NCBI GenBank assembly: GCA_000004695.1 | Contig: CM000150.2 | Coordinates: 1,888,001-1,952,000, forward strand | Origin: Dictyostelium discoideum | Taxonomy: Eukaryota | Direction: 5' to 3' | DNA: 64,000 nucleotides | Shown here: positions 1-64,000 of the stretch, in pieces | How the letters are laid out: each line of letters starts with the position of its first letter | Position numbering within the stretch: position 1 is the first letter of the stretch | The notes under the pieces: generated by a model | What the model was told of the DNA's origin: nothing | Databases searched by the model: none | The model's input: only the letters and a program-made list of their open reading frames with translations | Program-made: the position numbers and the translations under genes

Positions 1-337
1 TATTATTTGTTATTGAATCTATTGTTGATGTATTTGTTGTTTTAGTAGTTACACTTTGATAAATTGGAGTTTGTGCTATTGATGTTAATGTTGGTTGTAA
101 TATTGGTGGTGCCTTTGATGATATTGGTACTGTTGGTGGTGGTGATATTGGTGATACTGTTGAGGGTGTTGCTAATTGTGCTACTGTTGGTGGTAATGGC
201 ATTGTTGATGGTGGTGATATTGGTACTGTTGGTGGTGATATTGGTACTGTTGGTGGTGATGATGGTGGTGGTGGTAATGGCATTGTTGGTGGTGATGGTG
301 GTAATGGCATTGTTAGTGGTGGTGGTGGTAATGGCAT
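1..337 (-). CDS. Partial ORF, 5' part only, of a Pro/Thr/Ser-rich repeat protein (repeats PPTVPISPP and STMPLPPPP). It runs off the left edge of the window.
   Basis: The minus-strand frame is open from about 590 to position 1 with no stop. The first in-frame ATG is at 337..335. The plus strand here is a GGT/GAT/GTT-rich imperfect minisatellite, unlike AT-rich intergenic DNA. The 109-aa plus-strand ORF 64..393 is its mirror artefact. Confidence 0.3.
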   Translation of the reverse strand, partial: MPLPPPPLTMPLPPSPPTMPLPPPPSSPPTVPISPPTVPISPPSTMPLPPTVAQLATPSTVSPISPPPTVPISSKAPPILQPTLTSIAQTPIYQSVTTKTTNTSTIDSITNN

Positions 338-1080
338 TGTTGATTTTGATGATATTGGTACTGTTGGTGGTGCTGTTGATTGTGTTGATATAGATGATAC
401 TGTTGAGGGTGTTGCTACATCTGATGTTGGTGGTGTTGTATAGAAGATGCTGTTGTAGATTGTTGATGTTAATTTTGATAAAAGAGAAAAAGAAAAATAA
501 GAAAAATAAGAAGAAGAAGAAGTAGAAGGTGGTGGTGATGGTGGTAATGGTGGTGATGGTGGTGATGGTGGTGATGGAATTGATGAATCACTTAAAAATA
601 AAAAAAGGAAATGGAATTTAGAGAAATTAGTATATAGTGGAGTATTAAAAAATTAAATGACTTATATTTTATAATATTAATATATTTACTCTTCTGTTGT
701 TAAATAGTTCATTATTTTTTATTTTATTTTCCACCTTTTTTTCCCTTCACTCTTTTTTTTTTTTTTATATCTTTATCGTTTTTGTTGAAAAAAAAAATAA
801 AAAAAAAAAAAAAGAAAAAAAAAATTTTTCTTTTTTTTCAATCTTTTTTTTTATCCCTCATTTTTTTTGTTTTTTTCTTTTTTTTTTCGGAACTTATTTA
901 TTCCACCATTAAAAAAGATGGGAATAAATGGTGGAATAAATAAGTTCAGAAAAAAAAAACACAAAGTATGAATTTTTTTATTATTAAAGTCTATTTATTT
1001 TAATATTTTTTTTTTTATTTATTTAAATTATTTTATTTTATTTTTATTTTATTTATTTTATTTTTTTTTTTTAGTAGTTC

Positions 1081-1129
<49 letters not shown>

Positions 1130-1431
1130 GATTAAGACTTGTTTTAAATTTATTTTGATTTAGAAGTAATATCACAACATTGTTTTTTTTTTTATCGTTC
1201 AAAAAAACCAGTAATTTAACATATAAATTCCTTTTTTGTTTAATTATGACGTTCGAATTGTGGCGAAAAAAGAAATTTTAATTTTTTTAAATTTTTATAT
1301 TTTTTTTTTTTTTTCATTTTCAATTTTTTTTTTTTTTTTTTTTTTTTTAATTCAAAATTTTTTTTTTTTTTTTTTTTTTTAATATTTTCATTTTTTTATA
1401 ATTCATTTTTTTTTTTTTTCTTTAAAAAATA

Positions 1432-2712
1432 ATGATCAGATCAGCAAGACTCATTTCAAATATTAAATTTGGACAAAAAAATATTAGACAATTCTCAACC
1501 AATACAAATTGGTGGGCAAATGTTCAAAAGGGACCAGAAGATCCAATTTTAGGTGTTAGCATTGCTTACAATAAAGATACCTCACCATCAAAGATCAATT
1601 TAGGTGTTGGTGCATACAGAGATGAAAATGGTAAACCATACGTATTGGATTGCGTAAAGAAAGCAGACAAAAAGATCTATGAAGCCAACGTCGATCACGA
1701 ATACGCACCAATTGTTGGTGTTGCAGCATTCAATCAATTGGCAGCACAATTAGCATTGGGTGAAGAGTGTAAACATATTAAAGAGAAACGTATTGCCACC
1801 GTTCAATCGATTTCAGGTACTGGTGCTTTAAGAATTGCCGCTGATTTCTTTGCCCGTTTCCTCAAGGGTAAAACCGCATACGTACCAAACCCAACATGGG
1901 GTAACCATAATGTTATTTTCAACGATGCAGGCATTCCAGTCAAATCCTACGGTTACTACAATCCAGCCACTTGTGGATTAAACTTTGAAGCCATGACAAA
2001 GGATATCGCTGCCGCTCCAGAGGGTTCAATCATTTTATTACATGCATGTGCTCACAATCCAACCGGTGTCGATCCAACCGCTGAGCAATGGAAAAAGATC
2101 TCTGAAATCTGTAAAGAGCGTGGTCATTTTGTTCTCTTTGATTTCGCTTATCAAGGTTTCGCATCTGGTAGCCCAGAAAAGGATGCTGCCGCTGTCCGTA
2201 TGTTTGTCGAAGATGGTCACAACATTGCTCTCTGTCAATCATTTGCTAAAAACTTTGGTCTCTATGGTGAACGTATTGGTGCTTTCTCCATTCTCACTGA
2301 AACTTCAGATCAAGCTCTCAACGTTGAATCTCAATTAAAGATCTTAATTCGTCCAATGTACTCTAATCCACCAGTTTATGGAGCTCGTCTCGTTCAAGCT
2401 ATCCTCAAAGATAAAGAATTAACCAATGAATGGAGATCCGAAGTTAAAGGTATGGCCGATCGTATCATTAACATGAGAGAACAATTAGTCAAATACCTTA
2501 AAAAACATGGTTCAACTCGTGATTGGTCTCATATTACCACTCAAATTGGTATGTTTTGTTTCACTGGTTTAACTCCAGAACAAGTTGATCGTTTGGCAAA
2601 TGAATATCACATCTATTTAACTCGTAATGGTCGTATCTCAATTGCTGGTATTAATTCAACAAATGTTGAATATCTCGCTAAAGCAATGGCTGCCGTTACA
2701 AAAGATAATTAA
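1432..2712 (+). CDS. Aspartate aminotransferase, mitochondrial-type, as a single exon with an N-terminal presequence.
   Basis: The 426-aa ORF carries class-I aminotransferase signatures: GVGAYRDENGKP, SKNFGLYGERIGAF, HACAHNPTGVDP and SQSFAKNFGLYGER. The basic, hydroxylated N-terminus (MIRSARLISNIKFGQKNIRQFS) looks like a mitochondrial targeting peptide. Confidence 0.95.
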   Translation: MIRSARLISNIKFGQKNIRQFSTNTNWWANVQKGPEDPILGVSIAYNKDTSPSKINLGVGAYRDENGKPYVLDCVKKADKKIYEANVDHEYAPIVGVAAFNQLAAQLALGEECKHIKEKRIATVQSISGTGALRIAADFFARFLKGKTAYVPNPTWGNHNVIFNDAGIPVKSYGYYNPATCGLNFEAMTKDIAAAPEGSIILLHACAHNPTGVDPTAEQWKKISEICKERGHFVLFDFAYQGFASGSPEKDAAAVRMFVEDGHNIALCQSFAKNFGLYGERIGAFSILTETSDQALNVESQLKILIRPMYSNPPVYGARLVQAILKDKELTNEWRSEVKGMADRIINMREQLVKYLKKHGSTRDWSHITTQIGMFCFTGLTPEQVDRLANEYHIYLTRNGRISIAGINSTNVEYLAKAMAAVTKDN

Positions 2713-2849
2713 AAAAAAAAAAAAAACAAAAAACAAATATTCATTAATAAAAAAATGTAATTAATGTTATGTATATTGTAATTTTAAAAAAAAAAAAAAG
2801 AAAAATAATAAAATTTTCTTTTTATTTTATTTTATTTTATTTATATAAT

Positions 2850-4315
<1,466 letters not shown>

Positions 4316-4438
4316 TATATTTAAAATAATAATAATAATATTAATATTAAAAAGGTTGCCAAAAAAAAGGAAATTAAAAATACAAATGAAAAAAAAGTGA
4401 ATATAAAAAAAAAAAAAATGAAAAAAAAAAATGGGATT

Positions 4439-4508
<70 letters not shown>

Positions 4509-4564
4509 TTTTTCTCTTTTTTTATTAATTAAATTACTTTCGAAAAAAATAAATAATATACTAA

Positions 4565-4572
4565 ACCCATAA
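4565..4572 (+). promoter_or_regulatory. DUSE-like upstream element ACCCATAA, about 65 nt upstream of ncRNA 1.
   Basis: It matches the Dictyostelium upstream sequence element consensus [AT]CCCA[CT]AA, which sits near -60 of ncRNA genes. Confidence 0.6.
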
Positions 4573-4629
4573 TAATTTTTTTTTTTTTTTTGTTTTAAAT
4601 TAAAAATGGAATAAAATATGAAGATTACA

Positions 4630-4734
4630 AGGGCTTCTTACAGCAAAATAAAGTAAATAAATAAGGTGTAGAATAGGTGGGAGACTATGTCGGCCGTGAA
4701 ATACCACCACTAATTAAAAAAACTTCGATCCCTG
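4630..4734 (+). ncRNA. Class-I-like ncRNA, about 105 nt, with an rRNA-derived core.
   Basis: The 5' end AGGGCUUCUUACAGCAAAAU contains CUUACAGCAA, a 10/11 match to the class I RNA motif CCUUACAGCAA placed right after a short 5' stem. The 3' end GAUCCCU can pair with the 5' AGGGC. A T9 run follows at 4735-4743. The core GGUGUAGAAUAGGUGGGAGAC...GCCGUGAAAUACCACCAC parallels the LSU rRNA segment GGUGUAGAAUAAGUGGGAG...GUGAAAUACCACUAC. Confidence 0.55.
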
Positions 4735-5067
4735 TTTTTTTTTGTCAAACACCTTGTTATTACCATATTTTACCTTGGAAATTTTTTCATTTTTTTATTT
4801 TTTTTTTACCAACTATTATTTTTTTTTGCAACATTGTATTGGTATAAATAGACACACAAAAATAAAACAACCAAACCAATTTTTTTTTTTTTTTTTTAAT
4901 TCCAAAAAACCAAATTTTAAAATATTCCCAACTTGTTGTTCTTCAAAATAAAAAATAGTAATAAAAAATTAATAATAAAAAAACAATAATAAAAAGGATA
5001 TTTTTTTTTTCTTGTCTATTTCTTTTTTTTTTATTTGAAGGATTTTGGAAAAAAAAAAAAAAAAAAA

Positions 5068-5075
5068 ACCCATAA
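5068..5075 (+). promoter_or_regulatory. DUSE-like upstream element ACCCATAA, about 64 nt upstream of ncRNA 2.
   Basis: Same consensus and same spacing as at 4565. Confidence 0.6.
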
Positions 5076-5131
5076 TAAAAATTTTTATTTATTTTGACTT
5101 TAATTTAAAAAAAAATTAAAAAAATATTTTA

Positions 5132-5273
5132 AGGGCTTCTTACAGCAAAATTAATACAAAGTAAATTAAAACCAAAGTGTGTAGGATAGGTGGGAGACTT
5201 TGGTCAAGCGTGAAAGACCACCCCTTAGATTTAATTAAACCTACTTCTGAAAAGAAGGAAAACTTGAGCCCTG
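5132..5273 (+). ncRNA. Class-I-like ncRNA paralogue, about 142 nt.
   Basis: The 5' AGGGCUUCUUACAGCAAAAU is identical to locus 1. The core GUGUAGGAUAGGUGGGAGAC...GUGAAAGACCACC is a diverged copy. The 3' GAGCCCU pairs with the 5' end. A T7 run follows at 5274-5280. The next 120 nt (5290-5400) are also GC-elevated and hold a hairpin, TTGAATGT/ACATTCAA. Confidence 0.55.
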
Positions 5274-5643
5274 TTTTTTTGAGTGAATTTAATATTGAGC
5301 CTTTTGGAATTGGTTGAATGTAACATTCAATCCTAACAGTTGTCGAGGAAATTGCGCTACACGAGGAGTAATAACCAATCTTTAACATTAATGGTGTTGA
5401 ATTTTTTGAATTGTTGGGTAATGAAAAAATAAGAATGAAAAAGTTTTAATTTAATTTTTTTTTTTTTTTTATTATTTTTTTTTTGTGATATTATTCGGTG
5501 GTATTCGTTGGGAAAGTGTTTGAAAAAGATTTTTTTTTTTTTTTAAAATTATTATTTTCTTCTTTGGTTGAAATAAAAAATTCAAAAATAGTAATTCAGA
5601 GTAAGGGCATAATTTGATAATTGTAAAACGAGTTTTGGATTTG

Positions 5644-5805
5644 TTAAATTCCACCTTTTGGACCAAGTTTATTAATCAATGAAGCTATCATTTTTAAATT
5701 ATTTCCAAAATTAATTTGAACTGATTTAGAATTAATTTCAAATGTTGTGTTTGAAGATAATGATGATGACGATTTATTTGAAATTTTAGTTAAAGTAGTG
5801 AAAAT
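5644..5805 (-). CDS. Small-ORF family member, type a, 53 aa: MIFTTLTKISNKSSSSLSSNTTFEINSKSVQINFGNNLKMIASLINKLGPKGGI.
   Basis: ATG to TAA lies inside repeat unit 1a and is paralogous to five other copies. It diverges from the type-b copy at 7260 across a shared intergenic region of about 1.45 kb. Confidence 0.45.
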   Translation of the reverse strand: MFTTLTKISNKSSSSLSSNTTFEINSKSVQINFGNNLKMIASLINKLGPKGGI

Positions 5806-6279
5806 CATTTTTTAATTGAATATATTTTATTGAAAAAGAAATATTAGATTTTTTTTGATTTTATTTTTTTTTTGATTTATTTGGATAATGAAATAAAATT
5901 AATTTTCATTTTTGATTAAATAGTTTTTTTTCTTTTTTTTTTTTTTTTATTTAATTGTTTTAAAAAAAAAAAATAGAAATTTAAAATAAATAAATAAATA
6001 AATAAAAAGTTATAAATGGAACCGATATTCACAGTATAGTTATTTAACAAATAAATGTTTTCGATAATAATAATTTTAAAAATGAATAAGTAAGTTAAAT
6101 GAGGATTATCTAATCATTTTAATTTTTGATTAAATCAGATTGAAGAGGTATTACCAACTGAAAAATTATAAATATAATGATAGTACCAATTTTATTGTGT
6201 AAAAAATAATAATCGTTTATACACCCAATTTTATAAATTACTCCACAATACAAAAATTATTTCACCCCACATATTTCTT

Positions 6280-6321
<42 letters not shown>

Positions 6322-6492
6322 GGGTTGAACAGAATTATTTTAGTTAGAATTTAAATTAATTGTTTAAAAATAATTAATATATAAATAAATTTTTGATCAT
6401 TTGTAAATAATTATAACAAAGTATTTTGGTTTTAATTTCAAATAAAAAAAATAATATTACTTTTAAAAGAAGTTAGAATTTTAGATTATTGG

Positions 6493-6528
<36 letters not shown>

Positions 6529-7259
6529 AATATAATTTTAGGTTCAAAGGAATTAAAGATTATTATAAAGAAAAAAATAATTTCATTGGAATTTTGTTTT
6601 TGTTTTTCTAATTATATAGAATTTTTTTTTTTTTTTTAAACAAATAATTATTAATCATTGAATTGAGTTTTTTTTTTTTTTATATTGAAAACCTTAAATT
6701 ATTTTGTTAAACCACTTAAAAAAAAATGAAAAAATAATTAATAAATAAAAACAAATAATTTAAAAATAAAAAAAGGGGTGAATTATGTGTTTGTAATTTG
6801 TGGATTACTCACGATTAAAAGTGAAATATTTGTGTAAAAATGAATTTTATTTGTTCAATAAATAATTGTACTGAATAACCACTATCATAATATTGTTATT
6901 CTTCAGTTGAATATTTATTTTTGATTTTATTCTCTCAATCACTCATATCCAATTATATCATCAATATAATGTTAAGATTAACTTATTTCTCATTTTTTAT
7001 TTTATACATTCTCAAACATCTACTTGTTAAATTCTATTTTTAACATTTATAATTTATTTTTTATTATTTTATATTATATTTTATTATTTTTTTTTAAAAG
7101 TATTTAATAAAAAAAAATGATTTTTCATTTCTTTTCATTATTCAATACAAATAAAATATTATAAAATATAATACAATTAATTAAATAATATAATTTAATA
7201 TAAAAATATAATTTAATTTAATAATTAATAAAAATAAAAATAAAAAATTTAAATAAAAA

Positions 7260-7433
7260 ATGATTTTCACTTCATTAACTAAAATTTTAAATAAATCTTC
7301 ATCATCATCCTTAAATAAAACCTTTGATATTGACCAAAAATCAATTGCAATTAATTTTGAAAAATCAAATATTCAAGTTTATACAGTTTTAAATCCACTT
7401 GGTCCTCAAGGTGGTGTAGGCCCATACTTTTGA
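7260..7433 (+). CDS. Small-ORF family member, type b, 57 aa: MIFTSLTKILNKSSSSSLNKTFDIDQKSIAINFEKSNIQVYTVLNPLGPQGGVGPYF.
   Basis: A complete ATG..TGA ORF conserved in four near-identical paralogues. Differences among copies are mostly conservative or silent. Confidence 0.5.
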   Translation: MIFTSLTKILNKSSSSSLNKTFDIDQKSIAINFEKSNIQVYTVLNPLGPQGGVGPYF

Positions 7434-8311
7434 TTTTATTTTAATCCAAAGAAGAAAAAAAAGATTTCCATCAAACTCTACAAAACAAAACTTTCCGAAT
7501 CAAATATAACCAACCATATGGGTTTAAAAACGAATTTAAAAATCGAAAAACAAAAAAATAAACTATTAAATAAAATTTATACTTTAATTTTAAAATCTAT
7601 TTTTTATTTTAAAGCCTATTATTTTTTTTATTTTATTTTTTATTTTTAAAAAAAAACTAAAAATTAAAAACTAATTAATACTGATTTAATAATAAATTAT
7701 TCATAACACGAGTTTTTGTTTGTTTTACAAGGCGAAAAAAAAAATCAAAAAGAAGAATTAGTTGTTTTGGTCATTTTATTTGCCAAAAAAAAAATTTAAA
7801 AAAAAAATTAAAAAAAAGAAAAGAATAATTTTGAGTTTTTTTTTTAAAACTAAATAACCAAATTAATTGTTTTAGTCATAATATTTATTTTTATAAATTT
7901 AGTTTTATTATTTTTTAACTATTTTTAAGATTTTTCTCATTTTATTTTTATTAATTATTTTCATCATTTTAATTATCACTTTATTTTTATTAGAAATTCT
8001 CATAATTTTAAGAATTTTATTTTTTTGAAAAAGAAGAATAAAAACATAAAAAACTAAAAAAAAATAACTGTAAAAAAAAGAAAGTTTTATTTAATTTTTA
8101 TTTTATTTTATTTTATTTTATTTTTATTTTATTTAATTTTTATTTTTTGTGATTTATATTATTCGGTGGTATTTGTTGGGAAAGTGTTTGAAAAAGTTTT
8201 TTCTTTTTTTTAAAATTATTATTTTCTTCTTTGATCGAAATAAAAAAATTCAAATATGGTCATTCAGAGTAAGGATATAATTTGATAATTGTAAAACGAG
8301 TTTTGGATTTG

Positions 8312-8476
8312 TTAAATTCCACCTTTTGGACCAAGTTTATTAATCAATGAAGCTATCATTTTTAAATTATTTCCAAAATCAATTTGAACTGATTTAGAAT
8401 TAATTTCAAATGTTGTGTTTGAAGATAAAGATGATGATGATTTATTTGAAATTTTAGTTAAAGTAGTGAAAATCAT
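8312..8476 (-). CDS. Small-ORF family member, type a, second copy; it differs from the first by N to D in ...VQIDFGNN...
   Basis: Paralogue of 5644..5805, inside repeat unit 1b. Confidence 0.45.
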   Translation of the reverse strand: MIFTTLTKISNKSSSSLSSNTTFEINSKSVQIDFGNNLKMIASLINKLGPKGGI

Positions 8477-9614
8477 TTTTAAATTGAAAAAGAAATATTA
8501 GATTTTCTATTTTTATTTTTATTTTGTTTTGATTTATTTGGATAATGAATTAAAAAGAATTTTCATTTTTGATTAAATAGTTTTTTTTTTTTTATTTAAT
8601 TGTTTAAAATAAAAAAAAATTAAAAAAAAGTTATATATAGAACTAATAATCACAGTATAGTTATTAACAAATAAATGTTGGATATTAAAAATTAATTATT
8701 TAAAAATAACTAATATAAATAAATATTAGATCATTTTGTAAATAATTTTACCAAAGTATTTTAATTTCAATTTAAAAATTTGTATTACTTTCAAAAGAAT
8801 TAGGAATTTAAGATTTAAAAAAAAAAAAAAAAAAAAAAAATTTAATATAATTTTAGGTTCAAAGGGACTTAAAGGAATTAAAGATTATTTTAGAGAAAAA
8901 AAATGATTTCATTGGAATTTTGTTTTTATTTTTTTATTTTAATTTTATAGAATTATTGATTTTTTTTTTTTTTTAACAAATAATTATTAATCATTGAATT
9001 GAGTTTTTTTTTTTTTAATAATTGAAATCTTAAATTAATTTGTTCAACCACTTGAAAAAAATTTAAAAAAATGAAAAAATAATTAAAAAAATAAAAAAAA
9101 TAAAAAAAATAAAAAACAAATTATTTTAAAATAAAAAAGGGGTGAATTATGTGTTTGTAATTTGTGGATTCGTCACAATCAAAAGTGAAATATTTGTGTA
9201 AAAATGAAAATTATTTGTTCAATAAATAATTGTACTGAATAGCAACTATCATAATATTGTTATTCTTCAGTTGAGTATTTATTTTTGATTTTATTCTCTC
9301 AATCACTTAGATCCAATTATATCATCAATATAATATTAAGATTAACTTATTTCTCGTTTTTTATTTTTACATTCGCAAGCATCGACTTGTTAAATTCTAT
9401 TTTTAACATTTATAATTTATTTTTTATTATTTTATATTATTTTTTTTATTTCAAAGTATTTAATAAAAAAAAAAAAATGATTTTTCATTTCTATTCATTA
9501 TTTAATACAAATAAAATATTATAAAATATTATAAAATTAATTAATCAATATAATTTAATATAAAAATATAATTTAATTTAATATAATTAATAAAAGTAAA
9601 AATTTAAATAAAAA

Positions 9615-9791
9615 ATGATTTTCACTTCATTAACTAAAATTTTAAATAAATCTTCATCATCATCCTTAAATAAAACCTTTGATATTGACCAAAAATCAAT
9701 TGCAATTAATTTTGAAAAATCAAATATTCAAGTTTTTTCAGTTTTAAATAATCCACTTGGTCCTCAAGGTGGTGTTGGCCCATACTTTTGA
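9615..9791 (+). CDS. Small-ORF family member, type b, second copy, 58 aa (...NIQVFSVLNNPLGPQGGVGPYF).
   Basis: Paralogue of 7260..7433, inside repeat unit 1b. Confidence 0.5.
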   Translation: MIFTSLTKILNKSSSSSLNKTFDIDQKSIAINFEKSNIQVFSVLNNPLGPQGGVGPYF

Positions 9792-10656
9792 TTTTATTTT
9801 AATCCAAAGAAGAAAAAAAAGATTTCTACAAAACAAAACTTTCCGAATCTAATATAACCACCCATATGGGTTTATAAAAAAATTACAAACGAATATAAAA
9901 ATCGAATAACAAAAAAATAAATTATTAAAAAAATTTTATTCTTTAATTTTAAATCTATAAATATATTTTTTTTTTCTTTTTTTTTTTTTTTTTCAAAAGA
10001 TAGTACTATTTTTTATTATAAAATAACTTTAATTGTGACCAATTTAGAATATTGTTGGTTGTAATTTAATTTGATTAATTGATGATCAACTAATTCGATA
10101 ACTGATTTATTAAATTTCAATTCCACAGAAATATTGTCGCCTTTAGTTGAAATTTGTGAATCATTTAATTTGCATTTCAATTATTGGAGTTGAGTGATTG
10201 AAAGTGTAATTTTTACCATTTGGCCATTAATTCATCGGAATAGAACATGTTCTTACTTTTTGATGAATTTATACAGTTGAAATCCAACTCCAACCTAGTT
10301 AAAGCAAATGACCATTTCGAGTAATATCAATAACATTTGTTTGACTTGTTTAATATTAAAATTAATACATTAATTTATTAAAATACTCACTTATATTTAA
10401 TGCAAAATTAAAAAAATTATAATGAAATAAATAAAAAATATTGGTTTAATCTCTTTTTGTTTTTATTTTTTTTTTTTTTTATTTATTTTTTTAAAGAATT
10501 AAAATTTGTTAATGTTTATTCTATTTTTAACATTATAGCCCATAATTAAATACACCACAATAAAAATGATAATAAAATACAAAAATTTAAACATTCCCAC
10601 TTTAACAACACAAATCAAATACACAATAAAAATGTTGGAAAATGATTTTGGTTTAC

Positions 10657-10687
<31 letters not shown>

Positions 10688-10793
10688 TTTTTTTTTTATT
10701 ATTTTACAAACAATTATAGTAATTTCTTTTGTTATATTTGTTACTATTATCTTGTATATATAAGTATATTATTATTTATATTACTTTTGGTTA

Positions 10794-10936
10794 TTAAGAT
10801 TCGAAATATTTGGAAAAGAAACCTTTTATAATCGGAGTTTGATTACTTGGGCTTTGATTATTTGGAGTTGTAGAATTATTATTGTTATTACTATTATTAT
10901 TGAGATTGTTATTATTATTAATATTATTATTATTAC

Positions 10937-11023
<87 letters not shown>

Positions 11024-11152
11024 TATTATTATTATTATTATTATTGTTATTATTATTGTTATTATTACCACTATTATTTGGAGGTATTGTGGGCGTGTTA
11101 TTATTATTATTACTACTACTGTTAATATTATTATTATTATTATTAATATTAA

Positions 11153-11189
<37 letters not shown>

Positions 11190-12495
11190 ATTATTATTAT
11201 TATTATTATTCGCAATTGAAGATTGTAAAACTGTAGTTGTTACAGGTGAAGATGAACCAGATGAAGGTTTTAATTTATTTAACAAACTATTACTAGTGCT
11301 ATTGCTATTGGTTATGGAATTTTCACTTTTTAAATTATTTGTATTAACAGAATGATTATTATTATTATTATTATTATTATTAATATTATTATTATTATCG
11401 TTACTAATAATATTATTATTATTTCCTCCATCATGTACAGTTGAATTATTTGGACTTGTCCTTCCACTATTGTTTGAATTAACACTTGAATTTGGTGATG
11501 TTGGTGAAGATAATGATGCAAATGGATTGAAAAATCTAATTGCATAGGACTGTCCAGATTCTAAAACATTCTCTGTATTTAATTTAAATGTTTTATTCTT
11601 TAATGATAATGCTGTGGAATAAATAGTATGAAAATCAATTGTATTTGGATAAGCTTGTAATAGCTTTAATGAATCTGCAAATGATGATTTTAAAATTTGA
11701 TCTCTTACACAACTAAAAAAAATTAAAATGAAAAAAATAAATTAATTAATAATTCTATTGATTTATATATATAATTTAATTTATATATAACTTTTCACCT
11801 ACATTAACATTGAACAACAGAAAAAATATAATAAATCAAATCTATTTGGATCTGAAAATAATGCATCCCATAATCTTAATACATCTGGTAATTCAAATTC
11901 TTGGGATAATAATAATGTAATCCATCTAAAGCTATAAAATTGTGGATTCAATTTTTTATCTTCCTATAAAATTATAATTATTATTAGCATAATGATGATG
12001 ATGATGATTATTTTTTTTTATTTTTTTTCTTTTTTAAATAAAACTTACTAAATCAGTCCATAATTCTAAATCATTATCTTTTAAAATTCTATTTAATTTT
12101 TTAATACTACTGATGATACCAACATCAGATCTATCTAGAGTTTTACAAAAGTTATCACGAATTTCACTCATTAAACTTGTGAAACAATAGAATGAATCTG
12201 CTTCTGCATTTTTTTTACAATCTTGATCAGGATCAGTTGCAAAAATGTAATAAACATGACCCAATATTTCATTCATACCTTGAACGTATTTAATACCTGG
12301 ATTCAATTTTGCATAAATAAATAGAATACGTCTTAATGCCTCATAATGAATTGATTTACCATCCTCTTGTTGATAATTAAAGAAATGCATTGATGGAAAT
12401 GTTCTTCTAACATCTTTTTCAATATCTATTAATATGTTTTGATCTTTCCAATATTCATTCCATTTACTATCTGTTTGAACACTTAATGGCTAAAA

Positions 12496-12527
<32 letters not shown>

Positions 12528-13011
12528 TAAAAATAATAACAATAATAATAAATTAATATAAAATATATGATATTTATATATATATATATATGTGATGTAT
12601 ATAAAATAACATACATGATCAAATTCTTCTTGTTTTGGTGGTGGTGAATCACCTTTATATGGGTCAATCATTAATTCATTAATAAAATCTTGATAACCAT
12701 TTCTACTTTTTTTTAAATGAATTTCCCATTGTGTTCTATCTAATGGTAAATATCTTAATAAAATCTAAATTGTACGAATTTATTTATATTATTTAATATT
12801 AGTATTTTTAAAAACAATGATTATTATTATTATTAATATTTTAATTAATTTTTATTTTTTTCCATACCTTCCAATAACATGCTCTTAAACCGTGTGATTC
12901 TGGAATTCCTTGCTCTGCAAGATGTTGGATGATACTAATATCAATTGATGATGGCTTTAATGCTTCCTTATAATAGTGAACTCTTTCATTAAATGATGGA
13001 ATGGATGACAT
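10794..13011 (-). CDS. TBC-domain Rab GTPase-activating protein, five exons: 13011..12868, 12769..12615, 12489..12049, 11963..11803 and 11712..10794. It has a long Asn-rich C-terminal tail.
   Basis: The TBC catalytic motifs are present: arginine finger IDIEKDVRRTFP and glutamine finger YVQGMNEILG. Other TBC signatures are RACYWK at the N-terminus and FYSFRWITLLLSQEF. All introns carry GTATGG, GTATGT, GTAAGT or GTAGGT donors and AG acceptors, and all keep the frame. The final exon carries about 100 Asn residues, encoded by (AAT)n read from the (ATT)n plus-strand tract at 10880-11215. Confidence 0.85.
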
Positions 13012-13920
13012 TCTTTATTTTATTTTATTTATTTTTTTTAAATTGATTGAAGAAAAAAAAAAAAAAAAAAATGAAAAAAAGAAAATAAAAATTATTAAAA
13101 TGGGATTAAATTAAAAAAAAAAAATAAAAAAAATAAAAAAAATTATAATTTCTTGTTTTTAATTAATTTTTATTATTATAATTCTTATAAAACTAAAATA
13201 ATGTTTATGTGTTTTTTTTTTTTTTTTTTTTTTTTTGATATGTTTATTATTAAACCACCTTTCAAGTGTCAAAATTTTTAAAAAAAATAAAAAAAAAAAA
13301 AAAAAAAAATTTAAAAATAAAAAAAAAAAAAATTTAAAAATACAAAAAAAAAAAAAAATTTAAAATAAAAAAACTCTGAGAGTTTATTTTAATAAAAGTA
13401 ATAATAAATAAAATAGAGTTTATTTTAATAAAAGTAATAATAAAACCTTTTTTTTATTTTTTCCTTTTATTATTATTATTTTTTTATTATTTGTTTTTTT
13501 ATTTTTTTTATTTATTTTTTTATTTTTTATTTTTTTTATTTATTTTTTTTATTAATAAAAATAAAAGAAAAATACTAAAAACATAAAAATATTATTGTTT
13601 ACCATTAGTATTTTAATAACTATTCTTTATATAGAATTTTTAAATTTCGATGCAAAACCCTCCCAATTTTCTTTTTTTTTTTTTTTAATTTAAATTTATT
13701 ATTTTTAATTTTTTTTTTTTTTTTTTAATTTTTTTTTTTTTTTTAAATTTTTTTTTTTTTTTTCAAATATTTTCAAATTTTTTAACTGTCAAAAATTAAA
13801 TATTTGAAGTGAAAAATACAATTCGGATTATTATGAAAATTTATTAAAATTTCATTGATAATTTTTGTTTTTTTTTTTTTAATCTTACACATCAATATAT
13901 ATTTCTAAAAAAAAAATATA

Positions 13921-14587
13921 ATGTCCACTTCACCAACACATCATCAACAACAACAACAACAACATCAAACTTCACCAACGCACAATCAACACACTTCACC
14001 AACACATCAGCAACAACAACAACAACAACAACAACAACCAACTTCACCAATACACCAACAACAACAAAAACAAACTTCACCGACACACAATCAACCAACT
14101 TCACCAACAAATTCCTCAACTACAACAACAACAACCACAACAAATACAAATACATTAAAAACTCCAACCGACTTAATTAAAGAGAAATGTGAATCATCAT
14201 TACAACAACCTGATTCAATCATGTCAATTGAAGCATCATCCTTAATGAAAGAATACATCACAGTTGGTGGTAGACCACAAGTAAGTTATATTATTATTAT
14301 TATTATTATTAATAACCATAATAATAATTAAAATCATAAACTAATATATTATTGTGTGTGTGTGTGTGTGTAATAATTTAGGATGTTATTACATTTTTAT
14401 CGGAAAGTTATAGAGGATATGCACAAATGTGTAATTTATTATGTTATTGGTTAAAGATAGCAGGTATACCAGAAGAACAAATTCAAACTCAATTTTCAAA
14501 TCATTTAAAAGAAATCATAATAAATAAATTTGATCCAAAAGTTGCTGATACTATTTTTACTTCTGTATGTGTTATATCTTTATACCA

Positions 14588-14624
<37 letters not shown>

Positions 14625-16275
14625 ACAAATTTATTAATATATTAATAATTAATAATATATAGTCTAGTACACCACCACATTGGTTAGATGAAATGATAGT
14701 TGATTCACAATGGAGATCACTTATATATCAATTATCAGAAGAACATAAGAATTGTTTAATGTTAAATTTCATAATTCAAAGAATATCAGATTCAGGTTAT
14801 CAAAATGAAATTGCATCATTAAGTACTGCCTCAACATACTATAGAGTTTTTAATAAAGTTTTATTCGATTCATTAGCGGATTTAGTAACATTGGATGAAA
14901 TTTCATTTCGTCAACAATTGGATGAATTTAAAAAATCATGTTGTCAACATCAACATACTTATTTATACGCTCAAGCAACAATTCAAAATTTAATTAAAAA
15001 TAATCCTCAAAAAGCTTATAATTTAAAAAGAATTTCTCAAGAATTAGAAATAGAAGCAACTAAAAAGTAAAAAAAAAAAAAAAAATTCAAAATAATATAT
15101 AATTTATTATTATTATAATTACTAACTTTTTTATTTTATTTTATTTTTTTTTTTTTTTAGAAATAAAATTGCACAAAGAATTTCGTTAATGATGTCAAAT
15201 ATATCACAATATCCATTAATATCATCAAGTATAACATCATTGCTAATGAGTAATACAACAACAACAGGTGATATAATTAAATTATATAATGAATATACAA
15301 AAGCTCAACCACCACCAGTCGATTTTTTAAGGTATCCAAATTTATTGGAACTATTATTGAGTGATTTATTTTGTCCTGGTAAAGTCATTCAAAGTGTACA
15401 TAAGAGTAAATGGATTTATTTAGTGACCTATAGTGTTTGTATTAATAGTAGTAGTAGTAGCAATGAGAAAGATAATAATGTATTTAAAGATATTACACGT
15501 GCAATTGAAATAGTTCATAATATTTGTCAATCGAATCCATTAGGTTCAGAATTACAATCAGTTGTTGGTACTCTAAAAGATCATTTAGACTTTCCAATCA
15601 TTTCAATGGGTATAATGCAATGGATTAAACATAATCTTACTGACACTACAAATCTTTCAAGTTATAATACTTTATGTGTACCAATTTATTTAGATTTCTT
15701 AAGAGATGTAAGTTGTTTATTTATTTATTTATTTAAAAAAGTAAATTAATTTATTAACATATTTTTTTGAATAATAAAAATAATAGATTTGTTTAAGACA
15801 TCCATTACATAGATCAGTTGTATTAAATATATTAGTATCACATTTTGAAGTTGAAGCACAAGATTTAGAATCATTGGCAATATTAGAGATGAGAAAGAAT
15901 GTAATTGATAATATAGTTTATTTATTTAGTTGTGGTTATGTTATACCAGTTTTAGATACAATTGAAAGTTGGGCACCAAAAATTGATCCTTCCTTAACTC
16001 GTTACTTTATAAATCAAGTTTTAGATATAATCGAACCACCTTATTCTCAATCATTTATGGATAAAATGAAATCAATCATTAAAATCATTAATCCATTTGG
16101 TGAAAGTACAAAATTGGAACCATCTGTTCAAAGTTTTTTAGATCAATGTAAAAATCAATTAATTTTAAATAATAATAATAATAACAATAATAATAATTTA
16201 TCAACAAAAACTTCAACAAAAAGAAATAATACTGAAATTTATAATAATGAAGATGAAAATGAACAAGTATTTTAA
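13921..16275 (+). CDS. Negative elongation factor C/D (NELF-C/D, TH1-like), five exons: 13921..14280, 14382..14564, 14663..15066, 15161..15707 and 15787..16275.
   Basis: The ORF aligns to human NELFCD. GYAQMCNLLCYWL aligns to GFAQMANLLAEWL. KFDPKVADTIFT aligns to HFDPRKADSIFT. CLMLNF is identical. YQNEIASLSTAS aligns to YQGEITSVSTAC. HTYLYAQA aligns to HTYLFAQA. PPPVDFLRYP aligns to PPPVELIRVP. GYVIPVL aligns to GYVLPVV. Donors are GTAAGT, GTATGT, GTAAAA and GTAAGT. Intron 1 holds (GT)10 and intron 2 holds (TA)15. The N-terminal 90 aa are a His/Gln/Thr/Ser/Pro-rich low-complexity region. Confidence 0.8.
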
Positions 16276-16710
16276 TAAAAATAAAATAAAATAAAAAATC
16301 AAAGTCAAAATTAAAAAAAAATGAATTATGACATTCTAAAAAGCATATGTGTGAAAAAAAAAAAAAAAAGATATTTTTAGAACGATATGAGGTATAAAAA
16401 ACTGAATTTGAAATTGAAAAAAAAAAAAAAAAATAAAAAATTAAATAAATAAATTTAAAAATAACCTAACTGACGTTACATTTTTTTGTACCTTTTTAAC
16501 AATTCATTGAATTGTACCGATATCATTTTAAAATTTTTTTTTTTATTTTTTATTTTTTATTTTTTTTTTTTTTTTTTCTAATTCATTAAAAAAAAAAACA
16601 TAATAAAATTTTCAATTTTTGTAAAAAACACACAAATATAAAAACATATATATATATATATATATAAAAATTTAATTAATTAAATAAATTTATATTTTTA
16701 CGATTGTATA

Positions 16711-16751
16711 AATACCTCATCCCCCTCCTCCTACTCCTACTCCTCCTTCCC
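16711..16751 (+). promoter_or_regulatory. A 41-nt C/T-only tract (CATCCCCCTCCTCCTACTCCTACTCCTCCTTCCCTCCTCTC) that ends 30 nt before the ATG at 16782.
   Basis: It is a highly unusual composition for a Dictyostelium 5' flank. The position is consistent with a promoter or 5'UTR element, but no function can be assigned from sequence. Confidence 0.35.
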
Positions 16752-16781
16752 TCCTCTCAACTTTAAATTTCATAAATAAAT

Positions 16782-16997
16782 ATGAATTTCAGTGTTGAAG
16801 AGAAAACTCTTTTAGGTTTAGGTTTATTTAATATATTATTATTATTAATATTTATAATTCATTTTAGTATAATATATAATTTATCAAAAAAAAGAGTTAA
16901 AACATATGTAAATAATGGGCCCAATATAAACCCCACTTCGACAGATGACGAATATGGTATTGAATTAACTGATAATACTAAAAAAAATCAAATACCT

Positions 16998-17076
<79 letters not shown>

Positions 17077-18824
17077 TAATTAATAATGTAAATGAAAATT
17101 ATAATAGTAGTAAAAATATTAGAAAATTATTTAGATATATTGAATTTAAGAATAGAAGGAATTATATGGGATTAATGTCAGAATGTATTGCATCATTAAC
17201 TATATTTGAATTGTTGATATTGGTATTGGTTATGTTTGATAAATTACATATTGCAGCAGGAATTGTGTTGATGTTATTTGGATTTATTTTATTTTGGACA
17301 ATTTGGGTTGTACCAATTGACGATGATAAATTTTTAAAATCAACATTTAAAATTGAAAATGGTTTTAAAAGGTTCATTAAAAGACAATCATTTAAATTTA
17401 AAATTGGTAATTTAAAAAAGAACCAAAGATATTGGTATTGCTTAATACCAGCATTGACCGCGATACTATTGGTTACCATACTTTTAGAGGGAACTTGTGA
17501 GGACCAATTATCATTCATCGATTCGAGAATCATGAGAAAATATATGAATCCCACATGTGCGACTTCTGGCGAACCGTGTCTCATTTACCTAACATTAAAC
17601 CAACAACCAAGTACGAGTATAATTGCCAACTTTCACACCTCCTCGAGAAAGGGCGACCCCGAGCCCAACCCAATCTGTCTCTACGACACCACGCCTATGG
17701 GCAATAACACATCGGGCTATCGTTATATAGCCTATGGTAATTACTATAAGATGCCATTGGAGGTGATTAGATACGTCAATTGGGTGCATATTGAAGGATT
17801 GCAGCCAAAGACATCCTACTACTTCACCTGTGGAACTTGGAAAAACGGGTTCTCACATGAAAGAAAATTTAAAACTCAATCTGATAATCCAAAAGATGGT
17901 TATAGTTTTGTTGTGGGTGGCGATGTTGATATCACTGCCGATGCTGCCACTTTATTGAAAACCTCGGCATTGAAGAATCCAGATTTCGCAATGATTGGTG
18001 GTGATTTAGCTTATGACCATGCCCAATATACTTGCTATAGAATCGTTGATAAATGGCTAAACAATTGGCAATACAAAATGATATCGGCAACAGGTTATAC
18101 CATTCCTTTGATTGCTTCAATTGGTAATCATGAAGTAATTGGTGACTATGATGCACCCTCACACAGAATACCCTTCTTTAAGAGATATTTCCCACAAATG
18201 ACAAAACGAGAGGACCCTGGTGATGGCAATAATGTAGATGACAGGAAAACTTACAATACAATCAATATCGGTGGTCCAAATGGTACTGTAATCTTTAATT
18301 TAGATAGTGGTCATCATTCATCACTAAGTGAACAAGCAATTTGGATGAATCAACAATTATCATCATCACCATCATCATCTTCTTCAATGAATTTTAATTC
18401 AACTCAATTACGTTTCTCAATTTATCATGTACCAATGTATCCAACTATTAGAGAATATTCAAATCCAAAATCAACTGCTATTCGTGATAATTGGTTATCA
18501 ACTTTTGATAAATTTAAATTTAATATTGCTTTTGAAAATCATGATCATGCTTATAAACGTACTTTACCATTATTCAATAACACTGTTATTAATGGTACTA
18601 ATAGTGGTGGTGGTGGTCAATCTTCAACACTTTATATTGGTGATGGTAGTGCTGGAACTGGAATTAGGCCATTACCAAGTTCAAGTTTGAAGTGGTATCA
18701 AGCTTTTTCAAAATCAACTCATTATATTACACTTATCAATGTTATTCCAACAAATAGAACAATAACTTTCAATTCTTTCGATACAAATAATAGTACTTTT
18801 GATAGTGGTTATATTACTTATTAA
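16782..18824 (+). CDS. Membrane-anchored purple-acid-phosphatase-like metallophosphoesterase, single exon, 680 aa.
   Basis: The metallophosphatase motifs are present: GDVDITAD, GGDLAYD, IGNHE and the downstream HDHAYKR/GDG. They are preceded by a PAP-type N-terminal beta-sandwich (LQPKTSYYFTCG). N-terminal hydrophobic segments flank a run of about 30 Asn. Confidence 0.8.
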
Positions 18825-18872
18825 TAATAAAAAAAAAAAAAAAAAATAAAATAAAAAGTGATAAAAAGTTGA

Positions 18873-18902
<30 letters not shown>

Positions 18903-18906
<4 letters not shown>

Positions 18907-18934
18907 GGCTGGTCATTTTCCAGGTTGAAAACCT
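18903..18934 (+). terminator. Perfect 12-bp inverted repeat, TTTTCCAGGTT-GAAA-ACCTGGAAAA, lying 80 nt after the stop of the phosphatase gene.
   Basis: This is a GC-containing palindrome in otherwise pure A/T 3' flank. It is a candidate 3'-end or termination hairpin. Classification is by position only. Confidence 0.3.
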
Positions 18935-19302
18935 GGAAAAAAAATAAATAAAAAAAAAAAGGAAGATATTTTCATTTTTTTTTTTTTTTTTTTTTGATTA
19001 GTTTCCTAATAAAAAAATCAATTGGAATTTCACATTTTATTTTTTTTATTTTTTTTTTTATTTTTTTTTTTTAATTAAAAAAATGCAACAAAAAAATAAA
19101 AAATAAAAAATAAAAAATAAAAAATAAAAAAAAAATAAATAAATAAAAAAATTATTCTTCTTATCGAAAAGAAGTTGGTTGATTTTTTTTAATGAAACAT
19201 GACGATATGAATTATATACCTAATTCCTTTTTCCACGATTTCAGTTTTTTTTTTTTTTTTTTAATTTTTTTTTTTTTTTTTTTTTTTTTTTATTTTTTAT
19301 TT

Positions 19303-19334
<32 letters not shown>

Positions 19335-19602
19335 GATATTTCAAAATTTTGGAACAGAGACAATTGCTTAGAATAACAACAGTGTTCAATTGTTTTATTT
19401 TGTAAAATTACATATAGGGATTTGGTCACCACAATTACCCTTTAAAAATATTAATATTTATACATATATATATAAAATATAAAAAATAAAAAAAAAAAAA
19501 ATAAAAAAAAAAAAAAAATAAAAAAAATATATATAAAAATAATAAAAATATTGTAATAATACATATATATGTATAAATATAAATCATTTAAAAAATACAA
19601 TA

Positions 19603-19610
19603 ACCCATAA
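19603..19610 (+). promoter_or_regulatory. A third DUSE-like motif, ACCCATAA, with a GC-containing hairpin region 40-110 nt downstream and no clearly delimited RNA.
   Basis: The consensus octamer sits in an A/T desert. Downstream lie CCAGTCCAACTGG (palindromic) and GTGCACACTTTCATGTGTTTTTTCC (hairpin plus T6). Confidence 0.2.
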
Positions 19611-19946
19611 AAAAAAAATTAAAACCCTTAAAGGTAAGTCGGAAAGCCAGTCCAACTGGAATTTAAAATTTTTATTTGTGCACACTTTCATGTGTTTTTT
19701 CCAAATTTTTCAAAATTGGGCGCACAATTCCAAAAAATCTAGATTATTTTATTTTATTTTTTTTATTTTATTTTATTTTATTTTTTTTTTTTTTCAATTT
19801 TTTTTTTCTTGTAACCCTGTGCGAAAATTTTAACGTTAATTCACTCGAATTATTTTTATGATGAAATGGAGCGTCAAATGATGAATGTGAAAGAATGTCA
19901 TTTTTTTTTTTATTTTGTATTTTTTTTTAATTATTTTATTTTATTT

Positions 19947-19999
<53 letters not shown>

Positions 20000-20330
20000 C
20001 TTTCTTTTTTTGTGGTAATGAACAGTTGTAACTAAGGGTACATAAAAAAAAAAAACCCATCCCATCTTTGCCTTATATTTTTTTTAATAAATAAATTAAT
20101 TTTTTAATTATTAATTTTCTTTTTTTTTTTTTTTTTTTTTTTATTGTTGTTTATTATTATTTTGTTTTTTTTAAAAAAAATAAAATAAAATAAAATAAAA
20201 AAACATTATTTAGTTGTTGGTATTAGTAATTCACCTAATTTCTAAATTTGTTTTTACAATTCCTTAATAAAGGTATGTTTGAATCACATTCGATTAATAT
20301 AGTTTTTATTTTTTTTTATTTTTTATATTG

Positions 20331-20376
<46 letters not shown>

Positions 20377-20764
20377 TTGATTTACAGATATATATATTTT
20401 TTTTTTTTTTTTTTTTTTACATTTCTTTTTTTTTTCTTTTCTTTTTTTCTTTCTTTTTTTTTTTCCTTTCTTTTTTTTTTTATAGTTGTATCTAAATAAT
20501 AAAAAAAAAAAAAGAATAAAAAAAAAAAAAGAAAAAAAAGGGGTATGATATACAGGAAATTCCGATTTGGAATTAATTGTGTGTGGGTGACAACAAAACC
20601 AATTAAAAAAAAATTTAAAAAATTAAAAAAATAAAAAAAATAATAAAATAAATAAACTGACAAATTTGTCATCATCATAAAAAAATATCCCATCTATTGT
20701 TTTGGGTTATTTTTAGTGTGTGTGTGTGAATACAAACAAATATTAAAATGAGAGGGACCCATAG

Positions 20765-20797
<33 letters not shown>

Positions 20798-21532
20798 ACC
20801 ACATCAATTTTTTATGACATAATATGTTAATTATTTTATTATTTTTTTTTTTCATTATATAATTTAAATATTTAAACATAATAGCAACATACATGTAAAT
20901 GTTTACAATAAAAAATACAAAACACACAGCTATAACCACACCAACCACCATTTATATAAATCTTTTAATTTTTTTTTTTATTTTTTTTTTTTTATTTTTT
21001 TTTTTTCCTCACATAATATTTATTTCACCTTTCAATGAAAGTGACGGAGTATATAAAAGATACTAGCCGACATAAATACACACACATACACATAAAAAAA
21101 AAAAAAAAAAAAGGGGAATTTCACAAAAATAAAATAAATTAAAATAAAAAATAAAAAAATAATTAAATAAACACCCTTTTTCTTTTATTATTTTAATATT
21201 TTTTTTTTTTTTTTTTTTTTTATTTAGTATTTAATTTATTTTCACATTTAATAATAGCTCCTATAAAATAAAAATAAGAAATAATTTTAGTTCTTTTTAT
21301 TTTTTTATTTATTTTTATTTTTAATCAAAAAAAAAAAAAAACAAAAAAAAAAAAAAAAAAAAAAAAGGGAATAAAACGATTTATTCTCTAATTTTAATCT
21401 TTTTTTTTTTTTTTTTTATTTTCCAAAAATAATTTCATTGCCCATATTTAGAAATAATATTAATGGAAGGGTTTTTTTTTTTTTTCTTTATAATAATTAA
21501 TTAATTAATAGATAGTAGTAACAGAATTAAAT

Positions 21533-21569
<37 letters not shown>

Positions 21570-21651
21570 TTTTTTAATAGTAATAATAATAATAATAATA
21601 ATAATATTAGTAGTAATAATAATAATAATAATATATATAATAAAAAAAAAA

Positions 21652-23457
21652 ATGGGAGTACAACAACAATCGGAATTACCAAGTCAAACATCAGCAAAAT
21701 ATTTCTCACTTAGAGAAGATGTTAGTACAGAGTCATTATCAGATATTGATTCACAAACAGATATAAATAATACAGGAAATAGTGGTAAAGATTATAGTTC
21801 ACCACCAAGATTATCATTATGGGGGTGGTATACACCATCACAATATCGTGGTAATAGTAGTGGAGTCACTATGAAGAATTTATCAGCATCAGAGGACAGC
21901 ATTTCATTATCAAGTTTAGATCATCAACAACAACCAATGTTAATGGTAGATCATTCATCCAATAGTGATAACGAAGATGGTGCAACTGCTAAAGATTTTA
22001 AAATTGATATTCATTTAAAAGGTGAAGATGAAGATGATGGTAGTGGTGATACAAGAGTTAAATATAATACAAGAAATAGTGGTACTTTAAGAAATAGTAG
22101 TAATAAAACTCAAACTACAGTTTTAAATAATAGTACTACCAGCAGCAACAACATCAATAACAACAACGACAAAGAAATCAATATTACAACTTTAGGTGGT
22201 AGTACAAATTCAACTACTAAATTTTTATATTCAAGTGTCGATCAATCAAATGGTTCAACCATTCGATATCCATATTCTCCTTCTTATTCGGATGCAACTT
22301 TTTCAATTTTAAGTGGTGTTGTCATTTTATTTTCAATAATTTATTCTTTATTAGTTGGTCCAATTGTAATTATATTTTTTTTTAATATCTATATTCTTTA
22401 GTATTTTAATACTAACTTTTTTTTTTTTTTTTTTTTTTAGCAAATTATGTTTGCATTTTTAGTATCAATTTTAGTATTTATATCATATATTTGTGCAAGT
22501 TTTGCAGCAAATAACAGGATTTATTTATATTCAATCACAGCTTTGGCAGTTGGATTAGGTTTAACTATTCCATCATTTTTTGCAGCAACAGGTGCAGTTG
22601 TTTTAGGTACTGGTAGAGATAAATCAACTTGGGATGTAGAATTATTTAAATCTGATCAGTATGTATTTTTGTGTATATGAAAAATTATTTTAATTATTAT
22701 TATTATATTCTAATATTATTATTATTTAAATAGAGTTTTAATGGGATGGATGTGGCCAAAAGGTCAAATGGCAATTTTTGTAGATGAAAGTACAATTATT
22801 GGACCAGATTCATTTATTGGTAAATTATCAACAGAAATTCTTCAATTATCATATATCAGTTATTATATTTGGGGTTATTTTATGGAGATTTATATTTTAT
22901 ATAATTTATGGAGATGTCATTTATCAAAGGACCCACAACAACAAAAGATGATGCCAATCTGGGATCAAAGATTAAAAATGTTTATTTGCTCATGGATTTC
23001 AACTTACTTTATAGTGTTTTCTATTAATTTAATATTCCCAGCTGTTAGTCCAAGAGTTTATATTGGTAAAACTTTAAATCTCTATAACAATACCTTGGAG
23101 GGTTTTGGTTTCGCTGGTTTTGTACGTAGTAGAATTGATAATGCAGCAAAAGGTTCATTTGGTTCATTCCCTTCTGGTCATATAGCAACTTCATTTGCAA
23201 TTGGTTTATCAAGTTATAAGATTTTACCCGCTTATGGTTTCGTTTCAACAATTGCTGCAATCTTAATCGCAATTGCTACAATGTATTTACGTTATCATTA
23301 CTTTGTCGATTTCTTAGCTGCTTTACCTGTGACCATCTTTTGTTTATTATATGGTGGTTTCTATACACCTTCCGACTTTAAAAATGTTTTTGTAAATTGT
23401 TTTTACTCGATAAAATCAATCTTTCAAAATATTTTATCAAAATTTAATAATAAATAA
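21652..23457 (+). CDS. PAP2-superfamily membrane protein (AUR1/IPC-synthase or sphingomyelin-synthase-like), three exons: 21652..22365, 22441..22658 and 22734..23457.
   Basis: The PAP2/LPT motifs are present: C2 SFPSGHIATSF and C3 YLRYHYFVDF (R..H...D). There are multiple TM helices and an N-terminal Ser/Asn-rich region. Intron donors are GTAATT and GTATGT, with AG acceptors at 22440 and 22733. Phases are consistent. Confidence 0.7.
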
Positions 23458-23596
23458 TAAATCTATTTAAAAAATAATAATGAATAAATAAATAAATTAT
23501 TTAATTAATCAATAAAAAAAAAAAAAAAAAAAAAAAAAACAAATAAATAATAATAATAATAATGGTTTTTTTTTATATAAATAATTTTATTTTATT

Positions 23597-24436
23597 TTAT
23601 TTTATTTTAATTAAATTATTAAATATTTTAATAATTATAAATATTAAAATTATAAAAAATGTAAGACAAGTAATAAGATTACCTTTGGTTTTTGAATCAA
23701 GGTGTGAAAATAATGATGAACTAACAATGACGAAAATTATTAATTGAAATAAATCAATTAAAGAGTTTTGATAATTTCTTGATAATTTTTTAGTTTTTTT
23801 AGTTTGTAATAAAATAAAATTAAAACTTTGATAAAATATTTCAATACCAATAATAATTAAAAGATAATTCTTATAATTGAATATCATTGATAATGATAAT
23901 GAAATGAAAATTGTTGTTTTTAAAAATACTAATAATTCTAACCATCCAAATTGATTTTTATAATTCAATTTTAATATCAGTTGATGGAATTGATTAAATT
24001 TCAAAATTATTCTATTTTGATAGGGTGGTTGATTTAATTTTAGAGATTTTCCACTACTAATACCACTATTAATATTACTACTTCCTCTACTAATATAAAA
24101 GTTTCTTATGTTATTAATTATTGGATTTAAAAATAAAATTATTAAAAATAATGATATTATTACTATTATAATAATTGCTAATGTGAATAATGTAATTTGT
24201 AAATAATTATCATTTAAATAATAGATTGTAAAATCTAAAGCTGAAAAATGATTACCATCAACTTCTTTTGAAACTAATAATGATATGGAATTAAAAAATA
24301 GTGGTATGAAAAGAACTTGAAATAATGACCAATATGAATTTAATTTATAGTTTCCATTACTTTTAAGATTTCTATTTGAAATTGTTTTAATAAATTTTGG
24401 TATTATGATATTGTTACCTTGTTGAGATAGTTTAAA
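23597..24436 (-). CDS. Six-TM hydrophobic ORF of about 280 codons that lacks its own ATG. It follows the stop of the upstream large ORF in the same frame.
   Basis: The frame is open immediately after the TAA at 24437-24439. It encodes six hydrophobic stretches of about 20 aa (LFQVLFIPLFF..., LQITLFTLAIIIIVIISLFLIILFL, LELLVFLKTTIFISLSLSMIF, LLIIIGIEIFYQSF, LIDLFQLIIFVIVSSSLF and LITCLTFFIILIFIIIKIF). There is no in-frame ATG before the fourth helix. Confidence 0.35.
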   Translation of the reverse strand, partial: FKLSQQGNNIIIPKFIKTISNRNLKSNGNYKLNSYWSLFQVLFIPLFFNSISLLVSKEVDGNHFSALDFTIYYLNDNYLQITLFTLAIIIIVIISLFLIILFLNPIINNIRNFYISRGSSNINSGISSGKSLKLNQPPYQNRIILKFNQFHQLILKLNYKNQFGWLELLVFLKTTIFISLSLSMIFNYKNYLLIIIGIEIFYQSFNFILLQTKKTKKLSRNYQNSLIDLFQLIIFVIVSSSLFSHLDSKTKGNLITCLTFFIILIFIIIKIFNNLIKIK

Positions 24437-26728
24437 TTATGAAAATAACAATAAATTGTTTGAGAATTGGCAAGAGTTAATAGTTAATGAAGAGTATGTT
24501 AAATTCATAAGACCACTTGATTCAATTAAAGAAAGAGAGAAAAAGTCGAGTTGGTTTTTTGCATAATTTGAACAAACATTACAATCTTTAAAATCTATTT
24601 GAGAAGAATTTGAATATAATAAATTTGGTGACTTACTAAAAAGATTTTCATTGATTGTACAATTTGAAAAAGTGATTTCAGAATCAAAAGATGTAATCAA
24701 ACCAGAATTAAAAGTATTATTATTGAAAATTGATGAACTAAAACTAAATACAGTTTCATTAAATATAAATAATGATATTGGAAAATCATCACCAACACCA
24801 CCATAATCTATAGATGAATCTAAAGTGAATGGAAATTTATCATTAACATTTAAAATAATATTATTGGTAAATATGAGATTATTAATTTCACTAGTGGTGC
24901 TAAATAATCGGGGTATTTCACTTAAAAAGAAAAAGTATTGATTTAAATAATTATTTGAAATTATGATATTATTGAACGAGGCATAATAGGCGAGATTTAT
25001 CATTCCAAATACAAATGACAATGGTATTTGATTATCTTTTAGAATGAAATTTGTAACATATATTCTATAGTCATAATGGCTAAAATGAAATGAACCAGAG
25101 TTATTCTGATAGAGAACATCTTGAATTGTAACAAATGATTTCGTTGAATTTATTAATGGTAATAATAAATTCCTCATAAAATTACAAGAATTAATTTTTA
25201 ACATAACATTTGAAGCAACAATAAATGGTGATTGATTAATTCCCACACCTTTATTATCTGTAATTATTGAATTACTTATAAAAGAGTTAAAGAGATACTT
25301 AAAGTTTGATGAAAATTGAAAAAATTCAATTTGACAAAAACAATTGGTCATTATTAAATTATCAATGAAACAATTTGAATCTTGACTAAATAAAATTGGC
25401 CTTTTTCCAAATAATGAATTTGAAATTTTAGAATTTGAAATTGATAAATTTGATTTAAGTAAATGAATTAAAGATGAATCTGGTGTATTAAAATTATCAA
25501 TTAAAATCATAATAATATCTAATGAGGAGTCTGAAAGGTGGAAAAAATCTTGAAAATTTGAATAACTTGAAATAAATTCTGTTTTTTCAATTTTTGAATG
25601 AGACTCAATACTTCTCAAAAAATGTGATGAACTATTTTCAAATTTACTATTATTTAGAAAAAGAGTTGATGATTTTAATGAAAATAAAAACCCATCATTT
25701 TTTAAATTATTTGTAATATATGATGTTGAGTTTAATACAAAATTACTGTTTTCACCATAAATTAAAAAATTTTCTAAACTTGCTTTAATATCAACATTTT
25801 CAAAGAAAACATTTGAATTTATAAATTCCATTGAACCAAGACAATCTAAACTTGAATCTCTTATATTAATTTGTATTGGATGATAATAATTATTATTAGT
25901 ATTACTACTATTAACTAATAGATTTGTTGATTTTTCATGTGGTGGTGATGATGATACTACTGTTGTTGTTGATATAAATTTTGAAAAAATTTCAATTGTA
26001 CTACAAGATGTTTTAAAATTTGAAATATTAATTGGTAAATAATTATTATTTGTATTTTTAATATTAAAAATATGATTATAATCATTGGTTACAACATTAA
26101 TATAATTTAAATCTAAATATAAATTATACCAACCACTTAAATAAAAAAAGTCAGATGAAGTGCATTCAATAAATTTGACTTTTTCAAATTTAATTATACC
26201 AATAGAGAATGAAAAAAGTGATGATCTTATAAAATTACTAATGGTAACATTGTAAAGTGAAACTGTAATTGGATTTATAGTATCACTATTAATAATTCGA
26301 GAACTACCATATTTCGATGAAGATGAAGTTATTAATGTATTTGAAATTGTTAAATTTGAATTTGAAATTGAAAATGTTGAAAATGAATTAAAATGATTAT
26401 TATTATTGTATATGATTTCCGAGTTATTTACAAACATTAAACTATTACTAATGATATCAAAGTAACAATCTATAAATATTGAATTATCAAAATTAATATT
26501 ATTTCCTCCTTTACAACCCAACATTAAAATAGTATCGAATAGTGAATCTTGAACTATGAGTTTAGATTCTTGTAGATTAAATTCCCATTGCTTTCTATTT
26601 ATAAATTTTGATTGATTGATAAAATTAACATTTGACTCCCATATGCTATAAAAAATAAATGCACTATCAAATGCATATAAATTTAAAATACAACCATTAA
26701 AAATTAAATTACTTTTTATTATTAACAT
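24437..26728 (-). CDS. Large Asn/Ser/Ile/Phe-rich repeat protein of at least 763 aa, possibly an extracellular beta-helix or adhesin-like protein. The 5' end is uncertain and may continue through the (AAT)n tract at 26830-26895.
   Basis: It is a long uninterrupted minus-strand ORF with degenerate internal repeats (NxS/T-rich, FxNN...). An in-frame open region continues upstream to about 27120 without an ATG. Confidence 0.5.
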   Translation of the reverse strand: MLIIKSNLIFNGCILNLYAFDSAFIFYSIWESNVNFINQSKFINRKQWEFNLQESKLIVQDSLFDTILMLGCKGGNNINFDNSIFIDCYFDIISNSLMFVNNSEIIYNNNNHFNSFSTFSISNSNLTISNTLITSSSSKYGSSRIINSDTINPITVSLYNVTISNFIRSSLFSFSIGIIKFEKVKFIECTSSDFFYLSGWYNLYLDLNYINVVTNDYNHIFNIKNTNNNYLPINISNFKTSCSTIEIFSKFISTTTVVSSSPPHEKSTNLLVNSSNTNNNYYHPIQINIRDSSLDCLGSMEFINSNVFFENVDIKASLENFLIYGENSNFVLNSTSYITNNLKNDGFLFSLKSSTLFLNNSKFENSSSHFLRSIESHSKIEKTEFISSYSNFQDFFHLSDSSLDIIMILIDNFNTPDSSLIHLLKSNLSISNSKISNSLFGKRPILFSQDSNCFIDNLIMTNCFCQIEFFQFSSNFKYLFNSFISNSIITDNKGVGINQSPFIVASNVMLKINSCNFMRNLLLPLINSTKSFVTIQDVLYQNNSGSFHFSHYDYRIYVTNFILKDNQIPLSFVFGMINLAYYASFNNIIISNNYLNQYFFFLSEIPRLFSTTSEINNLIFTNNIILNVNDKFPFTLDSSIDYGGVGDDFPISLFIFNETVFSFSSSIFNNNTFNSGLITSFDSEITFSNCTINENLFSKSPNLLYSNSSQIDFKDCNVCSNYAKNQLDFFSLSLIESSGLMNLTYSSLTINSCQFSNNLLLFS

Positions 26729-26829
26729 TGTTTCATTTTTAAAATTAAATATTAAATTATTTATTATTATATTTGAATTATTAAAATTTAGATTTATATT
26801 TTCTATTATAGTATTTTGATAATTATTTA

Positions 26830-26897
<68 letters not shown>

Positions 26898-27656
26898 TAT
26901 ATTATTGAGATATTATTTATATTATTTAAAAAAAATGTACAATATGTAGAATTATAAATTCCATATTCTATATTAATTATTATTGGTATTGGTTCGTTTA
27001 AAATTGAATTTAGTTGACAAAGACTTTTAAATGGATTTGTTATTGTTCCATTACCATTGTCATTGGCATTACTATTTATATAATAATTTGTAAATTGTTG
27101 TGATTTTACAATATTATTAATATAAATATTATTAAATAAAAAATAAAATTTGTTGTCATTTAAACATTTAATAATTATATTATATTATATTATTTATATA
27201 AAACTTAAACCAGAGAAAAGTAATTTTTAAATAATTAAAAAAAAAGTAAAAAAAAAAAAAAGTGATTATACATAAGGGGAGTTGCATATAAAATAAAAAA
27301 ATAAAAGTAAAAAAAAAAAGGCGAAAAACCCACAGCGCCACACAAAATTACTTTTCACTACTTTAAAATACAACTGAATTAATTTGAATGAAAATTATTA
27401 ATGGTCCTAATCTGTTACCATTACTACACTTTGAATATTTAATATTATAAACATTGAATATTTAAAAAAGAAAATTTAAATTATTTTTTTTTTTTTAAGG
27501 TAATGTTTTTTTTTTATTAAAATCTAAAATCTCTTTTAGGTTGTTATGTGTTTTTTTTTTTTTTTTTTTTAATTTGGATTGGTTAAAAAAAAAAAAAAAA
27601 AAATATATTTAAAAAAAAAAGTGAAATGAATAAATTTTTTAAAGTTATAAAAAATA

Positions 27657-27748
27657 ATGATAGAGTCCATCGAATATTTATACAATTTTATTTCAAAAAA
27701 TTATTTTAAATTTAAATTTTATTTTTCACCAAGTAAGTAATAATACAT

Positions 27749-27803
<55 letters not shown>

Positions 27804-28434
27804 TTAATTAACAAAAAAAAAAAAAAAAAAAAAAGAATTTAAATTTTGTAAAAAATTAAAGAAAATATTAGAATGGAAAAAAGTAAATATTGAAGAATAT
27901 CCCATTAGAGGAATTTCAAATTTAATATTTGATAATGAAAATGGACCATATGATAATAAGATAGCACTTGTAGTTTGGAATATAAATGAAATGATTCGAA
28001 GAATTAAAATCAATCATCCAATTTTAGGAACTGTTGAATTGATAAAACAAACCATTACCAATTTAATAATAAACAATGGTGGAAATTATTATGACAGATC
28101 AGAGAATTCAATCTTCTTTTTTCAAAACTATCATCAAATGGTAATTTGCTTTACAAATATTTACCTAACTAGACCATGGTTAAGAAAAGAAGTAAACTAT
28201 AATGATTTGGCAAACCTATATTTCATCTCTAAAGGAATTGATAAAAATAATTTAAATGAACCAATTGTTGATTTCCATCCAATTCCATTCTCTTGTTTAT
28301 TAATTAATGATAATAATAATGTTAATAATAATAATAATAATAATAACACTAATAATAATGATAACAACACTATTAATAGTGATGATAACAACTTTACCAA
28401 TAATGATAATAATAAAGAAATTGAAAATGATTAA
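27657..28434 (+). CDS. Hypothetical protein, two exons: 27657..27732 and 27836..28434. Function is unknown.
   Basis: ATG exon MIESIEYLYNFISKNYFKFKFYFSP ends at a GTAAGT donor at 27733. A 103-nt intron consists largely of (TTTA)16 plus A20. An AAAAAG acceptor restores the frame into ORF 27991..28434, which is open upstream to 27836 with no ATG. The C-terminus is Asn/Asp-rich. Confidence 0.45.
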
Positions 28435-28531
28435 AAAGAATAAATTAATTAATTTTAAAAATTAAAAAAATAAAAAAATAAAAAAAAAAATTTAAATCCA
28501 AAAAGCAACACATCCCCTCTTTGTATTTAAA

Positions 28532-28562
<31 letters not shown>

Positions 28563-28624
28563 GCATATCTTCATTTAAAATTTTTTTTTTTTTTTTTCAT
28601 TTTTTTTTTTATTAAATTATAACA

Positions 28625-28631
28625 ATGGCTG

Positions 28632-28682
<51 letters not shown>

Positions 28683-28903
28683 GTTCAGCAGTTGAATCAA
28701 TAATAGAAAGTTTTAACAATGTATCATTAGTTGAAAAATGTTGGGTTGATGCATTACCAATATTAAAAGAAGCTTCAAATGATATGTACTTGGGTCAATT
28801 AATTCATTCAAATGATTTTCAATTAGAATCTGCAACACATTCTTTAGAAGTAAGTTTATTTATATACATATAAACAAATAGTTACAAATAATAATATTAA
28901 TAA

Positions 28904-28935
<32 letters not shown>

Positions 28936-29466
28936 GGATAATGAATCCAAAATTAGATACTAGAGCAAAAGGTGAACATTTTTATATGCCAGAACAATTA
29001 TTTGATAAAGGATCAATACCAAAGGATTCAACATTAGATAGAAAACAAATTATAAAGATAATTGATCGTTTAGTTGGTTTAGAGATATCATGGATAGAAG
29101 GAGAATCATTACCAATGACATTATTCTCTTGTATGTATTTACATTTTCCACAAAGATTAGAGAATCAAATGTTTTCAACCTACGTTAATTCATTATTGGC
29201 AACTTGTGATGCAATTAATCAAATCATTAGTCGTGGTGATGTATGTTGTGAAGAGGATTTCAATCTATCAGATTTCAATCTAACTTTATTATATCCTGCA
29301 AATCAACATATGGTTGTAAATATTAGACAATTGGAAGAACTAATAGATCAATTAGATCAACAAATTACAACTGAAAAATCAAAACCAATAAAAGATTTAG
29401 ATGAACTTAAAATTTTAGTTTCATTATATAATAGAATTTTATTTAGAAAAGTAAGTTTTAATAATC

Positions 29467-29497
<31 letters not shown>

Positions 29498-30642
29498 CAT
29501 TTATTAACTTTATATATATATTTAAAAAAAAAAAAAGTTATTTTATATTATTATATTTTCATTATCAGTTTCAAATTTAGTTTTAGCGATTAAATCAATT
29601 AAAGAGATATTACCAGTTATTGAATTTTTAAAGAATGATGGATATAGTAATAGGGATGATATTATTGTACCAACTGAAATTTTTAATGGTGCTTTAGTTT
29701 CAAAATTATATTCATCAGTTGGTGCTGTTTCTCAAGAGAAAACATATACAGCTGCAATTAGTTCATTTGAAAAATTATTTAATGATTTTCAAACTTTATT
29801 TAAAATGCCTCATTTATTAGATTCAACAATTCAAAGACAACAATTATTACAATTACATCAACAACAGCAACAACATCAACAACAACAACAAAATATAACA
29901 ACAGATCAAGATAATAATAATAATAATAATAATAATGAAACAACAGCAGCACCAGTAGTTTCAGGTAAAAATAAATCAAAAGTTGAAAAAAGTGAATCAA
30001 TTAAAATTGGTGCAATTTTAGATTATCATTTTTATTTTAGTAGACCATCACCAAATATTGTTACAAGATCAGTATTAAGAGTAAATTATCTCATATATAT
30101 ATATATCATATAAATTTAAAGTATATTAATATTTTATTTTTATTTTATAGAGATTATTATTTCCATTACCATTAGGACAATTTTTTAAAAATGATACAAT
30201 TGAAGAATCATTAATTGAATGGATGCATGAATTTGGTATACCAATGGATAAATTAGTAAATAGAGAGAAAGAGGGTGTACCAATGTTTATAGATACAGTA
30301 TCAAAAGTTATTCAAAAATTATTTGTTCATATGGCATTGAATAGAGCAAGACAAAGAAGAAAATTAAAGGTATCATTATTTGAATTATCATTATTACAAA
30401 ATGAAGCAGATATATTGGATACAAAGATTGCAAAAGAACCAACAAACGTTTCAATTTATTTTGGTTCTTTTATATTTCACTTAAAATTAAGAGTTATGCA
30501 ACATTATCTTTTCTTAGGTTTTGAATTAGATATCTATTCATATCATGAATTTCCAAGTGTTTATTATTATTTAGATTATTTTTATAATATTCAATCAAAT
30601 GTTTCAAATTATGTTTATAAATTAAATTATAATAATAATATA

Positions 30643-30673
<31 letters not shown>

Positions 30674-31356
30674 GTAGTAGTAATAGTAGTCAACAACAGC
30701 AACAGCAACAGCAATCAAATAAAAAAAATAAAAATAAAAATAAAAATAAAAATACACAATCAAATAATAATAATAATAATAATAATATACAACAACAACA
30801 ACAACAACAAGCACCACCACCACCACCACCAACAATTGAAAGAACATTATTAGTTGCATATCATACTGCTGTAAGAGCAATGTTTAGATTTTTAGTAGTA
30901 TTGAAACAAAATGGTAAAATTGTTGACCCAGTTTGTGATTTTGGTAATGATGATCTTAGATTTATGAAAAAGTTTGAACCATTTTTCAATCCACCTTATC
31001 AACAACCTGAACCATTGACAAATGAAATTTGTAAGAATTCAACAAAAACTAATGAACCTTGGATATCTTTAGTGATTACAACTTTGGATATATTAAAACA
31101 AAGTAAATCCGCTATAGATGTATTACTATTACCAGAATCTAAATTTAATGTTCCAATTCCTTTCTACCAAGTCGAGGAAGCAAAACAATTACAACGTTCA
31201 ATTCTTTCAATGCGTTTACAAATTCAAAAGTTATTACCATCATTTGATCTATCAAAATTAACAATTGAAAAAGTTTTAGCATTACCAATTCCTAAATTTT
31301 CTGTTCAAATCGAAACAAAACCTTATTTCCCAAATATTAATATTAAATTAGATTAA
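28625..31356 (+). CDS. N-alpha-acetyltransferase 35 (NatC auxiliary subunit, MAK10 family), four exons: 28625..28849, about 28939..29450, 29538..30080 and 30151..31356.
   Basis: WVDALPILKEASNDMYLGQLIHSNDFQLESATHSLE aligns to human NAA35 [47 protein letters not shown] aligns to MMDPKMDAG. LPMTLFSCMYLH aligns to LAQTVFTCLYIH. QHYLFLGFELDIYSYHEF aligns to IQYLLSGFELELYSMHEY. LNRARQRRKL aligns to HNRARQRDKL. Donors are GTAAGT at 28850, GTAAGT at 29451 and GTAAAT at 30081. The exon 1/2 junction cannot be closed in frame with canonical sites (see findings). Confidence 0.75.
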
Positions 31357-31913
31357 AAAAAAAAAATTAAAAAAAAAAAAAATTAAAAAAACTATTTATA
31401 GAAAAAAAAAAAAAAAAAATTAAATAAAATAAAATAAAATAAAAATGAATAAAAAAAATGAAAAATCATATTTTATTATCTCTTTTTTTTTTTTTTTTTT
31501 TTTTTTTGGTATTATTTTTTTAAAAAGATATTTTCCCATTTTTTTTTTCGTCCATCCATTAAAATAAAAAACGTTAAAAACCACCTGGCTAAAATTTTTT
31601 TTTTTTTTTTTTTATTTTTTTTTATTTTTTTTTTTTTTTTGATAACTTTTCAAAATTTTTTTTTTAATACACCACTTATCCCACTCGCACTATCTCTGGG
31701 GAATAATTTTTATTCATAATCTTTTTTATTGAATACATTTAAATTAAATTCAGACTTTTTATTTTTATATTTTTTTTTTATGTTTGTTTATTAAAAAAAA
31801 AAAAAAAAAAAAGTAAAAAAAAATAAAAAATAAAAAAATAAAAAAAAAAATAAACAAATAAATAAATAAATAAAAATAAATAAAAAAATAAAAAAATATA
31901 TTGGGCCAAAAGG

Positions 31914-31960
<47 letters not shown>

Positions 31961-31973
31961 ACATAATATAAAA

Positions 31974-34900
31974 ATGACAACAAGAATAAATAATAATAGG
32001 AGTTCTTCACCGTCATTAAATAATCTAAGTCATCATAATAGTCATCATCTTAAAAAACCATCATCAATATTATCATCATCATCTTCATCATCACCATCTT
32101 TATTACCAAAAAATAATAATGATAATAATAATAATAATAATAATGATGGAGCAAATAAAATAAATAATAATAATAATAATAATAATGAAGAGAATAGTGG
32201 TAGTGGTAGTGGTAGTTCCCATAGTGGTAATATACCAATTGTAATATTAAAGAAAACTCCATTAGTTAAGAATGGTATTGAACTTGATTTTTCAGGTAAA
32301 GCAAGTAAAGAAGGTATTTTTTCATTATGGAGTAATGCATTAGAAAAAAAGAAATTAAATTATACATCAAAAGAAATGTCAATTTTAATTGAACCACCAG
32401 ATTCATCAACATTTTTAATTAATTCACCATTATTAAATAGTTCTGCAAATGGTTCAAAAATAAAATCATCAACAGCAACAACAAGACAATCCCAACAGCC
32501 ATTAGCACAACAAGAAGAGAATTCAACTTTATTCGAATTAACTCATCATTGTATATTCTTTCCAATTAATAGTAACAGTTTAATAATTAAAAAAGATATT
32601 GTCACAACAATGAATTATTATTTTTGTCAAATTATTAAAGAATCATCAACAAGTATTAAAATTATAATTAAAACATTATTTGAAGTATTTGGATTTTATT
32701 TAGATTTAGCTAGAAAATTAGAAGAGGATGAAAATAATGATTTAAGTAGTAATAGCAACACCAATAATGCCAATAGTAGTAATAGCAATAAAACAATGAT
32801 TTATTTAATAAATTCATTAGATAAATTAATTCAAGATAGTTTATTCACAAAATTTAGAGATCCAACAAATGAATTTCAATTATCATCAATTCAAAGATTA
32901 TTTATAAATATATTGACCGATCAATTGAAATCAATTAAAAATCAGTCAATGACAAGTATGATTTTTAATGATTGTATACAAAAATTTAATTTCATTTTAT
33001 CAATTGTAATTGAAAAAGTTGAACAATATAAAAACTCGGAAATAATTAAACAATCATTACGTTTAGATAAATATTTAGAGAAAACTTTATTTTTAAAATG
33101 TAAACATCTTTCAAGTAGAGAATACTTTTTAGCTCAATTAAAATTTAGAAAATTTTCAATTGATTATAATCAATATTATAAATCATTAACAAATTTTCAA
33201 CAATGGAAAAAACAAGAAGAATTAACAATTCAAAAATTATCACAACAAACACTTCAAAGAGATGAATATTTAAAAACTGTTTGGGGTATTAATAGTAGTG
33301 GTGGTAGTAGTAGTAGTAAAAATAATAAAAATTTTGATAATTCACCAATTGGTGTTATTGTAATTAAAGTGGTTTCAGCACGTGATTTAATTCAAAAAGA
33401 ATCACAATCAATTAAACCTGAATCATTTGTTGAAGTAGAATTCATTTCAAATTCATCAAAAGATTTTAATAAAAAGAAAAGAACTAAAAAAATTAATAGT
33501 TTAAATCCAATTTGGAAAGAACATTTTAGTTTTCAAATTACAAAACAACAATTAAATGATGAAATTGAATTAACAATTTGGGATTCATCAACATCATCAT
33601 CAACATCATCATCATCATCATCATCATCATCTTTATCAACTGATAAATTTAATTTTCAAGGTAAATGTAAATTTATAGTTAAAGATTTAATGATTTATTT
33701 AAAAAGAGAAGTTAATTGGTATCCACTTCAAAAAAGAACATCAAGAAGTAAAGTTAGTGGTGATTTAAAATTACAATTTAATTATTTACCATATCCAGAA
33801 GCATCACCTGATAAAGTTATAAATTATGTTTATTATTTACAAATATTATTAGATAAATTAATTGAAATTGATTCAAATTCAAATTTTAATCCAATTAATT
33901 TAAATAATGATGATTTAAATAATAATGGTAGTAGTAATAGTAGTGGTAGTAGTAGTGGTGGTAATATATCACCAATATTAAAAAAACAACAACAACAACA
34001 ACAACAACCAATAATTTTATCAAATCAATCAAATTTATTATTAAAAGAATTTTGTGAAAGATATGGTATAATGGAACATACTTTAAAATTATTTTATATG
34101 AAAAGATTAGTAGTTTCAACTATAAAATATTTATCATTAGAATATATTCCAGAGATTAGATTAATTTTAAAGAATACATTAGAGATAAAATTTGGTGAGA
34201 TTGGTTTAACACAAGAAGAGGATGAAATATTAAAAGAATCAGTTTCAGCACTTTCACAAGCTTGTAAAAGTTGGATTTCACATTATCATTCAGTTTTTCC
34301 ATTAAATCAACCCGCTGGTTCCCTAAGAATGTTAATCGATATTTATTATCTTTTAAAGAATTCTGAATTATCAATTTTACCACCATTACAAGATTTAATT
34401 AAAGAAACTTATTTAAATCGTTATAAACAAGCAATTATAATGTCAAATGATATTGGTAAATTAAATAGTTCAATTATTGTACCATCTGTAAAATTAAATC
34501 AACAACAACAACAACAACAACAACAACAAAAACAAGAAGATATTATTGATACAAAAGCATCAAAATTAATTAGAATTTGTGATATTTTATTATACAATTT
34601 AGAAATTGATAAAAAATATTTTTCAAGAGAATTTCCAAATGATTCACCAATTTTATTAATTTCAATTGAAGTTTATACAAATGAAATTTCAAAAGAGATT
34701 GATGAACTTTTAGAAAAAGGTTCAAATAGTTCAAATGAATTACAAGATTTCTTTCAACTTTATTTGAAATTAAAAGAGACAATGACTAAATTTAAAGAGA
34801 TTTATCCAAAGTTAGTATTGTTACCAATTCCAATTTTATTTAAACAAGTAATTATGCAATGGACTTTATTTTGTGCAGATCAATTGAAACAAGTTATAGA

Positions 34901-36218
34901 TAGATTATGTACCAATGAAAAATGGACACCTGTATCCTCTGATACTTTACATTCTGCTTCTGTTGGTGAGGTGATTTTAGGTTGTTATCATGCATTGGAT
35001 GTTATTAAAAGTTTGAGATGGGAAGATTTAATTAGGGATGATTATCATAAGAATAGTCATCATTCTCTATTTGAAATATTTGCAAATTTTACAATGGTGG
35101 TATCGGAATCTGTAATTTACTATACAAAGGTTATTAAAGATTTAAGTTTATCTGCATTGGATCAAGCTGCTGATGATATTTTCAAATTATCTGAATCTTA
35201 TTCTCAAGGTTTAGAACAAACCATTCAAAAGGTGTCATTACGTTTTAATAATATTCAAGCTTGTATTGGTCATGCTGAAGATTTAATTCAAGTGTTGATT
35301 AGAATCATGTCATCATATAAACTTTCAACAACAATCGTCAATGAAATGGCAACAAATACCTACAAGGCAATTAGCGCCAATGTTAGGACATTGGTTGATA
35401 GGATCTATGATAGGCTATCACCTGTGATTCAAGGTGAAATCTATAAAATCATTGGTATAGAATTAGATGATGGAAAGAATAAAAATAACATTGTTTTGGA
35501 TTTCTTTCAAAAGATTGAAAAAGGCTTTGAAGATGTTAAAACTAAAACAAGTTCTGCTGTGGGTGCTGCTGTTGGTAATTCTGAACTATATTACCTAAAC
35601 CAAGATAAATTACCAATCACCGTCAGATTAGAACCACTATTGAATTATATTGCTTCAAAATTAAAATTATTCTCTCAATATCTTTATTATCCATTGACAA
35701 AGTTATTGTTGAAAAGATGTTTCTATGGAATAATGCACGAGATTGAAGTCATTGTTTTCCCATCAAATAAAAAGTTGGTGTTGACAATGAATCAATTGGA
35801 TAAAATTGAAGCATTAATTAAAACTTTTAGTGAATTCTTTTTGGTTGATGGTGAAGGTTTATCTCAAAAAGCAATCGATAAACAATCTCAGGGTTTCATG
35901 ATTATAGTTTTGGCTTACAGAGAGGCTCTCAATAGTGGTGTTCATGATTTCGATCCATTAGGTTTAAAAATGGCTTTAAGAAATATTAATTTTACAAACT
36001 TAAAACCAGATTTAACTTATTTAAAGAAATTAAATATCAATCTAAAAGAAATTCCAAAACAATTGGATGTTTTCTCTCTCATTAAGAAATCTGTAGAAAA
36101 AAGACAAGAAGATAAAAAGAAAAGAGATGAATTAAGAAAACAAAGAAAATTAAATAAGAGTATTGGTTATTTAAATGAAAATCAACAATCTCAGAAATTT
36201 GATCCACCACCAAATTAA
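31974..36218 (+). CDS. Large C2-domain protein (1414 aa) with Munc13-homology (MUN/MHD)-like regions, of the Unc13/BAIAP3/CAPS type. Single exon.
   Basis: One uninterrupted ORF. The C2 domain is at about aa 450-560 (IGVIVIKVVSARDL...LNPIWKEHFSFQI...ELTIWDSS). Long helical regions follow, with MHD-like blocks (MLIDIYYLLKNSELS..., QLYLKLKETMTKFKEIYPKLVL...). There are N-terminal poly-Ser/Asn tracts and a K/R-rich C-terminus. The MUN call is from memory of the family, not from an alignment. Confidence 0.55.
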   Translation: MTTRINNNRSSSPSLNNLSHHNSHHLKKPSSILSSSSSSSPSLLPKNNNDNNNNNNNDGANKINNNNNNNNEENSGSGSGSSHSGNIPIVILKKTPLVKNGIELDFSGKASKEGIFSLWSNALEKKKLNYTSKEMSILIEPPDSSTFLINSPLLNSSANGSKIKSSTATTRQSQQPLAQQEENSTLFELTHHCIFFPINSNSLIIKKDIVTTMNYYFCQIIKESSTSIKIIIKTLFEVFGFYLDLARKLEEDENNDLSSNSNTNNANSSNSNKTMIYLINSLDKLIQDSLFTKFRDPTNEFQLSSIQRLFINILTDQLKSIKNQSMTSMIFNDCIQKFNFILSIVIEKVEQYKNSEIIKQSLRLDKYLEKTLFLKCKHLSSREYFLAQLKFRKFSIDYNQYYKSLTNFQQWKKQEELTIQKLSQQTLQRDEYLKTVWGINSSGGSSSSKNNKNFDNSPIGVIVIKVVSARDLIQKESQSIKPESFVEVEFISNSSKDFNKKKRTKKINSLNPIWKEHFSFQITKQQLNDEIELTIWDSSTSSSTSSSSSSSSSLSTDKFNFQGKCKFIVKDLMIYLKREVNWYPLQKRTSRSKVSGDLKLQFNYLPYPEASPDKVINYVYYLQILLDKLIEIDSNSNFNPINLNNDDLNNNGSSNSSGSSSGGNISPILKKQQQQQQQPIILSNQSNLLLKEFCERYGIMEHTLKLFYMKRLVVSTIKYLSLEYIPEIRLILKNTLEIKFGEIGLTQEEDEILKESVSALSQACKSWISHYHSVFPLNQPAGSLRMLIDIYYLLKNSELSILPPLQDLIKETYLNRYKQAIIMSNDIGKLNSSIIVPSVKLNQQQQQQQQQQKQEDIIDTKASKLIRICDILLYNLEIDKKYFSREFPNDSPILLISIEVYTNEISKEIDELLEKGSNSSNELQDFFQLYLKLKETMTKFKEIYPKLVLLPIPILFKQVIMQWTLFCADQLKQVIDRLCTNEKWTPVSSDTLHSASVGEVILGCYHALDVIKSLRWEDLIRDDYHKNSHHSLFEIFANFTMVVSESVIYYTKVIKDLSLSALDQAADDIFKLSESYSQGLEQTIQKVSLRFNNIQACIGHAEDLIQVLIRIMSSYKLSTTIVNEMATNTYKAISANVRTLVDRIYDRLSPVIQGEIYKIIGIELDDGKNKNNIVLDFFQKIEKGFEDVKTKTSSAVGAAVGNSELYYLNQDKLPITVRLEPLLNYIASKLKLFSQYLYYPLTKLLLKRCFYGIMHEIEVIVFPSNKKLVLTMNQLDKIEALIKTFSEFFLVDGEGLSQKAIDKQSQGFMIIVLAYREALNSGVHDFDPLGLKMALRNINFTNLKPDLTYLKKLNINLKEIPKQLDVFSLIKKSVEKRQEDKKKRDELRKQRKLNKSIGYLNENQQSQKFDPPPN

Positions 36219-36639
36219 TACAAAAAAAAAAATATATATATAATAAAACAAAGTAATCTTGATTAAATTAATCAAAATCTTAGAAAAATAAAATAATCAT
36301 TATAATGATTTAAAAATAGATTAAATAATAGTTTTTTTTTTTTTTTTATTAAATTAAAAATCACCAGCTCTTGTAAAAGAGACAAAAGTTTGTGTTATCA
36401 ATAATTTAGTAATATTTATTAGTTTTTTTCTAAAATAAAAAAAAATAAAAAAAAAAAAAAAAATAATTAACTTCTTCTTTCTTTCTTTTTATTTTTTAGG
36501 ATTAATTCCACAATTAAAATCTTTAGTTTATTATAAAAATTTACCAACTCATTCACATCTTGATTTTGTATGTATTTTTTTTTTTTAAAAAAACCTATCT
36601 CCAAAAAAAAAAAAATTATTTTTTAAAATTAAAGAATTT

Positions 36640-37603
36640 TTATTTAATTTGTTTTTTGTTTTTCGATTTATATATTTGTTTATAATTTATTTTATAGTCT
36701 GGTTGGTTATATTTGATTCGGAAAGTTTTGTTTGGTATACACTTTTTTTTCTTTGGATTAAAATAAAATCAAAAGTATGGACCGACTCCACCTTGAGGAC
36801 CGAGTGGATTATTTAAAATGGTAGTACTTTGAACATTTGATTTTTCAAAATTAATTGCAATTGATTTGGAATTGTTATCAAAGGTTTTACTTAAGGTTGA
36901 TGATGATGAGGATTTATTTAAAATTTTAGTTAATGAAGTGAAAATCATTTTTTATTTTAGTGTAGTACTATTTTTATTATCTTGTTTAATTAAATTATAT
37001 TTTAATATTATATTTTAATATTTTATTATTATATTTTATTTTGTTTTGTTTTATTTATTTGAATAATGAATAGAAATGAAAAATCATTTTTTTTTAAATA
37101 CTTTAAAAAATAATAATATAAAAAATAATTAAATAATAAAATATAAAATAATAAAAAAAAAATAATAAATGTTAAAAATAGAATTTAACAAGTCGATGCT
37201 TGCGAATGTAAAAATAAAAAACGAGAAATAAGTTAATCTTAACATTATATTGATGATATAATTTGATCTAAGTGATGGAGAGAATATAATCAAAAATAAA
37301 TATTCAACTGAAGAATAACAATATTATGATAGTTGTCTTTCGGTATAGTTATTTATTGAACAAATAAAATTCATTTTTACACAAATGTTTCACTTTTAAT
37401 TGTGACGAATCCACAAATTACAAACACATAATTCACCCCTTTTTATATTTTTAAATTATTTGTTTTTATTTATTAATTGTTTTTATTTTTTTAATTATTT
37501 TTTTCATTTTTTTTATTTTTTTTTTAAGTGGTTGAACAAATTAATTTAAGGTTCCAAAATTAAATAAAAAAAAAATTAAAAAAACTCAATTCAATGAGTA
37601 ATT

Positions 37604-37635
<32 letters not shown>

Positions 37636-37860
37636 TCAATAATTGATTTTTTTTTTATTTTACTAATAATAATTCTTTTAAATTAAAAAAAATCAATTTT
37701 TTTTTTATTTTAATAATAATAATTCTATAAAATTAAAAAATCAATAATCTTAAATTTTTTTTTTTCAATAATCTTAAATTCCTACTTCTTTTGAAAGTAA
37801 TATTAATTTTTTTAATTGAAATGAAAATACTTTAGTAAAATTATTTACAAAATGATGCTG
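36640..37860 (-). repeat. Repeat unit 2a, an inverted copy of the 6360-7560 part of unit 1.
   Basis: 37160-37440 is the reverse complement of 6790-7040/9130-9400 (ACTGAATAACCACTATCATAATATTGTTATTCTTCAGTTGA...). 36660-36960 is the reverse complement of 7260-7560. Confidence 0.8.
36769..36948 (-). CDS. Small-ORF family member, type b, third copy, 59 aa: MIFTSLTKILNKSSSSSTLSKTFDNNSKSIAINFEKSNVQSTTILNNPLGPQGGVGPYF.
   Basis: Inside inverted repeat unit 2a. Confidence 0.5.
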   Translation of the reverse strand: MIFTSLTKILNKSSSSSTLSKTFDNNSKSIAINFEKSNVQSTTILNNPLGPQGGVGPYF

Positions 37861-38589
37861 TGCTGCCATCAGGTATTTCCAAATCAAAAAGTAGATTATA
37901 TGTCCTCCAATCATTAAAACCCTCTGGAAAATTCATTTTTGTTGTTTTTTCTATATGAGTTTTGCTTAGAAGTGTTTTTTTTCAAATTTTCATTTTATTT
38001 TTTTTTTGAAATATTAATGATAATAATAATTGAATTAAAAATATAATATACAAAATTTTAAAAAAAACCCCCCCAAAAAAAAAAATAAAAATATTTACAC
38101 CAACTTTTCATTTTTACATAAAATTTAATGTTAGTACCAATTTTATTGTGATTCACCCAATTATAAAAACTAATACAAAAATTATTTCACCCTACATATT
38201 ACTTTAATTAATTTTTTTTTTTTTTTTTTTTTTTTTGGGGGTTTAACAAAATTATTTTAGTTTGAATTTAAATTAATTATTTTTAAAAAAACTAAAACAC
38301 AAATTATTCTTTTTCTTTTTTTGATTTTTTTAATTTTTTTAATTTTTGTTTGGTCTAAAGATCAAATAAAATGACTAAAACAATTAATTCTTCTTTTTGA
38401 TTTTTTTTTTGCCAAAAATTCAAGTTATGAAAAATTTAGAATTAAATCGGAATTAATTAATTTTTAATTTTTAATTTTTAGTTTTTTTTTTAAAAATAAT
38501 AAAAAATAATAAAAAATAATAAACTTTAATATGTAATTATACTATCTTTAAAATAAAAAATAGAAAAAAAAAAAAAAATTATAATTATA

Positions 38590-40100
38590 GTATAAATTAG
38601 TTTATTTTTTTGTTTTTCGATTTTTATATTCGTTTATAAACCCATATGGTTGGTTATATTTGATTCGGAAAGTTTTGTTTTGTAGAGTTTGATGGAAATC
38701 TTTTTTTTCTTCTTTAGATTAAAATAAAATCAAAAGTATGGGCCAACACCACCTTGTGGACCAAGTGGATTATTTAAAACTCTATAAACTTGAATATTTG
38801 ATTTTTCAAAAGTAATTGCAATTGATTTTTGGTCAATATCAAAGGTTTTATTTAAGGTTGATGATGATGAGGATTTATTTAAAATTTTAGTTAATGAAGT
38901 GAAAATCATTTTTTATTTAATTTATATTTTTATTTTTATTAATTATATTAAATTAAATTATATTTTTATATTAAATTATAATATTTTATTTTATTTTATT
39001 TTATTTGTATTGAATAATGAATAGAAATGAAAAATCATTTTTTTTTTTTTTAAATACTTTAAAAAAAAAAAAAAATAATAAAAAATAAAAATTAAATGTT
39101 AAAAATAGAATTTAACAAGTCGATGCTTGCAAATGTAAAATAAAAAAACGAGAAATAAGTTAATCTTAATATTATATTGATGATATAGTTGGATCTAAGT
39201 GATGGAAAGAATAAAATCAAAAATAAATATTCAACTGAAGAATAACAATATTATGATAGTTGTTATTCGGTACAATTGTTTATTGAACAAATAATTTTCA
39301 TTTTTACACAAATATTTCACTTTTAATCGTGACGAATCCAGAAATTACAAACACACAATTCACCCCCTTTTTTATTTTTTAATTATTTGTTTTTATTTTT
39401 TAATTATTTTTTTATTTTTTCATTTTTTTATTTTTTTTTAAGTGGTTGAACAAATTAATTTAAGGTTTCAATTATTAAAAATAAAAAAAAAAACTCAATT
39501 CAATGATTAATAATTATTTTTTTAAAAAAAAAAAAAAAATCAATAATTCAATAAAATTAAAAATAAAAAATAAAAATAAGATTCCAATGAAATAATTTTT
39601 TTTCTTTAACATAATTCCTAGGATCTAAACTTATATTAAAAATTTTTTTTTTTTTTTTCAATAATCTTAAATTCCTCCTTCTTTTGAAAGTAATATTAAA
39701 TTTTTTAATAGAAACTAAAACACTTTGGTAAAATTATTTACAAAATGGTTAAATATATATTAATCATTTTTAAATAATTAATTTTTAAATTCCAAATAAA
39801 ATAATTATGTTCAACCCCAAAAAAAAAAAAATAAAAAAAAAAATTAAAATAAAAATTAAAGTAATGGGTGAAATAATTATTGTATTGTGGAATGATTTAT
39901 ATAATTATGTGTATAAATGATTATTATTTTTTACACAATAAAATTGGTATATCATTATATTGGTAATTTTTCAGTTGGTAATACCTCATCGATCTGATTT
40001 AATCAAAAATTAAAATGATTAGATAATCCTCATTTAACTTATTTTTAATTATTTAAAATATTATTTTCGAAAACATTGATTTGTTAAATAACTATACTGT
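38590..40100 (-). repeat. Repeat unit 2b, inverted, including an inverted copy of the 290-bp sub-element at 39790-40100. A plus-orientation partial copy of the sub-element sits at 38100-38290.
   Basis: 38590-38930 is the reverse complement of 7260-7600. 39790-39830 (CAACCCC) mirrors 6320-6330 (GGGGTTGAACAG). 38150-38290 copies 6190-6340 in direct orientation. Confidence 0.75.
38730..38909 (-). CDS. Small-ORF family member, type b, fourth copy, 59 aa (...KSIAITFEKSNIQVYRVLNNPLGPQGGVGPYF).
   Basis: Inside inverted repeat unit 2b. Confidence 0.5.
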   Translation of the reverse strand: MIFTSLTKILNKSSSSSTLNKTFDIDQKSIAITFEKSNIQVYRVLNNPLGPQGGVGPYF

Positions 40101-40289
40101 GATTATTTGTTTGTTCTATTTATAACTTTTTATATTTATTTTTTTAAAATTTTTTTTGATCCAAAATTAACAAATTCTTTTAAATTTCCAATTTTTATTT
40201 TTTTCATTTTTTTTTTTTTTTTTTTATCATTTTTTTTTTTTATTTTTTTTTTTTTTATTTTCAATAAATTCACACCTTTCAACATTAAA

Positions 40290-41267
<978 letters not shown>

Positions 41268-41336
41268 ATTGAATAAAATAAAAAAAAAGAATTTAGTAGA
41301 ATTATAAATAAGTAAATTATAAATAATGATAAATTA

Positions 41337-41921
41337 ATGATTAAATTAATAATTTTAAAAATTACTAAACAATATAATATTAATTTCTCAACATTCAATA
41401 ACAATAACAATGTTGAAGCAAGATATCTTTTTAAACAAGATAAAGATTTAAAAGTTCAATATAATTCTAAAATATTAGATATATTATCAATTAATTTAAA
41501 ATTATTATATGAATGTAATATCTTTGAATTATTTAATGAAATAATAATAGAGAGTAATTGTTATCATCTTAATAATCGATCAATAATAAGTATTGATAAT
41601 TTTATAATTATAAATCCTATTATTGCAAATTATATAATAAAAAATAAACCAATTTTACAACAATTCAAATTCACTTTAAATTGTATGCCATATGATGATG
41701 ATGATGATGATGATAATAATTTATTTTTTAATAATATTAATTTTATTATAACACCGAATTGTTTAATAAATATTAACAAATTAAAATTTTTAATTAAAAA
41801 TCATGATGTTTTACTTTTAAATAATATTTCAATAGTTTTAAATTCAATATTAAAATCAAAAGATTTAGAATGTTTTAAAGTTTTAATGAAATTTATTCAA
41901 ACTTATTATCAACAATTTTAA
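41337..41921 (+). CDS. Hypothetical protein of 194 aa, the second ORF of the trio.
   Basis: Complete ORF with a poly-Asp run. The motifs LLYECNIFELFNEII and LNSILKSKDLECFKVLMKFI are degenerate ankyrin-like or repeat-like. Confidence 0.35.
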   Translation: MIKLIILKITKQYNINFSTFNNNNNVEARYLFKQDKDLKVQYNSKILDILSINLKLLYECNIFELFNEIIIESNCYHLNNRSIISIDNFIIINPIIANYIIKNKPILQQFKFTLNCMPYDDDDDDDNNLFFNNINFIITPNCLININKLKFLIKNHDVLLLNNISIVLNSILKSKDLECFKVLMKFIQTYYQQF

Positions 41922-41939
41922 ATACCATTCAGAGATATT

Positions 41940-43025
41940 ATGTCATCAAATTGTTTACCAATTATAGAATTTACATTTACCTTTGATAATTTAAATGATC
42001 CATTCGTTTTAAATAATTTTATTTCAACTAAAGAAATTGTTGATTTATTAATCAAATCAATGGAAATTGGTTATAATGGTTTCGAAATCTATAGATTTAA
42101 TGAAAAATTCAAAGAATATGTTGATCAACTATCTATCCCAAAACAGTGTTCATTTTTTGATGAACTTAAAAAATCAATTTATTATTATTTAAATCCAGAT
42201 AATTATCAATTTAAAAATTTACAATCTAGAATTAATTTTATAGAAAAAATGAAAAAAATTAATTTTATTGATATAAATACCACCAATGCCACCAATATCA
42301 ATTATAGTAATAATAATAACAATATTATGTTTATCAATAATTTTGGTATATTAACAAAAGTATTAATTTCAAAAGGTTCTATTATACCTTCAACAGTACT
42401 ATTAGATTTAATTAAAAATAATAATATCAAAGCATTTAATTTATTAATTCAATTTAATTTAATTCATAAAAAACAATTTCTATTTAATTATATTTTTAAA
42501 AATCAATATAATAATAAAATCATTTTATATTTAATTTCAATTGGTTTTTTAAAAATTAAAGATTTATCTTTTTTAATTAAATTATCAATTAAAAGTAATA
42601 ATTTTGAATTAATTGATTTATTATTATGTAGAAATCAGCCTCAAAACTACCCAAAAATAATTCCATTTCAAATTTCAATTGCTCAAAATGAGAAACAAGA
42701 ATTTATAAAAAATTATTTATTTGAAAATTATATTGATTCGGTTCACTATTACCTTTTAAAATTTAGGAAAAGTTATAAAGTAATATTTTATCTTTTAGAT
42801 AATAATAATTATTTTTACTCACCAAATCAATTACAAGAATTATCATTAAAAAGAAATTGTAAAATTAATAGTATTGCTTACCAATGTCATAGTAAAACTT
42901 TAAAAGAATTTTTAAAATCAATTAGTTATAAACACCAAAATTCAAATAATAATAATAATAATAACAATAATTATAATAATGAAATTATTGATAAAAAATA
43001 TCAAGAATTAAAATTTAATTTTTAG
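41940..43025 (+). CDS. Hypothetical protein of 361 aa, the third ORF of the trio.
   Basis: Complete ORF that starts 19 nt after the previous stop. Similar repeat-like blocks are present (NIKAFNLLIQFNLIHKK, NFELIDLLLCRNQ). Confidence 0.35.
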   Translation: MSSNCLPIIEFTFTFDNLNDPFVLNNFISTKEIVDLLIKSMEIGYNGFEIYRFNEKFKEYVDQLSIPKQCSFFDELKKSIYYYLNPDNYQFKNLQSRINFIEKMKKINFIDINTTNATNINYSNNNNNIMFINNFGILTKVLISKGSIIPSTVLLDLIKNNNIKAFNLLIQFNLIHKKQFLFNYIFKNQYNNKIILYLISIGFLKIKDLSFLIKLSIKSNNFELIDLLLCRNQPQNYPKIIPFQISIAQNEKQEFIKNYLFENYIDSVHYYLLKFRKSYKVIFYLLDNNNYFYSPNQLQELSLKRNCKINSIAYQCHSKTLKEFLKSISYKHQNSNNNNNNNNNYNNEIIDKKYQELKFNF

Positions 43026-43365
43026 AAAATAATAGTAATAATAATTTTTGCTCAAATTGTATGTTTGTAATTAGATTTAATAACAAAAAAAAAAATAAAT
43101 AAATAAAAAAAAAAATCTTTTTGTCGTCCAACCAATGCCAGCCTTTTTTTTTTTTGTTTTATTTTATTTTATTTTCTTATATTTTACAATTAATATTTCT
43201 TTGTTTTCGAATGACGGTTTTTGTCTTGATTATTAAAAATTAAATTTTAAAATCAAAAAAAAAAAAAAAAAATAATAATAATAATAATAATAATATTAAT
43301 AAAAAAAAAAAAAAAAAAAAAAATTGAAGCTTTTTCGGGTTTTGATTGTTGTATTTTCAAAAATT

Positions 43366-43413
<48 letters not shown>

Positions 43414-43475
43414 TTATTTTTAATTTTAATTAAAAAAAAAAAAGAAAAAAAAAAAAAAAAAAAACAGATATAGCA

Positions 43476-45597
43476 ATGAGTGAAAATAATGAAAATGAAG
43501 AGCAATTAAATAAAAAAAGGGAAACATCCACTTCTAATGATGAAGATGTTGATAAAATTAATAATAAAAAATTAAAATCAAAAACTAAAGGTAAACTATT
43601 ATTTTTTTAATTAATATATATATAGTAAAAAACAAATACAAAGTATTAAAATTATACTAATTAAATAATTTTATTTTTATTTTTATTTTTATTTTCATTT
43701 TTATATATATATATAGAATTACCATTTGAACAGTTATATTTAGATAGGTTACCAAATTCTTTAATGTATGAAAAAAGTTTTATGCATAAAGATATTTGTA
43801 CATTTATAGCTGTTAGTAAATCAGACTTTATAGTTAGTACAGATATATTAGGATATGTTAAATTTTGGAAGAAACAACCTATTGGTATTGAATTTGTTAA
43901 AACATTTAAATCACATGTTGGACCAGTTTCATCACTTTCAATATCATTCGATGGTCAATTATTATGTACAGTTGGATTTGATAAAAATGTTAGAATATTT
44001 GATATTAAAAATTTTGATCTTATAAATTCATTTAAAGTACCTTTCTTACCATTAACTTGTGAATGGGTTTATGGTGTAAATTCAAGTAAAACCTTAATTG
44101 CAATGTAAGTGTAGTTTTTCAAATAATATATACATATATATTTTTATATATAAAGTAAATTATTAATTTTTATATATGTATATTATTTATAGATCATCAA
44201 GAGAATCATCAATAATTAATTTATATGATTCAAAATCAGATGATACAAGTGGTAAACCATTACATATTGTTGAATTACATAATAAAAGTGTACATTTAAT
44301 TAAATTTAATCAACAATTTCAAAGTGTAATTAGTTGTGATATTGGTGGGTCTGTTGAATATTGGGATATTGAGGAACCATTTGATCAACCGACAAATGTT
44401 AATTTTCAAATGAAATTAGAGACAGATTTATATGATTTTGAAAAACAATCAACATTGCCAATTAGTTTAGAGATAAGTGGTGATGGTAAATATTTATCAA
44501 CTATGGGTAGAGATAAAAAGATTAGAATATTCAATTATAAGAGCGGTAAATTGTATAGAGTGTACGATGAATCGTTTGCAGTGTTACAACAAATTCAAAA
44601 GACAGAAGACCCAATTTACCATTTAGATTACGCTGATTTCGGTAGAAGATTAGCCATTGAGAAAGAGATTGATACAATGTACGATCAATTTTTAAATAAC
44701 ATAACAAGCAAGCAATCACCACCTTTGAATTCCATATTATTCGATGAGAGTAATAACTTTTTAATTTATTCAACATTGGTTGGTATAAAATTTGTAAATA
44801 TTAAAACCAATAAAGTTGTAAGAGTTTTAGGTAAAATTGAAAATTCAACTAGATTCTTAGGCTTGTCGCTATACCAAGGGAAGAATGAGGGTGATGTTAC
44901 ATTGGGTACTAAAAAGAGGGATACGGAAAATGACCCAACCTTGTTTTGTCTATCTTTTAAGAAACAAAGATTCTACATGTTCACAAGAAGAGAGCCAGAG
45001 GATAACGATAACCCAGATTATGGTAGAGACGTGTTTAATGAGAAAGTCACAAAAGATGAACAATTACTCATACAAAATGCTCAAAGACAGTTGCCAAGGA
45101 ATGCTATCATTCATACGAGTTTGGGTGACATTCATATCATGTTGTATCCTGACGAGTGTCCAAAAACTGTTGAGAATTTTACAACTCATTCAAAGAATAA
45201 TTATTATAATGGTGTGATTTTTCATCGTGTTATCAAGGGTTTCATGATTCAAACTGGTGATCCTCAAGGAACAGGTTACGGTGGTGACTCCATTTGGAAG
45301 AAAGAATTTGAAGATGAATTCAATCGTAACTTACGTCATGATAGACCTTTCACCCTTTCAATGGCAAATGCTGGTCCAAATACAAATGGTAGTCAATTCT
45401 TTATTACAACTGTACCTGTCACTCGTTTAGATAATAAACATACTGTATTTGGTCGTGTATATAAAGGTACTGAAGTTGTAACTGCAATTGAAAAATCAAA
45501 AACTGATCAAGATGATAAACCTTTAAATGATATTTCAATCTTAAATATTAAAATTACTCAAGATGTTCCTCTTGAATTTCAAAATAAAAAAATTTAA
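43476..45597 (+). CDS. PPWD1 (peptidylprolyl isomerase domain and WD-repeat protein 1), three exons: 43476..43590, 43717..44104 and 44193..45597.
   Basis: LPFEQLYLDRLPNSLMYEKSFMHKD aligns to human [25 protein letters not shown]. WD repeats follow. A C-terminal cyclophilin domain is complete: HTSLGDIHIMLYPDECPKTVENF, FHRVIKGFMIQTGDP and SMANAGPNTNGSQFFITT. Donors are GTAAAC and GTAAGT. Acceptors are ATATAG and TTATAG, with phases 1 and 2 conserved. Confidence 0.9.
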
Positions 45598-45685
45598 AAT
45601 TTTTTAATTCCTGGATGGGGTTATTTTTTTTTTTTTTTTTTTTTTGGATTTAAACTCATTTTAATACAAATAAATAATTTAATCC

Positions 45686-45718
<33 letters not shown>

Positions 45719-46148
45719 ATAATTTAAAATTAATAATCATCTATTTTTTATCTTTTTTTTTTTGGTTTTTTTTTTTTTGAATATATAGATAATTTGAACA
45801 ATAATTTAGAATTATAGTAAGTGGTAGTTTACATATGAAAACCATTAGTGTTTCAAAATTAAAAAAGGAGAATAAAAAATAAATAAAAAAAAAATAAAAA
45901 AAGTGAAAACACACAACAATTTAAATATTTAAAATCCACTGTTTTTTTTAAATTTATTTTTTTTATTTTAATTTTTTAAATTGATTTTTTTTTAAGATCT
46001 TTTTTTTTTGTTTTTTAATTTTTTTTTTTTATTTTTTATTTTTTTTTTTTTTTTTTTTAGATATTCAATAATTAAAAAAAAAAAAAAGAATTAATTGTAA
46101 TTTTCAAATAATTAATTTTTAAAATAAAAATAAATTCAAAAAGATATT

Positions 46149-46181
<33 letters not shown>

Positions 46182-46862
46182 TATGTAATCACGAAAATAC
46201 CCAAAAATATTACCAAACTTTGTCCATAAACCTAAAAAACAGATATTTTTTTTTTATCTATTTTTAAAAAAAGATATACCTTTTTTTTTTAATTAAAAAA
46301 AATGTTTAGAAAAAAAAAAAAAAAAAAATTAAAAACCGAGATAATTTCTGTGATTCTCGAAAAAAATAATAAAAATAATAATACAAAAAGAAACTTCATG
46401 GAAAAAAAAGAAAAAAGAAAAAAGAAAATCTAATATCCTACACACGACAGTTCATAATTATAGTGCAATTGCAAAATAAAAAAATCGGTTAGGGGTGGAT
46501 AATTAAATAATCAAAAAAAAAAACAATTTTTAAAAAAAAAAATAAAAAAATTAAAAATTCGTGTGTGTAACTGACAACAAATCATTCTTAAAAAAAAAAT
46601 AAAAAATAAAAAATATCATTGCATGTGAATATGATAACTAAAAAAAAAAAACTTCCTTAATTAATTTTTTTTATTTTTTTATTTTATTTTTTTTTTTTAA
46701 AAAATATTAAAATATTATAAGAATATTTGTCGTTATCGTCCGTTGAAGTTTTTTTTTGGAATATTTTTTATTATTTTTCATTTTAAAACATTTTTTTTTA
46801 TTTTTTTTTTTTAATCTTTAAACAAAAATCCTAACTGGTATTGTGATATCTATAGCGTTGTG

Positions 46863-46905
<43 letters not shown>

Positions 46906-47671
46906 TAGATTTTTTTTTTTTTTTTTTTTTTTCCTTAAATTATTCTTGTATCATTCCGACCAATAATTAAATACAACAATTATTATATTTCAAGTTTTAT
47001 ATATATTTTTTGTGTATTTTTTTGTTTGTCCATTCATCCACCAATCAATAATAATTAAATATTAAATAAATCCAACTTCTTTTTTTTTTTATTTTTATTT
47101 TTTAAAATTAAATTTAAAAAAAAAAAAAAAAGATTCATAGTTTTATTAATAACTAATTATTAAATAAAAAAAAAAAAAAAAAAAAAAATTAAAAAATAAA
47201 AAAAAAAAGTAAAAATATATAATTAAATAATTATAATTAAATTATTTTTATTTAAAAAAAAAAAAAAAAAAAGTATCACTACATTCTATAACAATTTTTT
47301 TTTTTTGTATCATTATCTAAACAAATTAAATTTTATATATTTTTTTTCTTTTTTTTAAAAAATAAATCTTGGAATTAAATAGAAAAAAAAAAAAAAAAAG
47401 AAATTATAAAAAAAAAAAAAAAGAATAAAAAATTAATAACCAACATAATCATAAATTAATAATAACTTATATAACGATAATTTTAACATTATTGTTAATT
47501 TCCAAAGTGGCATCTTTCATATCATTTTTTAACTCCTTTGGTGGGGCATTCAAAAAAAATAATAATAATAATAATAACAATAATAATAATAATAACAACA
47601 ACAATAATAGCAATAATAATAATAATAATAGAAAATCATTAACTAGTAGTACTGATAAAAAAAATAAAAAT

Positions 47672-48207
47672 ATGTTTAAATATAATCAATTAAAAGATAA
47701 TGTAATTTCAATTGGTACTGAAGAAGTTGGATCAGATTACTTTTGTAATGGAATATCTAAAACCAATAGAGTAGAGATTAATTCTGCAAGTAGTTCAGAT
47801 TCTGATTTCGATGAATTCAATGATAATTCCGATAGTGAAATGGATTCATATCAACCATCATCATCATCAACAATGATGAATAATCCAAGACTTCAACATC
47901 TTACAATGGCTCAACAAAATAGTTTAGTTAATTCAAATGACTTTTTCAAAAGACAAAGATTATTTATTTATTTACCAAATTTTCCAGAAGAAATTAAATT
48001 ACAAATTTTCTCACATTTATCTGCTTCAGATTTAGTTTCCATTTCTTTAACTTGTAAAACCTATTATGCCATTGCCAATGAACGTACTCTTTGGAGAAAT
48101 TTATGTTTTGAAAATACTTGGAAAATTTCAAATTTATATCATCCAACTTTTGATTATAAAAAATATTATTTTGAAAAAAATGCAATTTCTTCAACTAGTA
48201 AGTTTAA

Positions 48208-48242
<35 letters not shown>

Positions 48243-49431
48243 TTAAAATTAAAATTAAAATTATAATATTAATACATTTTATTTTTTATTTTTTATTTTT
48301 TATTTTATTTTAATTAAAAAAAAAGATTCATCAAAATGGGTATCACCAAAATTTTTTGGATCATTACCAAGTAAAAGATTTAAACATACTGCTACATATG
48401 TAAATGGTAAAATTATATTTATTGGTGGTCAAGAATCTGATCAAAAGAGATTTAATGATGTTATAAGTTATGATACCAAATCACAAACATTTACGGAAAT
48501 TAATACTAAAGGAGATACTGTACCAAAGTTTTCAAGACATTCAGCATCTTCGATTGGTGAAAAAGTTTATATTTTCGGTGGTTTCGATGGATTTGGTACA
48601 AATTTTAATTTAGCCATTTATAATACAGAAAGTCGAGTTTGGACAAATATTCCAAATAATTTCTTAAAGGGAAAAGTTCCAGTTAGTCGTACCAATCATT
48701 CATCAGCAGTGGTTGGTAAAAATGTATATATTTTCGGTGGTAATAATAATGATGAAAATGGACAATACCAAGTATTGGATGATTTACATTGTTTAAATAC
48801 TGAAACACTTACATGGACTAAATTGGAGGGTAATCTAGTACAAGGTACTAAACCATGTGCTCGTAGTGGTCATTGTATGACTGCTATTGGCAATAAATTG
48901 TATTTATTTGGTGGTGGCGTTTGGAATCATTCAAATGGTTGGGTTGAAAAGTTTAATGATATTCATGTATTCGATACTGAAACAAATACTTGGAGTAAAC
49001 CAATCGTTCAAGGTGAGGTCCAAACTAGCACATTTGCAATCTCTTTCAATGTTGGCCGTTATCTCTTTATCTTTGGTGGTGGTAGTAAACCGAAACATTG
49101 TGTCACTAACGATATATACGTTTTAGATACTGAAACTTTCTTTTGGTCAATTCCTTCCATTCAAGAACCACGTCCACCTGCTAGAGATATGGGTACCGCT
49201 TGTGTTGCTGATGGTGATGTTTATTTCATGGGTGGCTATGATGGTGCTCCAATAAATTATTTCAACAAATTGAAATTTAATTTTAAAGTTTTATCCGATT
49301 TAGCTTCACAACAAAAAATTAATAATAATAATATAAATAATAATAATAATAATAATAATAGCAATAACAAACTATTTAATTCACAATCACTATATCAACA
49401 ATCACAAAATAAGAAATATTCATTTTTTTAG
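47672..49431 (+). CDS. F-box/Kelch-repeat protein, two exons: 47672..48197 and 48326..49431.
   Basis: F-box: LPNFPEEIKLQIFSHLSASDLVSISLTCKTYYAIANERTLWRNLCF. At least five Kelch blades follow (YIFGG..., VYIFGGFDG, VYIFGGNNN, LYLFGGG, LFIFGGGS, VYFMGGYDG). The GTAAGT donor at 48198 and the AAAAAG acceptor at 48325 are phase 1. The 5' ORF extension back to 47492 begins at a TTG and contains about 40 Asn, so the first ATG at 47672 is taken as the start. Confidence 0.75.
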
Positions 49432-49905
49432 TTTTCCTTTATTTAATTATATTTAGTATTACAAAAAAAAAAACAATCTAAAAATAAAAAAAAAAAAAAA
49501 AAATAAAAAAAAAAAAATAAAAATCTTGATTTTTTAAAAAAAAAAAAAAAAGAACATAGTCTAAAATAATAAAAACAAAAAAGGTCAAAATATTATTTAA
49601 ATCATTCCTTTGGATAATTTAGATTTTTAATAAATTAATTTTATTTATTTTATTTTTTTTATTCATTTATTTCATTTAAAAAAAAAAAAAAAAAAAAAAT
49701 TAGATTGAGGTTTCAAAAAAAAAAAAAGAATAGTATTATCATTTCATTTAAATGAATTCTTGGATAATTTAGATTTTTAATAAATAAATTTTATTTGGGA
49801 GGTTTTTTTTTTTTTTTTTTTTTTTTTATTTTTTTTTTATTTTTTTTTTTTCTATTCATTTTCATTAATTTCATTTCATTAAAAAAAAAAAAAAAAAAAA
49901 AAACG

Positions 49906-50091
49906 ATGGAGGTTTCAAAAAAAAGAGTAGTATTATCATTATATCGAGAATTAATTTATTATTCAAAACTAATTACAAATAAAGAAGAAAAAATATCAAA
50001 ATTAAATTTAATTAAAAGTACATTTAAAAAGAATAAATCAATACCTGAAACTGAAACTGAAAAAATTGATAAATTAATAGAAGGTAATTTA

Positions 50092-50130
<39 letters not shown>

Positions 50131-50403
50131 ATATTATCATATTATTAATCTAATTTTTTAAAAAAATAAAAAAAAAAAAAAGATGGACAAAAGAAATTAA
50201 GTTTTTTAAAGATTATGACACCAAGAGAATTTGCAAAATCATATAAAACAACAGGTGTATATAGATTTGAAGATGGGAAATGGATTGAAGGTAATGAAGA
50301 AAAGAAATCAAAGAGACAATATTTGGATCATGGTATTGATATAATGGATCTTAGAAGACACAATCATTTAGTTAAAAGAATGCAATTCTTAGATAGACGT
50401 TAA
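49906..50403 (+). CDS. LYR-motif (Complex1_LYR family) small protein, two exons: 49906..50083 and 50183..50403.
   Basis: The N-terminus MEVSKKRVVLSLYRELIYYSKLI matches the LYR-family L-Y-R/K signature. The GTAATT donor and AAAAAG acceptor join in phase 1 to the ORF containing MTPREFAKSYKTTGVYRFEDGKW. Confidence 0.55.
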
Positions 50404-50532
50404 ATATAATAATATTAATAATAATAATAATATAAAGTTTTAAAATAAAATTACCAATAATATTCTGTACATATAAATTTTTTTTTATTTTTTTTTATTT
50501 GTAAATTACAATTGTTTAATTTTGTTTTTATT

Positions 50533-52644
50533 TTATTTTTTCTTTGATAAAATTTTATCAATTTTTGATTTAACAGTTTCATTTGCTTTTTCAGAGATAT
50601 CAATTAAATTTGGATTTGGACGTTGTTTCTTTGGTGTTGTTTCATCTTTATTTTTTGTTGGTGGTTTATAAAGTGGTGTACCAATTAATACTGGACTTGA
50701 TATGATTCTTTTTTTTGGTGTTACATTATTGTTACTATTTTTATCTTCTTCTTCTTGTTGTTGTTGTAGTTGTTCTTGTACTTTTTTTTTATCATCTTCA
50801 TTTAAGATTTCACCAGTTATATCATCACGTGGTATGATTTTACCATGAAATGGACAAATCTCTTTATCTCTTCTTTGACAAAGGCTACCATTTTTCAAAG
50901 GGAAATTACAAGCCATAGAAGGTGTTGTATCAACTTCATCCTCTAATGTATAGGTTACTTGATTAAGTTTATTATAATTTTCAATTGAAATTGTCGCTTC
51001 ACTACCTTCACCCAAGAATCTATGTTCTCTATTGATACCAGTATCCAACACAATCTCTTTTTGACCCCAAAATAATAAAGTTGGATCCATTGGTACAATT
51101 GGAGCACGTTTTAATAAATCTTCAACTGATTCTTCCTCTGGTAAATCTTCAACACTAACTGGTTTAATATCACGTTTATAATATGGTTTATAAATTATTC
51201 CTTCATCTGTTGTAGTTGTAGTAGTAGTTGTAGTTGTAGTTGTAGTAGTTTTGTTTTCATTATTTTCATCTTCAATTGATTGTTCACCAGTATACTCTTC
51301 CATTTCTATACCTTCAAATTCATCAATTTCTTCTTCATTTTCTTGATTATTATTTTGATTATCAATATTTTTAAATGGTAAAACATCAATATCCTTACTC
51401 TTTGCTTTAATATCATTAATATTTTGTTGAAGTGTTATTACATGTCTAAGATGAGAAGAATATTCAGTATCTGATTGTGTATTAATATTAATTTTAATTA
51501 ATGTTGAATACCAATCATTTACAACCAAGTTTTGATATCTTTCCAACTCTGTCACCAATTCACTTAATTGTTTAACTTTAATTTCATCCAAATTCTCTTT
51601 TGTATCTTCTGGATCAATTGATACATCAATTGCATAACTCATACTACCAAAACCACCTTCTTTAACAATATTTGAATTATCAATTCTTTCCTCTTCTTCT
51701 TCCTCTTCCTCCTCTTCATTGTTTGTATCTTTTTCTTTTTCTTTTTCTTTTTCTATTTCCTCTCCTTGTTGCTTTAAACTTTCTTTATAATCTTCATCAC
51801 TACCAAATAAATCTTCAAAATTTGAAGATGGATCTGGAATCATCTCTTTAAATAAATCTTGCATATCATTTATTATCTTTTGAATTGAATTTGTAATTTC
51901 TAAAAATTCAACTTTAAATTTTTCATATTTTAATTTTAATAAAGCTTGAGTTTTTTCCTAATATAATATAATATAATTAGTAATGGTTAGATTTCAAATA
52001 ATATTATTTTGAATATGTGGGAAAAAAAAATAAAAATAAAAATAATAATTACCTTTCTTTCATTTTCTTCTCTTGTTCTTATTTGAGCTTGAGCTCTAAT
52101 TTCAGGGAAATTTAAATTTAAAGAATTTTTTAAATAGTAATAACCATTTCTTAATAAACTATAATGAGCACCGAATGCTTCATTCCAACGTTCGATATAT
52201 TCTAATGTTTTAGCTTTTAATTGTAATGCACTATTAGTTGGTGGAGGTAGTACATGTCTATTTATACCCAATGTGTATTCAAAGAATACTGATAATACAC
52301 CACATAACAATTCTCTAAAATATTTTGATCTCATAAAAATTTCATTTATTATATTAATTGTTGAAATTCTGACCTTCGGAGAGAGAAAAAAAAAAAAAAA
52401 AAAAAAAATTAATAATTTATATAATATTAATAAAATAAAATTTTTAAAAATAGGTAATATTTACCTGAGAATGTTTAATTTTTAATCTATCAAATAAAAG
52501 ATCGAATGCACTCTTGACATTTGAATTTGATTGTTTTAAAATTAATTTAAATTGTTGAGCATGTTCAGTTGATAATTCAAGTGTACCTGTTGATGTTGCT
52601 GTTTTAATTAAATCGCTTAATTTCTTTCTTGATTCTAAATCCAT
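50533..52644 (-). CDS. UV-stimulated scaffold protein A (UVSSA) homologue, three exons: 52644..52465, 52373..52053 and 51957..50533.
   Basis: The N-terminal VHS-like region aligns to human UVSSA. RISTINIINEIFMRSKYFRELLCGVLSVFFEYTLGIN aligns to [63 protein letters not shown] aligns to [27 protein letters not shown]. The C-terminal DUF2043 zinc module PSMACNFPLKNGSLCQRRDKEICPFHGKIIPRDD aligns to [47 protein letters not shown] aligns to APVVPYGVDLHYWGQ. Donors are GTAAAT and GTAATT. Acceptors are CCGAAG and TATTAG. All junctions are phase 0. Confidence 0.8.
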
Positions 52645-53008
52645 GAATTCACCACAACCAAATGATTTTTTATTAAAAAAAAAAAAAAAAAACGATTTAT
52701 TTATTTTTTTATTTTTTTAATTATTTATTCATAATAAAATCAATAGTAATAACACACTAAAGTTTTATATTATATTATATATTTATTTATATAAATATAG
52801 ATATAGATATTTGAATATTTAAATTAGTGTTGGTGGATATGACGACGTGTAAGGTGTTTGTTTTGACTGTGCAAAAATATTTAATAAATTTTTTTTTTTT
52901 TTTGATTTTCATTTTTTTTATATTTTTTTTTTTATTTTTTTTTTTTTAAATTTTTATTTTATTTTTATTTTTTTTTTTTTTTTAATTTCAACAAAATCAC
53001 AAAGTTTA

Positions 53009-53062
<54 letters not shown>

Positions 53063-53101
53063 TTAATAGCTTTATAATCATATATATATGATAATAAAAA
53101 A

Positions 53102-54283
53102 ATGGTGGTTTTAGCAGCAGCAATTTGTACAAAAAATGGTAAAGCATTATTATCAAGACAATTTTCAGAAATGACAAAGAGTAGAGTCGAAGGTTTATTA
53201 GCAGCATTTCCAAAATTAATTGGATTAGGTAGACAACACACTTTTATCGAAACTGAAAATATCAGATACGTTTATCAACCATTAGAATCATTATATATAG
53301 TTTTAATTACAAATAAAAATTCAAATATTTTGGAAGATCTCGAAACATTACATTTATTAGCAAAATTGGTATGTTGTAAATTTTTTTTAATTTTTTTTTT
53401 TTTCACTTTATAAATAAATAATTATTAATAATATTAATTGTTTTTTTTTTTTTTTTTAAAAAAATAATAAATAGGTGCCAGAATATTCAAATTTTGATGA
53501 ATATGATATTTCAAAGAATGCATTCGAATTAATATTTACATTTGACGAAGTCATTGCAATGGGTTATAAAGAAAGAGTAACACTTCAACAAATTAAACAT
53601 TTCATTTCTATGGAAAGTCATGAAGAAGAAAGATTTAGAATGGAAGAAAAGGTAAAATATTTAAAATTAATTTTGATAATTTTGTATAATAAAAAACCCT
53701 TTATATTTATATATTTTATATATAATATTTGCTTTTTATTAGATTAAACAAAAAGAAGCACAAATTTTAGCATCATCAAAAGCAAAGGAAATTGAAAGAA
53801 TGAGACATGAAGAAATGTTAAGAGGTAAAAGAAGTGGTGGTTATACTGGTATTAGTGGTGGCGGTGGTATGGGTAGTGGTGGTATGGGTAGTAACCAATA
53901 TAGAGATAATGATAGAGATAACTATCATAGCAATAACAACAATAATAACAACAATAACAATAATAATAACAACAACAATAACAACAATAGAGACAGAGAT
54001 AGAGGCGACTCACCAAATACATCAAGACCATCTGCTGCTTCATCAGGTTCACAAGGGGGTATGATATTGGGTGGAAAATCAGGAACAAATAAAAATAGTG
54101 CAATCGCTCAAGTTTTAAAAGAAGAAAAGATCGTTGAAAAAGTTGAAGATGTTGAACAACTTTTAGATTCACAAATTTCACAAATTCCTGAAACTCCAAC
54201 TGTACCACAAGAGGGGTATTTATTTATTTATTAATTTATTAATTTATTTATTTATTTTTTTATTTATAAACTAATATTTTTAT

Positions 54284-54317
<34 letters not shown>

Positions 54318-55114
54318 TATAGTGTTCATATTACAGTTGAAGAATCATTCACTAGTTTTGTTGAAAGTGATGGTACTGTTGAAAGTATTGATATTAAAGG
54401 TGGTTTATCAGTTCAAATTAATGATCAATCACTTGGTAAAGTTAAAGTTAACCTTAAACAAGGTAAACTTTCAAAACAATTCCAATTTATTGTAAGTTAT
54501 TATTATTATTATTAATATAAAATGTGTATATATTTTATTAATTTATTAATTTATTAATTTATTAATTTTTAAAATAGACTCATCCAAATATAGATAAAGC
54601 ATTATTTGGTGAACAATCAGTATTAAGATTAAGAGATGGTGGTAAAGGATTCCCAAGTGGTGGTATATTAAAATGGAGATGTAAAACCAATCAAGAATCA
54701 ATGATGCCAATTAGAGTTAACTGTTGGCCATCACCAGGTAGAGATAGTACCACAGTTAATTTAGAGTATGATAGTTTGGTTGGATATGAATTGAAGAGTG
54801 TATTCATTGTAATTCCAAATCCAACATCGAATGCACCAATCATCAATCAATTCGATGGTCTTTACGAGTATGATAATAAACAAAAATGTGTAATTTGGAA
54901 GATACCTCTTATCGATGATTCAAATAGACAAGGTTCAATGGAATTCAGTGTTAAAGGTAACACTCAATCTTTCTTCCCTGTCAAAATTCAATTCACTGCT
55001 TCTCAAACAATTTGTGATACCACCGTTGGTTCCGTATTTGTTGAAGACTCTAATCAATCAACTAACTTTTCAACTGAAACAACTTTATCAGTTGATACTT
55101 ATGAAATTAAATAA
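53102..55114 (+). CDS. copD: Coatomer subunit delta (delta-COP/ARCN1), five exons: 53102..53368, 53475..53651, 53743..54215, 54323..54491 and 54578..55114.
   Basis: [88 protein letters not shown] is about 70% identical to the human delta-COP N-terminus. A C-terminal MHD follows (RVNCWPSPG..., [18 protein letters not shown]). Donors are GTATGT, GTAAAA, GTATTT and GTAAGT, all with AG acceptors. The linker exon has poly-Asn and Gly-rich tracts. Confidence 0.9.
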
Positions 55115-55188
55115 TAATTTAATAATAATTTAATAATAATTTATAATAATTATTAATCATATTATAATATTATCAAAAACAAAAAATA

Positions 55189-55232
<44 letters not shown>

Positions 55233-55353
55233 AAATAAAAGTTATAATGATGTTGTAAAAGAGATATTAAATTTAATAATAATAATTATTATTATATTAA
55301 CTATATATACAAATAAGAGACGTACTCTTTTTTTTTATTATTGTTTATTTTAT

Positions 55354-56468
55354 TTATTTAAATAGTAAACTGAATCTTCTACTTGGTGTTGCTTTATCAG
55401 TCTCTTTAATATTACTATTGTTTGCCGTTGTTGTAGTGGTAGTGGTAGTGGTAGTTGTCGTTGTTGTAGCTGTTGTTGTTGTTGTTGTTGTTGTTAAAGA
55501 ACCAATCGGTGGTGATGAGGGTGTGGGTGGTGATGGTACTATATTGTTATTATTATTATTATTATTAGTATTACTTGGAGGAATTTGTGGAGTTGGTGAA
55601 GATGAATGTATTATTAAATCCATTGGATGATTATATTCATGATTACCAATCGAGTGAAAATGATTATATAAATTTCTTGTACTAATTGGTATATATGATG
55701 ATAATGTTGGTGGATGAATTTCAATATCATCATTATCATCATTATCATTATTATGATGATAACTAAATGACAATAATGAACTTGGTAAATTTGAATTTAT
55801 ATTAAAATCATTTTGATGATGTTGATGTTGGTGTTGGTGTTGATGTTGGTGTTGATGTTGATGTTGGTGTTGATTATTTAAATCATCAGGTGATAAAGTT
55901 GATAATGATAATGATTGAAATATATATGGATTAAAAGTATTTTTAAATTTTAAAAATTCATCATCAACGTAATTTGATTTAAATAATGATTGATCCCTTA
56001 TGATGTATTCTGCACGTTCAATTAGGTCATTCTCTTGTTGAACTTTTGAATGAGTGTAAATACTTCTCATCCAATCTTCCATCTCTGATTTTGAATCGGC
56101 AGAGAATAAATATATTCTATTACTTGTATTAATTTCAAATATATTCTCTTTTTCTGTACAATCACTTTGTTTTATTATACATTGTCTTAGATCAACGAAT
56201 CCACTATGTTTTTCATTGGCTTGTTTATGATAAAATAATTTACTATCTTTTGATAACATACACCATCTTTTTTGCCAACTTTTATTAATTTTACCTTTTT
56301 TATATAAATTACCTGATTTAATTGTTTTCTAAATATATATATATTAAAAATAAAAATAAAAAAATAAAAAAAAATACATAAACATAAATTAATTAGAATT
56401 ATTATTATTATTTTATATAGGTATGTGTAATAAAAAAAATAAAAATTACCTCACCTGGATAATGGTTC
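55354..56468 (-). CDS. PH-domain protein, two exons: 56468..56448 and 56328..55354. The tail is Q/H-rich and poly-Thr.
   Basis: Exon 1, ATGAACCATTATCCAGGTGAG, ends at a GTAATT donor. The ATTTAG acceptor leads into KTIKSGNLYKKGKINKSWQKRWCMLSKDSKLFYHKQ...RIYLFSADSKSEMEDWMRSI, a canonical PH-domain fold signature. (HQ)11 and poly-T(hr) low-complexity regions follow. Confidence 0.7.
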
Positions 56469-56619
56469 ATTTTTCATTATTTAATTATTTTTACATAAAA
56501 TTGTATATATAGAGAAAAAAAAAAAAAAAAAAAAAAAAGATATTTTACTGTTGGTCTTGTTATTTATTTTTATTTTTATTTTATTTTTTATTATTTTTTA
56601 TTTTTTTTTCAAAAAATTC

Positions 56620-56650
<31 letters not shown>

Positions 56651-56950
56651 TTCAATGTTCAAAAAAAAAAATTTTAATTAAAAAAAAAATATTTTCATAA
56701 AATAAAGTGTGTTGATTATATAATAACTAAAAATATAATAATATATGTATATTATTATTAATCATTATCTTTTAGATATATCACACCTAATTATATTATT
56801 CAGAAATAATAATAATAACAACACCCAATAATAATAATAAATAATTTTATAAAAGATATTTTTAAAATTAAATATATGTAAATAATATCTTTTTTTTTTG
56901 TTTTTTTTTTTTTCTCAAACAAAAATAATTTAAAAACCATCAACAAAATT

Positions 56951-57713
56951 ATGATGAATCAACAACAACAACAACAACAACCACCAACAACATCACCAAC
57001 GCAACAACAACAATTAACCCAATTACAAACACATCAATATTTTCAAAATAAATTTAAATTATTTTATAAAAGAGAATTAGATGAAGCTGATCCATTAGAA
57101 ATTGTAAGTTTAAATTCTTATTATTAATTAATTTATTAATTTATTAATTTATTAATTTTTTTTTTAATTTATTTTTTAGTATTGGAGAGAATGTTATGAT
57201 AAAATTGAATTATTATTATTAAATAGTTCAGAAGCAGAGATTAATAATTATTTAATTGAAAAATCAGCATCAGTTGAATCAAGTGGAAATAATGATCAAT
57301 CAAATAAATTTCATACAGAAGTTACAATTGGATTTTTATATGCAATTCTTTTAGGATCACCTCAAAACATTGCATTATCGCATCAATATTTTAAATCTTT
57401 AACTTTTTTCACTAAAGATTCATTAGCATTATTTTGTTCATTATTAAAGAAATTAATAGCAGATAAATTTCAAAAATTAAATGATACACCAAGACAACAA
57501 GTGGTTTGGATCATTAATGAATTGATTGCAACCAATCATCAAGATTGTGAATCTGTAACTTCAATCATTTTAAGACATATTTATGGTGGTAATTTCACTT
57601 CAAAAAATTTATCTTTAAGTCATTCAATGTTAAATATGTTTTTAACACATAGGTAAATTAATTAATTAAATTTAAACCTTTATATAAATATATACTAATA
57701 TTAATATTTTATC

Positions 57714-57744
<31 letters not shown>

Positions 57745-60608
57745 CAATGGTTAAATAGTAGACCATTATTAATACCAACTATATTATATAATTTTTTAAG
57801 ATTAATTCAAGATCATATTAGTAGACCGCAAGGTTTACATAATCCAACTCATTTGAAAGATGAAATTAATTTTTGTTTAGATTTATTAAAAAATAAAGTA
57901 AGTTTATAAATTATTTTATTTAAATAAATATTAATATATATATTTATAATGTTAACTTTTTTTTTTTTTTTTTTTTAAAAGTTTCAAGAATGTTTAGTAA
58001 TTGGTAGAGATTTAATTAGATTATTACAATATTTAAGTACAAAAACAATAGAGTTTGAACAATTATGGAAAGATTTAAATAGTAAACCAACAACATTTGC
58101 GCCTGGATATTATGATATAATTCAATCAATGAAAACACCAACACCTAAACATTTCTTACAATCAAGATTATCACCAGAGATGGAATTACAGGTATTATAT
58201 ATATTAAAAGAGGTTAAATTTGGTAATCAAAAGAGATATCAACAATGGTTCGTTACAAAGTATTTGGTTACACCAGAATCCGAATCATTAATACCCGATA
58301 TAATTCGTTATATTTGTTGTGTCTATCATCCACCAAATCATGTACTCTGTAGTGATATTGTCCCAAGATGGGCTATCATCGGTTGGTTATTGAAACATTG
58401 TAAATCAGATGCATGGAGAAACTATAGTAAGTTATCCTTGTTTTTAGATTGGCTTTATTTCGAACCAAAGATTGACTCAATTATGAATATTGAACCCGCT
58501 ATCCTATTAATGGCTGGTAGTGTTAAAAAGTATGCAGATATGACAATTGATTTGGTGGAATTCATTGTTGGTACATTATTAGATAGTTATGATATTCAAA
58601 GAAAAGATGCAATTCGTCAAGGTATTCATAATTCCTTTGCTACAGTTTTGGAAAAAGGTGTTGTTCAATCATTAAGTCATGTTTTCCCACCAGATTCTTT
58701 AGGTCCTTCTTTATTTGAAAAGGTTAAACATTATTTCCATCAATTTTTAACAAATTCACCAATTCATCAATTACATAGTCAACAACAACAACTACAACAA
58801 CAACAACTACAACAACCACAACAACCACAACAACAACAACAACCACCGCAATATAAACCATATCCACAACAACCAATTAATAAACAATTACCATTACAAA
58901 TGTCACCACAACAACAATCACAACAACAATTACAACAACAACAATTACAACAACAATTACAACAACAACAACAACAACAACAACCACCACAACAACCACC
59001 ACCACAACAACAACCACAACAACAACCACCACAACAACAACCACAACAACAACCGCAACAACAACAACCACAACTAAATATATCGACAGGTAATTTACCA
59101 AATATTCAACAACCAATGGTAAAATCACCACCATTATCATCAAATACTTTAGTATCACCTACTTCATCATCTTCTCCAACTTCATCAAATTTACCAACCA
59201 ATAATAGTAGAGTTTTAAATAAATCTGGTGTTGATATTCACCATGTTTCAAATTTATCACCCCAAGTAATTTCGCAAAAACCACAATCTCAACAAACCCC
59301 TTCACTTCATTCTTCATCACAATCTGTTTTACAACAAAAATCACCACCGTTAAAAGAAACTAGCTTATTTGAGCAACAACAACCTTCTCAACAACTACCT
59401 TCACAAATTGTTAAAAATTCACCCCCAAATTTATCAATGACCAATGAAAATATTTCAAACCCACCACCACCACCTCATGCTAAAATTAGTTCAGATCATG
59501 CTTCACCATTAATAAACTCTTCCAATAGTAATATCACAACTCCAAACCCCGATAGTCAGTCTCAAATACCAATTCCCCCTCCAATATCGCAATCACCATC
59601 AACTAAAAACATTGATGTAATTATGTCAGAATTAAATGATGAACCACCAAAATTATCAAAATCATCACCAACTCAATCAAATATTATAGTTCCTCCACCA
59701 ACTCATAAACCACCACAAACCACAATATCATCTTCATCACCATTGTTACAACCACAAACTCAACCTCAACCCCAAACTCAACCTCAACCCCAAACTCTAC
59801 AACAATCAACTACACCATCATTATCATCAAGTAGTACACCAACTATACCAATTTCACCACCATTACTACCAACACAATTAGAGATCGATATTCAACCACC
59901 ACCTCCACCACCATCATCACAACCTTTACAACCACCACCTCCACCCCCACCATCTCAAAATATAAAAGATGAAACTTTAAATAGCTTGATAGAATTAAAT
60001 AGTAGTATTAAATTGGATGAAGAGATTAAAATGGAAATACCAGATATTCTATTAACAATAGGAAGTAAACCACAATTTCAACCAACAAATATTACTATCA
60101 CTCTTGGTTCTATACTCTCAAACTTTAATGAAAAGATATCAAAACAACCAAATATAACTCTTCAAAATGAATTAACAGATTCCTTAACACAATATCTATC
60201 TCAAGTTTTAAAACCAGAATTACAAATTGATCTTTCAACAACACCATCACTTTTATCTTTATTTTGTAATTTCCAAGTTATTCACCACATTTTCCGTGCA
60301 ACTTTTTCACCAACTGATAATTCAATAACAACAACGACGACGACAACAGCAGCAGCAACAACAACAACAACAACAACACCAACAATAGTAAAACCAATGT
60401 TTAATATATTAAAGGAACTTTATAAAATTTATCCTTCCATTGGTTTTAAAATTATGATTTGGTCAATTATTACATCACCAGGTGGTTTGAATATTACAAA
60501 TAATGGTTGTACTTATATCTATCCAGATATTGAATGTGATAATTCTTTCTCCAATTCTGATGATAATGAATCAACTAATAATAATAATAATGGGGTCGAA
60601 CAAAAACC

Positions 60609-60642
<34 letters not shown>

Positions 60643-60658
60643 ATTAATGAAAATACTC

Positions 60659-60716
<58 letters not shown>

Positions 60717-61839
60717 AAATAATATAACTAATAATAGTCAAAATATAACAATTAAAGAAGAATCAATATTTAAAATAGAAAAATTACTTGAATCAGTTCA
60801 AGATTCAAATGGTAATAGGAATATACTTGGAAATTATTTAAATTTTCATAGTAATTTATTAGGTGGTCAACCACCACCACCACCACCACCACAACAACCA
60901 AATAAAATAGTTGAACAAATTATTAGTGATTGTATAGAAGCAAATAATGTTGGAGCATTTAATTACTTGGTACCAATATTGTATAAAAGTTTTTCAAATC
61001 TATTGGTTGGTAATTCAGATTTCTTATATTTAGTTTTATCATGCATCAATCCACGTCAACATTTTAGAATTTGTAATAAGATATCGATGGGTGAATTTAG
61101 AGTATTTGGTAATGAAATGAAATCATTAATAAGTCAATCATTCAAATGGGAATCTTTTGAACAGAACTATCTATGGCAAATGTTAATAGCTGAGGATTCA
61201 GTTTATAGTGGTATGATTGTAAAGGAATACCCATTCATAATCAGTAAATTAGATCCATACAATAATAGTGAAGTCTTACAAAATCTGACCATAACCCTAA
61301 AGGAAACAAAGTTTTATGACTTTAATATTTTCTCTGAAACCTTATTATTAAATGATTACTTTTATACTTTTGTTTTCTGTTTATTCTCTTTTTGGTTAAA
61401 AAATAATACAACTCAAACATTTAATTATATAAATCAAATTTTCGATTTTTATTTATCAAATAATAATAATAACAATAATAATAATAGAAAATTGGTTGAA
61501 AGAATTTTATATTTTTATAATATATTTTTGAAGAAATATGGCGAAGAAAGGTAAGAATCAATAGTTTTTATAATTAAAATATTTAGATATAGTTTTTAAT
61601 TCTTTTTTTTTTTTTTTTTTATTAGAATAAAATGGAGTGATATGATAGATTCTGATAGAGTTTCAAAAGTATTACAAAGATCAACAAATTCAAATTTATT
61701 TCAAAAGTATTCAAATTTAGGTAGTTTAGTATTACCATCACAATCTTCAAACATAAAAAATGATAACAATCCTACTTTATCCAAACATCAAAATAGCGAC
61801 GATGATTCAAACCCAAAGAAAAGATTTAGAAAAGAATAA
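56951..61839 (+). CDS. ints3: Integrator complex subunit 3 (INTS3), five exons: 56951..57103, 57180..57652, 57744..57897, 57982..61550 and 61626..61839.
   Basis: [31 protein letters not shown] aligns to human INTS3 [43 protein letters not shown] aligns to [25 protein letters not shown] aligns to CLMIGRDLVRLLQ. SFKWESFEQNYLWQMLIA aligns to SLDWETFEQYCAWQLFLA. Donors are GTAAGT three times and GTAAGA, and acceptors are TTTTAG, TTTTAG, AAAAAG and TATTAG, with consistent phases. The large exon 4 carries a central Q/P-rich region of about 500 aa. Confidence 0.85.
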
Positions 61840-62292
61840 TCCAAATAAAAAATAAAAAAAATTTAAAAAATTGTTAAATAATTTACAATCATTTCTTTCT
61901 TTTTGTCCAATAATTTTTTGTGTTTTATTATTTATTTTAAATTAGAGAATGGTAATTTAATTATTATTTTTTTTTTATAATTTAAGGAAATACATCGCAA
62001 ATTGATTTAAATTATTTAACCTATATTACCTCATTTAATTCAAAATTTCCCTCTTTTGTTTCGAAGGGGAAGCTAATTTCTAAAAAAAATTAAAAAATGC
62101 CTGGACTCTTTGAATTCTTTTTTTTTTTTTTTTTTTTATTACTACTTTTATAAAGAAATGATAAATTTGAAAAAAGTTTTTTTTGAAAATAGTTTATATC
62201 CTTTTAATATAAGAACATCATTAATAAATTGAATGTTTAATTACAATAGTATAAATGATATTAAAAAAACAAATAATAATAATAATATTAAT

Positions 62293-62401
<109 letters not shown>

Positions 62402-62540
62402 TTTACACTAATTTCTTAAAAAATTTTAAAAATTTTTTTTTTTTTTTGAATTGGATAACGCAATTATTATTTGCTTCTCCTTGAGATGCTAGATCTCATT
62501 TTATTTTATTTTTTTTTTTTTTTTTTTTACAGGGTCTCTA

Positions 62541-62872
62541 AAAGAGGGGTTAGTTTACTTTTTTTTTTTTTTTTTTTTTGTTTCGAATTTTGAATTGTAT
62601 TATTACTTTTGATTAAAACATCTTTTTTGTCCAAACTTTTTTCTAAATCTTTTTTTATTTTATCGTCTGGTTCGTGATTGATGTTTATGACGTATTTGAA
62701 TTGTTTTTTTTTTAATTGAGTTTTATCCACAATTTCGCTTATTTTTTGTAGGCATTTGTGTTGCTTAATATTTGTGGTGTTGTTTGTGATTTTCATTTTA
62801 TTTTCTTTCTATTTTTTATATTTTTCTTTAAAAAGTTAAAAATCTGGAAATTTTCTGATTAACTTGGGTTCC

Positions 62873-62878
<6 letters not shown>
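62541..62878 (-). mobile_element. Possible second, 5'-truncated retroelement 3' fragment of about 340 bp, ending in its own A20 run at 62519-62560. It lies downstream of the first element's poly(A).
   Basis: It is a GC-elevated block whose composition resembles the adjacent element and differs from the A/T-only surroundings. It holds an 89-codon minus-strand ORF (62527..62796) with a K-rich tail and is followed by GTAAACTAACCCCTCTTTTAGAGACCCTG-A(n). Confidence 0.3.
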
Positions 62879-62931
<53 letters not shown>

Positions 62932-64000
62932 TTATTTATAGAAAGTACTGAGTGAATTATTGTATTTTTTGAGATGTTTAGGAAGTTCTATTGCGTGAAG
63001 AGGTGAGTTCCATTGTCTGCTAAATTGTAATAGCTTTAGCGAGATTAGTGAGTCTAATTTATTTTGTTCTTCTGGCCGTTGCTTTGATTTGATTCTTAAT
63101 GTTTTGTTTATAACCGCTTGTGTCCTGTCCCATGCAGCTCTTTGTGTTTTAATTAGTTCACGTATGACTTGTTGTCTGTGAATTATTATTTCTTTTTCAT
63201 CGTGAATGAGTTTATTTCTTTTGTGCCAGATTTTATCGAATATAATAGCTATTAAATTGGCTACTAGTGCAATTTGTAGATGGTTTAAAATCTTCACATT
63301 CCAGGTGTGAGTGGTGTGTCCACACTTAGTTAGGGTGTAGTTGAAGATTTCTTGTGTGTTTTTGATGTGGGCTTTGCAGTTGAAGAATATATGTTCTGAG
63401 GTCTCATCTTCCCCACACTGTTGGCATGGCATGTTGTATATTTTTGGTAGTGCTTTCAGTGTGTATCTCCATAATAGATCTCTACCTTTCATGTTTATTA
63501 TTTTTTTGATTTCTTTAAATGGAAGGTGTTTGCTATTAATTTTGGTCATTATTTCTTTTTGGCCAGGAGTTGGTATGAATTTGTTGTGTTCAGGAGATTG
63601 AGTTGTCATCATATCTTCGTATATTTTTTTTAATTTTGGGAGGTGTTCGTAGTGTGTTTGTTTATTTTGTGGAGTTTTTAATTGGGTCCATGCTTGCTTG
63701 CATTGCCAGTGTAGTTGTAGTTGATTTTGTTTTGTTGTTGTTTTGTTGTTGTTGTTGTTTTTGAGTTCCTCTTCCCACAGTTTTATATATGAACTAGGAG
63801 TGTTACTTACTCTTTGGTGGAGGTATCTTTCGAATAACCATGCTTTCTGTGCTAGTTCTCTTGTCTTCAGGTTCCATAAGTTTAGGCCACCATTGATATA
63901 GTTGTTTTGTCTTCTTTGTAGTGAAAGAGAGTTTTTAGATTTTGTGTTGAAAACGAATTTTACGATGTTATTTTCAATACTATTGTGTTGTGGTGTGGTG
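62879..64000 (-). mobile_element. 3' end of a non-LTR (LINE-like) retrotransposon. It comprises the ORF2 C-terminal region with a CCHC-type zinc knuckle (62932 to beyond 64000) and an A50 tail at 62879..62930. It runs off the right edge.
   Basis: The minus-strand ORF is open from the window edge to the stop at 62932 and contains CQQCGEDETSEHIFFNCKAHI, a Cys-X2-Cys...His...Cys motif typical of the ORF2 C-termini of non-LTR elements. An uninterrupted T51 on the plus strand, which is poly(A) on the element strand, follows the stop directly. The element has markedly higher GC than the surrounding DNA. The Dictyostelium TRE family could not be assigned from memory. Confidence 0.65.

Follow-up and report, generated by a model that had tools for sequence, protein, structure and literature searches.

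An L1-stalk-like rRNA domain in the Dictyostelium discoideum Class I RNAs DdR-66 and DdR-67

Two small RNA genes lie on the forward strand of the window, meaning the whole 64 kb stretch of Dictyostelium discoideum DNA analysed here. By sequence comparison the first (4631-4735) is base-for-base the published Class I RNA gene DdR-67 and the second (5133-5274) is DdR-66. Kjellin et al. 2021 (PMC7919456, supplement files 19, 48, 54 and 55) list both in their curated set, with the candidate ids ddi_can_429 and ddi_can_269 respectively. On chromosome 1 of AX4 (DDB0232428) they are found at 1892629-1892734 and 1893131-1893273. That the window comes from AX4 chromosome 1 agrees with its aspartate aminotransferase, which has 100% identity to the AX4 protein. 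Since they are identical to members of that set, the pair is not a new discovery. All the sequence features named in the first-pass annotation are there. It had called a DUSE-driven pair of Class I genes here, and this is right: judged from the sequences, the Class I assignment of both loci is correct and already known. Its further suggestion of a novel Class I subfamily has to be dropped. The subfamily is already named, and it is also present in D. purpureum as DpuR-27 to DpuR-30. The neighbourhood of the pair consists of a cyclin gene on one side and small ORFs on the other, with no uL1 gene nearby.

Each gene has an exact DUSE, ACCCATAA, as its putative promoter element, at 4565-4572 for DdR-67 (Kjellin 2021 Table S2/S3) and at 5068-5075 for DdR-66 (also in the published table). 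From the start of the DUSE to the first G is 66 nt in DdR-67 (G at 4631) and 65 nt in DdR-66 (G at 5133). The published values, labelled 'duse_dist', are 57 and 56 nt and correspond to the 66 and 65 nt measured here. The first-pass annotation counted from an A, which gives 65 and 64 nt, and those figures hold. A weak TGTG-box-like AAATATG lies just upstream of the DdR-67 start at 4614-4620, and is listed in the published table with a low score of 3.46. The two genes have a common 5' end, AGGGCTTCTTACAGCAAAAT, at 4630-4649 and 5132-5151, identical at both loci as was first observed. By count alone ACCCATAA occurs at the chance rate, with 3 copies found and 3.3 expected. In the whole 64 kb window the exact CTTACAGCAA is confined to 4637-4646 and 5139-5148, and two of the three ACCCATAA copies are at the family-specific distance upstream of these sole exact motifs. 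For this reason chance is not a viable explanation for the combination of DUSE and motif.

The remaining gene parts, placed by comparison with the published genes and by alignment to RF01414, are those of a Class I RNA. In DdR-67 the 5' stem GGGCUU (4631-4636) runs into the motif UCUUACAGCAA (4636-4646), and the 3' stem GAUCCC (4727-4732) runs into CUGU (4732-4735). The same parts of DdR-66 are GGGCUU (5133-5138), UCUUACAGCAA (5138-5148), GAGCCC (5266-5271) and CUGU (5271-5274). The end-stem that was proposed on first reading can form in both: DdR-66 has 6 of 6 pairs, and DdR-67 has 5 of 6 in AX4 and 6 of 6 in the L009 and L010 genomes. This terminal stem covaries in the D. purpureum relatives, which have GGAUUC/GAAUCC. 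UCUUACAGCAA agrees with the 11-nt Class I motif CCUUACAGCAA at 10 positions, and all five universally conserved positions are kept in both RNAs. Both genes end in CCCTGT, so that CUGU is followed by a T-run in each. The run is T9 in DdR-67 (4735-4743, a Pol III-type terminator) and T7 in DdR-66 (5274-5280, again a terminator), just as the first reading had it. T-runs are found downstream of many Class I genes (Kjellin 2021, PMC7919456).

Canonical Class I RNAs such as DdR-21 (RF01414) share this whole design of a DUSE about 60 nt upstream, a 5' G, a 6-bp stem, the motif (10/11 here), CUGU and a T-run. The likeness extends to intergenic clustering and expression, and the authors of the family themselves curated DdR-66 and DdR-67 as members. 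The pair differs from them in its terminal stem, GGGCUU rather than the usual GUUGAC, in its length, in its Rfam score, and in a variable loop that contains a predicted structured rRNA domain. Measured to the U of CUGU, DdR-67 is about 105 nt (104/105) and DdR-66 about 142 nt (141/142). Class I RNAs range from about 42 to 65 nt with a median of about 60, so the early remark that both are unusually long is accurate. Against RF01414 both align end-to-end (model 1-56) with one large insertion in the variable region, DdR-67 at 31.5 bits (E 0.00097) and DdR-66 at 24.7 bits (E 0.052), and neither reaches the gathering score of 41.5 bits. These signals are visible solely in E-value mode on short stretches; at gathering thresholds Rfam gives no match in the whole window. 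The classifier of Kjellin et al. accepted both RNAs, with scores of 36.3 and 39.1. DdR-66 alone has an extra 3' hairpin, CUUCU-GAAA-AGAAG (5244-5257), predicted in both MFE and centroid folds. It is kept in L007, L009 and L010 and deleted in the L008 copy.

Both genes are flagged as expressed in the published RNA-seq data, with a distinct 5' end. The read counts are modest: 105-255 for DdR-67, and 86 and 104, 445 and 578, and 901 and 684 for DdR-66, which appears to rise during development. Size selection had restricted the libraries to 18-70 nt, and the full lengths of 104 and 141 nt are therefore annotation and sequence lengths. Reads were full 50-mers, mapping allowed no more than one mismatch, and a distinct 5' end was required.

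We now turn to the variable loop. The core of both RNAs reads as the whole closed L1-stalk domain of LSU rRNA, helices 76 to 78 (H76-H78). The DdR-67 module (4659-4715) is composed of H76 (AAUAAGG/ACUAAUU), loop A (UGUAGAAUA), H77 (GGUGG/CCACC), GGGAG, H78 (GAC-UAU-GUC) and loop B (GGCCGUGAAAUA). The DdR-66 module (5172-5229) has the same H77 and GGGAG, with UGUAGGAUA as loop A, GAC-UUUG-GUC as H78 and AAGCGUGAAAGA as loop B. Rfam's LSU_rRNA_eukarya (RF02543), again in E-value mode on short stretches, matches DdR-67 over model positions 2452-2508 (36.2 bits, E 5.8e-8, 4660-4715) and DdR-66 over 2458-2502 (24.2 bits, E 1.5e-4, 5179-5223). A short stretch of the DdR-66 core also has a blastn match to E. 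coli 23S among all 5426 genomes, with weak E-values of 0.04-0.5. We built our own model (R1) from the cores and D. discoideum 26S, leaving E. coli out. It scores the DdR-67 module at 76.9 bits and the DdR-66 module at 71.6 bits. It also recovers the L1 stalk of E. coli 23S (53.3 bits, E 6.6e-14), its sole match in the 250 kb covered. The claim of an rRNA-derived core in the first-pass annotation is therefore upheld, in that the core derives from or mimics a conserved LSU segment, and this segment can now be named as the complete L1 stalk. No mention of an rRNA resemblance in these RNAs was found in the literature, and the L1-stalk copy within them is apparently unreported.

The module has the same colinear order as the L1 stalk of D. 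discoideum 26S and E. coli 23S (H76, loop A, H77, GGGAG, H78, loop B, H77', H76') and identical T-loop core residues. A 19-nt run, GGTGTAGAATAGGTGGGAG, is common to the D. discoideum 26S copy and DdR-67, and the longest run identical to that copy is about 20 nt in our alignment. The module differs from the ribosomal stalk in lying outside rRNA, within a small DUSE-driven transcript that is probably made by Pol III. Its H78 and H76 have also been re-sequenced by compensation, with GAC/GUC or GGC/GCC as opposed to GGG/CCC. In the Rfam local alignment and against D. discoideum 26S the similarity ends exactly at the H76 closing stem, with no H75 or H79 flank shared. Since it stops exactly at the closing helix of the domain, this is not a piece of an rDNA pseudogene.

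The module helices show the compensatory substitutions that would be expected if the rRNA helices were being preserved, which had been suggested as a check. Six base pairs have changed on both sides. Paired cells make up 82.8% of the alignment as opposed to 75.6% in shuffles, and the covariation score is 0.207 compared with at most 0.125 for slid partners; none of 500 shuffles reaches the observed value of either. H77 is 100% paired, including GCUGG/CCAGC in DpuR-27. Pairing is 97% in H78, where G-C/A-U and G-C/C-G swaps occur, and 64% in the outer H76 stem of our alignment. The loops are kept better still. GGGAG, the uL1 recognition sequence, is invariant in 12 of 12 sequences. So, at the sequence level, are the six core residues of the double T-loop (AG..A in loop A, UG..A in loop B) and the equivalent of A2169. 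The invariant alignment columns are A12, G13, A17, T40, G41, A42, A43 and A44, and the equivalent of G2112 (column G10) is present in 11 of the 12. The T-loop core and the platform residues 2112 and 2169 are defined after PMC3664808. Identity to 26S is 7-9/9 in loop A and 8-11/12 in loop B, compared with 19-22/30 in the helices and 0-2/4 in the H78 apical loop. DdR-67 itself is identical to D. discoideum 26S at 9/9 positions of loop A and 10/12 of loop B, and DdR-66 has a U-to-G change in loop B (GAAAGA). Loops kept above helices are the pattern of a constrained 3D fold rather than of decay, and by this comparative evidence the structure of the module is under selection. Thermodynamic folding lends no support: the MFE z-scores are +1.15 and -0.40, and only the terminal stem and H77 are partly recovered. 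Such support is expected to be missing because the fold would be held by tertiary contacts.

Comparison between strains and species points the same way. Four other genomes of the D. discoideum clade carry the module. The RNAs and their promoters are mostly 79-97% identical across strains, compared with 36-60% for spacer and downstream DNA, and the lowest value (73%) belongs to the L008cf copy of DdR-66, which has a 29-nt deletion. The segment from DUSE to TSS is 94% identical to L009 and L010 and 79% to L008cf for DdR-67, and 81-91% identical across strains for DdR-66. The DdR-66 module is 91-97% identical. These figures argue that both loci are under selection, and they strengthen the first-pass argument for function rather than a dead rDNA fragment. 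It must be noted that DdR-67 is deleted in L007, a D. cf. discoideum genome, and that the DdR-66-like copy in L008 has neither the T-run nor the 3' hairpin. Within 10 kb on either side of aatA, the syntenic aatA-cyclin site has no Class I motif or L1 module in D. purpureum, P. violaceum, D. firmibasis, D. citrinum or D. dimigraforme.

D. purpureum has four Class I RNAs with this module, DpuR-27 to DpuR-30. These have the same chimeric design, with a GGAU-type terminal stem, the Class I motif and the L1-stalk module in each of DpuR-27, DpuR-28 and DpuR-29/30. DpuR-28, DpuR-29 and DpuR-30 are like DdR-66 in having a second 3' hairpin at the same place, but it is a different hairpin. They are unlike the D. 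discoideum pair in lying on four scaffolds and not in synteny with it, their module identity is 64-78%, and they are known from sequence. An exact-string search of the core Class I set, as published, finds no L1 module among its Group 1-3 species. The candidate dfa_can_103 has one chance GAAAUACC.

We argue that the best reading is a stand-alone mimic of the L1 stalk on a Class I scaffold, one that would bind the ribosomal protein uL1 (Rpl10a) as 26S rRNA does and possibly tRNA elbows too. We put its probability at about one half. In this scenario the scaffold is an ordinary one (DUSE about 60 nt upstream, 5' G, 6-bp stem, UCUUACAGCAA, CUGU, T-run), and in place of its usually short variable loop it would carry a complete stalk (H76-H77-H78) that folds independently and has both interlocking T-loops. 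The scaffold would supply transcription, stability and Class I protein partners. As a small cytoplasmic RNP the mimic would then buffer, sequester or chaperone uL1. Binding of this kind has precedents in the L1 operators of bacterial and archaeal mRNAs and of the yeast RPL1B 5' UTR. L1 binds H76-78, where H77 is known as P1 and H78 as P2 (PMC5689012), and in the yeast RPL1B 5' UTR a GGGAG-type motif binds Rpl1 and confers repression (PMC7732827). Both RNAs have the two-helix GGGAG arrangement of these papers, GGUGG-GAG-GAC...GUC...CCACC. The autoregulatory sites (the bacterial L11-operon leader, the archaeal L1 mRNA site and the yeast 5' UTR) are likewise extraribosomal H77/H78-like GGGAG motifs. 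However, they are cis elements in the mRNA that encodes L1, with a loop-B region much shorter than in rRNA, and DdR-66 and DdR-67 are stand-alone small RNAs with a complete rRNA-type stalk that we propose acts in trans. Among PDB matches no D. discoideum uL1 structure could be identified.

tRNA elbows are bound by the ribosomal L1 stalk, RNase P and T-box Stem I. One can imagine that the RNAs bind the elbows of (deacylated) tRNAs in trans, with or without uL1, and that this is what they are for. In the ribosome the tRNA elbow docks on the double T-loop of the stalk head (PMC3664808), and the conservation described above covers all six T-loop core residues, the A2169 equivalent and, in 11 of 12 sequences, the G2112 equivalent. 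These are the same core residues and platform positions as in other double T-loop RNAs that bind elbows. Because that platform is intact, the mimic may also dock tRNA. Furthermore, full conservation of loops A and B exceeds what the mRNA uL1 operators retain, because their loop-B (J2-1) region is much shorter than in rRNA (PMC5689012). The difficulty is that the T-loops also form the high-affinity rRNA-type uL1 site, and domain II of L1 contacts loop B (PMC5689012). Since the T-loops build that site as well, their conservation does not separate uL1 reading from tRNA reading. The known elbow-binding RNAs have further tRNA contacts (a specifier, a catalytic core), and no anticodon-reading or second tRNA contact is apparent in DdR-66 or DdR-67. 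We consider tRNA docking as the primary role unlikely.

Another scenario is that an rRNA fragment was captured once in an ancestral variable loop and has been tolerated ever since, with the RNAs acting through generic Class I features. The variable region of Class I RNAs is described as varying in sequence and structure, and unrelated inserts occur in other long Class I RNAs, among them the 85-nt group of DpuR RNAs and DpuR-22 with its T-arm-like hairpin (visible by eye only; ARAGORN finds no tRNA in DpuR-22). One lineage does without DdR-67, and several relatives have no such pair at the syntenic site. Even so, a neutral insert should decay evenly, yet here the loops of the tertiary contacts and GGGAG are invariant while the helices covary. 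The module has stayed 91-97% identical across strains where neutral flanks are at 36-60%, and several paralogues have kept it in D. discoideum as well as in D. purpureum. A passive insert is therefore rather improbable.

The module could instead be a decoy for some other ligand of the L1 stalk, such as an export adaptor, an E-site factor, an rRNA-modifying activity or a Utp30/Cic1-type assembly factor with an L1 domain. L1-domain paralogues are alike in how they bind short duplexes (PMC5689012), and PMC6795138 describes Nmd3 contacting the L1 stalk during export. No specific feature indicates any of these factors, and the target of most of them is the uL1 protein or a larger ribosomal surface, not bare RNA, so we regard this as a long shot. 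That the loci are dead rDNA, or that their expression is an artefact of rRNA cross-mapping, draws on the high similarity to 26S over 19 nt and is scarcely credible: we reject both because the boundary is domain-exact, the longest 26S-identical run is about 20 nt where the reads were 50-mers under the mapping limits given above, and none of the Class I parts (DUSE, motif, stem, CUGU, terminator) is broken or unconserved.

The mimic reading has its own problems. The loss of DdR-67 in L007, the altered L008 copy and the absence from five syntenic sites count against it, as do the 64% pairing of H76, the U-to-G change in loop B of DdR-66 and the modest read counts. uL1 normally joins pre-60S particles in the nucleus, and this counts against uL1 as the partner of RNAs that are mostly cytoplasmic. 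In favour of the mimic reading, Kjellin et al. 2021 (PMC7919456) place Class I RNAs mainly in the cytoplasm and bound to protein. A more specific version of this reading has uL1 join DdR-66, DdR-67 and the related D. purpureum RNAs in a free cytoplasmic 'mini L1 stalk' RNP. At the switch from growth to development this RNP would control how uL1 is supplied to ribosomes, or would hold deacylated tRNA by its elbow. This we offer tentatively, with the odds somewhat against it.

Class I RNAs are found in dictyostelids alone, where they are abundant, have a link to multicellular development and are without an established molecular function. The partners of the module are known from ribosome biology (uL1 and the tRNA elbow), and this leads to a testable idea of what DdR-66 and DdR-67 bind. 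In the literature we found, mimicry of rRNA for binding ribosomal proteins is confined to cis elements in mRNAs. If the mimic reading is true, such mimicry would be put to a new use, by a conserved small RNA that acts in trans and has a complete rRNA domain, and the Class I scaffold could serve as an expression cassette for captured RNA modules. On the more specific version, this would be the first trans-acting small RNA known with a whole functional rRNA domain, and Class I RNAs would gain their first molecular mechanism.

The two small RNA genes are not new. Kjellin et al. 2021 (PMC7919456) list exactly these sequences in their supplement as DdR-67 (104 nt; here 4631-4735) and DdR-66 (141 nt; 5133-5274), at 1892629-1892734 and 1893131-1893273 of chromosome DDB0232428. 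In the published tables they score 17.9 and 20.7 with the covariance model and 36.3 and 39.1 with the classifier, and lie at distances of 57 and 56 from the Dictyostelium upstream sequence element (DUSE, ACCCATAA). The first-pass annotation was therefore correct in assigning the pair to Class I, and all the sequence features it described are present at 4200-5800. DUSEs match exactly at 4565-4572 (DdR-67) and 5068-5075 (DdR-66), an identical 20-mer (AGGGCTTCTTACAGCAAAAT) starts at 4630 and 5132, and the motif CTTACAGCAA is exact at 4637-4646 and 5139-5148. Both 3' ends read CCCTGT, followed by T9 in DdR-67 and T7 in DdR-66. The 5' GGGCUU is able to form a stem with GAUCCC in DdR-67 and with GAGCCC in DdR-66, and the predicted lengths are 105 and 142 nt when counted to the U of CUGU. 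The frequency of ACCCATAA in the window is that of chance (3 seen vs 3.3 expected), but two of the three copies precede, at a fixed distance, the only two exact copies of CTTACAGCAA in the whole window. Downstream of the third copy, at 19603-19610, there is neither a Class I motif nor an Rfam match. TTTGTGCACACTTTCATGTG and a T-run follow it after about 60 nt, and it could belong to a further DUSE-driven small RNA or be a chance match.

A scan of the window with Rfam at gathering thresholds gives no match. When matches are judged by E-value, the Class I model (RF01414) aligns over its full length (positions 1-56) with both genes, scoring 31.5 bits (E 0.00097) at 4631-4734 and 24.7 bits (E 0.052) at 5133-5273. 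There is a single long insertion in the variable region each time, and neither score reaches the 41.5-bit gathering score. Length and this score are the exceptions among seven checkable Class I features, and the other five together with the authors' curation place both genes in the family. Both are flagged as expressed (PMC7919456), with duplicate RNA-seq counts in growing cells / aggregates / tipped aggregates-fingers of 105, 126 / 212, 255 / 134, 104 for DdR-67 and 86, 104 / 445, 578 / 901, 684 for DdR-66. Raw DdR-66 counts rise about 8-fold from growing cells to tipped aggregates/fingers. Because the libraries were size-selected to 18-70 nt RNA, they under-sample abundance, and the full lengths remain predicted rather than measured.

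We argue, with a probability of about 0.9, that the core of both RNAs is a selected L1-stalk domain. In a short-stretch search, positions 2452-2508 of the Rfam model LSU_rRNA_eukarya align with 4660-4715 (36.2 bits, E 5.8e-8) and its positions 2458-2502 with 5179-5223 (24.2 bits, E 1.5e-4). The matched segment is a closed domain. It has an outer stem of 7 bp and a 9-nt bulge (UGUAGAAUA), then a 5-bp helix GGUGG/CCACC, GA and a short hairpin, and a last strand of 12 nt ending GUGAAAUA. In all 5426 E. coli genomes, blastn matches a short part of the DdR-66 core to 23S rRNA, at a weak E of 0.04-0.5. GGUGG and CCACC fall at 23S positions 2120-2124 and 2174-2178 in the annotated E. coli locus, which makes this helix 77 and its flanks H76 and H78, that is, the L1 stalk. 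The universally conserved LSU rRNA segment reported in the first-pass annotation is thus this stalk. One can imagine that the cores are simply rDNA fragments, and the D. discoideum 26S copy in the paper's genome FASTA (CCTAAAAGGTGTAGAATAGGTGGGAGGGGCAACCCGACGGTGAAATACCACCCCTTTTGG, near the DDB0220052 contig end or the chromosome 1 start) does have 19 consecutive bases in common with DdR-67. However, the likeness stops exactly at the H76 closing stem and the H75 and H79 flanks are unshared, which argues for a domain-precise module and rejects a random fragment.

The module has also been constrained. We aligned 12 distinct modules (the 26S copy, 8 DdR copies and 3 D. purpureum, or DpuR, copies). 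GGGAG is invariant or nearly so, as are the A, G and A of loop A that form T-loop 1 (AG..A), the UGAAA of loop B that forms T-loop 2 (UG..A), and the A2169 equivalent. The G2112 equivalent is found in 11 of 12. Stalk pairing occupies 82.8% of cells vs 75.6% in shuffles, none of 500 being as high. H77 is paired throughout (100%), in DpuR-27 by way of the compensatory GCUGG/CCAGC, H78 is 97% paired (GGG/CCC in 26S, GAC/GUC in DdR, GGC/GCC in DpuR) and H76 64%. Six pairs have changes on both sides and the covariation score is 0.207 vs at most 0.125 for slid partners. Relative to 26S, loop A (7-9/9) and loop B (8-11/12) are more conserved than helical positions (19-22/30) or the H78 apical loop (0-2/4). 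A covariance model built from this alignment recovers the E. coli 23S L1 stalk, which was absent from its training set, at 53.3 bits (E 6.6e-14); it has no further matches in the window and nine dictyostelid loci. Thermodynamic folding does not back the structure (MFE z-scores +1.15 and -0.40), as is to be expected where tertiary contacts hold the fold together.

The distribution of the module was examined in relatives. In the published structure file it is seen in four Class I RNAs of D. purpureum (DpuR-27, DpuR-28, DpuR-29 and its identical copy DpuR-30), on four scaffolds with a DUSE at each. An exact-string search of the Group 1-3 core Class I RNAs found none with it. Syntenic neighbourhoods were collected through the 90% protein cluster of the flanking aspartate aminotransferase (aatA). 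This protein matches that of AX4 with 100% identity, so the window belongs to chromosome 1 of D. discoideum AX4. Two further D. discoideum assemblies (L009, 13035-13141; L010, 8060-8165) and two D. cf. discoideum assemblies (L007, 13013-13154; L008, 13698-13810) have both genes or one of them. Neither gene was found in the 10 kb flanking aatA on each side in D. citrinum, D. firmibasis, D. dimigraforme, D. purpureum or P. violaceum. DdR-67 is deleted in L007, while the DdR-66-like copy of L008 is without the 3' hairpin and T-run and has CAGCAU in the motif. In L009 and L010 the DdR-67 motif reads CUUACGGCAA, with G in place of A, and the terminal stem pairs perfectly. The RNAs and DUSE-to-start segments are mostly 79-97% identical to AX4, with a minimum of 73% in the L008 DdR-66 copy with its 29-nt deletion, and the L1 modules 91-97%. 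The inter-gene spacer (40-60% identical) and downstream DNA (36-46% identical) diverge fast.

The surroundings vary too. A run of about 64 unbroken Ts (4440-4503), lying between the start of the cyclin gene and the DUSE of DdR-67, is missing or far shorter in other D. discoideum-clade genomes. A block at 5300-5390 downstream of DdR-66 (GGAATTGGTTGAAT...CAATCCTA...AGGAAATT...CAATCTTTAACA) is common to L007 (~13400-13480) and is not in L008, L009 or L010. Directly downstream of DdR-66 is a tandem duplication of about 2.4-2.7 kb (5480-7600 and 8150-9950), owing to which the AX4 intergenic interval is much larger than that of relatives. Its blocks are 82-96% identical (96% for 5575-5820 vs 8243-8488), and both copies contain small ORFs that belong to a single family. 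One of these (MIFTSLTKILNKSSSS...) is at 7262-7430 (+), and a similar one is encoded by the minus strand around 5600-5810 and 8270-8480.

What the module does may be judged from precedents. L1 binds H76-78, its domain I clasping the junction together with H77 (P1) and the base of H78 (P2), and its domain II touching loop B; L1 mRNA operators have the same core and a shorter loop B (PMC5689012). A two-hairpin motif with GGGAG in the yeast RPL1B 5' UTR binds Rpl1 in EMSA and is needed for >10-fold repression, and every known Rpl1 site, bacterial to human 28S H77/H78, is described as having this motif (PMC7732827). [quoted passage not shown] Our module fits the sequence and structure definitions of both the L1 stalk and the uL1 operator motif. 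It shares the GGGAG two-helix motif with the operators, but a cis operator is rejected because it lies outside the uL1 mRNA. In a portion of the D. discoideum mitochondrial genome (DDB0169550), AAUAGGUGGGAG occurs about 35 nt upstream of an ORF with an L11 signature (...GAGTASMTPPLGPNLGQYG...), recalling the bacterial L11-operon leader, whose rRNA-like site binds L1.

Since all the uL1-binding and T-loop determinants appear, by sequence, in DdR-66 and DdR-67, and Class I RNAs are chiefly cytoplasmic and bound by Rnp1A/CIBP, we propose that the Class I scaffold would display a free-standing L1-stalk mimic. By binding uL1, the mimic would serve as its decoy, buffer or chaperone, a role that may be linked to development given the rise in DdR-66 counts. 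We infer every binding partner of the module, and hold action through uL1 to be about evenly balanced. Complete conservation of the T-loops would fit rRNA-grade affinity for uL1, docking of the tRNA elbow, or both.

No mention of a link between Class I RNAs and rRNA, 26S or the L1 stalk was found in the main text or 57 supplementary files of Kjellin 2021 (PMC7919456). Nor was one found in later literature on Class I RNAs or in a search for L1-stalk mimics, so the module appears unreported within the searchable literature. Other long Class I RNAs have structured inserts. DpuR-22 has a tRNA T-arm-like hairpin (GGGGUUCGAAUCCCC), although ARAGORN finds no tRNA in this RNA, and a long GC-rich hairpin is common to DpuR-5, 6, 13, 16, 21 and 26 (85 nt each). 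These suggest that RNA modules captured from elsewhere can be accommodated in the Class I loop. For DdR-66 and DdR-67 the core has a specific, well-supported identity that lends itself to direct tests.

Follow-up and report, generated by a model that had tools for sequence, protein, structure and literature searches.

The repeats that bracket a 26-kb segment of Dictyostelium discoideum chromosome 1 are probably copies of one complete small gene, a member of a young coding family specific to this species, and the inverted repeat that they form around the segment is best read as a by-product of duplication and not as a mobile structure. This interpretation is carried by the anatomy of the repeat units, the coding constraint on their open reading frames (ORFs), their distribution over several loci, and the absence of units at the site of block 2 in Dictyostelium citrinum. 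The stretch of DNA analysed, hereafter the window, comprises 64 kb of chromosome 1 of D. discoideum AX4. The outcome is mainly a clean-up, in which a striking inverted-repeat architecture resolves into ordinary duplicated orphan genes that were already annotated in AX4.

Self-blastn and a repeat search of the window recovered four b-type and two a-type units, at the positions given in the first-pass annotation. Direct matches link 5444–6120 with 8106–8737 and 6353–7652 with 8689–9998 in block 1, and 36603–37854 with 38566–39747 in block 2. Inverted matches connect the two blocks, pairing 5987–7857 with 40146–38273 (1968 nt), 6396–7610 with 37856–36606, and 8678–10018 with 39795–38527, while inside block 1 self-blast also pairs 5702–6343 with 7363–6693 in inverted orientation. 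The identity of 90–95% first ascribed to the units holds for b1, b2 and b4 with gap columns ignored (91–93%), but not for b3 (85–86%), nor with gaps counted (73–83%). Ungapped sub-blocks reach 86–96%. Neutral divergence in the spacers amounts to 0.12 among b1, b2 and b4, and to 0.21 for b3. The genes previously named in the single-copy segment were confirmed by Pfam in the case of TH1/NELF-C/D, purple acid phosphatase, PAP2, NAA35 and C2, and by a YVQGMN motif only in the case of TBC. An artefact of assembly is ruled out, since both blocks and their spacing recur in an independent D. discoideum assembly at 99.5–99.7% identity. The one other strain compared, which is nearly identical to AX4, has the same arrangement and gives no sign of the recombination-prone behaviour suggested at first. 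Folding of the GC-rich island at 5125–5400 gave no significant structure.

Table 1. Features of the repeat units in the window (positions counted from its first nucleotide).
Feature	Positions	Strand	Remarks
a1 3' flank/UTR region, left end of block 1	5444–5643	-	homology with 8106–8311 starts here; boundary in a T-run, without TIR or TSD
a1 ORF, 54 aa	5644–5808	-	DDB_G0268670 (assigned by gene order)
Pa1, a-type conserved upstream block	6008–6270	-	core of the "290-bp sub-element"; homologous to b-type P (alignment, self-blast)
Pb1, conserved non-coding block of ~290 nt	6770–7060	+	~200 nt upstream of b1 ATG; nhmmer match
Proximal conserved element with mini-uORF (MIFHFFSLFNTNKIL)	7117–7164	+	143 nt upstream of b1 ATG
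b1 ORF, 57 aa	7260–7433	+	DDB_G0268672
b1 conserved 3' region	7434–7620	+	probable 3'UTR with AATAAA; sub-block identity 96%
a2 3' flank	8106–8311	-	self-blastn
a2 ORF, 54 aa	8312–8476	-	DDB_G0268674
Pb2 conserved upstream block	9134–9422	+	nhmmer
b2 ORF, 58 aa	9615–9791	+	DDB_G0268676
b2 3' region, right end of block 1	9792–10018	+	
b3 3' region, left end of block 2	36603–36768	-	
b3 ORF, 59 aa	36769–36948	-	DDB_G0268688; most diverged chromosome 1 b copy
Pb3 conserved upstream block	37157–37444	-	nhmmer
Orphan a-type P block, truncated (distal half only)	38121–38312	-	without ORF; oriented as Pa1
b4 ORF, 59 aa	38730–38909	-	DDB_G0268690
Pb4 conserved upstream block	39083–39371	-	nhmmer
a-type P block without a ORF	39795–40146	+	points at neighbouring 911-aa gene

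A unit of about 1.2 kb is composed of the P block (~290 nt), a proximal element containing a short upstream ORF (uORF), the ORF itself, and a conserved 3' stretch of about 190 nt. P, the proximal element with its uORF, and the 3' region are kept in a-type, b-type, chromosome 3-type and L014 copies, and the proximal element and uORF (10–18 codons) were present in all ten family members examined. All six ORFs of the window are complete, with 54–59 aa, and lie exactly where they had been described. The head-to-head arrangement of a and b copies over roughly 1.45 kb is likewise real, the start codons of a1 and b1 being 1451 nt apart and those of a2 and b2 1138 nt. The variable "290-bp sub-element" of the earlier description does exist, but it is not a separate element, as it represents the a-type form of the upstream block common to all units. 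A profile of b-type P (nhmmer) missed the a-type blocks, and their homology is visible only by direct alignment, in which Pa1 and b-type P have the motifs GGGTGAA..GTGGA..TTCAGTTG in common. In a2, the Pa block is largely deleted, with a remnant at about 8627–8690. No family ORF was detected by tblastn near the orphan P block at 38121–38312. Pb1-type blocks differ by 0.055–0.15 with practically no indels, and six-frame translation of P from six copies revealed no frame open throughout. A GT..AG intron inside P was considered and set aside, as there is no fall in conservation from one possible splice site to the other. P would act as the promoter or leader driving these genes.

All six ORFs of the window correspond to existing AX4 annotations of hypothetical proteins. 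At least four further members are known: DDB_G0278465 and DDB_G0278467 on chromosome 3, DDB_G0283179 on chromosome 4, and the unannotated P0017, a tenth member obtained from D. discoideum sequencing runs. AX4 thus annotates nine members, on chromosomes 1, 3 and 4. The suspicion that ORF-length filters would miss these genes is therefore wrong for AX4 (six of six annotated) and right for newer automatic annotations, which overlook family genes: that of GCA_054883475.1 calls no gene in block 1 or block 2, and that of GCA_054859355.1 calls one of three. Family ORFs are 53–61 aa long and display an N-terminal MIFTSLTKILNKSSSS, a central KSIxINFEKSN and a C-terminal NPLGxxGG. The layout b> <a b> is also found at a second locus, between the genes for alanyl-tRNA synthetase and Gad2. 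No homologue beyond D. discoideum-labelled data was found in a 5.8-billion word-indexed database or among 1.84 billion representative proteins, and a profile search of the latter returned family members and low-complexity long proteins, with nothing else credible. Pfam gave no match to the family peptides, and literature searched by gene ID, UniProt ID and topic does not mention the family genes. The family thus appears, as judged from sequence comparison, to be young, uncharacterised, protein-coding and restricted to D. discoideum. The gene-family cluster that had been proposed as one of two readings of the locus is supported.

The family ORFs evolve under moderate purifying selection. Of the ten copies nine are intact, and every coding indel has a length divisible by three; the a copy of L001 has a frameshift at its C-terminus. 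Pairwise dN/dS ranges from 0.12 to 0.8, with typical values of 0.4–0.5, and because the sequences are short, the power of these estimates is limited and the constraint is to be read as moderate. Synonymous differences exceed non-synonymous ones (pS > pN) in five of six comparisons by Fisher test (p = 0.0006–0.02), and changes at the three codon positions number 29, 32 and 46, with an excess at the third. In a neutral AT-biased simulation, about 9.5% of substitutions led to loss of the ORF; with at least 107 changes, the probability that all ORFs would be intact under neutrality is about 2e-5. Purifying selection on the peptide, as claimed at first, is accordingly supported by dN/dS below 1 and by the in-frame indels, only its strength being moderate, and the statement that substitutions are mostly conservative does not agree with a dN/dS of about 0.4–0.5. 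AlphaFold2 run on the family alignment returned no fold (pLDDT 51) and was uninformative; the peptides are presumably made and probably disordered.

Comparison with D. citrinum bears directly on the origin of the inverted repeat. NAA35, C2 and a 934-aa gene follow one another in the same order in that species, and the interval between C2 and the 934-aa gene contains neither a unit nor a family ORF. The counterpart of 23.5–36.3 kb of the window is joined there to the same right-flank gene, repeat-free, and C2 and the right-flank gene have the same relative orientation as in D. discoideum, hence this junction is ancestral. The upstream region of the D. citrinum orthologue of the 911-aa gene is devoid of a P block. 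Whereas intergenic sequences of the two species cannot be aligned, neutral divergence among the units is 0.12–0.21, so that they seem to be of more recent origin than the split. An unrelated tandem gene pair occupies the C2-to-next-gene interval in D. citrinum.

The composite or mobile unit suggested by the first-pass annotation would require the repeats to be non-autonomous transposon copies (thug, DDT or Tdd-like) whose inverted blocks make the 26-kb segment mobile as a whole. We consider this very improbable. The units do occur on three chromosomes and in both orientations, the block-2 site is empty of them in D. citrinum, and orphan P fragments lie at 38121–38312 and 39795–40146. In these respects they resemble the transposons reportedly catalogued in D. 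discoideum (DDT, Tdd, thug, TRE, DIRS, Skipper and DGLT), which are dispersed, multi-copy, present in both orientations and in part truncated. Compared with the general features of those elements, the units have no enzymes of their own, no defined termini and no association with tRNA genes; their copy number is low, and nearly every copy harbours a host-like gene under purifying selection. Specifically, no transposase, reverse transcriptase or integrase ORF is present, non-family ORFs in the blocks being all of 82 aa or less, and neither TIRs nor TSDs were seen at unit or block boundaries, where ends vary by copy and fade into A/T runs. TRE elements target tRNA genes, and a tRNA scan found none in the 64-kb window. 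Nearly all of the about ten known copies retain an intact, selected ORF, and P and ORF diverge in parallel across a, b and L014 types, as the parts of one gene would. Finally, the repeat-free adjacency of C2 and the next gene in D. citrinum implies that the 26-kb segment was not brought in as a single piece.

The same adjacency without units leads us to reject an origin by inversion, in which inversion of the 26-kb segment, broken at one end within what was then one tandem array of units, would have split that array into two inverted blocks. Mutually inverted blocks of two units each are the classical signature of such an event; yet the junction of C2 with the right flank is ancestral, the units seem to postdate the species split, and the orphan P block at 38121–38312 is oriented wrongly for a simple inversion, which makes this scenario scarcely credible.

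A different question is whether the functional product is the peptide at all. Between chromosome 1 and chromosome 3-type copies, P diverges by 0.09–0.15 and is almost indel-free, versus 0.17–0.21 for the coding sequence. As P is conserved above the ORF, the primary function could reside in the non-coding part; selection would then act on P, or on a longer transcript that includes it, as an enhancer, an lncRNA or a leader with an intron, and the role of the small ORF would be secondary or regulatory. The uORF conserved in ten of ten members and the predicted lack of structure in the peptide point in the same direction. Against this, the ORF bears a coding signature of its own (in-frame indels, pS > pN, third-position excess, avoidance of stop codons), RNAalifold detected no covariation in P (one compensatory pair of 64; covariation term +1.65, a penalty), and Rfam has no match in the units, whether in the whole window at gathering scores or in the blocks at E ≤ 1. 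We regard a non-coding functional product as improbable. It is conceivable, if still rather unlikely, that the selected core is a cassette of three parts, namely P, more constrained than the ORF and serving either as a dense developmental enhancer or as a leader that is transcribed, the universal uORF, and the D. discoideum-specific micro-protein. In that case, duplicated P may also have supplanted the promoter region of the 911-aa gene: the copy at 39795–40146 stops 144 nt short of the ATG of that gene (40290) and is absent upstream of its D. citrinum orthologue. If true, the locus would combine very recent gene birth and expansion with promoter capture.

Under the preferred explanation, copies of one complete small gene, the order of events would be as follows. 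An old inverted duplication would have generated the head-to-head a/b pair, and the b> <a b> segment may then have been copied between chromosomes. On chromosome 1, units would have been copied in tandem, and at least two inverted copies would have entered the gap between C2 and the next gene, an insertion that would postdate the divergence from D. citrinum.

This is a lineage-specific gene-family cluster of an ordinary kind, made mildly interesting by the conservation of its promoter/leader block, and it has counterparts among known systems. In Dictyostelium, the small-protein families hssA/2C/7E and sigN occur in tandem or clustered copies. The present family is like them in consisting of very short Ser/Asn-rich, dictyostelid-only proteins with several clustered paralogues, and in having a hydrophobic/Ser N-terminus of the M-x-I/L-F/L-x-S-L/I type. 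It differs in that neither the profile search of 1.84 billion representatives nor Pfam revealed a sequence relationship, and in having an NPLGxxGG C-terminus and a P-block/uORF architecture of its own. The head-to-head a and b copies, whose upstream regions are inverted homologues with a P block each, also resemble divergent duplicated gene pairs with a common intergenic promoter region; what sets the a/b pair apart is that its two genes are paralogues by inverted duplication and that the pair as a whole has been re-duplicated at several loci. The family offers a compact example of micro-proteins with at least ten members, measurable purifying selection, and promoter/leader conservation extending beyond the coding sequence, and the C2-to-next-gene interval provides a case of gene turnover between sister species.

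The repeat units of this region probably constitute a lineage-specific family of small-protein genes expanded by segmental duplication, each unit comprising an entire gene that includes a strongly conserved putative promoter/leader block. Self-comparison of the window, which is AT-rich (15-33% GC) and which exact protein matches place on chromosome 1 of D. discoideum AX4, confirmed the repeat family reported in the first-pass annotation: two mutually inverted blocks of direct units flank a 26-kb single-copy segment, and their longest inverted alignment (5987-7857 versus 40146-38273) covers 1968 nt. The identity claimed there was too high, as the 1.2-kb b-unit is 91-93% identical among b1, b2 and b4 and 85-86% for b3 when gap columns are ignored, and 73-83% over 1.2 kb when gaps are counted (78-85% by BLAST). 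The two-block structure is real, since the independent D. discoideum assembly GCA_054883475.1 is collinear with window positions 1-12753 and 21954-46245 (L003 and L006, two loci of a single contig) at 99.5-99.7% identity and with equal spacing. Only five substitutions across both blocks separate this strain from AX4, which makes it a weak test of inversion polymorphism. The inverted arms share exact tracts of at most 79 nt, which are ill suited to support frequent recombination. Most other 'repeat families' of the window (D1, D2 and I7-I25) are long AAT/AAC-type repeats of 9-12 nt (codon-unit) period encoding poly-Asn tracts, typical of Dictyostelium low-complexity coding sequence. Between the b3 unit and an orphan P block, P being the ~290-nt conserved upstream block of the units, there is a short, unique sequence of raised GC content (GCTGTGCTGCCATCAGG...) that has no match elsewhere in the window.

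Features of the repeat blocks and their surroundings (window positions; rc, reverse complement)
Feature	Position	Identifier	Remark
Block 1	5444-10018		two direct units
Block 2	36603-40146		two direct units
a1 ORF		DDB_G0268670	type a; assigned by gene order
b1 ORF		DDB_G0268672	type b
a2 ORF		DDB_G0268674	type a
b2 ORF		DDB_G0268676	type b
b3 ORF		DDB_G0268688	type b
b4 ORF		DDB_G0268690	type b
P of b1	6770-7060		nhmmer E <=1e-72
P of b2	9134-9422		nhmmer E <=1e-72
P of b3	37157-37444 rc		nhmmer E <=1e-72
P of b4	39083-39371 rc		nhmmer E <=1e-72
a-type P	about 6008-6270		upstream of a1; complete
a-type P			upstream of a2; mostly deleted
a-type P	38121-38312		truncated orphan
a-type P	39795-40146		complete; no a ORF after; points at ATG (40290) of adjoining 911-aa gene
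uORF	7117-7164, 9477-9524		equivalent sites in all members
AAT/AAC-type repeats	3252-3660, 10782-11300, 40452-40942, 62237-62447		
Unique stretch	37857-37990		
GC-rich island	5125-5400		
82-aa ORF	5140-5388 (-)		
Class I RNA match	5133-5273 (+)		sub-threshold

An ORF scan of both blocks recovered the six small ORFs exactly as first described, and all six are carried in the AX4 annotation as hypothetical proteins. The suggestion that ORF-length filters would miss them thus fails for AX4 and holds for newer automatic annotations: that of GCA_054883475.1 has zero genes in either block (L003 14245-18314, L006 12883-19322), where all six ORFs match AX4 exactly, its pipeline evidently dropping ORFs of <60 aa, and one of the three family genes is called at L001, a locus in GCA_054859355.1. 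The latter assembly is labelled D. discoideum, yet its family members are ~10-12% different from the AX4 chromosome 3 proteins; exact aminotransferase and C2 proteins were not recovered from it, and it may represent a divergent lineage. Besides the chromosome 3 members DDB_G0278465 and DDB_G0278467, a family profile search of 1.84 billion representative proteins added DDB_G0283179 (chromosome 4, 71 aa, C-terminal motif duplicated) and P0017, an unannotated 53-aa member from sequencing runs also carrying an identical D. discoideum aminotransferase, with no credible member beyond D. discoideum-labelled data. No Pfam model matches the peptides, and a literature search by the gene and UniProt identifiers of the family found no mention of them.

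Alignment of the four chromosome 1 b-units with the two b-units of L001, which is flanked by the alanyl-tRNA synthetase and Gad2 genes and corresponds to the AX4 chromosome 3 pair, divides each unit into five parts: a variable spacer, P, an AT-rich stretch with a proximal element, the ORF, and ~190 nt of conserved 3' sequence. At L001 7039-7292, directly downstream of the alanyl-tRNA synthetase gene, there is also a 15-nt tandem repeat that translates as TIQYN. Substitution divergence between chromosome 1 and chromosome 3-type copies is 0.24-0.34 in the spacer, 0.16-0.29 in the 3' region, 0.17-0.21 in the ORF and 0.09-0.15 in P, which is nearly indel-free; P is therefore under the strongest constraint within the unit. 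No frame of P is open in all copies, its RNA structure has no covariation support, and it has no Rfam match; its position and conservation suggest a promoter. The diverged member L014 retains a degenerate P as well as the proximal element, so P has diverged together with the gene, of which it forms a part. The 'variable 290-bp sub-element' noted earlier is a real sequence, but proves to be the a-type version of P. Its last copy stops 144 nt short of the 911-aa gene's ATG, and nothing similar is seen upstream of the D. citrinum orthologue; the arrangement at 39795-40290 may represent promoter replacement or capture.

The proximal element holds the sole nearby upstream ATG, and a uORF of 10-18 codons opens from it in all ten members examined, a single conserved uORF preceding every main ATG by 60-156 nt. 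Its peptide is MIFHFYSLFNTNKIL-like in b-type and MKINFISLSK-like in a-type copies. The first uORF codons (ATGATTTTTCATTTC...) are similar to the main ORF start (ATGATTTTCACTTCA...), as if the uORF were a relic left when the 5' end of the CDS was partly duplicated. P and the proximal element would drive, and the uORF would perhaps tune, expression of a short, probably disordered protein.

Purifying selection on the peptides, also proposed from the first reading, is borne out at moderate strength by pairwise dN/dS of 0.12-0.8 (typically 0.4-0.5), by an excess of synonymous over non-synonymous change in five of six comparisons (Fisher p=0.0006-0.02) and by coding indels that are all multiples of three; minimum changes at the codon positions are 29/32/46. 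In a neutral AT-biased simulation the ORF is lost with a probability of ~0.095 per substitution, and given at least 107 changes on the family alignment, all copies would stay intact with a probability of ~2e-5, a figure somewhat biased by ascertainment where copies came from protein searches, although the six window copies were recognised as DNA repeats. The a copy of L001 is frameshifted. The peptide is probably disordered, because AlphaFold2 gives no confident fold for the family (pLDDT 51). Set beside these coding signatures, a primarily non-coding function of the units, with P as their most constrained part, seems unlikely.

The a and b genes, with their upstream regions, are inverted homologues (5702-6343 versus 7363-6693; dS ~0.6), and the b> <a b> layout is present both in the window (7260-9791) and at L001 (8149-10180), so that the a/b pair is older than the copying between chromosomes. 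Neutral spacer divergence on chromosome 1 is ~0.12 among b1, b2 and b4 and ~0.21 for b3, which calls for at least two separate events connecting the inverted blocks. D. citrinum (L004) shares with the window the collinear gene order NAA35, C2, 934-aa gene and cyclophilin-WD40 gene, and neither a unit nor a family ORF occurs in its 3.9-kb interval from C2 to the 934-aa gene. As this order is kept there without repeat units, the 26-kb segment has an ancestral junction on its right; the most likely origin of block 2 is a gain in the D. discoideum lineage, its loss in D. citrinum being a formal alternative.

The composite or mobile unit first envisaged, with the inverted blocks bracketing the segment, is not supported: the ancestral junction rejects arrival as one element, other ORFs in both blocks do not exceed 82 aa, a tRNA scan of the window found no tRNA genes, and neither terminal inverted repeats nor target duplications occur at unit or block boundaries, which vary from copy to copy and grade into A/T runs. 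Neither a non-autonomous transposon nor a composite unit is at all probable. A tandem array split by inversion would also yield two opposed blocks, but the same junction rejects this origin, which is likewise very improbable. The C2-to-934-aa-gene interval appears to be a hotspot for lineage-specific turnover of genes: at the position of block 2, D. citrinum carries two tandem minus-strand copies (L004 14470-16813; main exons 82% identical) of a two-exon gene for 221 aa, which has no Pfam match and no homologue in the window and is unrelated to the family.

Just left of block 1 lies a GC-rich island (~40% GC against a 15-20% GC background), with non-significant folding z-scores and no gene called in GCA_054883475.1. 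Its 82-aa ORF has no Pfam match, and the exact sequence is absent from the protein collection searched. On the opposite strand, a sub-threshold Rfam match to Dictyostelium Class I RNA (24.7 bits versus a gathering score of 41.5, E=0.25) spans a CUUACAGCAA motif.

Follow-up and report, generated by a model that had tools for sequence, protein, structure and literature searches.

The locus on chromosome 1 of Dictyostelium discoideum AX4 that carries gene model DDB_G0268930 is very probably a non-processed (unitary) pseudogene of the AX4 lineage, whose ancestor, a gene confined to dictyostelids, encoded a protein of ~1,600 aa. Compared with intact syntenic orthologues, it carries four lesions: a 4-nt frameshift deletion, a TCA>TAA substitution, a 1,289-nt deletion (deletion 1) and a 130-nt deletion (deletion 2). 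Deletion 1 shifts the reading frame and so produces the stop codon reported in a first-pass annotation of this DNA, and deletion 2 (remainder 1 on division by 3) restores it, leaving the last six transmembrane (TM) segments ‘in frame’. The restoration may be chance, with odds of one in three, or may stem from a single complex deletion event, and the long open reading frames (ORFs) would persist only through the recency of decay. The locus would yield no functional product.

The reading frame and its intact relatives

On the minus strand of the window (the whole 64,000-nt stretch of DNA analysed), an ATG at 26728 opens a 763-aa ORF (26728-24440) that stops at TAA 24439-24437, past which a further 279 codons of that frame are free of stops, up to TAA 23599-23597. 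The probability of a 279-codon open stretch by chance is ~9e-13 (P(stop per codon) = 0.0945 at local composition), and the remaining two frames across the same 837 nt contain 35 and 38 stops. Six TM-like segments lie 3' of TAA 24439-24437, and the earliest Met in this downstream part is residue 184, within the third of them. The first-pass annotation had described this arrangement (a 763-aa ORF, TAA 24437-24439, ~280 open codons and six TM segments), and the coordinates and a Kyte-Doolittle scan bear it out. The main frame also extends 5' of ATG 26728, to ~27184, across a second in-frame TAA (26899-26897), and the start of the 763-aa ORF is therefore not the true N-terminus. The 11 codons right after TAA 24439 (FKLSQQGNNII) have no homology in that frame; the conserved reading, CYFHNLNYLNKVTIS, lies in another.

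A divergent D. discoideum isolate, D. citrinum and D. firmibasis each encode a syntenic orthologue as one protein of 1,567-1,624 aa (P0001, P0003 and P0004), with the gene in every case upstream of the same convergent PAP2 gene. The intact orthologues have a signal peptide and a beta-helix ectodomain, followed by PMP-like repeats (GG[AV]IY / FxxN) and a Cys-rich module, and end in nine TM segments; in all three proteins, the signal peptide leads directly into NIVKSQQ. The window is colinear with an intact orthologous locus (L001) over 24 kb. The exons of the AX4 gene model (P0002) match the window at 100%, and the gene is intact in GCA_054859355.1, which makes the difference from AX4 one of strain or lineage. 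That genome diverges from AX4 by about 8% over 24 kb, and were it a cryptic species, the pseudogene would be species-wide and not a strain variant. The polarity of the lesions follows from the intact arrangement in D. citrinum, D. firmibasis, D. purpureum and the paralogues. The first-pass proposal that both parts belong to one gene, encoding a large ectodomain and a C-terminus with several TM segments, thus holds in the paralogue/orthologue comparison, in which all intact relatives are fused. No complete nine-TM C-terminal domain was found in the window: six of the nine TM-like segments are left, and they align as TM4-TM9. The cysteines that are invariant among 12 family members (C1114-C1228 of P0001) have all gone from the window.

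The parent beta-helix/nine-TM family is uncharacterised; it is confined to dictyostelids, evolves fast and has undergone tandem duplications, as well as losses in different lineages. A Pfam search of both window ORFs gave zero matches, and full-length family members (5-12) compared with Pfam and PDB sequence profiles gave nothing over threshold. The top Pfam scores among 12 family members were for PF13229 Beta_helix (E = 0.00098) and PF02415 Chlam_PMP (E = 0.0052); the latter match falls under its gathering cut-off, and no gathering threshold is reached by the family. Exact-product look-ups of the 763-aa ORF and P0002 returned no record from an index that apparently lacks the AX4 reference. 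A word-indexed homologue search with the C-terminal 721 aa of P0001 returned P0002 alone and missed its own parent; low-complexity words dominated it, and it was discounted. A literature search on DDB_G0268930 found no mention of it.

The AF2 model of the 763-aa part is all-beta (pLDDT 83, pTM 0.81), and its Foldseek matches are all parallel beta-helices, with marginal scores (E 1e-4 to 1e-2, TM 0.1-0.37, 6-13% identity). From this modelling, the 763-aa part is predicted to be a right-handed beta-helix ectodomain. The AF2 model of the nine-TM domain, built on a 6-sequence alignment, was unusable (pLDDT 45).

Four lesions and their effect on the frame

At the 5' end, alignment to L001 locates the original start codon (27159-27157) and a signal-peptide remnant, MTTNFIFYLIIFILIIL (27106-27159, minus strand, as are all features below). 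The loss of 4 nt between 27116 and 27115 throws the signal peptide out of frame, and the frame from ATG 27159 halts after 17 codons at TAA 27108-27106. There follows, in the main frame and with no ATG in it, an N-terminal ectodomain coding remnant (IVKSQQFTNYYINSNANDNGNGT...NISII; 26900-27105) that corresponds to approximately the first 90 P0001 residues past the signal peptide. It ends at the nonsense codon TAA 26897-26899, about 90 codons into the gene, where the window has ATAATATAATAT and L001 has ATAATATCATAT; the ancestral TCA encodes the Ser of a conserved ...ISIIS motif, and this Ser is kept in P0001, P0003 and P0004. A further coding remnant, including an (AAT)n poly-Asn tract, connects this TAA with the annotated start (26729-26896; L001 alignment). 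The ATG at 26728 is itself a derived codon, with ATA (Ile) in L001, and translation from it would give a product without a signal peptide. No contiguous signal peptide and ectodomain were found in the window, the main frame having no ATG before TAA 26899. A tiny 38-nt ‘intron’ (GTAAAATC...AAATAG, ~27110-27073), which would rejoin the signal peptide to the main frame, was considered and rejected; it is too short, and the alignment is that of a plain 4-nt deletion.

The two large deletions were mapped by k-mer and base-level comparison of three blocks, the offsets of which differ by 1,289 and 130 nt. The first block is the body of the 763-aa ORF (24455-26728), which encodes the beta-helix ectodomain in the ancestral frame and is colinear with L001 9920-12732 at 92% identity. 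Junction 1 (24450-24454) is the breakpoint of the 1,289-nt deletion (L001 ~12729-14016) and has T/ATT microhomology. The deletion removed 1,166 coding nt together with the only intron of the gene (123 nt, ~13052-13174 in L001), and the PMP-like repeats and the Cys-rich module lie entirely within it. The second block is a 51-nt exon remnant (24404-24454; L001 14017-14067) that encodes CYFHNLNYLNKVTIS in the ancestral frame and is identical at 51/51 positions, the TAA nucleotides included. In the ancestral frame, these nucleotides are part of ...T CAT AAT T... (His-Asn), out of frame with the stop and without a base change relative to the intact orthologue. Because the 1,166 coding nt lost leave a remainder of 2 on division by 3, the intact CAT-AAT of the remnant is now read as TCA-TAA.

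Junction 2 (24404-24405), with TA microhomology, is the breakpoint of the 130-nt deletion (L001 ~14068-14195), which took most of TM3 and the following loop and brought the ancestral frame back. That frame resumes beyond the 51-nt remnant because 1,289 + 130 = 3 x 473. The third block is the C-terminal remnant (23597-24403), colinear with L001 from 14196, in which the post-TM3 loop and TM4-TM9 are read in the ancestral frame up to the genuine stop, TAA 23599-23597. Against a profile of the TM domain, P0002 covers positions 143-372 only, and most intact members match from position 1. Around TAA 24439-24437, about 432 codons are absent relative to the intact orthologue.

Relocation of the deleted segment, considered on account of a 78-nt piece at 27442-27365, was rejected. 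Because the intact strain has the same piece and more decayed pieces upstream, this piece must be left over from a tandem paralogue of greater age.

All four lesions are present, base-identical, in an independent assembly (GCA_054883475.1), and they are therefore not sequencing errors. Between 23400 and 27500, that assembly is identical to the window bar one poly-A length; elsewhere in 22 kb, it differs by 16 mismatches and 17 indels. The ratio of nonsynonymous to synonymous changes (N/S) is 25/8 on the AX4 branch (omega ~0.8) and 30/18 on the sister branch (~0.4), a difference that lies in the expected direction but falls short of significance (Fisher P = 0.24). The AX4 branch shows a single new stop, against 3.5-4.2 expected under whole-branch neutrality, which likewise falls short of significance (P = 0.08-0.14), and persistence of the ORF requires no selection, since the stop count is compatible with neutrality.

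The annotated intron and other readings of the locus

Two public gene models present the locus as a protein: the AX4 reference has DDB_G0268930 (XP_646860.1 / Q55F10, 987 aa), and a new assembly has ACTFIT_008187 (KAM9941620.1, 1,017 aa). Both cross the stop codon by a probably invented intron, a 78-nt in-frame segment (GTTATT...CAAATAG, 24372-24449) that spans the TAA, and the AX4 model has two more ‘introns’ of 45 nt. The 78-nt ‘intron’ is most likely an annotation artefact. It does have GT...AG ends and can be removed without loss of frame; in a control, however, an in-frame GT...AG bridge was available for 88% of the codons in the gene, and a bridge at the TAA is thus uninformative. In every orthologue, the counterpart of the 78-nt segment is exon (the 51-nt remnant plus IPKFIKTISNR), and neither a position shared with an orthologue intron nor a non-exonic origin was found for it, the true family intron having been deleted. 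Its donor is GTT, whereas the verified introns here all begin with GTA (GTATGT in L001; GTAATT and GTATGT in PAP2). Its AT content is exon-like (80.8%, against 92.7% in the L001 intron), and no CTAAT-type branch motif was found in it; genome-wide, introns have an AT content of 89.1% and an ACTAAT motif (PMC2483917).

These observations bear directly on the possibility that the segment is spliced out and that translation from ATG 26728 gives AX4 a protein of 987 or 1,017 aa. A broader version holds that a former exon (24449-24372) is now an intron and that, with the new ATG 26728, AX4-type strains make a ~1,017-aa signal-less protein with a beta-helix and a six-TM bundle; if true, this would be intronization rescuing a deletion allele, caught in the act, with a new architecture. 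In favour of splicing are the GT-AG ends, a length divisible by 3 and within the real intron range here (PAP2 ~72 nt), the choice of the segment by two pipelines and the intact downstream frame. We nevertheless consider it unlikely, and the broader version equally so, given the exonic origin of the segment, the different place of the true intron, the donor, the composition, the absent branch motif and the ease of bridging, on which the first-pass suggestion of a non-consensus intron also founders. The first-pass picture of a joined protein with a six-TM anchor fares no better: the six segments are what remains at the end of a nine-TM domain, the fused product would have no signal peptide, no PMP-like repeats or Cys-rich module and no TM1-3, and, with the TAA bypassed, the ectodomain would join a cytoplasmic loop (positive-inside rule). 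The junction peptide unique to the locus would be ...CQFSNNLLNLKSNGNYK...

Programmed readthrough of TAA 24439-24437, another first-pass idea, would connect both parts, and the open downstream frame is its sole support. TAA is generally the least leaky stop codon. Orthologues have no stop here (CAT-AAT, in another frame), and the TAA is a frame artefact; readthrough would moreover cross 11 codons of out-of-frame junk in a gene whose start codon, signal peptide and reading frame are lost upstream, and we hold it to be very improbable. It is quite unlikely, in turn, that the degraded locus still expresses the 763-aa beta-helix ORF from ATG 26728 as a truncated, signal-less product with a residual or new function. 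The derived ATG after the upstream nonsense codon, the 763 open codons and the confident beta-helix model would fit such a product, but ORF persistence fits neutrality (branch omega ~0.8), an ectodomain rich in N-glycosylation sequons and containing Cys would be stranded in the cytosol, and the upstream region is also partly deleted in AX4. An error of sequencing or assembly in the reference has prior plausibility in AT-rich, homopolymer-rich DNA and is next to inconceivable given the second assembly; losses as large as 1,289 and 130 nt, with short microhomology at the breakpoints, are not homopolymer errors either. Where the first-pass annotation had offered sequencing error or strain polymorphism, the lineage difference stands and the error falls. 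Equally negligible is the chance that one recent nonsense substitution broke up an otherwise intact gene or that the two ORFs are separate genes, as one TAA in one frame might superficially suggest. Both are refuted by alignment to L001, L002 and L003: a stop of unchanged nucleotides, out of frame after the 1,289-nt deletion, is no point mutation, and the downstream part, without an ATG until residue 184, is only the tail of a domain and is a separate gene in no relative. The first-pass suggestion of a pseudogenising nonsense mutation was accordingly right about the pseudogene and wrong about the mutation at TAA 24439-24437.

Some features of the locus could be argued to reflect selection for a shortened product, namely a combined deletion length divisible by three and the position of the new ATG 26728 just downstream of the nonsense codon. 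The protein-coding call comes from two independent annotation pipelines.

The unitary pseudogene reading is of value mainly because it corrects the annotation and serves as a warning. Paired deletions that total a multiple of three can look like a site of readthrough or recoding, and in AT-rich genomes a gene finder nearly always has an in-frame GT...AG bridge at hand. Judged from sequence comparison, the locus is very probably an ordinary unitary pseudogene.

Comparison with known systems

With other unitary pseudogenes, the locus shares an intact syntenic orthologue in sister lineages, several independent disabling lesions (deletions with microhomology among them), introns and flanks that are kept and not stripped by retroposition, and the absence of an intact copy at the locus. 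Unlike the usual cases, its deletions total a multiple of three, the downstream frame is kept and the locus passes as a two-part gene, protein-coding in two public annotations. Stop-codon readthrough likewise involves an in-frame stop with a long open frame beyond it; in contrast to programmed readthrough, neither the stop nor the sequence right after TAA 24439-24437 is conserved in orthologues. Intronization of an exon with a premature stop has both of these features in common with the locus, as well as a GT...AG segment (multiple of 3) across the stop, but the splice signals in the window are non-consensus and the gene is separately inactivated at its 5' end.

Among protein families, the closest is the dictyostelid beta-helix/nine-TM family, all members of which are uncharacterised (among them the intact D. 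discoideum paralogue DDB_G0272102 [Q55A59, 1,652 aa], D. purpureum DICPUDRAFT_76333 and T. lacteum DLAC_10607). The locus shares with it synteny, the beta-helix ectodomain and 88% identity to P0001 over the kept parts, and its TM4-TM9 align to the family column for column; unlike the family, it has no usable start codon or signal peptide, no PMP-like repeats or Cys-rich module, no TM1-TM2 and only a small part of TM3. The predicted fold class is that of right-handed parallel beta-helix proteins (PL6 alginate lyases, AlgE/AlgG epimerases, phage tailspikes, the Ag43 autotransporter passenger and Chlamydia PMP repeats), which some family members also resemble at sub-threshold level through PF13229/PF02415. 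Unlike these, the dictyostelid protein is eukaryotic, and its anchor is a multi-TM domain rather than an autotransporter barrel.

Open frames and a double deletion at DDB_G0268930

On the minus strand of the window, which is ~20% GC and has short, AT-rich introns, a 763-aa open reading frame (ORF) extends from ATG 26728 to TAA 24439-24437 and is followed, in the same frame, by 279 open codons up to TAA 23599-23597. The first-pass annotation had described a large repeat ORF separated by a single in-frame TAA from a six-transmembrane (TM) frame, and the same arrangement was seen again here: hydropathy scanning 3' of TAA 24439-24437 reveals six TM-like segments, the remaining two frames of the 279-codon stretch contain 35 and 38 stops, and the probability of 279 open codons by chance is ~9e-13, with stops expected every 10-11 codons from local base composition. 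The first Met of the downstream frame is residue 184. The 763-aa frame also continues 5' of ATG 26728, reaching ~27184 through a second in-frame TAA (26899-26897), and a signal-peptide-like ORF, MTTNFIFYLIIFILIIL* (ATG 27159, minus strand), lies directly 5', in a different frame.

Searching for homologues of the conceptual product recovered the AX4 model DDB_G0268930 (987 aa), all exons of which match the window at 100%, along with much longer relatives: a paralogue, a D. purpureum protein, and proteins from D. citrinum (1,567 aa), D. firmibasis (1,578 aa), and assembly GCA_054859355.1, labelled 'D. discoideum' (1,624 aa). These last three are syntenic, lying directly 5' of the same convergent PAP2 gene, and over ~24 kb the window and the GCA_054859355.1 locus (L001) are colinear at ~92% identity.

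This colinearity is broken exactly at TAA 24439-24437. Window 27263-24450 is a colinear match to L001 9920-12732, window 24454-24404 is identical to L001 14017-14067 (51/51), and window 24405 onward is a colinear match to L001 from 14196. Because these three blocks map at shifted L001 offsets, the window lacks 1,289 nt (deletion 1) and then 130 nt (deletion 2), with junction microhomologies T/ATT and TA. The single canonical intron of the L001 gene (G|GTATGT...AAAG|A, 123 nt, ~13052-13174) falls within deletion 1, so that 1,166 of the nt lost there were coding (2 modulo 3); the 130 nt of deletion 2 are 1 modulo 3, and both together amount to 1,296 coding nt (432 codons). Translated in the ancestral frame, still readable in another frame of the window, the 51-nt remnant gives CYFHNLNYLNKVTIS. 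After deletion 1, it is read one frame off, TTT-CAT-AAT-TTA becoming ..T-TCA-TAA-TTT; TAA 24439-24437 is unchanged His-Asn nucleotides, and the last six TM segments appear 'in frame' because deletion 2 restores the ancestral frame. Lost are the PMP-like GGxIY / FxxN repeats, a Cys-rich module, the first two TM segments (TM1 and TM2), and the greater part of TM3 with the loop after it.

The 5' end, the neighbourhood, and the age of decay

Relative to L001, 4 nt are missing between 27116 and 27115, within the signal peptide, so that the frame opened by the original ATG is 17 codons long, and a C>A change has converted a conserved Ser codon (TCA) into TAA 26899-26897. The main frame has no ATG 5' of this TAA, and the annotated start, ATG 26728, is itself derived (L001 has ATA, Ile). 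Since D. citrinum and D. firmibasis are intact there, with no break between signal peptide and ectodomain and with the Ser kept, the 5' lesions of the window are derived states.

Directly after TAA 26899-26897, an (AAT)n poly-Asn tract (26840-26896, minus strand) exceeds its L001 counterpart by 15 nt, which is ordinary microsatellite variation inside former coding sequence. A 78-nt piece at 27365-27442 (minus strand), ~215 nt 5' of the original ATG, is homologous to coding sequence of the family's TM1-TM2 loop (KYS.CSNGNRLGPLIIFIQINSVVF); this piece also occurs in the intact strain, together with additional decayed TM-domain fragments, at L001 9101-9602, and was probably left behind by an older tandem paralogue upstream. 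Window 27263-27365 spans ~100 nt vs ~750 nt of intergenic or relic sequence at L001 9174-9920, another AX4 deletion in the would-be promoter region of the focal gene.

The convergent PAP2-family gene (PF01569; 21652-23457, plus strand) has two short introns (GTAATT...TTTAG and GTATGT...AAATAG), and only ~140 nt, rich in A/T homopolymers, separate its stop from that of the focal gene; within this spacer, the poly-A length at 23514-23518 varies between assemblies. In D. firmibasis, two intact tandem family copies of 1,578 and 1,654 aa (at 10001-14815 and 15000-20044 of its locus, L003) sit between a Mak10/NAA35 gene and the PAP2 gene; in group-4 dictyostelids, copies at this locus are thus duplicated in tandem and lost.

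When D. citrinum serves as the outgroup, N/S counts are 25/8 on the AX4 branch (omega ~0.8) vs 30/18 (~0.4) on the sister branch, a non-significant difference (P = 0.24). Both are far above the 4/11 of neighbouring genes, and the family is thus fast-evolving in any case. The AX4 branch carries ~63-76 substitutions, 5.5% of possible changes create stops, and one new stop was observed vs 3.5-4.2 expected if the whole branch were neutral (P = 0.08-0.14). Because this count is compatible with neutrality, no selection is required to explain why the long ORFs survive, and their survival is in keeping with decay of fairly recent date.

Alternative readings of the stop codon

Sequencing error, among the explanations first offered for the TAA, is refuted by the independent assembly GCA_054883475.1 (99.6% identity to the AX4 window). 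Its locus (L004), found by exact-match look-up of a neighbouring 680-aa ORF, shows 16 mismatches and 17 indels against the window in 22.1 kb, equals it over 23400-27500 apart from one intergenic poly-A run length, and carries all four lesions base for base. Strain polymorphism is partly borne out, GCA_054859355.1 having an intact gene, but this assembly is ~8% from AX4 across the region (~92% identity over 24 kb of window 13676-36360; 96.6-98% in PAP2 exons). Such a difference is far above usual D. discoideum diversity, and GCA_054859355.1 may therefore be a cryptic sister species or come from a lineage that has diverged strongly. Readthrough into the downstream frame finds no support, because the stop is absent there in all orthologues, the gene's own start is unusable for translation, and the 11 codons 3' of the TAA are frame-shifted remnant.

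The suggested non-consensus intron, GTTATT...CAAATAG (24449-24372, 78 nt), is exactly the segment with which the AX4 model bridges the TAA, and the L004 model ACTFIT_008187 (1,017 aa; exact look-up of the reconstructed product) uses it too. It is nevertheless made of former exon sequence, has a GTT donor vs GTA in every verified intron here, and is exon-like in AT content (80.8% vs 92.7% for the orthologue's intron); introns genome-wide average 89.1% (PMC2483917). In a control, an in-frame GT...AG of 45-150 nt could bridge 88% of arbitrary codons in the focal gene, so the gene finder's bridging of the stop is uninformative. Two extra 45-nt 'introns' of DDB_G0268930 (26469-26513 and 25645-25689, minus strand), which remove in-frame CKGGNNINFDNSIFID and FLFSLKSSTLFLNNS, are likely prediction artefacts, since both regions remain coding in orthologues and in the ACTFIT model. 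Only one reading has any novelty, namely that the 78-nt segment now serves as a genuine intron in a short isoform that is expressed, and we regard it as very improbable.

We conclude that DDB_G0268930 is an ordinary unitary pseudogene in which a double deletion happens to keep frame; pseudogenisation had been proposed correctly as a category, but not as a nonsense mutation at codon 24439-24437. Lesions and frames were observed directly; from the missing start codon and signal peptide, the 432 missing codons, and a mismatch in topology—without three TM segments, the ectodomain would be joined to a loop rich in K/R and probably cytoplasmic—we infer that the locus has no function. It looks like a case of recoding or unusual splicing, and two annotation pipelines were misled by it.

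The parent family

When 1.84 billion cluster representatives were searched exhaustively with a HMMER profile of the nine-TM domain, only 21 matched, most of them 1,300-1,950 aa long with a complete C-terminal TM domain. Matches whose source was looked up are all dictyostelid (Dictyostelium spp., Tieghemostelium lacteum), one EukProt entry aside. AX4 keeps intact paralogues (e.g. DDB_G0272102), and DDB_G0268930 is exceptional in that its match is restricted to profile positions 143-372.

No family member searched reached a Pfam gathering threshold (weak hints only: Beta_helix, Chlam_PMP, and Ephrin_rec_like) or had a significant PDB sequence match. An AlphaFold2 model of the 763-aa ORF (13-sequence alignment; pLDDT 83, pTM 0.81) is confident and all-beta, with a regular three-strand repeat, and its Foldseek matches in the PDB, with marginal scores, are uniformly right-handed parallel beta-helices, among them PL6 lyases, alginate epimerases, tailspikes, and Ag43; the 'extracellular-type repeat protein' of the first-pass annotation thus holds as a predicted fold class. 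Judging by the architecture, the family may consist of surface proteins that resemble adhesins or receptors.
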